NCBI GenBank assembly: GCA_030830285.1
Contig: JAURNF010000012.1
Coordinates: 1-35,976, forward strand
Source: Candidatus Kapaibacterium sp.
Lineage (GTDB): Bacteria > Bacteroidota > Ignavibacteria > Kapaibacteriales > Kapaibacteriaceae
Length of the DNA stretch: 35,976 nt
Reading direction: 5' to 3'
The position numbers and the translations under genes are program-made. A model generated the notes under the pieces. That model worked only from the letters and a program-made list of their open reading frames with translations. It did not search any database and had not been told where the DNA came from. This document shows positions 1 through 35,976 of this stretch, one piece after another (the first letter of the stretch is position 1; each line of letters opens with the position of its first letter).

Positions 1-1329
1 GAACTCTTGCACACGTTCGAGCGTGGTCGCTCCGATTCCGCGCGTTGGCTCGTTGATGATGCGAAGAATACTCTCTGTGTCGTTTGGGTTGACCAAGAGC
101 CGCAGATACGCAAGTACGTCCTTGACTTCCTTGCGCTTGTAGAAGCTTACTCCACTTACGATGTGGTATGGAGTGTTCGAGCGGCGCAGCGCATCTTCCA
201 ATGCCTGCGATTGCGCATTCGTCCGGTAGAGGATGGCAACGTCCTTGTGTGAATACCCGTACTTGGCCACACGTGCTGCAATCGCGCGTGCGATCATGTC
301 GGCCTCTTCCCGGTCGTCGCGACATGCCAGCACGGTGATCTTCTCACCTTCTGGGTTGTCGGTGAACAACGTCTTCTTCAACTGCGTCGTGTTGCGCTTG
401 ATCACACTGTCGGCGGCAGCAAGAATTGTCTTCGTCGATCGATAATTCTGCTCGAGTCGAACAACCGTCGCTTCGGGATAGTCGCGCTCGAAATCGAGAA
501 TGTTGCGGATATCAGCGCCACGCCAACGGTAAATGCTCTGCGCATCATCACCCACCACGCAGATGTTGCGGTACTTCTGCGCGAGCATGCGCACAACGTG
601 ATACTGCGCACGGTTGGTATCCTGATACTCGTCAACCATGAGATAGCGGAACCGATCCTGGAGCAACTCAAGAACATCGGGATGATGCTCGAGCAACTTG
701 ATGGTGTTCAAGAGCAAGTCATCGAAGTCCATCGCATTCGACTGCGTAAGACGCTTCTCGTATTCCTCAAAGATCTGTCCTGTCTGCTTCTCAGCAATTG
801 AGTCGGCATTGCGCGAGTATTCTTGCCACGAAATCATCGAGTTCTTCGCACCCGATATCCGCGAGCGCACGCCATTGGGAGGCAGCACTTGTTGCGACAC
901 GCCAAGCTGATTCATCACGGCCTTGATCGCCGCCGTTTGATCGTCGGTGTCGTAGATGGTAAACGATGAAGTGTACCCGATACGATCGGCATACTGCCGC
1001 AGAATACGCGCAAACATGGAGTGGAACGTGCCAGCCCAGATGCCGCGAGCTGTGCTTGAGCCAACGAGATGTGCAATCCGCTCCTTCATCTCTTGCGCAG
1101 CCTTATTGGTAAAGGTCAGCGCTAGGACGTGGTTCGGGTTAACACCGGAACGCAGCAGATAGGCAATGCGAAATGTGAGTACGCGCGTCTTTCCGCTACC
1201 AGCTCCGGCAATGATCAGTACCGGACCCTCTGTGGTGCGAACAGCTTGTGCTTGCGATGGATTGAGACCATTGAGGAGTTCACCTGCAGGTGACGAACCA
1301 TCACCCATCGGTGTAAGAGAAAGGGTCAT
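1..1329 (-). CDS. uvrD: UvrD/PcrA family ATP-dependent DNA helicase (3' end runs off the window)
   Basis: Not in the ORF track. My translation of the minus strand from ATG 1329 gives LNPSQAQAV..LIIAGAGSGKTRVLT (motif I), LALTFTNKAAQEMKERI (Ia), YLMVDEYQDTN (II), VVGDDAQSIYRWRGA (III), LEQNYRST (IV) and AILYRTNAQ. The frame is open to position 1. ATGA overlap with the upstream gene. Confidence 0.96.
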   Translation of the reverse strand, partial: MTLSLTPMGDGSSPAGELLNGLNPSQAQAVRTTEGPVLIIAGAGSGKTRVLTFRIAYLLRSGVNPNHVLALTFTNKAAQEMKERIAHLVGSSTARGIWAGTFHSMFARILRQYADRIGYTSSFTIYDTDDQTAAIKAVMNQLGVSQQVLPPNGVRSRISGAKNSMISWQEYSRNADSIAEKQTGQIFEEYEKRLTQSNAMDFDDLLLNTIKLLEHHPDVLELLQDRFRYLMVDEYQDTNRAQYHVVRMLAQKYRNICVVGDDAQSIYRWRGADIRNILDFERDYPEATVVRLEQNYRSTKTILAAADSVIKRNTTQLKKTLFTDNPEGEKITVLACRDDREEADMIARAIAARVAKYGYSHKDVAILYRTNAQSQALEDALRRSNTPYHIVSGVSFYKRKEVKDVLAYLRLLVNPNDTESILRIINEPTRGIGATTLERVQEF

Positions 1330-1559
1330 TCGCCCTCTCCACCAGATCCCGACTTCTTCACGTAGTCGGTGAGGTAGAACCCGCCACCTTTGTAGAGCAC
1401 ACCACCACCACCACTAATGCGACGCTCCACAACGCCATGTCCGGGATCGGCTTGTGTACACACATCCAGCGGACACGTCGTGAGGGGCGCGTCCTTCATT
1501 GCTTGAAACACTTCAAAGGTTGCACCACACGTGGTGCATGCATAGTCATAGGTTGGCAT
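1326..1559 (-). CDS. FmdB family zinc-ribbon protein (putative regulator)
   Basis: MPTYDYACTTCG..FEVFQ.M.D..LTTCPLDVC..VERRISGGGGVLYKGGGFYLTDY matches the FmdB-family pattern (MPxYxYxC..CG; GxGFYxTDY). Confidence 0.9.
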   Translation of the reverse strand: MPTYDYACTTCGATFEVFQAMKDAPLTTCPLDVCTQADPGHGVVERRISGGGGVLYKGGGFYLTDYVKKSGSGGEGE

Positions 1560-1573
1560 CGTCGAGCGATTCC

Positions 1574-2584
1574 TTACAATTCAACGAATCCGGTTTTCTT
1601 GTACACCTTGCGCAGTGTTTTGCGCGCGCGATCACGCGCATGCTCGCCACCGCGACGAAGTGTTGCCTTGAGCGTGTCCTCGTCTGCACGGATGGCCTCG
1701 TAGCGCGAACGAACAGGAGCAATAAACGAAACGATTGCCTCGCCAACTGCCTCCTTGAACTCCGCATACCCAAGCCCGGCAAACTCCTGTTCGATCTCAG
1801 CGATCGACGCACCGGTTGTGATATGATACAACGTCATCAAGTTTGCAACGCCTGCGCGTCGCTCAGCATCAAAACGAATGTCAGTGCCGCTATCGGTTAC
1901 CGCACGCTTGATCTTCGCACGAATCTCCGCATCTGAATCTGTCAGGAAGATGGTTGCCTTTTCGTTGACATCCGACTTCGACATTTTCTTCTCGGGCTCC
2001 TGGAGCGACATGATCTTGGCACCAACCTTTGGGATGTAGGGCTCAGGCACCGTAAACGTCGGCGAATAATGGAAGTTGAACCGCTCGGCTAGATTGCGCG
2101 TGAGTTCAAGGTGCTGACGTTGATCTTCACCCACTGGTACGAGATCGGCATTGTACAGAAGGATGTCTGCCGCCATCAACACGGGGTACGTGAACAATCC
2201 CACATTCACGTTGTCAGCATGCTGCGCGCTCTTGTCCTTGAACTGCGTCATGCGCGAAACTTCTCCGAATCCCGCGAGACACTCCAGCACCCACGCAAGT
2301 TGGGTGTGCTCGGGCACTGATGACTGCACGAAGAGCGTCGAAACCTCTGGATCAATCCCTGCTGCCATGTACATCGCAGCTACGTCAAGCGTGCGCTTGC
2401 GCAGCTTGGCTGGTTCTTGACGCACAGTGATTGCATGTTGATCAACAACACAGAACAACGAATCGTACTGATGCTGCAGCTCCACCCAATTGCGGAGCGC
2501 CCCACAGTACTGTCCGATGGTGAGGTTGTTTGTCGGCTGCATGCCCGACAGGATAATCTTGCGAGGTTGTGCGGTAGGTTCCAT
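1574..2584 (-). CDS. trpS: Tryptophan--tRNA ligase
   Basis: SGMQPT..TIGQY.GA (HIGH-like), VDQHAIT, YPVLMAADIL, VPVGEDQRQHLE and KMSKS. Start moved to ATG 2584 (MEPTAQPRK), which lies 8 nt after a promoter-like box. Confidence 0.97.
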   Translation of the reverse strand: MEPTAQPRKIILSGMQPTNNLTIGQYCGALRNWVELQHQYDSLFCVVDQHAITVRQEPAKLRKRTLDVAAMYMAAGIDPEVSTLFVQSSVPEHTQLAWVLECLAGFGEVSRMTQFKDKSAQHADNVNVGLFTYPVLMAADILLYNADLVPVGEDQRQHLELTRNLAERFNFHYSPTFTVPEPYIPKVGAKIMSLQEPEKKMSKSDVNEKATIFLTDSDAEIRAKIKRAVTDSGTDIRFDAERRAGVANLMTLYHITTGASIAEIEQEFAGLGYAEFKEAVGEAIVSFIAPVRSRYEAIRADEDTLKATLRRGGEHARDRARKTLRKVYKKTGFVEL

Positions 2585-2592
2585 ACGTGAAG

Positions 2593-2600
2593 CAAAAATA
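2593..2600 (-). promoter_or_regulatory. Bacteroidota-type -7 promoter box TATTTTTG for trpS
   Basis: TAnnTTTG match ending 8 nt before ATG 2584. Confidence 0.65.
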
Positions 2601-2622
2601 CCGAGTGCATGTCGGAATGACG

Positions 2623-2630
2623 CATTTTTG
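2623..2630 (+). promoter_or_regulatory. Degenerate -7 box CATTTTTG
   Basis: One mismatch to TAnnTTTG, 4 nt before ATG 2635. Confidence 0.45.
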
Positions 2631-2634
2631 CAGC

Positions 2635-3195
2635 ATGATGTTGATACTTCGTTCCATCCTGCTCTTGGCCACAGCCGCAGCATTCGCTTCGCAGGCAGCA
2701 ATTGCCCAGGATGAACTTGACGGTACTGGTGGTCAGACCACCTCGTTCACAACAATCTCGATCATGCGGACGTGGACTCCTCAAGAGCGGGATTTCCCGA
2801 ATGGCGGGTTCAATTTGATGTCGTCGTTTGCTACTGATGACGATCGTCGTTGGTGGTTCGGCGTTGGGTTTCGTGCCATGGGCGTGTGGGAACGTGACGT
2901 CCTGGCGCTCACACTTGGTCCAACGTGGTGGTTCGCTGGCGACCAGAAGCTCGGTGCATTTGCATTTGCCCAAGCTGGACTTGGCATGGGCTCGACACGC
3001 GGCATCACGGGGTTCGATGTGTTTTCCGATCCGACACTGACGTTTGGTCTTGCCTCGGTTATCGGCGTTGCCGGCACGTGGCAAGTAGGACGCTGGGTAA
3101 ACCTACATGGTATGATTATTGGTTCGCATTACTCCAACGAGGGCGGACGCACGCCGTATGGCGTGTTGGTCGGACTTACCTTCGGCGGACGGTGA
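2635..3195 (+). CDS. Hypothetical exported protein, probable small outer-membrane beta-barrel
   Basis: Signal peptide MMLILRSILLLATAAAFASQAAIA, alternating aromatic/Gly beta strands (WWFGVGFRA, FAFAQAGLGMG), and C-terminal YGVLVGLTF. Start chosen at ATG 2635. Confidence 0.65.
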   Translation: MMLILRSILLLATAAAFASQAAIAQDELDGTGGQTTSFTTISIMRTWTPQERDFPNGGFNLMSSFATDDDRRWWFGVGFRAMGVWERDVLALTLGPTWWFAGDQKLGAFAFAQAGLGMGSTRGITGFDVFSDPTLTFGLASVIGVAGTWQVGRWVNLHGMIIGSHYSNEGGRTPYGVLVGLTFGGR

Positions 3196-3229
3196 TGAAT
3201 CTCTTCAACTTGCTTCTTCACGGTGCATC

Positions 3230-3886
3230 ATGATTCAACTGGCTCCTTCACTGCTCTCCTGCGACCTTCTCCACATGGGCGATGCAATTCGCGCATGCGA
3301 GGCAGGGGGCGCCGATCTGCTGCATTACGATGTGATGGACGGACACTTCGTGCCACCAATCACATATGGTCCAGACTTCGTACGTGCGATCAAACGCACA
3401 AGCAAGCTCCCTGTTGATGTACACTTGATGGTGACAAATCCGGATCACCAGGTCGAGCAGTTCGCCGAAGCTGGGGCCGACTGGATCAGCGTTCATGCAG
3501 AAGCAACGATCCATGCACACCGCACGCTTCAGCGAATCAAGGCACTTGGCAAGCGAGCTGGCTTTGTCCTTAACCCAGCCACACCTCTTGAATACGCCTT
3601 CGAAGCCGCTGGCGAAGCCGATTTCATCTTGTTGATGAGTGTTAACCCAGGGTATGGCGGACAGAAGTTCATCGAGTCATTCCTTCCCCGCTGCGAGCGC
3701 CTTCGCTCGTGGCTCGATACTCGTGGGTGCTCCCACGTGGAGATCGAAGTTGATGGTGGCATCAAGATCGACAATGCACGTCGTGCTGCAGATGCCGGTG
3801 CTTCGATTCTGATTTCGGGAAGCGGTGTGTTCTCAGGTTCCGTCGTTGACAATCTCAAGGCTATGCGCGAAGCTGTCGCTCGTTAA
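3230..3886 (+). CDS. rpe: Ribulose-phosphate 3-epimerase
   Basis: LAPSLLSCD, HYDVMDGHFVP, DVHLMV, LMSVNPGYGGQKF and IEVDGGI. Start at ATG 3230 (MIQLAPS). Confidence 0.97.
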   Translation: MIQLAPSLLSCDLLHMGDAIRACEAGGADLLHYDVMDGHFVPPITYGPDFVRAIKRTSKLPVDVHLMVTNPDHQVEQFAEAGADWISVHAEATIHAHRTLQRIKALGKRAGFVLNPATPLEYAFEAAGEADFILLMSVNPGYGGQKFIESFLPRCERLRSWLDTRGCSHVEIEVDGGIKIDNARRAADAGASILISGSGVFSGSVVDNLKAMREAVAR

Positions 3887-4698
3887 CCTCCGAGCACACT
3901 CTCCATTTCGGCACGCGTGGCAGCATCCCAATTTGCTCCCACAACGTCGAGCAATGCTCGCGAGAGATGGCAATACAACTGTCGGTCGGACGCAGGGATT
4001 GATTCTAACTGACGTCGCACAGCGTCGATGTCACCTCGCATCAGCGGACCGGTGATAGCAAACGCCGTGTTGTCGGCAATGGCAGTCGAAGCGTTCTGCA
4101 ATGTCCGCTGCATGATCGGCACAAGGAAGACATCAGCAGGGATGTCGGCCGAAGCAGCAAGACGTCGCGCAAGCTCGTATGCCGCATAGGTAAAGTTCGA
4201 TGCTGCAACTGCTGCTGCGTGATAGCGTCGTTTACGCTCATGCGTCATGTCTGTGAAGCGCCACGGAACACCGCCAAGCGACGCAATCAGGTCTCGCACA
4301 CTTCCCCACGCTGCATCATCTGCCTCAACGCCCCACCCAATGCCGTCGAGCGCCGTTGGATCGCTCGAGCCAAATGTCTGGAACGGATGTGCGGCTGCGC
4401 ATCGCGCACCACATGCGCGCAAGGGTGCCAACGCCTCGACACCGAGTGATCCATTCACGTGCATCACTACAACGTCATGCAATGCACTTGCCTTTGCGCG
4501 AGCAATCTCGGCGACAACGTCAGGCAACACATCATCCTTTGTTGCAATCACCACAACATCACCCAACGGCGTGGCATGCTCACACCATCCTGGAAACGAG
4601 GCACGATCGATAGCAACAACGCTGTGTACAACCGCAATGGCGCGCTGCTCAAGTGCACCACCTACGCGACCACGTCCGATGATGGTAATGGAGTGCAT
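3883..4698 (-). CDS. Rossmann-like/DUF2520 domain oxidoreductase (PanG-like family)
   Basis: IIGRGRVGGAL (GxGxxG), VMHVNGS, AAHPFQTF, YHAAAVAASNF and ITGPLMRGD are characteristic of DUF2520 proteins. Confidence 0.85.
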   Translation of the reverse strand: MHSITIIGRGRVGGALEQRAIAVVHSVVAIDRASFPGWCEHATPLGDVVVIATKDDVLPDVVAEIARAKASALHDVVVMHVNGSLGVEALAPLRACGARCAAAHPFQTFGSSDPTALDGIGWGVEADDAAWGSVRDLIASLGGVPWRFTDMTHERKRRYHAAAVAASNFTYAAYELARRLAASADIPADVFLVPIMQRTLQNASTAIADNTAFAITGPLMRGDIDAVRRQLESIPASDRQLYCHLSRALLDVVGANWDAATRAEMESVLGG

Positions 4699-6158
4699 TA
4701 CTTCGCAGACTCAAGTGTGTAGCCATCCTTGCCGTCTTTCATCGTCCATCCGCTGGCACTCAGCATGTCACGCAGACGATCACTCTCTGACCAGTTCTTT
4801 GCTGCTCGTGCAGCCCAGCGTTCTTCTGCGAGCGCACGTATGTCATCAGGCACAACAAGTGTTGGACGTTCTTCAATTGCGATAACGGCGAACACCTCGT
4901 TGACAACACGCAATGCGTCCACAACCGATGCTGCATCTGCTGGGGTGAGTGCGCGCGCAGGGTGTTCGTTCATAAACACAAACAACGCAGCAAGTGCACG
5001 AGGTGTGTGCACGTCGTCAGCGAGCGCCTGACCAACAGTGTCGATCAGCTGCTGGCCAACCCCGTCTGATGCTGAAGCGTGCAACGAACCAGCTACATCG
5101 ACAACATCATACACATAGTCCTGCACCTTTGCACGCGCAGTGCGTGCGGCAGTTACTCCGTCGAACGTGAAGTTGAACACGGCCCGATAGTGTGCTTGCA
5201 GCATGGCAAAGCGCACGTCGATTGGTTCGATGCCGCGTGCGATCAGATCGCGCATCGTGTAGAAGTTGCCGAGTGACTTCGACATCTTCTTGCCTTCGAC
5301 TTCGAGGAACTCGTTGTGCATCCAGAAAGATGCTTGGTCATGCACATGATATCCAGCAGTGCACTGCGCGAGTTCATCCTCGTGATGCGGGAATCGCAAA
5401 TCGACGCCGCCCGTATGAATATCGAACGGCAGTCCGAGCAGGTTCTGCGACATCGCCGAACATTCGATGTGCCATCCCGGACGTCCAGGAACATTCTGTC
5501 CGTCGATCTCGAAGTCCCATGATGGTTCGCCGTCTTTGCGCCCCTTCCAGAGCACGAAGTCACTCACTGACTCACGATCGTACTCGTCAGCATCGATGCG
5601 AACACCTTCGCGGAAGTTCTGCGTATCGATCGCAAACAAGCGTCCGTATGTGTGGTTTGCGGAGTACGCCGCCACATTGAAGTACACCGAACCATCGCTC
5701 ACGTAGGCATAGCCTGCGGCGAGGATGTCGCGCGTGAGCTCCTGCATCTGTGTGATGTAGTCCGTCGCACGCGGATTCGTCATGCGATCAACTTCAATAC
5801 CAAAGGTCTGCAGGTCGGCGAGGAACTCGCGTGTGAAGAACGATGTGAAACGACGGAGATTCTCCATCGGATCTGACGTCTGTTCGCCCATTTCTGCGCG
5901 CCACCGGGTAGACCCAACCGAACTGTCGCGAATCGTTTTATCGTCGATGTCGGTCACGTTCATCACCCAACGGACTGGGTAGCCCCCTATCACGCGCAAG
6001 GTGCGCTGCAAGACATCCGGGAAGAGGAATGCACGCATGTTCCCGATATGCGCCACATCATACACGGTGGGTCCGCATGAATACATGCGTACTCCATCGT
6101 CGCGAAGCGGAGCAAAGGGATCAATCGACTTGGTGAGGGTGTTGTACAGACGAATCAT
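4698..6158 (-). CDS. cysS: Cysteine--tRNA ligase
   Basis: MYSCGPTVYD.AHIGN, NVTDIDDK, DFVLWK, GRPGWHIECSAM, DIHTGGVDLRFPHHEDE and KMSKSLGN. Start at ATG 6158 (MIRLYNTLT). Confidence 0.98.
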   Translation of the reverse strand: MIRLYNTLTKSIDPFAPLRDDGVRMYSCGPTVYDVAHIGNMRAFLFPDVLQRTLRVIGGYPVRWVMNVTDIDDKTIRDSSVGSTRWRAEMGEQTSDPMENLRRFTSFFTREFLADLQTFGIEVDRMTNPRATDYITQMQELTRDILAAGYAYVSDGSVYFNVAAYSANHTYGRLFAIDTQNFREGVRIDADEYDRESVSDFVLWKGRKDGEPSWDFEIDGQNVPGRPGWHIECSAMSQNLLGLPFDIHTGGVDLRFPHHEDELAQCTAGYHVHDQASFWMHNEFLEVEGKKMSKSLGNFYTMRDLIARGIEPIDVRFAMLQAHYRAVFNFTFDGVTAARTARAKVQDYVYDVVDVAGSLHASASDGVGQQLIDTVGQALADDVHTPRALAALFVFMNEHPARALTPADAASVVDALRVVNEVFAVIAIEERPTLVVPDDIRALAEERWAARAAKNWSESDRLRDMLSASGWTMKDGKDGYTLESAK

Positions 6159-6161
6159 GTA

Positions 6162-6169
6162 CAAAAGTA
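6162..6169 (-). promoter_or_regulatory. -7 promoter box TACTTTTG for cysS
   Basis: TAnnTTTG match ending 3 nt before ATG 6158, inside the 27-bp hutI-cysS gap. Confidence 0.7.
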
Positions 6170-6185
6170 CCACTGCAGTGGGCTA

Positions 6186-7424
6186 TCAGACTACTTCGTT
6201 GCCGCCAACAAACACGCTCCAGACGTGATTTACGCCATAATGATAGACGATGTCCTTGTACGACGGGACGTCGTACACGACGATGTCGGCCCACTTGCCT
6301 ACCTCGAGCGAACCAAGGTGTGCTGCAAGATTGAGGGCGCGTGCGCCATGCAACGTTGACGCGACGAGCGCCTCTTCGACACTCATGCGCATGTTTCTAC
6401 ATGCGAGCGAGAGCATCATCTGCATGTTCTCTGAGAAGCTCGAGCCAGGATTGCAATCGGTGGCAATACACACCACAGCTCCGGTATCAATCATCGTTCG
6501 AGCATCGGAGAACGGCAGTCCAAGCGTGTAGGCAGTGCCAGGCAGGAGTGTACACACAACGCCCGCATCACGCAATGCAGCAATCTCCGCAGCTGTGCTG
6601 TGTTCGAGATGATCAGCACTGATTGCACCAACACGCGCAGCCATCTGCGAAGCACCAACGAGTGCAATTTCATCGGCGTGGATCTTCGGACGAAGTCCGT
6701 GCGCGATTCCTGCACGCAGAATTCGCTCACCCTGCTCTGCGGTAAAGAAGCCTGCATCAACAAAGACGTCACAAAACGAAGCGATGCCCTGTTCGGCAAC
6801 GCGTGGGAGCATGTCGTTGATCACCAGATCAACGTAGCCTTCGGGATCGTGCTTCCATTCGGGAGGCACGGCGTGTGCACCAAGAAACGTACCGAGCACC
6901 CGCGCTTCGTGTCCGCGCTGCAACTCACCGACTGCTTCCAGCAGACGCAGCTCGCTGTTAGTATCGAGTCCGTAACCGCTCTTGATTTCCGCCGTTGTTG
7001 TGCCGTGATTCAGCGCCGATGTAAGCAATGCATCGCCAACATCGAGCAGTGATTCGACATCTGCTTCGCGCACAGCACGCATGGTGGTAAGGATGCCGCC
7101 GCCTTCAGCTGCTATCTCAGCATACGTTGCTCCAGCGAGACGTCGAGCAAACTCGTGCGAGCGAGAGCCCGCAAACACCATATGCGTGTGTGAGTCAACA
7201 AACCCTGGCAGCACTGTCTTGCCTGAGCAATCGATCACCTCTGTGTCATCTGTGATGTGCTGATCCACCTCGCTCGACGGACCAATCCAGCGGATCACAT
7301 CGTCGAAGATGATTGCACCATTATGAATCTCACCAATGTCACGCATCGCAGCACCGATTTTCTCGGTGGCTCCGTGCGCATTGATCGTGACGAGTGAATC
7401 AACGTTGACAAGTGCCGTACTCAT
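6186..7424 (-). CDS. hutI: Imidazolonepropionase
   Basis: PGFVDSHTHMVFAG.R..EF, GGGILTT, EIKSGYGL, TFLGAHAVP, KIHADE, SADHLE and ATDCNPGS. Confidence 0.95.
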   Translation of the reverse strand: MSTALVNVDSLVTINAHGATEKIGAAMRDIGEIHNGAIIFDDVIRWIGPSSEVDQHITDDTEVIDCSGKTVLPGFVDSHTHMVFAGSRSHEFARRLAGATYAEIAAEGGGILTTMRAVREADVESLLDVGDALLTSALNHGTTTAEIKSGYGLDTNSELRLLEAVGELQRGHEARVLGTFLGAHAVPPEWKHDPEGYVDLVINDMLPRVAEQGIASFCDVFVDAGFFTAEQGERILRAGIAHGLRPKIHADEIALVGASQMAARVGAISADHLEHSTAAEIAALRDAGVVCTLLPGTAYTLGLPFSDARTMIDTGAVVCIATDCNPGSSFSENMQMMLSLACRNMRMSVEEALVASTLHGARALNLAAHLGSLEVGKWADIVVYDVPSYKDIVYHYGVNHVWSVFVGGNEVV

Positions 7425-7774
7425 GCTTGCAATTCCTCAGTATCGCCATGCGATTCATTACGCGCTGCGCGAGTGTGCTCGGCACGCGTGCGTGCCTTTG
7501 CGAGCTGTCGCTCCATGACAAGGTCTGCCAGCTGATCGGGCACATCCGGTGGGAGCGATGTAGCGAAGATCGACGAGACCAGCGGCTCTGGGACGTCGAT
7601 GCGATAGAGAATCGCCATCAGCTTTTCAGGGTTACGTGTGAGCAGTTCGATGATACGATTGAGCACCTGCTCGCGAATACGTTGATACGCATCTTGCTCA
7701 TCGATGTCGAGATCGAACGCACGAGCAATGATCGCAGACGCGCTACGCTGGATATCGTCCTCAGAGGATGTCAT
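7421..7774 (-). CDS. Conserved hypothetical helical protein
   Basis: Overlaps both neighbours (14 nt with manC, ATGA with hutI). Carries an ILYRIDVPE..ERQLAK.R pattern that I recall from small Bacteroidota hypotheticals. Start uncertain (ATG 7774 or GTG 7789). Confidence 0.7.
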   Translation of the reverse strand: MTSSEDDIQRSASAIIARAFDLDIDEQDAYQRIREQVLNRIIELLTRNPEKLMAILYRIDVPEPLVSSIFATSLPPDVPDQLADLVMERQLAKARTRAEHTRAARNESHGDTEELQA

Positions 7775-8840
7775 GACGATCCTGTGCACGCAGCGTAGTA
7801 ACGATGCGCTTCACGTCTTGCGCGCGATCTTTCGGACACACCATCGTAGCATCAGGAGTCACGACAACCACCGTGTCGCGCAGCCCCACGGTTGTTACCG
7901 TGTGCGCGCTTCCGTGTGCATTGACAATGATCGAACCTTCGGTGTCAACAACAGTAACCACGCCGTCGACCACGTTCTGTGCGTTGTCGAGCGGGCGCAT
8001 TCGTTCGAGCGCATCCCATGAACCAACGTCATCCCACGGGAACGTCGCTGGTACCACATGCACGTTGGTTGAGCGCTCCATCACGCCGTAATCGATCGAA
8101 ATGTCTGGCAGTGCGTGGAACATCTCCGACATATGCCCTGCATCGTTAGCCGCAAGGTCAGCGGTTAGCCCATCAATTGCATTGCCAACATCGGGCAACA
8201 CGTTCAGCATTGCAGAGCGAAGCGCCTCGGTGCGCCAGAAGAACATCCCGCTGTTCCACACATAACGTCCGCTGCGCACATACTCAAGGGCTGTGCTCAA
8301 ATCCGGCTTTTCTTTGAACTCAACAACATGCGACACACCAGAGACAACCGTTGGCTCGCCAACATGGATATACCCATACCCCGTCTCTGGTCGTGTCGGT
8401 GGAATACCAATCGTCACCAGCGCGTCATACGTTGATGCGAAGGTCAACGCACGCGACACATCAGCACGAAACGCATCGGCATTCCCAATGAAATGGTCTG
8501 CAGTTAATACCGCCATCAACGCGTCGTTGCCGTTCTCACGCGCACGAATCACGCTGCATGCGAGCGCCAAGCAAGGTGCAGTGTTTCGCTTTGCTGGTTC
8601 AGCAATCACATTCTCGCACGGAATTCCCGGCAGCGCGTCAATCAATGGCTGTTGGAGTACTTCGCTTGTGATGATGAGGATGCGCTCATGCGGAATCAGT
8701 GGTGCGATGCGATCAATCGCTTCTTCAATCATCATCGAAGACGATGTCAGCGCAAGAAGTTGCTTTGGCTTGCGCATCCTGGACACCGGCCAGAAGCGCT
8801 CACCAGAGCCGCCCGCCATGATCACGACGTAGGAATTCAT
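7761..8840 (-). CDS. manC: Mannose-1-phosphate guanylyltransferase
   Basis: VIMAGGSGERFWPVSR..KPKQLL, EPAKRNTAP, ADHFI, PETGYGYI, FKEKP, WNSGMF, SIDYGVME and WDDVGSW. No C-terminal isomerase domain. Confidence 0.95.
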   Translation of the reverse strand: MNSYVVIMAGGSGERFWPVSRMRKPKQLLALTSSSMMIEEAIDRIAPLIPHERILIITSEVLQQPLIDALPGIPCENVIAEPAKRNTAPCLALACSVIRARENGNDALMAVLTADHFIGNADAFRADVSRALTFASTYDALVTIGIPPTRPETGYGYIHVGEPTVVSGVSHVVEFKEKPDLSTALEYVRSGRYVWNSGMFFWRTEALRSAMLNVLPDVGNAIDGLTADLAANDAGHMSEMFHALPDISIDYGVMERSTNVHVVPATFPWDDVGSWDALERMRPLDNAQNVVDGVVTVVDTEGSIIVNAHGSAHTVTTVGLRDTVVVVTPDATMVCPKDRAQDVKRIVTTLRAQDRHDIL

Positions 8841-9823
8841 GTAGTGTGTTGAAGGAGTTCAAGAATCTGCACGGCATTGGTTGCCGCGCCCTTTCGAAGG
8901 TTATCGGCGACGATCCACATCAGCAGACCGTTCTCGACGCTATCATCACGACGAATTCGTCCGACGTATACGGGATCGGTTCCATCAGCTTCTGCGGGTG
9001 TTGGGTAGACGCCGTTCTGCGGCTCATCACGCACAACAACGCCGGGTGACGATGCGAGCAGTGCACGTGCGTCATCGGGAGTGCACGGCTGATCGGTTTC
9101 AATCGCGATCGATTCGCCGTGTCCACCCACAACAGGCACGCGGACACATGTCACTGCCATGCGCAGCGAAGGCATGTGAAGAATGCGACGTGTTTCGCGA
9201 ATCATCTTCTGTTCCTCTTCCGAGGATTCGTCGATGGCGTTGATTGTATGGAACACGGTGTTCCCTGCCAGACGATGCTGCGTGATCCGACGCTCCGGTT
9301 CACGTCCCGCAAGTTCGGCCGTTAGCTGGTCTATCCCCTGCTGTCCAGCCCCACTTGGCGATTGGTACGTGCTTACAACAAGACGTCGGCAACCCCATCG
9401 TTGAATGATTGGCTGCAAGGCAACGACAAGCTCGATCGTACTGCAATTGGGGTTCGCGATGATCCCGTTGTGCGTGTATGCGTCGGCGGGGTTCACCTCC
9501 GGCACCACAAGCGGAACATCTGGATGCATCCGCCACGCACTTGAGTTGTCGATCACGATACAGCCCGCGGCTGCAGCTATAGGAGCGAACTGCGTGCTGA
9601 GCGTGCCGCCGCAACTGAACAGCGCAACATCGATACCAGCGAAACTGTCGGCACGGAGTTCCTGTACTGTGAGCATCTCGCCACGAAATGGCAACTGTGT
9701 GCCAACGCTGCGCGCAGACGCAAGGAGCGTGAGCGACGAGATGGGGGTCGCGCGCTCTTCAAGCACGCGAAGCATGGTGCGGCCGACAAGACCTGTGGCA
9801 CCGACAATGGCAACATTTATCAC
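8837..9823 (-). CDS. asd: Aspartate-semialdehyde dehydrogenase
   Basis: VAIVGATGLVG, IDNSSAWRM..VPLVVPEVN, IANPNCST (catalytic Cys), TYQS.SGAG, CVRVPV.GH.E and ADNLRKGAATNAVQI. GTG start. Confidence 0.96.
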   Translation of the reverse strand: MINVAIVGATGLVGRTMLRVLEERATPISSLTLLASARSVGTQLPFRGEMLTVQELRADSFAGIDVALFSCGGTLSTQFAPIAAAAGCIVIDNSSAWRMHPDVPLVVPEVNPADAYTHNGIIANPNCSTIELVVALQPIIQRWGCRRLVVSTYQSPSGAGQQGIDQLTAELAGREPERRITQHRLAGNTVFHTINAIDESSEEEQKMIRETRRILHMPSLRMAVTCVRVPVVGGHGESIAIETDQPCTPDDARALLASSPGVVVRDEPQNGVYPTPAEADGTDPVYVGRIRRDDSVENGLLMWIVADNLRKGAATNAVQILELLQHTT

Positions 9824-9826
9824 GTG

Positions 9827-9834
9827 CGAAAATA
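9827..9834 (-). promoter_or_regulatory. -7 promoter box variant TATTTTCG for asd
   Basis: TAnnTTYG ending 3 nt before GTG 9823. Confidence 0.65.
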
Positions 9835-9844
9835 CGTCGCATCA

Positions 9845-9852
9845 TACATTTG
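9845..9852 (+). promoter_or_regulatory. -7 promoter box TACATTTG for the PAP2 gene
   Basis: Exact TAnnTTTG ending 5 nt before ATG 9858. Confidence 0.7.
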
Positions 9853-9857
9853 CGTGC

Positions 9858-10577
9858 ATGAAGACACTTCTCCTTAGCATCTGCATTCTGGCCAGCGTTA
9901 GCATGTCTGCGCAATCGATCGACCCATTCAGCTGGGAGGGTCGGATTGGGTACGACCTCAACAAGATTGAATCGACCAAGAATTCATCGCGCTTTGTGTC
10001 GGATGCAGCACAGCCGATCTACATCGCCATCCCTTCTGCGATGTACGTCTACGGCGTAGCAGCATCACTTATCGATGCACCATCTGCGGATAAGCGATAC
10101 ATGGCAGAAACGGGTCTGCAGCAGTTCATCTCGCTGGGCATCACATATGGCGCTGTGCTCGGACTCAAGATGGCGATCGACCGGGAGCGTCCGTATCAGA
10201 AGTATGCCGGGATGATCGAGAACGGCGAAGAAGGAAACGACAAGTACTTCTCCTCCATGCCATCGGGTCACGCCGCCGGCGCAGCAGCGTTCGCAACAAC
10301 CATGAGTTTGCGCTATCCACAGTGGTACGTCATCGTTCCCACTGTTGGCTGGGCGCTCTGGACTGGTTACGCGCGCATGAATCTTGGTGTGCACTTCCTC
10401 ACCGATATCTTGGCGGGCTATGCACTCGGTGCAGGTATTGCCTACGGCGTACACCTGCTCAGCAGCCAGATCTTCAATCTTGCCGATCCAATCCTGCCGG
10501 CGTCCGGCTCAAACACAGCACTTGGTCTGAGCGGCACGCCCTACACGCCAATCTTCAGTTTCACGACGACCTTCTGA
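9858..10577 (+). CDS. PAP2 superfamily phosphatase with signal peptide
   Basis: C1 K-x6-RP (KMAIDRERP), C2 PSGH and C3 ARMNLGVHFLTD. N-terminal MKTLLLSICILASVSMSA. The ORF-track extension to 9405 is antisense to asd. Confidence 0.9.
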   Translation: MKTLLLSICILASVSMSAQSIDPFSWEGRIGYDLNKIESTKNSSRFVSDAAQPIYIAIPSAMYVYGVAASLIDAPSADKRYMAETGLQQFISLGITYGAVLGLKMAIDRERPYQKYAGMIENGEEGNDKYFSSMPSGHAAGAAAFATTMSLRYPQWYVIVPTVGWALWTGYARMNLGVHFLTDILAGYALGAGIAYGVHLLSSQIFNLADPILPASGSNTALGLSGTPYTPIFSFTTTF

Positions 10578-11365
10578 TGCGCGTCGCCTGCGTTCAGTTC
10601 GCACCCGTGTTTGGCAACCTTGATGCCAACACCGAGATCATCGTCAACCACATTGATCAGATCGATGCCGACGTTATCGTGTTCCCTGAACTCGCAACGA
10701 GCGGGTACTTTCACCTGGGACATGACGAGGTAACACGCATTGCCGAACCGCTCGCTGGACCAACAACGCAGCGAGTAATTGACGCAGCAACTCGCAGCGG
10801 CAAGGTCGTTGTCTGCGGCTTTGCCGAACGCGATGGCGAGATGATGTACAACGCAGCACTCATCGCAGGTAAGGGCATCGCACAACCGCGCGTGTATCGC
10901 AAGACGCATCTCTTCTACAAGGAAACCCTCGGGTTTACCCCCGGCAACAGTGGGTTCTTCACCGTCTACATCGAGCATCTCGACTGTACCATCGGCACCA
11001 TGATCTGCTACGATTGGCGCTTTCCGGAGAGCGCACGCGCGCTCGCCCTGCAGGGTGCCGACCTCATCGTATGTCCATCGAACCTCGTCACGCACATCTG
11101 GCGCATGGCCATGCCTGTGCGCGCATTCGAAAACAAGGTCTACCTGGCTGTTGCCAATCGCACTGGGGCTGAACACAACGCAGGCGAGGACGTAGCATTC
11201 AACGGACAATCCGCGATCTATGGGTACAACGGCAGCGTGCTGGCCGATGCCCCTGCCGAGGGCGATGCAATCGTGATTGCCGAACTCCATCCCGAGCAAA
11301 CACGGGATAAGGCGTTCAACAGCATCAACGACATCTTCAAGGATCGGCGCGAGGACATGTACTAA
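10577..11365 (+). CDS. Carbon-nitrogen hydrolase (nitrilase superfamily, PH0642-like)
   Basis: E-K-C triad: VFPELATSGY, YRKTHLFYKE and MICYDWRFPE. TGATG coupling to the PAP2 stop. Confidence 0.92.
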   Translation: MRVACVQFAPVFGNLDANTEIIVNHIDQIDADVIVFPELATSGYFHLGHDEVTRIAEPLAGPTTQRVIDAATRSGKVVVCGFAERDGEMMYNAALIAGKGIAQPRVYRKTHLFYKETLGFTPGNSGFFTVYIEHLDCTIGTMICYDWRFPESARALALQGADLIVCPSNLVTHIWRMAMPVRAFENKVYLAVANRTGAEHNAGEDVAFNGQSAIYGYNGSVLADAPAEGDAIVIAELHPEQTRDKAFNSINDIFKDRREDMY

Positions 11366-11379
11366 CATTGTTAGTACAT
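11357..11379. promoter_or_regulatory. Perfect 23-bp palindrome, probable TA autoregulatory operator
   Basis: ATGTACTAACA-T-TGTTAGTACAT (11-bp arms, 1-nt spacer). Overlaps the TACATTTG -7 box at 11375-11382 upstream of the antitoxin. Confidence 0.75.
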
Positions 11380-11413
11380 TTGCAGTCTCGTTCACCTTGT
11401 CACGTTTCGCACC

Positions 11414-11647
11414 ATGAAAACCACCTTACGTAGGATCGGCAACAGCCGCGGTGTGCTCATTCCAGCATCATTCCTCAAAGAGTGCAACATGACCGACACG
11501 GTCGAGATTGATATCGTCGATAATCGGATTGTGATTACTGCAGTTTCGGCACCACGGCAGGGATGGTTCCCGACTGCGGTGAACGACGCATCGGAGCTCG
11601 AGAGCATCCGCATTGACGACGACGCACCTGAGTGGGAGTGGGAATGA
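11414..11647 (+). CDS. mazE: AbrB/MazE/SpoVT family antitoxin
   Basis: MKTTLRRIGNSRGVLIP swapped-hairpin N-terminus, PRQGW motif and acidic tail ending EWEWE. ATGA overlap with the toxin. Confidence 0.9.
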   Translation: MKTTLRRIGNSRGVLIPASFLKECNMTDTVEIDIVDNRIVITAVSAPRQGWFPTAVNDASELESIRIDDDAPEWEWE

Positions 11648-11970
11648 GGAATGCCACTCCATCGCTGCAACGAGGCGAAGTGTGGTGGGTCAACCTCGAT
11701 CCAACCATTGGCACAGAGATCTGTAAGTCACGTCCAGCTGTCATCATCTCGCCAGGCGACATGAATGCGGCGCTGCCGCGTGTGATTATCGCTCCACTCA
11801 CGTCAAAATCTCACCCACTTGGGTGTCGACCCCAAGTGACGTTTAAGCGGAAGCGAGGGTTGATTCTTCTCGACCAACTGCGTGCTATTGACAAACAGCG
11901 GCTCATTCGCCCTATGGGTATGATCTCCGAGGAGCTATGGCTTCCTGTGCTTTTGGAGATGCTGAGTTAG
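11644..11970 (+). CDS. mazF: PemK/MazF family endoribonuclease toxin
   Basis: RGEVWWVNLDPTIGTEI.KSRPAVIIS, IIAPLTS and DQLRAIDKQRL. Start at ATG 11644 overlapping the antitoxin stop. Confidence 0.93.
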   Translation: MRNATPSLQRGEVWWVNLDPTIGTEICKSRPAVIISPGDMNAALPRVIIAPLTSKSHPLGCRPQVTFKRKRGLILLDQLRAIDKQRLIRPMGMISEELWLPVLLEMLS

Positions 11971-11981
11971 CATCGCTACCG

Positions 11982-11989
11982 TAACTTCG
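11982..11989 (+). promoter_or_regulatory. -7 promoter box variant TAACTTCG for murC
   Basis: TAnnTTYG ending 3 nt before ATG 11993. Confidence 0.65.
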
Positions 11990-11992
11990 CTC

Positions 11993-13363
11993 ATGGTTTT
12001 TTCTTCTGTACGGCACATTCACTTCGTCGGTATCGGCGGCATTGGCATGAGCGGCATCGCCGAGATCCTGCTTTCGCAGGGCTTTAGCGTTAGCGGCTCG
12101 GACCTCCACCGTACAGAGGTCACAGACCATTTGGCTTCGTTGGGCGCTCGCATTTGTGTTGGACATAGCGCCGATCACCTTGGTGATGCAGAAGTGGTTG
12201 TGTATTCCAGTGCCGTTCGCCCTGACGCCAACCCAGAGACGCGTGCCGCGCTCGACCGGAAGATCCCGATCATTCGTCGTGCAGAAATGCTCAGCGAAGT
12301 GTCGCGCCTGAAGTACTGTCTGGCCATTGCGGGCACGCACGGCAAGACCACCACAACATCCATGTGTGGACTCGTGATGATGAAGGCAGGGATGGACCCA
12401 ACGGTCATCGTCGGCGGCAAGCTCAAAGGGTTAGGGGGCTCCAATGCTCGCCTTGGTCACGGTGATTGGATCGTGCTCGAGGCAGATGAGTACGATAGAT
12501 CCTTCTTGCAGCTTCTACCCACGATCGCCATCATCACCAACGTCGAAGCAGACCACCTCGATATCTACAGCGATCTCGACGACATCAAAGAAGCGTTCTG
12601 CGAATTCACAAACAAGGTACCGTTCTACGGTACGGCCTGCGTCTGTATCGACGACGAAGGCGTTCGTGATATCCTTCCGTCGATCTCACGCGTGGTCATG
12701 ACCTTTGGCACATCGGACGATGCGACGGTACGTGCCACCAACATCGTCTACACGCAGCGCAATACGACCTTCACGCTCACAGTCAATGGTGTCGATCGCG
12801 GCGAGATCATGCTGCATGTTCCGGGCGAGCACAACGTGCGCAATGCTCTGGCGGCCTGCGCGATGGCGCTTCGCTGCGGGATTGCGTTCGAGAAGATTCG
12901 CGACGGACTTGCAGACTTTGGCGGCGTCTACCGTCGTTTCGAGCTGCGTGGCGAGCGCAACGGCGTGCTTGTCATCGATGATTATGCGCATCACCCAACG
13001 GAGATTCGCGCGACCATCGACGCAGCGCGCAACGGCTGGCCGGGACGTCGAGTGGTGGCGGTGTTCCAACCCCATACGTACACACGAACGCGTGACTTCG
13101 TTGACGAGTTTGCCAGTGCCTGTGCCGAGGCCGATGTCGTCGTCCTCACCGATGTCTACGCAGCGCGCGAACAGCCAATCCCAGGCATCACGGGAGAGCT
13201 TCTCGCCACGGCTGCACGCGCTCTTGGACATTCCAGCGTGCACTATGTACCCAACGTCGTGGATGTCGCCGGACAGATTTCGGGCATGCTCCAACCGGGC
13301 GACGTCGTCCTGACCATGGGGGCTGGCGATATTCACAAAGTGGCCACCGCCCTCGTCGATTAG
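11993..13363 (+). CDS. murC: UDP-N-acetylmuramate--L-alanine ligase
   Basis: HFVGIGGIGMSGIA, AGTHGKTTTT, EADEYDRSFL, TNVEADHLD, DDYAHHPTEI and FQPHTYTRT. Confidence 0.98.
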   Translation: MVFSSVRHIHFVGIGGIGMSGIAEILLSQGFSVSGSDLHRTEVTDHLASLGARICVGHSADHLGDAEVVVYSSAVRPDANPETRAALDRKIPIIRRAEMLSEVSRLKYCLAIAGTHGKTTTTSMCGLVMMKAGMDPTVIVGGKLKGLGGSNARLGHGDWIVLEADEYDRSFLQLLPTIAIITNVEADHLDIYSDLDDIKEAFCEFTNKVPFYGTACVCIDDEGVRDILPSISRVVMTFGTSDDATVRATNIVYTQRNTTFTLTVNGVDRGEIMLHVPGEHNVRNALAACAMALRCGIAFEKIRDGLADFGGVYRRFELRGERNGVLVIDDYAHHPTEIRATIDAARNGWPGRRVVAVFQPHTYTRTRDFVDEFASACAEADVVVLTDVYAAREQPIPGITGELLATAARALGHSSVHYVPNVVDVAGQISGMLQPGDVVLTMGAGDIHKVATALVD

Positions 13364-13397
13364 CCACCGTCTGGGCGTGCGCTAAGCCTGCCCTAAC

Positions 13398-13405
13398 TAA
13401 ATTTG
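13398..13405 (+). promoter_or_regulatory. -7 promoter box TAAATTTG for the PPIase genes (leadered)
   Basis: Exact TAnnTTTG in the murC-PPIase gap, 56 nt before ATG 13462. Confidence 0.55.
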
Positions 13406-13461
13406 CCGTTCGGGCGTCTTGGACGTCTGCTTTCCATCACTTCTAGATCGTGCAACATTTC

Positions 13462-15594
13462 ATGACGAAGTCTGCCATGACGACGATTCGTGTAGCAACG
13501 CTCGTGTTGAGCGTCCTTGTTCTTACCTCTGGCGCATCTGCGCAGAAGGCGAAGAAGAATGCCTCGCGTGTAATCGCCCCCTCAACAGTACTCGCCACCG
13601 TCGGCTCCGAGAATGTTACCCTCGGCGATGTAGAACGTGCGTTTCAGAAGAACCTCACACGTCGCGAGACACCGTTCGCGTCGGTACCCCGCGATACAGC
13701 GATGGAATTCTTACGTCTGTACACGAACTACCGCTTGAAGGTAGCAGATGCGAAGGATCGCGGCATTCACAAGGATTCAGCCGTCAAGGTCGATCTCGCA
13801 AACAACCGTCGGTTGCTTTCTGAGACATTCTTCTACGACAAAGCTGTCGTTGACAAGCGCGTTGAGCTGCTCGCACAGCGCCGCCTAAAGGAACTCAAGA
13901 TTGGCATCATTCTCTCGGCGATTCCTGATCACGCAACACGTCAGTGGGATACCACTGGCAGCCGCCTCAAGGCAGAGCGCTTTATCGCTGCCTTGAATGC
14001 AGGCGCAGACTTCGAGAAACTTGCGCGCGATTCGTCGGACGACAAGGAAACCGCTAAGGATGGCGGCATGCTTCCATGGATTTCTGGCGGAACCATCATC
14101 AAGGCCGTTGAAGACGAAGCATACGCGCTCAAGCCAGGTCAGGCATCACCAAAGCCAGTGACTTCACGCTTTGGCTACTTCATCGTAAAGGTTCTGCGTG
14201 AAGAGCCACGTGAGCAGGTGAAGTTCCGACACATCCTGCTTCAAGCAAAGGACGGACGTGACAGCGTTGCAACGGATGCGCTTGCAGATTCGCTGCTGCA
14301 GATCCTTGCGCTGAAGCCAGCACAACAACAAGCTGCACTCAATGCGCGACGAGTCACAAGCACGGGCGATGTGTTCGCAGATCTCGCACAGGCATACTCA
14401 GACGACAAGGCATCAGCTGCAAAGGGTGGCTTCTTGGGTAGCACGTATTCGCGCTCAGGGGGCATGGAAGCAAACGGACAGCGACTCGTGCCTGCGTTCG
14501 AAGAAGCGATCTTCCAACTCAAGGATGGACAGATCTCGGGCAAGGTCAAGACGCTCTTTGGAACACACATCATCGTGCACGACTCTACAAAGCGCGCAGA
14601 TGCAAGCGTTGAGCGCGATGCTGCAAAGCGCACGTACCGTCGACTGTACTTCGAAGAAGACAAGCGCATGGTGCTCGACTCGGTAAAGAACGCCCTTGGA
14701 TATCGCTGGGTGCCTGAGGCGCTTGCCATGTTCCTCGAAGCGATCGACTCAACGAAGAACACGCAAGACACAACATGGGCACGGAAGGTCACACCGTTTA
14801 TGTCTGACAAGGTGATCTACACCATGCCACGCGGTCCAATTACGATCGGACAGTTCACCGACTCACTGCGTCTGCGCATCGACATGCGTGGATTCACGTT
14901 GAATCGTGCTGGACTCGATCGTGCCATCAACAAGATTGGCGACCCGCTTGCACTCGAGCAAGCAACGAAGGATCTCGAAGTTCGCTATCCAGACTTTGCA
15001 TCGCTGATGCAAGAGTTCAACGACGGGATTCTTCTCTTCAAGGTCGAAGAGAAGGAAGTGTGGAGCAAGCTGCGTTTCGACACAGTGGATGCACGTGCGT
15101 TCTACGACACAACGCGTGCACGTTGGATGACCGAAGCAAAGGTCAATCTCACGGAGTGTTATCTCCTGAACGACTCGTTGGCAAAGGCAATTGCCGAGCG
15201 CGCACGCAAGGGCGAGAATCTTGCAACGCTTGCTGCAGAGTACACACAGCGCGAGGGCGCACGTGATCGTAAGGGCTCATTACTCGCGCAATCACCGAAG
15301 TCATCGAAGCTTGCACAAAGGGTTACTGCAACAACCAAGGTTGGCGACATCATTGGTCCATTCCCAAGTGATGCCGGTTGGAGTGTCATTCGATACGACG
15401 GTCCGGTAGCACCGCAGCAGAAGTCGTTCGACGACGCGCTGACAGAGCTTGCGCCTGCATACCAAGACGCACTCCAGAAGCGTCTCACCGAAGCATGGTT
15501 GTCGGGCGTGCGTGTCAAGCACCCAGTTGTGTACAACACAAAGACAATCGACGGCATCTGGACGGCATCGAAGACATCACGTTCGAAGAACTAA
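13462..15594 (+). CDS. Multi-domain parvulin/PpiC-type peptidyl-prolyl isomerase (SurA/PrsA-like)
   Basis: Signal peptide and three parvulin-like repeats (FEKLARDSSDD..GGML..SRFGYFIVKV; RHILL..FADLAQAYSD..GGFLG..FEEAIF..TLFGTHII; LAAEYT..GWSVIR). Start at ATG 13462 or 13477. Confidence 0.88.
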   Translation: MTKSAMTTIRVATLVLSVLVLTSGASAQKAKKNASRVIAPSTVLATVGSENVTLGDVERAFQKNLTRRETPFASVPRDTAMEFLRLYTNYRLKVADAKDRGIHKDSAVKVDLANNRRLLSETFFYDKAVVDKRVELLAQRRLKELKIGIILSAIPDHATRQWDTTGSRLKAERFIAALNAGADFEKLARDSSDDKETAKDGGMLPWISGGTIIKAVEDEAYALKPGQASPKPVTSRFGYFIVKVLREEPREQVKFRHILLQAKDGRDSVATDALADSLLQILALKPAQQQAALNARRVTSTGDVFADLAQAYSDDKASAAKGGFLGSTYSRSGGMEANGQRLVPAFEEAIFQLKDGQISGKVKTLFGTHIIVHDSTKRADASVERDAAKRTYRRLYFEEDKRMVLDSVKNALGYRWVPEALAMFLEAIDSTKNTQDTTWARKVTPFMSDKVIYTMPRGPITIGQFTDSLRLRIDMRGFTLNRAGLDRAINKIGDPLALEQATKDLEVRYPDFASLMQEFNDGILLFKVEEKEVWSKLRFDTVDARAFYDTTRARWMTEAKVNLTECYLLNDSLAKAIAERARKGENLATLAAEYTQREGARDRKGSLLAQSPKSSKLAQRVTATTKVGDIIGPFPSDAGWSVIRYDGPVAPQQKSFDDALTELAPAYQDALQKRLTEAWLSGVRVKHPVVYNTKTIDGIWTASKTSRSKN

Positions 15595-15609
15595 CTACGT
15601 CGGCACACC

Positions 15610-16890
15610 ATGCGCACCCATCTCATCATCGTAACGATCATCCTCTTGAGCATTCTCACACTTCGTGGGCGTGCGCAGGATTCCATGGAGGGCATTGTTG
15701 CGATTGTTGGACGTGAGATTGTGCTCAAGTCAGACGTCGATGGACAGATGGAAATCATGGCGCAGCGCGATCCAAAGGTCAGCCGCAAGGATCCCGCGTT
15801 GCGTCAAGCCGTGCTTGATCAGCTCATCAACGAGCGCTTGATCATGACCAAGGCCATCGAGGACAGTGTCGAGGTGACAGAGGATGAGATCACGCAGCGC
15901 ATGGAGTATCAACTGCAATCGTTGATCCAGCAGTTTGGCTCTGAAAAGCGCATTGAAGACATGTATGGCATGAGCATGGCGCGCATCCGTCGTGAGTTTC
16001 GCGACGAGATCCGCAAGCGTCTACTTGTCGAGAAGATGCAGCAGAAGCAGTTCGCCGACATCAAGGCAACCCGTGCTGATGTTGAGGGATTTTACGAGCG
16101 GTACCGCGATTCGCTACCATCGATCCCTGAGCGTGTTGATCTCTACCACATTGTGAAGTACGTCAAGCCCTCGACTGAGAAGAACAAGGAAGCCGAAGCA
16201 CTCGCGTTACGCATCCGCGACTCAATCGTCAAGGGTGGATCATTCAGCGAGTTTGCGCGCAGGCATTCGGCCGACCCAATGAGTGCTGCCAATGGTGGCG
16301 ACTTGGGCACGGTGGAAAAGGGCAAGTTCGTTCCGTCCTTCGAAGCCGCTGCCTTCGCGCTGAGTCCGAACGAGATCTCCGCACCCGTTGAATCGCCCTT
16401 CGGATGGCATGTTATCCAGCTCATCTCGAAGACGTCGACCACTATGACTACGCGGCACATCCTTATTCGCGTCAGTCAGAGCGAAGCAGATCGCGATTCT
16501 GCCAAGGCTCAACTGTTGCGTATGAAGCAGGCTGTCGAGTTAGGCGATAGTTTCGAGAAGATCGCACGTGAGTACAGCGACGAGCGCGAGACACAAGGCT
16601 TTGGCGGTGCGATGGGTCAGATCGAACTCTCGCGTCTCCCAGAGGACATGCGCAGCGCCATCAACGCGCTCAAGGACGGCAGCGTGTCGGACCCAATGCC
16701 GTACGCAGCCGATCCAACGAAGCCTGGCTATCACATCCTGTATCGCAAGCGTCTCATCCCAGCGCACAAGCCCTCGGTGGACGACGATTACAAGCAGCTC
16801 GAGCAAATGGCATCGTTCGAGAAGAAGCAACGTCTCGAGCAGGAGTGGATCCTGAAGCTCCGCCGCGAGCTGTATTGGGAAGTGAAGTAG
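15610..16890 (+). CDS. surA: SurA-like periplasmic chaperone/PPIase
   Basis: Signal peptide, IVAIVGREIVLKSD SurA N-domain and two parvulin domains (FSEFARRHSAD..GGDLG..FVPSFE..SPFGWHVIQL; RHILI..FEKIAREYSD..GYHIL). Confidence 0.88.
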   Translation: MRTHLIIVTIILLSILTLRGRAQDSMEGIVAIVGREIVLKSDVDGQMEIMAQRDPKVSRKDPALRQAVLDQLINERLIMTKAIEDSVEVTEDEITQRMEYQLQSLIQQFGSEKRIEDMYGMSMARIRREFRDEIRKRLLVEKMQQKQFADIKATRADVEGFYERYRDSLPSIPERVDLYHIVKYVKPSTEKNKEAEALALRIRDSIVKGGSFSEFARRHSADPMSAANGGDLGTVEKGKFVPSFEAAAFALSPNEISAPVESPFGWHVIQLISKTSTTMTTRHILIRVSQSEADRDSAKAQLLRMKQAVELGDSFEKIAREYSDERETQGFGGAMGQIELSRLPEDMRSAINALKDGSVSDPMPYAADPTKPGYHILYRKRLIPAHKPSVDDDYKQLEQMASFEKKQRLEQEWILKLRRELYWEVK

Positions 16891-16906
16891 GTCCCCCCGA
16901 GCTCCG

Positions 16907-16913
16907 TATCTTG
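16907..16913 (+). promoter_or_regulatory. Degenerate -7 box TATCTTG
   Basis: GCTCCGTATCTTG-CGGC-ATG. Shares GCTCCGTATCTT with the lepA upstream region and lies 4 nt before ATG 16918. Confidence 0.5.
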
Positions 16914-16917
16914 CGGC

Positions 16918-17469
16918 ATGCAGGTTTCTTCACGCTGGTTTAAACTCTTCATTACCCTGTTCGCGCTTGGCGGTGTTGTGTGGTTTGGCACAAGCATCAC
17001 GCGGATGGTTGTTGGGTTTGATGTATTTGTCCCTGGGACGCTCGAACTGAAGACGACGCACTCGGAAGAGGTGCGTCTCCATACGATTTGGCTGTTTACC
17101 CTCTTGGGTGGGTGGACGGGTTGGGCGTTCGGCGTTGCCACAGTGGGTGGCTTGGGCACGGCAGTGATGCTACGCTCCCAGTATCGGACGCATGGCTATC
17201 TGATGATGGCCACGATCCTCTTCGCCCTCCTGATCCCTGTTCAAGCGTACGTTGCATGGCAAGACTATACGCTATGGACGCTGTTCGACCGTACGTCGGG
17301 GATGCCCCTTGCACAACCAGCAGAGATCCTGCGCGTGTTCCTGTACCGCTACACAACAACGGCTGTGAACGTGATGATTGGGATGTCGATGCTGGCTGCG
17401 CTGACTATCCTTCTTGTGATCACACTCCGTCCACTGGTTCAATCTTCTGTTTCGAACGCACGCTCATGA
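16918..17469 (+). CDS. Hypothetical integral membrane protein (about 4 TM helices)
   Basis: Four hydrophobic segments, ATGA coupling to the next gene and an upstream promoter-like box. Confidence 0.75.
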   Translation: MQVSSRWFKLFITLFALGGVVWFGTSITRMVVGFDVFVPGTLELKTTHSEEVRLHTIWLFTLLGGWTGWAFGVATVGGLGTAVMLRSQYRTHGYLMMATILFALLIPVQAYVAWQDYTLWTLFDRTSGMPLAQPAEILRVFLYRYTTTAVNVMIGMSMLAALTILLVITLRPLVQSSVSNARS

Positions 17470-17777
17470 AGGCCGATAAGCTTTTCGACGAACTTCTTGC
17501 CCTGGCTAAGTCCCTCGGATATTCAGTCCGCCGCGAGTCGGGCACCTTCCGCGGTGGCGCATGCGTGGTCCACGAGCAACGCGTAATCCTGATCAACCGC
17601 TCAATGCCGATCGAGGCAGCTGCGGTGATTCTCGCGCGCGCACTCGCGCGCTTCGTCCCAGAAGATCAGTTCATGAAGCCAGCCGTGCGCGATATCATCG
17701 ATCGTGAGCAAGCATACCTTGCGGCACATCCTGATGTGACCTTCGCGCCCCAACAACAACCGGAAGAAGCCGCGTGA
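17466..17777 (+). CDS. Conserved hypothetical protein (ImmA/IrrE-like N-terminal pattern, no HExxH)
   Basis: 103 aa from ATG 17466 (MKADKLFDELL), with VRRESGTFRGGACVV...VILINRSMP. Coupled to both neighbours (ATGA, GTGA). Confidence 0.72.
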   Translation: MKADKLFDELLALAKSLGYSVRRESGTFRGGACVVHEQRVILINRSMPIEAAAVILARALARFVPEDQFMKPAVRDIIDREQAYLAAHPDVTFAPQQQPEEAA

Positions 17778-18664
17778 CGAAATGTGCAACGGTGGCCATC
17801 ATCGGACGTCCCAATGCGGGTAAGTCGACACTGCTGAATGCCATCCTTGGCATGCACCTAAGCATCGTTACGTCGAAACCGCAAACCACACGCAAGCGCG
17901 TTGTTGGAATTCATACTCAAGACGATACACAGCTGGTGTTTCTCGATACACCAGGGATGCTGGCGCCACGCTATTCGCTTCAGCGACACATGATGGGCTA
18001 CATCGACGAGTCGCTCGACGCAGCAGATGTTGTTGTTGTGGTGGTCGATGCATCAATGGCTGTCGAACGTGGCTCAGTGCTCGATCCATTGTGGGTGCCA
18101 CAACTGGAACGTCGTAAGCGTCCAACGATTCTGGTGCTCAACAAGATGGATGCACTGCCGGTACGCAAAGAGGCACTCCCACTGATGGAGCAAGCGCGCC
18201 TGAGCGGACTGTTTGTGAAGGCTATTGCGATTAGCGCAAAGGACAACACCTACGTCGAGGATCTGGTTGCGATGATCTGCGAGCTCGCACCAGAAGCCCC
18301 CTTCATCTATCCCGACGATGTTGTATCAGATCAACCAGAACGCTTCTTCGTTGCCGAGTTCATCCGCGAAGCTATCTTCGCCAAGTTCGCCGAAGAAGTC
18401 CCGTACGCCACCGAGGTGATGATCACCGAGTTCAAGGAGCGTGAAGGGGGCAAGTGGTACATCGCTGCAGACATCATCGTTGAACGCGATAACCAGAAGG
18501 CAATCCTCATCGGCGCAAAGGGGTCGGCACTGAAGCAGGTCGGCGAAATTGCACGAGCAACCATCGAAGAACACCTCGGACAGCCAATCTTTTTGGAGTT
18601 GTACGTCAAGGTTCGCAACGACTGGCGCAACGATCGCGCCCAGTTGCTCTCGATGGGATATTAA
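17774..18664 (+). CDS. era: GTPase Era
   Basis: GRPNAGKSTLLN, KPQTTR, DTPG, NKMD, ISAK and KH domain (EEVPY..QKAILIGAKG). Confidence 0.97.
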   Translation: MTKCATVAIIGRPNAGKSTLLNAILGMHLSIVTSKPQTTRKRVVGIHTQDDTQLVFLDTPGMLAPRYSLQRHMMGYIDESLDAADVVVVVVDASMAVERGSVLDPLWVPQLERRKRPTILVLNKMDALPVRKEALPLMEQARLSGLFVKAIAISAKDNTYVEDLVAMICELAPEAPFIYPDDVVSDQPERFFVAEFIREAIFAKFAEEVPYATEVMITEFKEREGGKWYIAADIIVERDNQKAILIGAKGSALKQVGEIARATIEEHLGQPIFLELYVKVRNDWRNDRAQLLSMGY

Positions 18665-18669
18665 CTTTG
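18662..18669 (+). promoter_or_regulatory. -7 promoter box TAACTTTG for bamD, sharing the era stop codon
   Basis: Exact TAnnTTTG whose TAA is the era stop. Ends 5 nt before ATG 18675. Confidence 0.65.
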
Positions 18670-18674
18670 CGCAC

Positions 18675-19430
18675 ATGAATCGACTTCGCATTAGCACATT
18701 CATCGCCATTGCAGCTGCACTGCAGCTCATCGTTGCGTGCTCATCCTCCAACTCGGTAACCAAACAGAAAACGGTTGACGATGTCTTCGGTGAAGCAAAG
18801 AAGGCCTACGACAACGGCGAATGGCTCGAAGCACAGTCGAAGTTTGAAGTCATCAAGCTGCAATACCCAGCATCACAGTACGCCGATGATGCACAGTACT
18901 ACCTGGCCGAGATCAACTTCGAGCGCGGTGAGTACATCATGGCGGCATTCAACTACAACTTGATGCGACGTTCCTATCCGTCCAGCGAATTCGTCCAACG
19001 CGCGATGTTTAAGACGGGTCTGTGCTACGATAAGATTTCACTTCCGGCCGACCGCGATCAAGAGAATACGATTAAAGCAATTCAAGCGTACTCCGAGTTT
19101 CAGACGATGTACGGACGCGACTCGCTGGCACGCGAAGCGGCTGTCCGCATCCATGAACTGCGCAATCGTCTCGCCGAAAAGTACTGGCTCATCACCGAGC
19201 ACTACATGAACACGAAGATCCGCCGCGCAGCCTTGATCCATCTCGATGCGATCATTGATGAATACGCGGATACAAAGTGGCTGGAGCCAGCACTGGTGCT
19301 GAAGCTTCGGATTCTGATCGACCAAGAGAAAACTGACGACGCACGTGCCGCACTAGCAACGTATCGACGGTTAGTGCGCGACCCACAAATGAGCGATGAA
19401 GTTGCAACGCTCGAGAAAGAACTCCCATGA
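18675..19430 (+). CDS. bamD: Outer membrane protein assembly factor BamD
   Basis: Lipoprotein signal (LIVAC-SSS), TPR repeats (YPASQYADDAQYYLA; YPSSEF), DRDQENT.KAI and LAEK.W.I..HY. Start at ATG 18675. Confidence 0.92.
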   Translation: MNRLRISTFIAIAAALQLIVACSSSNSVTKQKTVDDVFGEAKKAYDNGEWLEAQSKFEVIKLQYPASQYADDAQYYLAEINFERGEYIMAAFNYNLMRRSYPSSEFVQRAMFKTGLCYDKISLPADRDQENTIKAIQAYSEFQTMYGRDSLAREAAVRIHELRNRLAEKYWLITEHYMNTKIRRAALIHLDAIIDEYADTKWLEPALVLKLRILIDQEKTDDARAALATYRRLVRDPQMSDEVATLEKELP

Positions 19431-19906
19431 AGACTCCATCACAAAGTCTTGTCGTGATGACAGAGCTTGTGCTCCCAAACGACACGAACTACCTCGGCAA
19501 TCTCCTGGGTGGACGTCTGATGCACTGGATCGACATCGCCGCTGCACTTAGCGCACAACGTCACTCAGGCAAGGTCTGCGTTACTGCATCCGTCGATGAA
19601 ATCAGCTTCAACGAGCCAATCAAGCTCGGACACGTCGTGCATATTCGCTCACTGCTCACACGTGCATTCAAGACATCGATGGAAGTGTATGTGGAAGTGT
19701 GGCGTGAAGATCCACTCAACGGCACACAAACACGCACGTCGGAAGCATTCCTTACGTTTGTGGCCATTGATCAATACGGCAAGCCGCTTCCTGCACCACC
19801 ACTGGAGCCGGAAACCGAAGACGAACGCCACCGCTACGACGATGCAGCAATGCGTCGCGAGAATCGCCTGAAGGCACGCGAGACGATGAAGGTTCGTCGG
19901 GGATGA
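19427..19906 (+). CDS. Acyl-CoA thioesterase (hotdog fold, YciA-like)
   Basis: LVLPNDTN.LGNLLGGRLMHWID, VTASVD.ISF, TSMEV and AFLTFVAID. Confidence 0.93.
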   Translation: MKTPSQSLVVMTELVLPNDTNYLGNLLGGRLMHWIDIAAALSAQRHSGKVCVTASVDEISFNEPIKLGHVVHIRSLLTRAFKTSMEVYVEVWREDPLNGTQTRTSEAFLTFVAIDQYGKPLPAPPLEPETEDERHRYDDAAMRRENRLKARETMKVRRG

Positions 19907-21186
19907 TGCGCCTCGCCGCTGTGCTGTTGATGCTCGTCACATATGCGGCAACCGCAGCTGACGACGCACCACGCATTCGGATGATTCGCGCCTACGGCGG
20001 TACAAACGAGCGTCTCCCACCAATCGTAATGCTCAACGCGTCTGGCGATGCATCGCTGGGTAGCCCCTTTGCAACGATTGAGTTTGATGTTGCTTCGTTA
20101 GCAATCCCCAATGTCTATGCTCGACTCACACACTGTCGGGCCGATTGGACGCCGGATGAGAACGGGTTTCTGACTGATGTGACACTCCGCACGAGCTTGG
20201 TCGATTGGGCTCTAGCCCCAGAACGATCACGCTACTATCGCTATCGCGGATCGATGCAAATCCCGAACGCACAAACAACGTTGCGGTTCAGTGGTAATTG
20301 GTTGGTCACAGTGCACGACGCGCAAACAGATGCGAAGCTCGCCGAGACACGCATCTTCGTGGTCGATCAGCGCGCGTCAATGGCCTTGAACTTCATGACG
20401 GATTTCTACGAGCCCCGTAAGCGCGTGAGCTCGATTGCATATACGATCGAGGCGCTGCTGCGCGACCCAACCAATGCGCTGCTGTCGAACAACCTGCATA
20501 CGGTGACGTTCTATCGCAATCATCGCTGGGCAGAACCGATGTTGGTGTCGCAACAGGCCGATGCAACAATGATGTTGCGCACCGACGGACAGAACGCAGT
20601 GGTCGGCATGCTGCAAGCAGGCAAGGTGTTTCGTCTTGCACGCATCCCAGCTCAGAACGAATACCGCGTGTTGGACCTCACGGATCTGAGTCGCTACCCG
20701 TCAACGGGCGAGCCGGTGCGAATGCCGCTGAGCGACCTGCGTCGCAATGGCATGTTCCTGGAGCGAGCAGACGATGGCGCGATGATTACGCGCGGCCTCG
20801 CAACGCGTGATGATGAATACATCCCTGTCGAGATCCTCCTCGATCCGGCACCGGGCGGACCAAGCGAGGATGATGTTGTTGTGGTGGGTTCGTTCAATCA
20901 GTGGAAGCCGGACCGGTCGTGGTTGATGTACTACGACGAAGACATCCGCCTGTATCGTTGTCGCAACTGGATCCGACGTGGACGTCACAACTATCTGTAC
21001 GCGACTGGCCGCCTCGACGCGGACACGGAACAGATCACGGATATCTCGTACGAAGAATTCGAAGGCAACACGGCATCGGCATCGAACAGCTTTGTTGCAT
21101 TCGCTTACTACCGCGAACTCGACTATGGTGGCTATGATGGTATTGTAGCCGTGGCTGCATCGAACATGTACGCCGGCGGACGGTAA
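19903..21186 (+). CDS. DUF5103-type protein, T9SS plug-like, with a C-terminal CBM48-like domain
   Basis: Signal peptide, IEFD..HCRADWTP, Y..Y...IPN....FSGNW, NEYRVLD, ADDGA, VVVVGSFNQW..GRHNYLY and EGN..N....F.YYR..GGYD.IV resemble the DUF5103/plug family from recall. Confidence 0.7.
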   Translation: MMRLAAVLLMLVTYAATAADDAPRIRMIRAYGGTNERLPPIVMLNASGDASLGSPFATIEFDVASLAIPNVYARLTHCRADWTPDENGFLTDVTLRTSLVDWALAPERSRYYRYRGSMQIPNAQTTLRFSGNWLVTVHDAQTDAKLAETRIFVVDQRASMALNFMTDFYEPRKRVSSIAYTIEALLRDPTNALLSNNLHTVTFYRNHRWAEPMLVSQQADATMMLRTDGQNAVVGMLQAGKVFRLARIPAQNEYRVLDLTDLSRYPSTGEPVRMPLSDLRRNGMFLERADDGAMITRGLATRDDEYIPVEILLDPAPGGPSEDDVVVVGSFNQWKPDRSWLMYYDEDIRLYRCRNWIRRGRHNYLYATGRLDADTEQITDISYEEFEGNTASASNSFVAFAYYRELDYGGYDGIVAVAASNMYAGGR

Positions 21187-21192
21187 GGTCTG

Positions 21193-21200
21193 TATCTTCG
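21193..21200 (+). promoter_or_regulatory. -7 promoter box variant TATCTTCG for ruvB
   Basis: TAnnTTYG ending 4 nt before ATG 21205 in an 18-bp gap. Confidence 0.7.
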
Positions 21201-21204
21201 CGGC

Positions 21205-22242
21205 ATGGCTCGCTCGAATGAACATACAGATCCGCAGCACCGCAGCGACGAAGACGTCGAATCAGCGCTGCGTCCTCAAGCCTTTGATGACTTCACGGGC
21301 CAGCCGAAGATTGTCGAGAACCTGCGCATTTTCATTGCTGCTGCACGCGGTCGTGGCGAGCCACTGGACCACGTGCTGTTGACTGGTCCGCCTGGCCTCG
21401 GCAAGACGACCCTGTCGCATATCATCGCACGCGAAATGCAGGCACAGATCAAGATCACGTCGGGTCCGGTGCTGGAAAAGCCCGGCGATCTCGCAGGTCT
21501 GCTCACGAGCCTCGATGAAGGCGACATTCTCTTCATTGACGAAATTCATCGCTTGTCGCCCGTGGTTGAAGAGTACTTGTACTCTGCCATGGAAGACTTC
21601 CGTCTCGACATCATGATCGACTCGGGTCCGGCCGCACGCTCGATTCAACTTGCCGTGCCACGCTTCACCCTTGTTGGTGCAACCACACGTCAGGGTCTGC
21701 TCACCGCACCACTACGCTCGCGCTTTGGCATCACGAACCGACTCGACTACTACGATGCTGCTGAGCTTACGCGCGTGATCACACGCAGCGCTGGTCTGCT
21801 CGGTGCCGCAATCGAACCCGCAGGCGCTGAAGAACTCGCACGCCGCGCACGCGGCACCCCGCGCATCGCAAACCGTCTGCTGCGTCGCACACGCGACTTC
21901 GCAGATGTGCGCGGCAGCGGCGTGATCACGCTCGACATCGCACGTATGGCACTTACAGCGCTCGACGTCGATGAGTTCGGACTCGACGAAATGGATACAC
22001 GGATCATTCTTGCGTTGATCGAGAAGTTCTCCGGCGGACCAGTTGGTGTAACAACACTTGCTGTGGCCGTAGGTGAAGAAGCCGGCACACTCGAAGAAGT
22101 GTACGAGCCGTTCTTGATTCAGCAAGGCTTCCTTCAGCGAACCCCACGCGGACGTATCGCCACACCGCTCGCGTATCGACATGTTGGCATCACCATTCCT
22201 TCATCACACCCTACTTTGTTCTCAGGAGATTCACCACCATGA
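21205..22242 (+). CDS. ruvB: Holliday junction branch migration helicase RuvB
   Basis: [49 protein letters not shown] and [17 protein letters not shown]. Confidence 0.98.
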
Positions 22243-23081
22243 TCTTGCGAACACTCGTTGTGCTTCTGTGGAGCAGTGCGCTGCTCACCGCAGCACCTCA
22301 AGCTGACTCAACATTTTCTGATTCGACACTCGCCGAACGTCCACCCGCAGAACGCGCTGCATCCATCATCGGACAGCACACGCGCCTGGTAATGAGCTCG
22401 AAGGATCTCCTTCAGTCAATGGCCTGGTGGACACGCATGGGATTCACACCGCGCAAACTCGCAGGCGAACGCGCAGACTCTGCGATAACGCTCAGCGACG
22501 GACAGGTGACGATTACCCTCGTGAGTGCCTCGCAGCCCTCTCCGATCATCGCCTATCGGTGCGCAAACTTGAGTCGACTCAAGGAACAACTCGACTCGCT
22601 CCTCATCGGCGTCAACGTCGATCTGCAGGGTCCAACCTACCGCGAACTACGTTTCCGCTCCCCCGGCGGCGTGCACGTAGCAGCACGCCTGGCAGCGATC
22701 GAACCCGACATCGCACCAACAAAGGAACCCAACCCCCTCTGCGGCGAACTCAAAGAGTACAGCACCAGCGTTGCATCGGTCACGCAGGAGAAGCAGTGGT
22801 GGGCCGACCTTGGATTTGCTCCAACAAAGCAGGCAACAAAGCCGTATCCCTTCGTCAACATGGCCGACAAGGCATGCGAGATTGGCATCCATCAAGATCG
22901 CGACATCGCCAACATGGCGCTCACGTACTTCATGCCTGACATGGAAGTGCGCATCGAGCGATTGAAGAATGCCGGCATGAAGCCAATCGAAGAGATTCCA
23001 ACGTCCGACAAGCGCATCGCAAACGCGATCTTTCAATCGCCGGATGGACAATTGGTGTTCCTCTTCGAGACTCCGAAGTAA
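22239..23081 (+). CDS. Exported VOC/glyoxalase-like protein
   Basis: Signal peptide and two repeated modules ([20 protein letters not shown]; [24 protein letters not shown]) typical of VOC folds. AGGAG upstream and ATGA coupling to ruvB. Confidence 0.7.
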
Positions 23082-23087
23082 GGTTTC

Positions 23088-23095
23088 TATCTTTG
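23088..23095 (+). promoter_or_regulatory. -7 promoter box TATCTTTG for proS
   Basis: Exact TAnnTTTG ending 4 nt before ATG 23100. Confidence 0.72.
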
Positions 23096-23099
23096 CTTC

Positions 23100-24566
23100 A
23101 TGAGCAAAGACATTACCTCTCGCGCCGACGATTATTCACAATGGTACATCGACCTCGTTCGTAAGGCGGGGCTCGCAGATTATTCAGCTGTAAAAGGCTG
23201 CATGGTGATCAAACCCTATGGCTTCGCCATCTGGGAGAACATGCGCGATACACTCGATCGCATGTTCAAGGACACCGGCCATGTGAACGCCTACTTCCCG
23301 CTCTTCATTCCGAAGAGTTTCCTCAGCAAGGAAGCAGCACACGTCGAAGGCTTCGCAAAGGAATGCGCCGTCGTCACACACTACCGTCTGAAGAACGCCG
23401 AAGACGGTTCAGGCGTCGTGGTTGACCCAGACGCAAAGCTCGAAGAAGAACTCATCGTTCGTCCGACATCCGAAACGATCATCTGGAACACCTACCGCGA
23501 TTGGATCGATTCGTATCGCGACCTTCCCCTGCTGATCAATCAATGGGCAAACGTTGTGCGCTGGGAAATGCGCACACGCCTGTTCCTGCGCACAGCAGAA
23601 TTCCTCTGGCAGGAAGGTCACACCGCACACGCAACACGCGACGAGGCAATCGAAGAAACACGGAAGATGCTCGACGTGTACGCGACGTTCGCCGAAGAAT
23701 GGATGGCCATGCCAGTTGTGAAGGGCGTCAAGACAGCCAACGAGCGCTTCGCTGGCGCGGAAGACACCTACTGCATCGAAGCACTGATGCAGGATGGCAA
23801 GGCGCTGCAAGCTGGAACATCGCACTTCCTCGGACAGAACTTCGCTAAGGCATTTGATGTGCAGTTCAACACCAAGGACAACACACGCGAGTATGTGTGG
23901 GCCACGTCATGGGGCGTGTCAACACGCTTAATGGGTGCGCTCGTGATGGCACACTCTGATGACGATGGTCTGATGATTCCACCACGTCTTGCTCCAACGC
24001 AAGTGGTGATTGTTCCGATTCCAAAGCCAACACCTGAACTCCTCGAGCGCGCCAACGCAATCGCAGCCGATCTGCGCAGCAAGGGCGTGCGCGTAAAGGT
24101 CGACACCGACGATCAGAACCGTCCTGGCTACAAGTTTGCTGAATACGAGAAGCTCGGCATCCCAGTGCGACTCGGCCTAGGTGCACGCGATCTTGAAAAC
24201 GGCACCATCGAAGTTGCACGTCGCGACACAAAAGAGAAGTCAAGCGTCGAACTCACGTCACTCACATCACACGTGGTCGATCTGCTTGATGCGATTCAAG
24301 CCAACATGTTCGAACGTGCTCGCGCCTATCGCGATTCGCACATCACACCTGTCGACACCTGGGATGAATTTGTCCGCTTGCTTGACGAGAAAGGGGGCTT
24401 CCTCAGCGCCCATTGGGACGGCACTGGCGAAACAGAAGAGCTCATCAAGACAGAGACAAAGGCAACCATTCGCTGCATCCCGCTCAACAACCCTCAGGAA
24501 GCAGGCACGTGCATCAAGACCGGAAAGCCAAGCACTCAGCGCGTGCTGTTTGCACGAGCGTATTAA
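23100..24566 (+). CDS. proS: Proline--tRNA ligase (archaeal/eukaryote-like type)
   Basis: [73 protein letters not shown] and C-terminal FARAY. Confidence 0.98.
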
Positions 24567-24633
24567 GACGGTTGAGACGGTTGAGACAGATGTCTCACCG
24601 TCTCACCGTCTCAATAGTCTCAATAGTCTCAAT
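24566..24633. repeat. GAGAC/GTCTC tandem plus inverted repeat array
   Basis: (a)agacggtt gagacggtt gagac AGAT gtctcacc gtctcacc gtctcaata gtctcaata gtctcaat. Three forward units (first imperfect) face five reverse units at 8-9 nt period. Confidence 0.9.
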
Positions 24634-25504
24634 CGCTGGCTGTGCCTCCATCCCTCCCTTACCATCGACAACGATCGTGTTGGCGGAGTTCGATGCGTCG
24701 CGTGGAGCGATTACATCTGTCGCTGAGATAACACCTCACGCTGGGTACAACAACCAGCCAGCGTTTTCGCTGGATGGATCGCACGTGTACTACGTTGATG
24801 ATGTCAACGGCGGCACGGACATCGTGCGATACGATCGTGCGTCGGGTGTGCGTACGCGGCTAACGAATACGTCGGAGGCGGAGTTCTCGCCTACGCCGAT
24901 GTCTGACCGACGGAGTTTGTCTGTCGTGCGCGTGGCGCGTCCAACGGCATCGGGAGAAGACTACACAGAGTCGCAGCAGCTGTGGCGGTACGACAGCACC
25001 GGACGTGCCATTGCGCCGATCATCGGCATGCGTCGCATCGGCTATCACTGCTGGATGAGCGATGCAATCGTTGCAGTGTTTGTTGTGGGCAATGAAGAGC
25101 GCGGCGAACCACACACACTCCGCGTGGTTGAACTCACATCACGTCAGTCGGTGACCGTCGCACGATCCATTGGCCGAACGATTCGAATGTCGCCACAACA
25201 ACGCCTCACGTACGTTGACAAATCTGACTCCACACGATGGGTCTTGATGTCGATCAAGGTTGGCGACGAACACGGCACGCCAATCCTTCCAATGCCGCGT
25301 GGGTCGGAAGACTTCGCATGGCTCGCAGATGGTCGTGTGCTAATCAGCACAGCCGACGGTCTCGTGCTCGCAACACAGACTGGCAGCGCGTGGGCATTCG
25401 CGCCCGTGTCGGGAGCACTTCCACTGCGCGGACGTATCGGACGCATTACGGTGAGTCCGGACGAACGCACGATTGCCATGGTGATCACACGTGAAACACG
25501 CTAG
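24590..25504 (+). CDS. TolB-like/PD40 beta-propeller lipoprotein
   Basis: ATG 24590 gives MSHRLTVSIVSIVSIAG-C (lipobox), followed by GYNNQPAFSLDG, TDIVRYD, RLTNTSEAEFSPTP, QQLWRY and ITVSPDERTIA. Confidence 0.8.
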   Translation: MSHRLTVSIVSIVSIAGCASIPPLPSTTIVLAEFDASRGAITSVAEITPHAGYNNQPAFSLDGSHVYYVDDVNGGTDIVRYDRASGVRTRLTNTSEAEFSPTPMSDRRSLSVVRVARPTASGEDYTESQQLWRYDSTGRAIAPIIGMRRIGYHCWMSDAIVAVFVVGNEERGEPHTLRVVELTSRQSVTVARSIGRTIRMSPQQRLTYVDKSDSTRWVLMSIKVGDEHGTPILPMPRGSEDFAWLADGRVLISTADGLVLATQTGSAWAFAPVSGALPLRGRIGRITVSPDERTIAMVITRETR

Positions 25505-26618
25505 AACGTTCCACTGGTTTATTGCACTTGTCGTCATGTTGCTGAGCGCACCATCGATCTTTGCGCGCGATAGTACCGTCGTGACAGTACATGCGCTGCT
25601 TGATGCGGCGTATTCATCGTCGTTCAACGCACCACCAAACCACCAGCGTGCGTTCACACTTCAGCCATCACGGAACAATCAACTCGGCCTCATGCAGGGC
25701 ATCGCAGGCGTTGAGCTGCGCAACACACACGTGCGCGGGAAGTTCGCTGTGCAAAGCGGTTGGTTTGCCGATGTACTCTGGACAGGCGCGGATACAGCTG
25801 TTCGTTGGCTGAGCGAGGCATGGGCCGGCGTTCGGCTTACCGAGGGCATATGGCTCGATGCCGGCGTATACCCATCGCACATTGGCGCGGAGTCGATGAT
25901 CGCGCGCGACAACCTTGTGCTGTCGCGACTCTACGCGTCTGATGCTACGCCGTATGTCGAAACCGGCGCATCGCTCACGTGGGAAGAATCTGCGTCAACA
26001 ACGATCGCACTCCATGTGCTTAACGGATGGCAACGCATCACCGACAACAACGATGGCATCGCCGTCGGCACACGCATCACACACCGTCCAACAGACAATC
26101 TCGCCGTTACCTGGAGCACCTTTGTTGGTGATGAACAGCCCCGTGGACAAGAGCAGCAGATGCGGTGTTACAGCAACCTTTGGATGAGCTGGACGATTGC
26201 TACGAACACAACGCTCGTCGCCGTGGCCGACGTTGGAGCACAAGAACGCACGTTGAACGGCTATGACGTGGTGTGGTATCTCGGAGCGATTGCGGCATAT
26301 CGCATATCACCTGCGATGCAATTGGCAGCACGCATCGAGCACATGAACGACCAACGGAACGTCCTGTTCACGTCTGCCTCCAACCAACCGTTCGTCTCAA
26401 CCTCTGCATCGGCGAACATTGACGTACGCATCGGCGACAATCTGCTGCTGCGTGGCGAGGGGCGGATACTGCAAGCCCCATACGCAATGTTTCCATCACG
26501 TACGGGGCTTCGCATGAACGATGTCTTCGTAACGCTGTCTGCGTCGTATGCGTTTCAGCTACCGATTCTTACTCAGTATACAGCGTCGAGTTATCAACGT
26601 AGATCAAGTAATCCTTGA
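25491..26618 (+). CDS. Putative outer-membrane beta-barrel porin (OmpL-like/BBP2 type)
   Basis: Signal peptide, LSEAWAGV, WLDAGVYPSHIGAES....DN, TPYVETG, LNGWQ and AARIEH. Last strand LSASYAF is followed by a 20-aa tail. Confidence 0.78.
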   Translation: MKHARTFHWFIALVVMLLSAPSIFARDSTVVTVHALLDAAYSSSFNAPPNHQRAFTLQPSRNNQLGLMQGIAGVELRNTHVRGKFAVQSGWFADVLWTGADTAVRWLSEAWAGVRLTEGIWLDAGVYPSHIGAESMIARDNLVLSRLYASDATPYVETGASLTWEESASTTIALHVLNGWQRITDNNDGIAVGTRITHRPTDNLAVTWSTFVGDEQPRGQEQQMRCYSNLWMSWTIATNTTLVAVADVGAQERTLNGYDVVWYLGAIAAYRISPAMQLAARIEHMNDQRNVLFTSASNQPFVSTSASANIDVRIGDNLLLRGEGRILQAPYAMFPSRTGLRMNDVFVTLSASYAFQLPILTQYTASSYQRRSSNP

Positions 26619-26928
26619 TCTTACCGTCGACCATGTTGAACACGTTTGCGAACGGGACGCTGAGTGTTGAGCCGCTGTGACGTGTGTATGTCACGGTGCC
26701 TTCCGTGAGTACAAATCCGTCGCCTTCACGCACAACGAGGTCAGAGTGCTTGATTGCGGCGATGCTCTGGAACCATCCCTCGAGGAAGTTCACGATGGTG
26801 TCCTTGCCAACTACCGCTGGGTGGTTCGCAAAACGGAACTGTGCGTCGTCAGTCAGGAACGTTCCAAAGAGAACGTGATCCTTGGCATCGATGCCATTGA
26901 ACAGGACGCTGAAATCTGGGTTAGGCAT
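26569..26928 (-). CDS. SnoaL-like/NTF2 family protein
   Basis: FNGIDAKD...FLTDDAQFRFANHPAVVG..I, EGTVTYTRHSG.TLSVPFANVF and GKIKDYLIYVD. Start at ATG 26928 (alternative ATG 26958). Confidence 0.88.
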   Translation of the reverse strand: MPNPDFSVLFNGIDAKDHVLFGTFLTDDAQFRFANHPAVVGKDTIVNFLEGWFQSIAAIKHSDLVVREGDGFVLTEGTVTYTRHSGSTLSVPFANVFNMVDGKIKDYLIYVDNSTLYTE

Positions 26929-26966
26929 GTCAATTCTCAGATAAAAGTGGGAAAGCATCAAGAACA

Positions 26967-26974
26967 CGAACCTA
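26967..26974 (-). promoter_or_regulatory. -7 promoter box variant TAGGTTCG for the SnoaL-like gene
   Basis: TAnnTTYG 8 nt before in-frame ATG 26958 and 38 nt before ATG 26928. Confidence 0.5.
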
Positions 26975-26994
26975 CGGGTTTTTGTTCCTATTTC

Positions 26995-27008
26995 CGACCA
27001 ATTGGTCG
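26995..27008. promoter_or_regulatory. Perfect 14-bp palindrome CGACCAATTGGTCG, candidate TF operator
   Basis: Lies in the divergent SnoaL/lepA intergenic region, about 20-34 nt upstream of the SnoaL -7 box. Confidence 0.55.
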
Positions 27009-27057
27009 ATTTCCCAGCATGCACACCGCGGGATAGCCCTGCCGTGCTCCTGCTCCG

Positions 27058-27065
27058 TATCTTTG
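27058..27065 (+). promoter_or_regulatory. -7 promoter box TATCTTTG for lepA
   Basis: Exact TAnnTTTG ending 7 nt before ATG 27073. Confidence 0.7.
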
Positions 27066-27072
27066 CCGTCTT

Positions 27073-28872
27073 ATGAAGAACTACCGCAACTTTTGCATCA
27101 TCGCGCACATTGATCACGGCAAGTCGACCCTGGCAGACCGTCTGCTGGAGCGTACAGGACGTGTGTCGGCGCGCGAGATGACAATGAATCAGATTCTCGA
27201 CGATAATCCTCTTGAGCAGGAGCGTGGCATTACGATCAAGCTCCACGCCATCCAGATGGATTACAAAGCCAACGATGGTGAGACCTACAAGCTCAACCTC
27301 ATCGATACTCCGGGTCACGTGGACTTCTCCTACGAGGTGTCGCGTTCGCTGAGTGCGTGCGAGGGTGCGCTGTTGGTTGTTGACGCAACACAGGGCGTTG
27401 AAGCACAGACGATTTCGAATTTGTTCATGGCGATTGATCAAGGACTTGAGATCATTCCGGTGATCAACAAGATCGATTTGCCAAGTGCCGTGACAACAAT
27501 CGATAACGTGAAGCAGCAAGTGATCGACTTGATCGGCTGCAAGGAAGAAGACATGATCCTTGCGTCGGCCAAGGCCGGCATCGGTATCGATGAAATTCTC
27601 GAAACTGTTGTTGCGAAGATCCCACCACCGAAGGGCGATCCGAAGGCGCCGCTGCGCGCGCTGATCTACGATTCGATCTTCGATGCCTATCGCGGTGTTG
27701 TTGTAAACGTGCGCGTGTTCGATGGCACGATGAAGGAGAAAGACAAGATCGTCTTCATGAACACGAACCAGACGTATGACCTTGACGAGGTTGGTGTGTT
27801 GCACATGCAACGTCAACGCACGGGCATTCTCGAAGCAGGCAACGTAGGGTACTTCACGGCGGCAATTCGTCGTCTGCAAGACTCCAAGGTTGGCGACACC
27901 GTAACACTTGCAAACAATCCAACAACGAACCCTATTGAAGGCTTCCGCGAAGTGAAGCCGATGGTGTTCTCGGGTATCTACCCGGCTGACAGTGATGATT
28001 TCGAGGACTTGCGCGAAGCACTCGGCAAGCTTTCGCTGAACGACTCTGCAATTAGCTTTGAGCCTGAGTCGTCAAGCGCGCTCGGCTTCGGATTCCGCTG
28101 CGGCTTCCTTGGTCTGCTCCACATGGAGATCGTCCAAGAACGTCTCGAGCGCGAGTTCAACCAAGTGATCGTCACCACCGTACCGAACGTACGCTACAAG
28201 GTGATCACCACACGCGATGAAATTCTCTGGGTCGACAATCCATCGCAATTGCCGAATCCAACGTTGATCAAGGAAATTCAAGAGCCATTCATTCGTGCAC
28301 AGATCATTGCGCCATCGGAATACGTTGGCACAATCATGAAGCTTTGCATGGACCGTCGTGGCACAATGTTGGGTCAGTCGTACTTGTCTGCAGATCGTGT
28401 TGACATGACGTTTGACCTTCCGCTGGCGGAAGTGGTGTTTGACTTCTACGACAAGCTGAAGTCCAATACGCGTGGGTATGCATCGCTCGACTACGAATAC
28501 TCCGACTACAAGCAAGGCGAGCTTGTCCGCATGGACATTCTCCTAAACGGCGAACCAGTCGATGCGCTGTCATCGATCGTTCACCGTCAGAAGGCACACG
28601 AGTGGGGCAAGAAGTTGTGCGCCAAACTCAAGGAGCTCATCCCACGTCAGATGTTCGAGGTTGCGATTCAAGCAGCGATTGGTTCGAAGATCATCGCGCG
28701 TGAGTCCATCAGCGCCATTCGCAAGAACGTGATTGCCAAGTGTTATGGCGGCGACATTTCTCGAAAGCGCAAGCTCCTCGAGAAGCAGAAGGAAGGCAAG
28801 AAGCGCATGAAGCAAGTAGGCAAGGTGGAGATTCCACAGGAAGCATTCCACGCAGTTCTCTCAATTGACTAA
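27073..28872 (+). CDS. lepA: Translation elongation factor 4 (LepA)
   Basis: [55 protein letters not shown] and [25 protein letters not shown]. Confidence 0.99.
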
Positions 28873-28878
28873 GAAGCT

Positions 28879-29850
28879 ATGTCGCTCATCGAAACCATCT
28901 ACAGCAAGTTCGGTCCGTTCGGACAGTGGCTTATCCGTCGACGTCGTGCTCGGTTGAATGCGCCTAAGCCTGAGACGTTTACGCAACATGTTGTAGCATG
29001 GATCAAGACGCTCGTCTGGGCCGTGTCTGTTGTGACCATCATCAACGGACTCGCCCTTGCATCGTTTACCGTGCCAACGGGATCGATGGAGCGCACGGTG
29101 ATGGCCGGCGACTTCCTCTTTGTCAACAAGTTCATCTACGGTCCATCAACACCGCAGATCATTCCGTTTCTCAATCTCCCCCTTCCGTTCTACAAGCTCC
29201 CGCCGCTGTCTGCTCCGAATCATGGCGACGTGATCGTCTTCATCTTTCCTGGCAACCGCGACGATGTGAAGGCAGATCACTTCGAGTACTACCTCAAGCG
29301 TTGCATCGCTGTTGCGGGAGACACGCTACAGATTCGCAGTGGACGCGTGTTTGTGAACGGCATCGAGCGTCCACTTCCGGAGCACGGACAGTTTGCGCCG
29401 TACAGCGCCGAAGAGCGTACGGCACGTCATGAATACGATCGGCCGGCTTCGTTCCCTCCTGGACGTCAGTTTACGCGCGATGATTACGGTCCGATCCGTA
29501 TTCCAAAGCAAGGCGACGTAATCCCACTCACACCTGAATCGCTCTACGAGTGGGCAACATTCATCCGTCGTGAAGGCCACACGGTCAATCTCGGCACCGG
29601 CACCATCGACGGACAGCCAGCGACATCGTACACCGTTGAGCGCGACTACGTGTTCGGCATGGGTGACAACCGCGACAACTCTGCCGACTCACGCTTCTGG
29701 GGCTTTATCCCAGAGAACGACGTCGTCGGCACACCAATGGTTGTGTATTGGTCATGGGAGCCCGACGATCTCCAAAGCGGCAAGCGCTTGTCGCTCTTCG
29801 AGCGCCTCGGAACCATTCGTTGGAGTCGCATCGGGACGATCATCAACTAA
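28879..29850 (+). CDS. lepB: Signal peptidase I (long form)
   Basis: VPTGSME (catalytic Ser), YLKRC (Lys) and GMGDNRDNSADSRFWGF. Confidence 0.95.
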   Translation: MSLIETIYSKFGPFGQWLIRRRRARLNAPKPETFTQHVVAWIKTLVWAVSVVTIINGLALASFTVPTGSMERTVMAGDFLFVNKFIYGPSTPQIIPFLNLPLPFYKLPPLSAPNHGDVIVFIFPGNRDDVKADHFEYYLKRCIAVAGDTLQIRSGRVFVNGIERPLPEHGQFAPYSAEERTARHEYDRPASFPPGRQFTRDDYGPIRIPKQGDVIPLTPESLYEWATFIRREGHTVNLGTGTIDGQPATSYTVERDYVFGMGDNRDNSADSRFWGFIPENDVVGTPMVVYWSWEPDDLQSGKRLSLFERLGTIRWSRIGTIIN

Positions 29851-29851
29851 G

Positions 29852-30466
29852 ATGGATAGCCACCGGCTCTCGACTATCCGATGGCGCGATCTCGCCCTCA
29901 CGGCAGTCTTTGCTGCGTGTATTGCCGTTGCGCTCCGTGTGTTTGTGCTCAGCGCATATACAATCCCCTCGCACTCGATGGAGAACACCATTCTGCATGG
30001 TGACTACATCGTGATGAGCAAGATCACCTACCTCATGCGCGATGTGCGTCGTGGCGACGTGATCATCTTCTCGCTTCCGGATTCACTTCGCAAGGGTGAG
30101 TCGCTTCTCAATCCCGACGAGCTGTATATCAAGCGCGTCGTAGGAATGCCTGGCGACACGCTCGTGCTCACGCACGAGTCGATCACGATCAACGACGCGC
30201 TCCAACCAACACCGCCTGAGGCACGTCCGCCGTTCGACCCGCTTCTTAAGCCAAAGGAGCGAGCACGGACAATCATCGTGCCACCCGACCACTATTTTGT
30301 GATGGGCGACAATCGAAGCAACTCGTACGACTCACGTTCATGGGGGATGTTGCCGAGCGATCACATTGTTGGCTCGCCGCTGTTTGTGTACTGGTCATAC
30401 GGCGATACACCGAATAACCCTGCCGATCACATACGCTGGGATCGTCTCTTGCAGATCATCAAGTAA
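29852..30466 (+). CDS. lepB: Signal peptidase I, second copy (short form)
   Basis: From ATG 29852 (MDSHRLS): one TM, IPSHSME, RGDVIIF, YIKRVVG and FVMGDNRSNSYDSR.WG. Confidence 0.93.
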   Translation: MDSHRLSTIRWRDLALTAVFAACIAVALRVFVLSAYTIPSHSMENTILHGDYIVMSKITYLMRDVRRGDVIIFSLPDSLRKGESLLNPDELYIKRVVGMPGDTLVLTHESITINDALQPTPPEARPPFDPLLKPKERARTIIVPPDHYFVMGDNRSNSYDSRSWGMLPSDHIVGSPLFVYWSYGDTPNNPADHIRWDRLLQIIK

Positions 30467-31611
30467 TGCGCGGATACTACCTCCATATCCCCTTCTGCGA
30501 AAAGAAGTGTTCGTACTGCGACTTCTACAGTCTCGAAACCACGCAGCACATCGATGCATTCGTCGAGACGCTTCTGCGTGAAATCACGATGCGCGCAGAT
30601 GATGCAACAGACACTTCATCGACGACGCCCGTAACATCGGTGTTCTTTGGTGGCGGTACGCCGTCACTCCTCTCGCCTGCAACACTCACACGTATCGTCA
30701 ACCACGTACGCGCACATGTAGCGGTTGCAGCAAATGCAGAGTGGACCATGGAGTGCAACCCCGGAACGGTAACTGCAGAAACGCTTCAGGGATATGCCGC
30801 AGCTGGCATCAACCGACTCTCCTTCGGCGTGCAGTCCTTCACGGCATCGGAGCTCGAGTTTCTCGATCGCATACACTCGGCTGATGAAGCATCACAAGCA
30901 ATGTCACTTGCACGAGCAGCTGGATTTGAGAACGTCAACATGGATCTCATGTTCGCCGTGCCGGGTCAGACCTACGACACATTGCAGTACAACCTCCAGC
31001 GCATGCTTGCGCTGCAACCAGATCATATCAGCGCCTACTCGCTCATCTACGAACACGGCACACCGCTCTTTGCGAAGATGAAGAAGGGGCTTGTAACCCC
31101 CACATCAGAAGATGTTGATGCAGCGATGTATGCGCTCGTAATCGACACCCTTACACGCGCTGGATACGAACAGTACGAAGTCAGCAACTTCGCACGTACT
31201 GGCAAGCGTTGCATGCACAACCGCACGTACTGGCTCTGCGAGTCGTACACCGCTGTCGGACCCAGTGCACACGGACTTCTTGGCAGCACGCGGTATTGGA
31301 ATCACCGATCGCTCACGCAATGGACAGCGAAGGTGCACGCAAACGAACTTCCCGAAGCAAATCGCGAAACGCTCAGCACCAACGAACAGCTCACAGAGTT
31401 TCTCTTCTGCACGCTTCGTGCCGAAGGCATCCCCATCGCAACAGTACAACAGCGGTTCGGCATCGACATTCGCACAGCACTTGCCGAGCATCTTCCCGAC
31501 TGGATGAGTGCCGACTTTGTTCGCGATACCGGTTCGCACCTCACACTTACTGCTGAAGGCTACCGCGTGTGCGACGAACTCACCCTCCGCATGCTCGCCT
31601 GTGTTGAGTGA
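30466..31611 (+). CDS. hemW: Radical SAM heme chaperone HemW (HemN-like)
   Basis: YLHIPFCEKKCSYCDF, FFGGGTPS, RLSFGVQSF, YEVSNFA and HNRTYW (HemW-type HNxxYW). Adjacent to lepA-lepB. Confidence 0.9.
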   Translation: MRGYYLHIPFCEKKCSYCDFYSLETTQHIDAFVETLLREITMRADDATDTSSTTPVTSVFFGGGTPSLLSPATLTRIVNHVRAHVAVAANAEWTMECNPGTVTAETLQGYAAAGINRLSFGVQSFTASELEFLDRIHSADEASQAMSLARAAGFENVNMDLMFAVPGQTYDTLQYNLQRMLALQPDHISAYSLIYEHGTPLFAKMKKGLVTPTSEDVDAAMYALVIDTLTRAGYEQYEVSNFARTGKRCMHNRTYWLCESYTAVGPSAHGLLGSTRYWNHRSLTQWTAKVHANELPEANRETLSTNEQLTEFLFCTLRAEGIPIATVQQRFGIDIRTALAEHLPDWMSADFVRDTGSHLTLTAEGYRVCDELTLRMLACVE

Positions 31612-31623
31612 GCGCCCTCCTAC

Positions 31624-32805
31624 CTATCGCCTTACTGCATCGGCAATCACAACTCGCACAGCACGACGTGCTGGGTATTGCGAGGCAACAATGGCGAGGA
31701 TGATGCCAATGGATGCAGCCACTACAACATCGATGGCGTGAACATCCACCGGGAGTGCGGGAATCGCATAGCCTTGCGTGACGTCGAATCGTATCCACGA
31801 GAAGGTGCGCTGGCCAATGCAGAGACCAACGCCTACGATGCTGCCAACGAGCACGCTGCCCACGCCAAGCACGAGACCTTGAAGCTGAAAGATGCGGTGG
31901 ACCTGTCGGTCGGTTGCTCCAATAGCCTTGAGTATGGCAATGTCGCGACGCTTCTCCATTACGCCGAGCGTGAGCGATACGAGGATGTTGAACGCAGCAA
32001 CGATTACGATGAGCGACAACACAATGAACGATCCTATACGCTCAAGACGCATCATGTCGAACATTGTCCGATGCAGGTCGCGCCACGTCTCAACCTGCAA
32101 GCCCCTTGCACGCATGATTTGTGCAGCATCTTCAGCACGATGAGGATCGTCGAGACGGATGTACGTGTATCGCGTTGTCGATGCGGGAGCGATGGTGGCA
32201 ACAACTGAATCAAGAACGTACATCTGCGGTGCGCTCGACGCGCCGTCTGCTGTGGGTGTGAGGATTCCACGCACCTGCACACGCGATCCAGACGGAATCG
32301 ACATCGTAAGAAGCGATGATTCAATTGCCTCGGGTGCGATGAGCGACAGCGTGTCACCGATGTATACGTTGAGCGCTTCGGCGATGTCGAGCGAGATCAC
32401 AGCACCAGTAAGTCCACCGCGACTCTCAACGCTGGCAGTTCCGATCATGGTTGCACGCGCTACGTCGTATTCAGCAAGTTCGTTGCGAATTCCGAGCGCT
32501 CGCGCGGCAGTGGAACGGCCGGGCAACTGCACAACGAGTGTGGACTGATAGACAGGTTGTACAAGGCGCGCACCACCGATCTCGCGCACATCGATTGGTG
32601 GACGCCCCATTACGCGCAGGTGCGGACCCGAGCTGGTCATGCTGTCGATGGCAACGTTGCGAAACCCGTTAAACAGCGACAGCACAATGATGAGGGCGGC
32701 AGTGCCAACGGCAATGCCTACCACCGAGATACCACCAATGAGTCCGATCGCCGATAATCGACGAGGGCGAACATATCTGAGTGCGAGTGCTGTTGTTGGG
32801 TTCAC
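31624..32805 (-). CDS. LolC/E family ABC transporter permease (lipoprotein release)
   Basis: ISVVGIAVGTAALIIVLSLFNGF, TWRDLH..F..MRLE, IVAAFNI...VMEKRRDIAILKAIGA and YPARRA. GTG start overlaps the ppk1 stop. Confidence 0.88.
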   Translation of the reverse strand: MNPTTALALRYVRPRRLSAIGLIGGISVVGIAVGTAALIIVLSLFNGFRNVAIDSMTSSGPHLRVMGRPPIDVREIGGARLVQPVYQSTLVVQLPGRSTAARALGIRNELAEYDVARATMIGTASVESRGGLTGAVISLDIAEALNVYIGDTLSLIAPEAIESSLLTMSIPSGSRVQVRGILTPTADGASSAPQMYVLDSVVATIAPASTTRYTYIRLDDPHRAEDAAQIMRARGLQVETWRDLHRTMFDMMRLERIGSFIVLSLIVIVAAFNILVSLTLGVMEKRRDIAILKAIGATDRQVHRIFQLQGLVLGVGSVLVGSIVGVGLCIGQRTFSWIRFDVTQGYAIPALPVDVHAIDVVVAASIGIILAIVASQYPARRAVRVVIADAVRR

Positions 32806-34922
32806 GACCGACGTTTGGATGGGAGGAACGATTGCTGCGAGCGCAACGGCGAATCACCTTGCGCAAGTCGACGGTAGAATCCGTCAGAATCAAGCACGCG
32901 CGTCTTCACCGTGTCGGCAAGATACGCCTTGAGTATCTCGCGCAATCGCTTCTTGACCTTCGTGTCATATACCGGGAACGCAATTTCAATGCGCCGGTCC
33001 ATGTTCCGCCCCATCCAGTCTGCACTCGAAATGAAGAGCGCATCATCTCCCCCATTGCGGAACCAGAAGATGCGACTATGCTCAAGGAATCGGTCGAGAA
33101 TGCTCCGCACCGTGATGTTGTCGCTCACCCCGGGTACTCCCGGTCGCAACGCGCAGACACCACGGACGATGAGCTCGATCTTAACACCAGCCATCGATGC
33201 TCGATACAGCGCCTGAATAATCGTCGTGTCGATGAGCGCATTCATCTTGGCGATGATGTGCCCCTTACCTCCCTGCTGCACGTGCGCGATCTCACGATCG
33301 ATCAGCGAGAGAAATGTCGAGCGCAGATTTAATGGTGCAACACCAAGGTGTTGCCACGAGGCATGTCGTGAGTACCCGGTGAGCAGATTAAACAGATGCA
33401 CGAAATCGCGCTCAAACTCCTGACGTCCAGTGAAGATCCCAACGTCGGTGTACACACGCGATGTGCCCAGATTGTAATTGCCTGTTGCAACGTGCGCATA
33501 AGTGAGCACGTTCACACCTTCTTTGCGCACTACCAGACACACCTTGCAATGGACTTTCAAGCCCATCACGCCGTAGACAACGTGCACGCCAGCTTGCTCA
33601 AGCGCACGCGCCCACTGGATGTTCGTCTCTTCATCAAATCGCGCCTTCAATTCAACAAAGGCGGTAACGTTCTTGCCAAGTGTCGCAGCACGCTTGAGCG
33701 CCTCGATCACCGGGGAACGTCCACCCGCGCGATACAACGTGATCTTGATTGCCAACACGTTCGCGTCTTCCGCAGCTGCCTCAATAAAGCGCACAACGGA
33801 ATTCGTAAACGAATCAAACGGATGGTGCACAAGGATGTCGCCATCCTTCAACACCTCGAAGATGTTCGTGCCGTCGCGCTCGAACTCTGCAACCTTTCGC
33901 GACGTAAACGGCACATCCTTGAGTGCTCGACGGTCGAGCTGCATCAGCGCTAAAAAGTCTTGCAGGTTCAGCGGCATATCCACGCTGTACACATCCGAAT
34001 GCTCCAACTCGAGCGCACGCGTGAAGAACTGCGTGAGCTTGCGTGGCATGTCCGGACTGATCTCCATGCGCACGGCGTCAGTACCCCAGCGGCGCTGCCG
34101 GATGCCTTCAGCAACAGCTGTGATCAAATCATTCGCTTCGTCCTCTGCGATGTCGACATCGGCGTCGCGCGTTACGCGGAAGAGGTGACTCTCCTCGACG
34201 CGCAGTCCGGGGAACAGGATGCTTGCGTGAGCACGAATGATGTCCTCGAACAGCACATAGTGGTGTCCACCCGTACGTGCCAACTTGATCAACCGCGGCA
34301 AGGCCGAAGGCAGCTGCACAACCGCCACCTTGATATCGTCATCATCGCTCTGCTCGTCGATGAGTTGGAACGCAATCGTCAGCGAGCGATTCAGCAGGCG
34401 CGGGAAGGGATGCCCAGGGTCAAGGGCAAGGGGCGTAAGCACCGGCATGATGTTGTCAACGAAGTCACGCTCGAGTTCGATGCGCTCTTCGGTTGACAGA
34501 TCGTCGTACTGATGAATGTGGATGCCCTCGCGCTGCAGCGCCGGCACGATGGTTGATCGCCACACGTCAGCTTGCCGCTTGTAGAGCGGAATGAGACGTG
34601 ATCGGATTTCTTTCATCTGTTCAAGGGGCGTCATCCCATCGGACGAGAGCTCGGTGACGCCGGAGTAGATCTGCTCTTGCAATCCGGCGACGCGAATCAT
34701 GAAGAACTCGTCGAGATTCGTCGAAAAGATCGCCAGGAACTTGAGTCGCTCCAGGAGCGGATGCGTGATATCCTCGGCTTCTTCTAAGACGCGCTTGTTA
34801 AACTCGATCCATGAGAGTTCACGGTTGAGATAGAGCGACTCATCGTCGAGATCAATCTGATGTGCGGTCGGCGAATGTCCTGCCGAGGTACGTTTGGTAG
34901 CTTTGGTGGTGCGCTTTGCCAT
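32802..34922 (-). CDS. ppk1: Polyphosphate kinase 1
   Basis: NRELSWIEFN.RVL, NLDEFFMIRVAGL, DPGHPFP, HHPFDSF, ELKARFDE, KVHCK (phospho-His region) and RFLEHSRIF..SSADWM.RN. Confidence 0.98.
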   Translation of the reverse strand: MAKRTTKATKRTSAGHSPTAHQIDLDDESLYLNRELSWIEFNKRVLEEAEDITHPLLERLKFLAIFSTNLDEFFMIRVAGLQEQIYSGVTELSSDGMTPLEQMKEIRSRLIPLYKRQADVWRSTIVPALQREGIHIHQYDDLSTEERIELERDFVDNIMPVLTPLALDPGHPFPRLLNRSLTIAFQLIDEQSDDDDIKVAVVQLPSALPRLIKLARTGGHHYVLFEDIIRAHASILFPGLRVEESHLFRVTRDADVDIAEDEANDLITAVAEGIRQRRWGTDAVRMEISPDMPRKLTQFFTRALELEHSDVYSVDMPLNLQDFLALMQLDRRALKDVPFTSRKVAEFERDGTNIFEVLKDGDILVHHPFDSFTNSVVRFIEAAAEDANVLAIKITLYRAGGRSPVIEALKRAATLGKNVTAFVELKARFDEETNIQWARALEQAGVHVVYGVMGLKVHCKVCLVVRKEGVNVLTYAHVATGNYNLGTSRVYTDVGIFTGRQEFERDFVHLFNLLTGYSRHASWQHLGVAPLNLRSTFLSLIDREIAHVQQGGKGHIIAKMNALIDTTIIQALYRASMAGVKIELIVRGVCALRPGVPGVSDNITVRSILDRFLEHSRIFWFRNGGDDALFISSADWMGRNMDRRIEIAFPVYDTKVKKRLREILKAYLADTVKTRVLDSDGFYRRLAQGDSPLRSQQSFLPSKRRS

Positions 34923-34926
34923 GGTA

Positions 34927-34934
34927 CGAAGCTA
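34927..34934 (-). promoter_or_regulatory. -7 promoter box variant TAGCTTCG for ppk1
   Basis: TAnnTTYG ending 4 nt before ATG 34922. Confidence 0.65.
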
Positions 34935-34978
34935 CCGAACAGCCAGCAATGGCGCATGTTACCTTTTTGTGTGCAGCA

Positions 34979-35976
34979 CTACTCCGCAACGATTACCACG
35001 CAGCGTCCGCGTACAACGTCCGTCGTATTTGCATCAACGGCCAGGATCGACGCGATGTAGGGTCCGGGCTCGACCCTCCGTCCAGCCGAATCCGTGCCAT
35101 TCCAGGCATACCTGCCCTCTGCTGCAATGAAGCAGCTGTTACACAGCGTGTGACGAACAAATCCAGCCTCGTCGTAGATGTCGATGCGCGCCCGCGCCTG
35201 TACAAAGGGTATCTGCCAGACGATCTGCGCTGTGGACTGACCGTGCATTGGATCAGACGATATCACCGATGGATACGCTGCAAGCGTCGCACTCGACGAA
35301 CCGTCACGTGCAACGCTGTTGCGTGCACCAGGCGTGGAGCGCGCAGGTGCGGCAGACGACGTCCATGCGGCTGACTGTTCGCTACGCATATGCTCACTCC
35401 GCTTTTCGAGCGACACGCCGTCGATGCTTCCAATACGCGGATGATGGTACGACCTGTCGTACCACATGCTATCAACGCGCAGACCCTCGGGAGTGCAAAG
35501 CACAATGAGCTCGCGCTCTTGCTGTATCGCAAGCGTTGGACTCGTCCGCGCGCGCGGCACAACGGTCTGCATCGATGCCGCCGACATCGATGCACATAGC
35601 ACGCCGAACCCGCTCGGCGGCACAACCAGCGGCGCAACACATCGATACTGCACACCACGCGTGGTCTCGATCACCCAGTCGGCAAGATCCACCGAATCGG
35701 ACGTGCCGTTCCAGATCTCGACAAGGTCGCATTCACCAGTGCGAGGTTGCGCAAGAACTTCGTTGATCATCACCATACCTGCCACCGGAGGAATCGTGAT
35801 GCGCGTCGCAATGACATCATTCTCCGGCCGATCGTCTGCTCCCTCGATGCGCGTGTGAATCGTGCGACATGCAACACGTTCGTGTCCTTGCACACAGCCC
35901 TCTGGCACGAGCCAGATCACCTCTTCGCCAACACGGAGGGGTCCGACCACGGTATCAAACACCACATCATCACAGC
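34979..35976 (-). CDS. Lamin-tail domain protein with C-terminal FlgD-like Ig domain (5' end outside the window)
   Basis: VMINEVLAQP..DLVEIWN..VDLADW, GVSLEKR and STPGARNS (LTD). C-terminal AYPSVIS..IDIYDEAG..VR....WNGTDSAGRRVEPGPYI. Frame is open to the window edge. Confidence 0.78.
   Translation of the reverse strand, partial: CDDVVFDTVVGPLRVGEEVIWLVPEGCVQGHERVACRTIHTRIEGADDRPENDVIATRITIPPVAGMVMINEVLAQPRTGECDLVEIWNGTSDSVDLADWVIETTRGVQYRCVAPLVVPPSGFGVLCASMSAASMQTVVPRARTSPTLAIQQERELIVLCTPEGLRVDSMWYDRSYHHPRIGSIDGVSLEKRSEHMRSEQSAAWTSSAAPARSTPGARNSVARDGSSSATLAAYPSVISSDPMHGQSTAQIVWQIPFVQARARIDIYDEAGFVRHTLCNSCFIAAEGRYAWNGTDSAGRRVEPGPYIASILAVDANTTDVVRGRCVVIVAE

Follow-up and report, generated by a model that had tools for sequence, protein, structure and literature searches.

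Promoter boxes abutting start codons point to leaderless or nearly leaderless messages in a Kapaibacterium-like family of Bacteroidota

In a genome of Candidatus Kapaibacterium sp. (assembly GCA_030830285.1), the −7 promoter box abuts the start codon at about 150–200 genes, and the messages of these genes are likely to be leaderless or nearly so. In the proposed arrangement the box is placed 3–7 nt, most often 4 nt, before the start codon and mostly at operon heads. Judged from the position of the box, RNA polymerase probably starts on the A of the AUG or within 0–3 nt of it, and the ribosome probably starts on the 5′-terminal AUG, without a leader and without Shine-Dalgarno pairing. Other promoters of this type would yield leaders of 20–60 nt, and downstream operon genes would be translated from Shine-Dalgarno-like sites. 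Two mapped Flavobacterium species provide the reference distance: the promoter descriptions have the −7 box spanning T−12 to G−5 in F. johnsoniae (PMC6847099) and positions −12 to −5 in F. psychrophilum (PMC9723704). A G at −5 leaves 4 nt to +1, and a 4-nt spacer would thus put +1 on the A of the ATG. This agreement between the spacer mode and the box-to-transcription start distance of both species is counted in favour of the abutted-start reading. It should be pointed out that the spacer is 3 nt at 33 of the 154 sites with an abutted strict box; there transcription would have to begin 1 nt nearer the box than the mapped Flavobacterium mode, or the AUG would be cut.

A sequence-only reading of one contig (JAURNF010000012.1, positions 1–35,976, forward strand; this whole stretch of 35,976 nt is the window) had proposed pervasive, genome-wide leaderless translation, with a plot of box-to-start distances as one check. 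Plotted for the genome, the distances peak sharply at 4 nt, fall to a minimum at 8–19 nt and rise again to a second, broad peak at 20–60 nt. The strict box, TAnnTT(T/C)G, is found 3–7 nt before 154 of 1762 genes, 8–19 nt before 17 and 20–59 nt before 137. Gene calls were home-made, with any candidate start near a call allowed, and control motifs indicate that ~13–25 of the 154 abutted genes are expected by chance. The reversed motif, used as a control, has a flat distribution and totals 72 genes. Counted from the box, 105 of 452 TAnnTTTG sites have an ATG at spacer 3–6 (47 at exactly 4) versus 22 at spacer 9–12. When only open reading frames of at least 100 aa are considered, the peak is 16, 49, 17 and 14 at spacers 3, 4, 5 and 6, and none of nine control motifs under the same filter has a comparable spacing peak. 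A short variant, mostly TAnnTTGC, adds 50 abutted genes for a total of 204. The 154 genes are 39% of the 390 that have a strict box within 150 nt, which puts the abutted class at about 40% of all recognisable box-promoter genes. The terms pervasive and genome-wide were overstated: the class comprises 154 of 1762 genes, or 204 once the short variants are added, and genes with the box 20–60 nt upstream are at least roughly as numerous. Abutted boxes are approximately three times as frequent in the window (10 of 36 genes) as in the genome (39 of 382 genes on contigs of at least 20 kb).

The window contains 23 strict boxes in all, 15 on the plus and eight on the minus strand, and includes all ten that the sequence-only reading had named, with the spacers it had claimed. 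At the genome box density (964 boxes on 2 × 2.27 Mb), ~0.05 of the 36 window gene starts would be expected to have a box at 3–8 nt; ten do. Boxes followed by ATG or GTG at 3–8 nt number 15, compared with 3.6 ± 2.0 (maximum 13) in 300 dinucleotide shuffles of the window. Four of the ten are on the minus strand. The trpS gene (1574–2584) has the box TATTTTTG at 2593–2600, with an 8-nt spacer to ATG 2584 (box to start codon, 2582–2600); this box heads trpS, a Zn-ribbon gene and uvrD. The cysS gene (4698–6158) has TACTTTTG at 6162–6169, 3 nt from ATG 6158 (6156–6169), and asd (8837–9823) has TATTTTCG at 9827–9834, 3 nt from GTG 9823 (9821–9834). The ppk1 gene (32802–34922) has TAGCTTCG at 34927–34934 and a 4-nt spacer to ATG 34922 (34920–34934). 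On the plus strand, the box TACATTTG of a PAP2-like gene (9858–10577) is at 9845–9852, 5 nt from ATG 9858 (9845–9860), and the asd and PAP2 boxes stand back to back inside a 34-nt gap. Next are murC, with TAACTTCG at 11982–11989 and 3 nt to ATG 11993 (11982–11995), and bamD, with TAACTTTG at 18662–18669 and 5 nt to ATG 18675 (18662–18677), a box that overlaps the final codons of an era-like GTPase gene (17792–18664). A 4-nt spacer is found at both ruvB (TATCTTCG at 21193–21200, ATG 21205; 21193–21207) and proS (TATCTTTG at 23088–23095, ATG 23100; 23088–23102). The same box sequence, TATCTTTG, is at 27058–27065, 7 nt before lepA ATG 27073 (27058–27075), where it heads lepA, two signal-peptidase (S26) genes and a radical-SAM/HemN-like gene.

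NCBIfam profiles confirm the names and starts of nine of the ten genes, profile positions 1–8 aligning to residues 2–16. Examples are trpS (TIGR00233, residue 8 at profile position 2), cysS (TIGR00435, residue 2 at position 1) and murC (TIGR01082, residue 8 at position 1). The PAP2 gene has a weak partial NCBIfam match, and its name and start rest on our own gene call. One additional candidate, absent from the earlier list, is a SnoaL-like gene on the minus strand (26959–26974), whose box TAGGTTCG at 26967–26974 is 5 nt before TTG 26961 and 8 nt before ATG 26958. The leadered class is represented by the mazE/mazF pair, with a box TACATTTG upstream at 11375–11382 (+; mazF, 11680–11970), and by a PPIase-domain gene, with TAAATTTG at 13398–13405 (+), 56 nt before ATG 13462; both of these more distant boxes had been noted and are present. 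Two degenerate copies had also been put forward. That before 16918 stands, as the short variant TATCTTG plus C at 16907–16914, with 4 nt from the G to ATG 16918 (16907–16920, +), and it belongs to the TAnnTTGC class that is enriched genome-wide. The other, a one-mismatch copy CATTTTTG located 4 nt before ATG 2635 (2623–2637, +), is rejected as a box, because CAnnTTTG is not enriched and has no positional peak.

The box is preceded by G in 67% and followed by C in 51% of cases, which bears out the flanks originally noticed. In full it reads cGTAnnTT(T/C)Gc and, as part of the favoured explanation, is likely to represent the −7 element of a primary-sigma promoter of the Bacteroidota type. Counts are 95 for the exact box (controls, 8–22) and 60 for the TTCG variant (controls, 10–20); among all one-mismatch variants none besides TTCG is enriched. 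TTCG had been suspected of being a lineage variant, and in addition to its enrichment it is used at three tRNA genes and swaps with TTTG at one lepA position within the genus. The short variant TAnnTTGC is enriched at spacers 4 and 5 genome-wide (22 + 22 of 450) and occurs before 16918 and 45 other genes. No −33 element (TTTG ~20 nt upstream) is seen in 179 aligned sites, where no position from −45 to −5 of the box exceeds 0.09 bit. The architecture of the Bacteroidota sigma-A promoter is therefore only half matched, the −33 element not being seen; this element is described as ‘much less evident’ in F. johnsoniae as well (PMC6847099). The only RpoD-like gene found encodes 302 aa with Pfam regions 1.2, 2, 3 and 4, and region 1.1, which it had been proposed to inspect, is absent. 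Sigma-ABfr is similarly described as short and without region 1.1 (PMC6847099).

The box is unevenly distributed with respect to operon position. Of 462 divergent genes, 84 have a strict box at 3–7 nt; the corresponding counts are 39 of 518 for same-strand genes behind a gap of more than 25 nt and 27 of 732 for operon-internal genes. An equal frequency before internal genes had been named as an observation that would count against leaderless starts, and the motif is much rarer there. Leadered transcripts that start further upstream may also cover the 27 operon-internal genes with an abutted box. Start codons are ATG at 139 of the 154 abutted genes versus 1097 of the 1608 others, and 134 of the 154 have a pyrimidine at −1. 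Shine-Dalgarno-like 4-mers are present in 2% of abutted genes versus 37% of operon-internal genes, and the latter figure compares with 11% in a control stretch. Operon-internal genes use Shine-Dalgarno-like sites, and the notion of an organism without Shine-Dalgarno signals is not borne out. The anti-Shine-Dalgarno sequence (..CACCTCCTTT) was read from the 16S 3′ end of one closed family genome alone (G071); a 16S gene is absent from the genome under study and from four of five family genomes searched.

Could the pattern be due to chance, or simply follow from base composition or codon usage? AT-rich relatives do have many box-ATG pairs at all spacings, and there is a period-3 pattern inside genes (G007). 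The absence of a peak with nine control motifs and at other spacers, the excess over window shuffles, and the retention of position at orthologous genes whose flanks have diverged make this hardly credible. It is also very improbable that the box is a non-Shine-Dalgarno ribosome site on leadered mRNAs. The 3–8 nt distance is similar to Shine-Dalgarno spacing, the box would lie at the usual place of such a site, and GeneMarkS-2 assigns non-Shine-Dalgarno motifs near starts to 400 of 436 Bacteroidetes (PMC6028130, Table S4). Yet the box, with the same flanks, lies 3–24 nt before 23 of 40 tRNA genes, where ~0.2 would be expected, as well as 25 nt upstream of the tmRNA gene and 169 nt upstream of the 16S gene of G071. 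Since these genes are not translated, the box is read as a transcription signal, as the sequence-only reading had held. No strict box is present within 90 nt upstream of rnpB, and an SRP RNA gene was searched for and not found. The 137 genes with the box 20–60 nt upstream, its rarity at operon-internal genes, which have Shine-Dalgarno-like sites instead, and the identity of its consensus with the mapped sigma-A −7 box also argue against a ribosome site.

A more serious alternative, though still an unlikely one, accepts the abutted boxes as real yet minor promoters: most transcripts would originate further upstream, from other promoters or by read-through, and have leaders, with leaderless mRNA a small share. 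The 27 boxes before operon-internal genes fit this, as does a distance of less than 12 nt to the upstream gene in 22 of 150 abutted genes, and a coding density of ~95% makes read-through plausible. On the other hand, 84 of the 154 abutted genes are divergent and have no same-strand upstream gene to supply a transcript. Nine divergent pairs are abutted on both sides, with 28–122 nt between the two starts, and the rarity of Shine-Dalgarno-like sites would leave the leadered form without an obvious ribosome site. RNA-library contigs do not discriminate between the two readings. The RNA material consists of assembled contigs, which cannot show 5′ ends, from 19 runs holding parts of the window, of which four were examined; among 32 of 148 pieces listed from these four runs, none spans an abutted start or terminates at one. 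RNA contigs from two studies have their left ends at 13418 and 13422, which is 13–17 nt after the leadered box at 13398–13405, a weak hint at most.

Leaderless or nearly leaderless messages from abutted boxes would be a family trait in terms of their share. When related genomes were scanned, as had been suggested, a cross-genome index of 1.8–5.9 was obtained in all eight family genomes versus about 1 elsewhere, the index being diluted by chance ATGs in AT-rich relatives. A high share of these putative start-abutting promoters marks one family, the Kapaibacterium-like one, and sister lineages of the same order have no peak. One family member (G081) has a weak peak in a 400-kb sample (5, 5 of 77) despite a whole-genome index of 5.6. 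The absolute excess (spacer 3–6 minus 9–12) is about 60–110 in the family, and a handful of larger genomes outside it reach about 110–160 (e.g. G181, G187 and G196); abutted promoters are thus not confined to the family, and only their share is unusual. Box position is conserved at lepA, proS and ruvB orthologues although the flanks have diverged: spacers are 5–7 nt at 14 of 26 family lepA loci, including seven of eight in the genus, 4 nt at five of six family proS loci and 4 nt at ruvB in both of two genus relatives. At five of the 26 family loci, and likewise in the closest relatives from outside the family, lepA is leadered (33–41 nt), which indicates that the layout is changeable.

Bacteroidota are the textbook case of translation that lacks Shine-Dalgarno signals yet is leadered. 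The abutted-box layout is rare in those Bacteroidota whose transcripts are mapped, and the contrast originally drawn with studied Bacteroidia agrees with published figures: 5.5% of mRNAs are given as leaderless in F. psychrophilum (PMC9723704), and in F. johnsoniae 87% of leaders are reported as longer than 10 nt and 13% as 10 nt or shorter (PMC6847099). Against these low shares, ~40% of box-bearing genes are abutted here, a value from sequence that stands beside mapped transcripts. One paper loosely calls leaderless initiation prevalent in Bacteroidetes on the basis of a lack of Shine-Dalgarno signals (PMC12123416). Among the listed titles and abstracts on leaderless initiation in Bacteroidota, Kapabacteria, Ignavibacteria, Chlorobi and Rhodothermus, none described a Bacteroidota lineage rich in leaderless genes. 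The −7 consensus is the same as that given for sigma-ABfr-type promoters of B. fragilis, F. johnsoniae and F. psychrophilum (−33 TTTG/−7 TAnnTTTG), but here TTCG stands on a par with TTTG, the G and C flanks are strong and no −33 element was detected.

The leaderless principle itself is already known from Actinobacteria and Deinococcus. As characterized for GeneMarkS-2, group C genomes (Actinobacteria, Deinococcus-Thermus) likewise place a box at a constant short spacing from the leading genes of operons and likewise mix these with leadered, Shine-Dalgarno-bearing genes (PMC6028130). The share of ~40% is counted over recognisable promoters (over all genes it is 154–204 of 1762), and in that form it is inside the 25–50% of operons quoted for group C; in contrast to group C, the box is the Bacteroidota −7 element and not a Pribnow box, and the case is made from DNA sequence. 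Group C includes only eight of 455 FCB genomes, of which seven are among the 436 Bacteroidetes (PMC6028130, Table S4).

Perhaps this one family moved many housekeeping operon heads (tRNA synthetases, lepA, ruvB, murC, ppk1) to true leaderless expression with an extended −7 box as the sole promoter element and no −33 counterpart, so that leaderless, Shine-Dalgarno-led and leadered initiation without Shine-Dalgarno signals would exist side by side; this is a tentative view, for which the odds seem a little less than even. If it is correct, two divergent genes could share gaps of 28–38 nt, each with its own promoter, and ribosome or initiation-factor adaptations unseen in the Bacteroidia studied so far would be implied. 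A family with ~40% abutted promoters would indicate that initiation strategy can shift at the family level within a phylum, and the same-order sister lineages that lack the peak offer a natural comparison for the ribosome needs of leaderless starts. Gene finders tuned to ribosome sites can misplace starts in such genomes, where the box may serve as an exact start signal, and the strict box provides a promoter model for annotating uncultured freshwater Kapaibacterium-like relatives. The short variant TAnnTTGC resembles the F. psychrophilum motif SM5 (TAnnTTGY, −12 to −5), which is ascribed by its authors to an alternative sigma factor (PMC9723704); here TAnnTTGC lies 4–5 nt from starts, like the main box.

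The placement of TAnnTT(T/C)G boxes directly before start codons is a real pattern with solid statistics, and it is conserved in a single family; from sequence, the preferred interpretation is that promoters of the Bacteroidota type are fused to start codons. The genome containing the window (2.27 Mb, 277 contigs, 54% G+C, 90% completeness) encodes a LepA with 76–80% identity to LepA of Kapaibacterium MAGs, and NCBI places Kapaibacterium within the Bacteroidota. Counted without gene calls, 105 of its 452 TAnnTTTG sites are followed by an ATG at a distance of 3–6 nt, in 47 cases exactly 4, whereas 22 have one at 9–12 nt. With the requirement that the codon open at least 100 aa, the counts at spacers of 3, 4, 5 and 6 nt are 16, 49, 17 and 14, and for the TTCG form (512 sites) 18, 23, 19 and 11. 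Nine control motifs are flat in the same genome-wide count, without a peak. Thus positional enrichment before starts is present genome-wide, with its maximum at spacer 4 for TAnnTTTG.

Genes were called with a simple dicodon caller built for this analysis and blind to the motif (1975 genes). Strict boxes at 3–7 nt, scored at the caller's own starts, number 48 for the 462 divergent genes, 26 for the 518 same-strand genes preceded by a gap, and 21 for the 732 internal ones. If every candidate start close to the call is admitted, 154 of 1762 complete genes have such an abutted box. Of these, 84 are divergent, 39 are same-strand genes after a gap, 27 are internal and 4 lie at contig edges; the spacers are 3 (33 genes), 4 (65), 5 (27), 6 (22) and 7 nt (7). 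The box is therefore not equally common before operon-internal genes (27/732) and divergent genes (84/462). A further 236 genes have a strict box 8–150 nt upstream, 17 at 8–19 nt and 137 at 20–59 nt; a reversed control motif gives 72 in all, evenly spread. Together with the abutted class this gives a two-mode distribution with a trough between, and the abutted share of genes with a recognisable box is 154 of 390, or ~39%.

The exact box is enriched (95 vs 8–22 in controls). TTCG had been proposed as a variant, and it is the sole enriched form among all one-mismatch variants (60 vs 10–20 in controls). A shortened form, TAnnTTGC, peaks 4–5 nt before starts (22 + 22 of 450 sites genome-wide); with TAnTTTG it adds 50 genes (controls: 5 and 14). 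TAnnTTGC fits motif SM5 (TAnnTTGY), described in F. psychrophilum and attributed there by the authors to an alternative sigma factor (PMC9723704).

A scan of both window strands finds 23 strict boxes, and the ten that the sequence-only reading placed 3–8 nt before named starts were all located. NCBIfam supports nine of the names (trpS, cysS, asd, murC, bamD, ruvB, proS, lepA and ppk1); the tenth, PAP2, has only a weak partial match. In the nine proteins profile positions 1–8 align with residues 2–16, which excludes a later start, and in the open frames of murC, ruvB, proS, lepA, ppk1 and asd no start codon comes before the abutted one. The genome's box density predicts ~0.05 such boxes for the 36 window starts, against ten observed, and box-plus-ATG/GTG pairs number 15 vs 3.6 ± 2.0 in window shuffles. 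No strict box precedes the operon-internal window genes, identified by Pfam as uvrD, amidohydrolase, manC, mazF, era, thioesterase and others, in agreement with the sequence-only reading. Of two degenerate copies that it listed, the one before 16918 (16907–16920) is the shortened form and its gene is among the 50 added, but that before 2635 (CAnnTTTG) belongs to no enriched class.

The asd and PAP2-like genes are divergent and 34 nt apart, and the gap (9823–9858) contains two back-to-back boxes, one per strand; any -33 region would fall within the neighbour's coding sequence. Nine divergent pairs genome-wide have both starts abutted, with 28–122 nt between. A mazE/mazF-like toxin–antitoxin pair at 11414–11970 (Pfam PemK/MazF domain, 11680–11970), between a nitrilase-family gene and murC, has a box promoter of the leadered kind.

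On the sequence evidence, the box is a promoter. With the same flanks (cGTA..TTTGy) it occurs ahead of 23 of 40 tRNA genes at distances of 3–24 nt, in the TTCG form at three of the 23, and it is found 25 nt upstream of the tmRNA gene and 169 nt upstream of the 16S gene in a closed genome of the family. The product of the single RpoD-like gene found has 302 aa and comprises regions 1.2 to 4 but no region 1.1, which is also how the Bacteroides-type primary sigma factor is described (PMC6847099). No -33 element is seen among 179 aligned sites.

At tRNA-Lys ctt (contig C126, 407–481) the predicted mature 5′ end follows the box by just 3 nt, and therefore the transcript may begin at or inside the mature end; at most other tRNA genes the 5′ leader would be only ~3–15 nt long. 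The presence of a tRNA-Sec gene (contig C225, 11297–11387) indicates that the organism probably makes selenoproteins.

Of the 26 lepA loci in the family, 14 have the box 5–7 nt before the ATG; among them are 7/8 of the genus, where TATCTTTG and TAACTTCG interchange at the same place; elsewhere in the family it is at 10–11 nt in five loci and 33–41 nt in five, two being ambiguous. The spacer is 4 in 5/6 proS loci and 2/2 ruvB loci, and flanks at all three genes have otherwise diverged. The eight closest lepA loci outside the family have the box at 23–38 nt (five) or none within 60 nt (three). In a set of 80 lepA loci, eight, mostly from Bacteroidales MAGs, have it at 4–8 nt (L036, L039, L042, L046, L053, L058, L059, L069); isolated cases of abutted promoters are thus widespread across the phylum.

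The ratio of TANNTTTG-N3-6-ATG to TANNTTTG-N9-12-ATG was computed for a class sample of 121 genomes and a phylum sample of 251. It is 4.7 in the window's genome and, with 8/8 family genomes covered, 2.4–5.9 in four of the same genus, 1.8–2.3 in a second genus and 4.1 in a third. Six order-level relatives give 0.7–1.1. Outside the family, where the two samples comprise 114 and 243 genomes (33 common to both), most values are ~1.0–1.3, the highest with adequate counts being 1.8–1.9 (G070, G169, G243). In sampled DNA a peak is seen in genome G330 (6, 10, 10 and 8 of 113 boxes) and in the closed genome, weakly in G081, and not in G007 (33% G+C). Measured as absolute excess, comparable values occur in some larger genomes elsewhere; the family stands out by its share of abutted promoters, not by merely having them.

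The box spans T-12 to G-5 in F. johnsoniae, where probable promoters have 4–5 nt from box to start (PMC6847099), and -12 to -5 in F. psychrophilum (PMC9723704). The modal spacer of 4 nt would therefore place +1 on the A of ATG, and spacers of 5–7 nt would give leaders of 0–3 nt. The weak point of the leaderless reading lies in the 33 boxes spaced at 3 nt, where transcription would have to start one base nearer the box than the mapped mode. Abutted genes start with ATG in 139/154 cases (other genes, 1097/1608), have a pyrimidine at -1 in 134/154, and carry an SD-like 4-mer in 2%. Fused promoters would yield leaderless or near-leaderless mRNAs for roughly 150–200 genes.

It should be pointed out that, although the pattern proposed as pervasive is real genome-wide, the abutted layout is a minority mode alongside leadered and Shine–Dalgarno (SD)-led genes, and the window is unusually rich (10/36 genes vs 39/382 on contigs of at least 20 kb). 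SD-like 4-mers precede 37% of operon-internal genes vs 11% in a control stretch, and the 16S 3′ end of a relative is CACCTCCTTT; SD pairing thus seems, from these sequences, to be used for coupled genes, unlike in Bacteroidia. Operon-internal genes are also purine/G enriched at -12 to -8.

According to published TSS maps, leaderless mRNAs are uncommon in Bacteroidia, with 5.5% in F. psychrophilum (PMC9723704) and 87% of leaders >10 nt in F. johnsoniae (PMC6847099). Zheng et al. report leaderless genes in 1/37 Bacteroidetes/Chlorobi and caution that such genes may escape their Pribnow-based method (PMC3160421); GeneMarkS-2 assigns 400/436 Bacteroidetes to non-SD group B and 7/436 to leaderless group C (PMC6028130, Table S4). 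The finding would represent a new lineage for an already known principle.

Contigs assembled from RNA libraries with lake, freshwater or aquatic labels match the window at 95–99% or more. Those from two studies start at 13418 and 13422, 13–17 nt past the box at 13398–13405, and a SnoaL-like gene is covered in two studies from its stop codon to almost its start (26569–26947).
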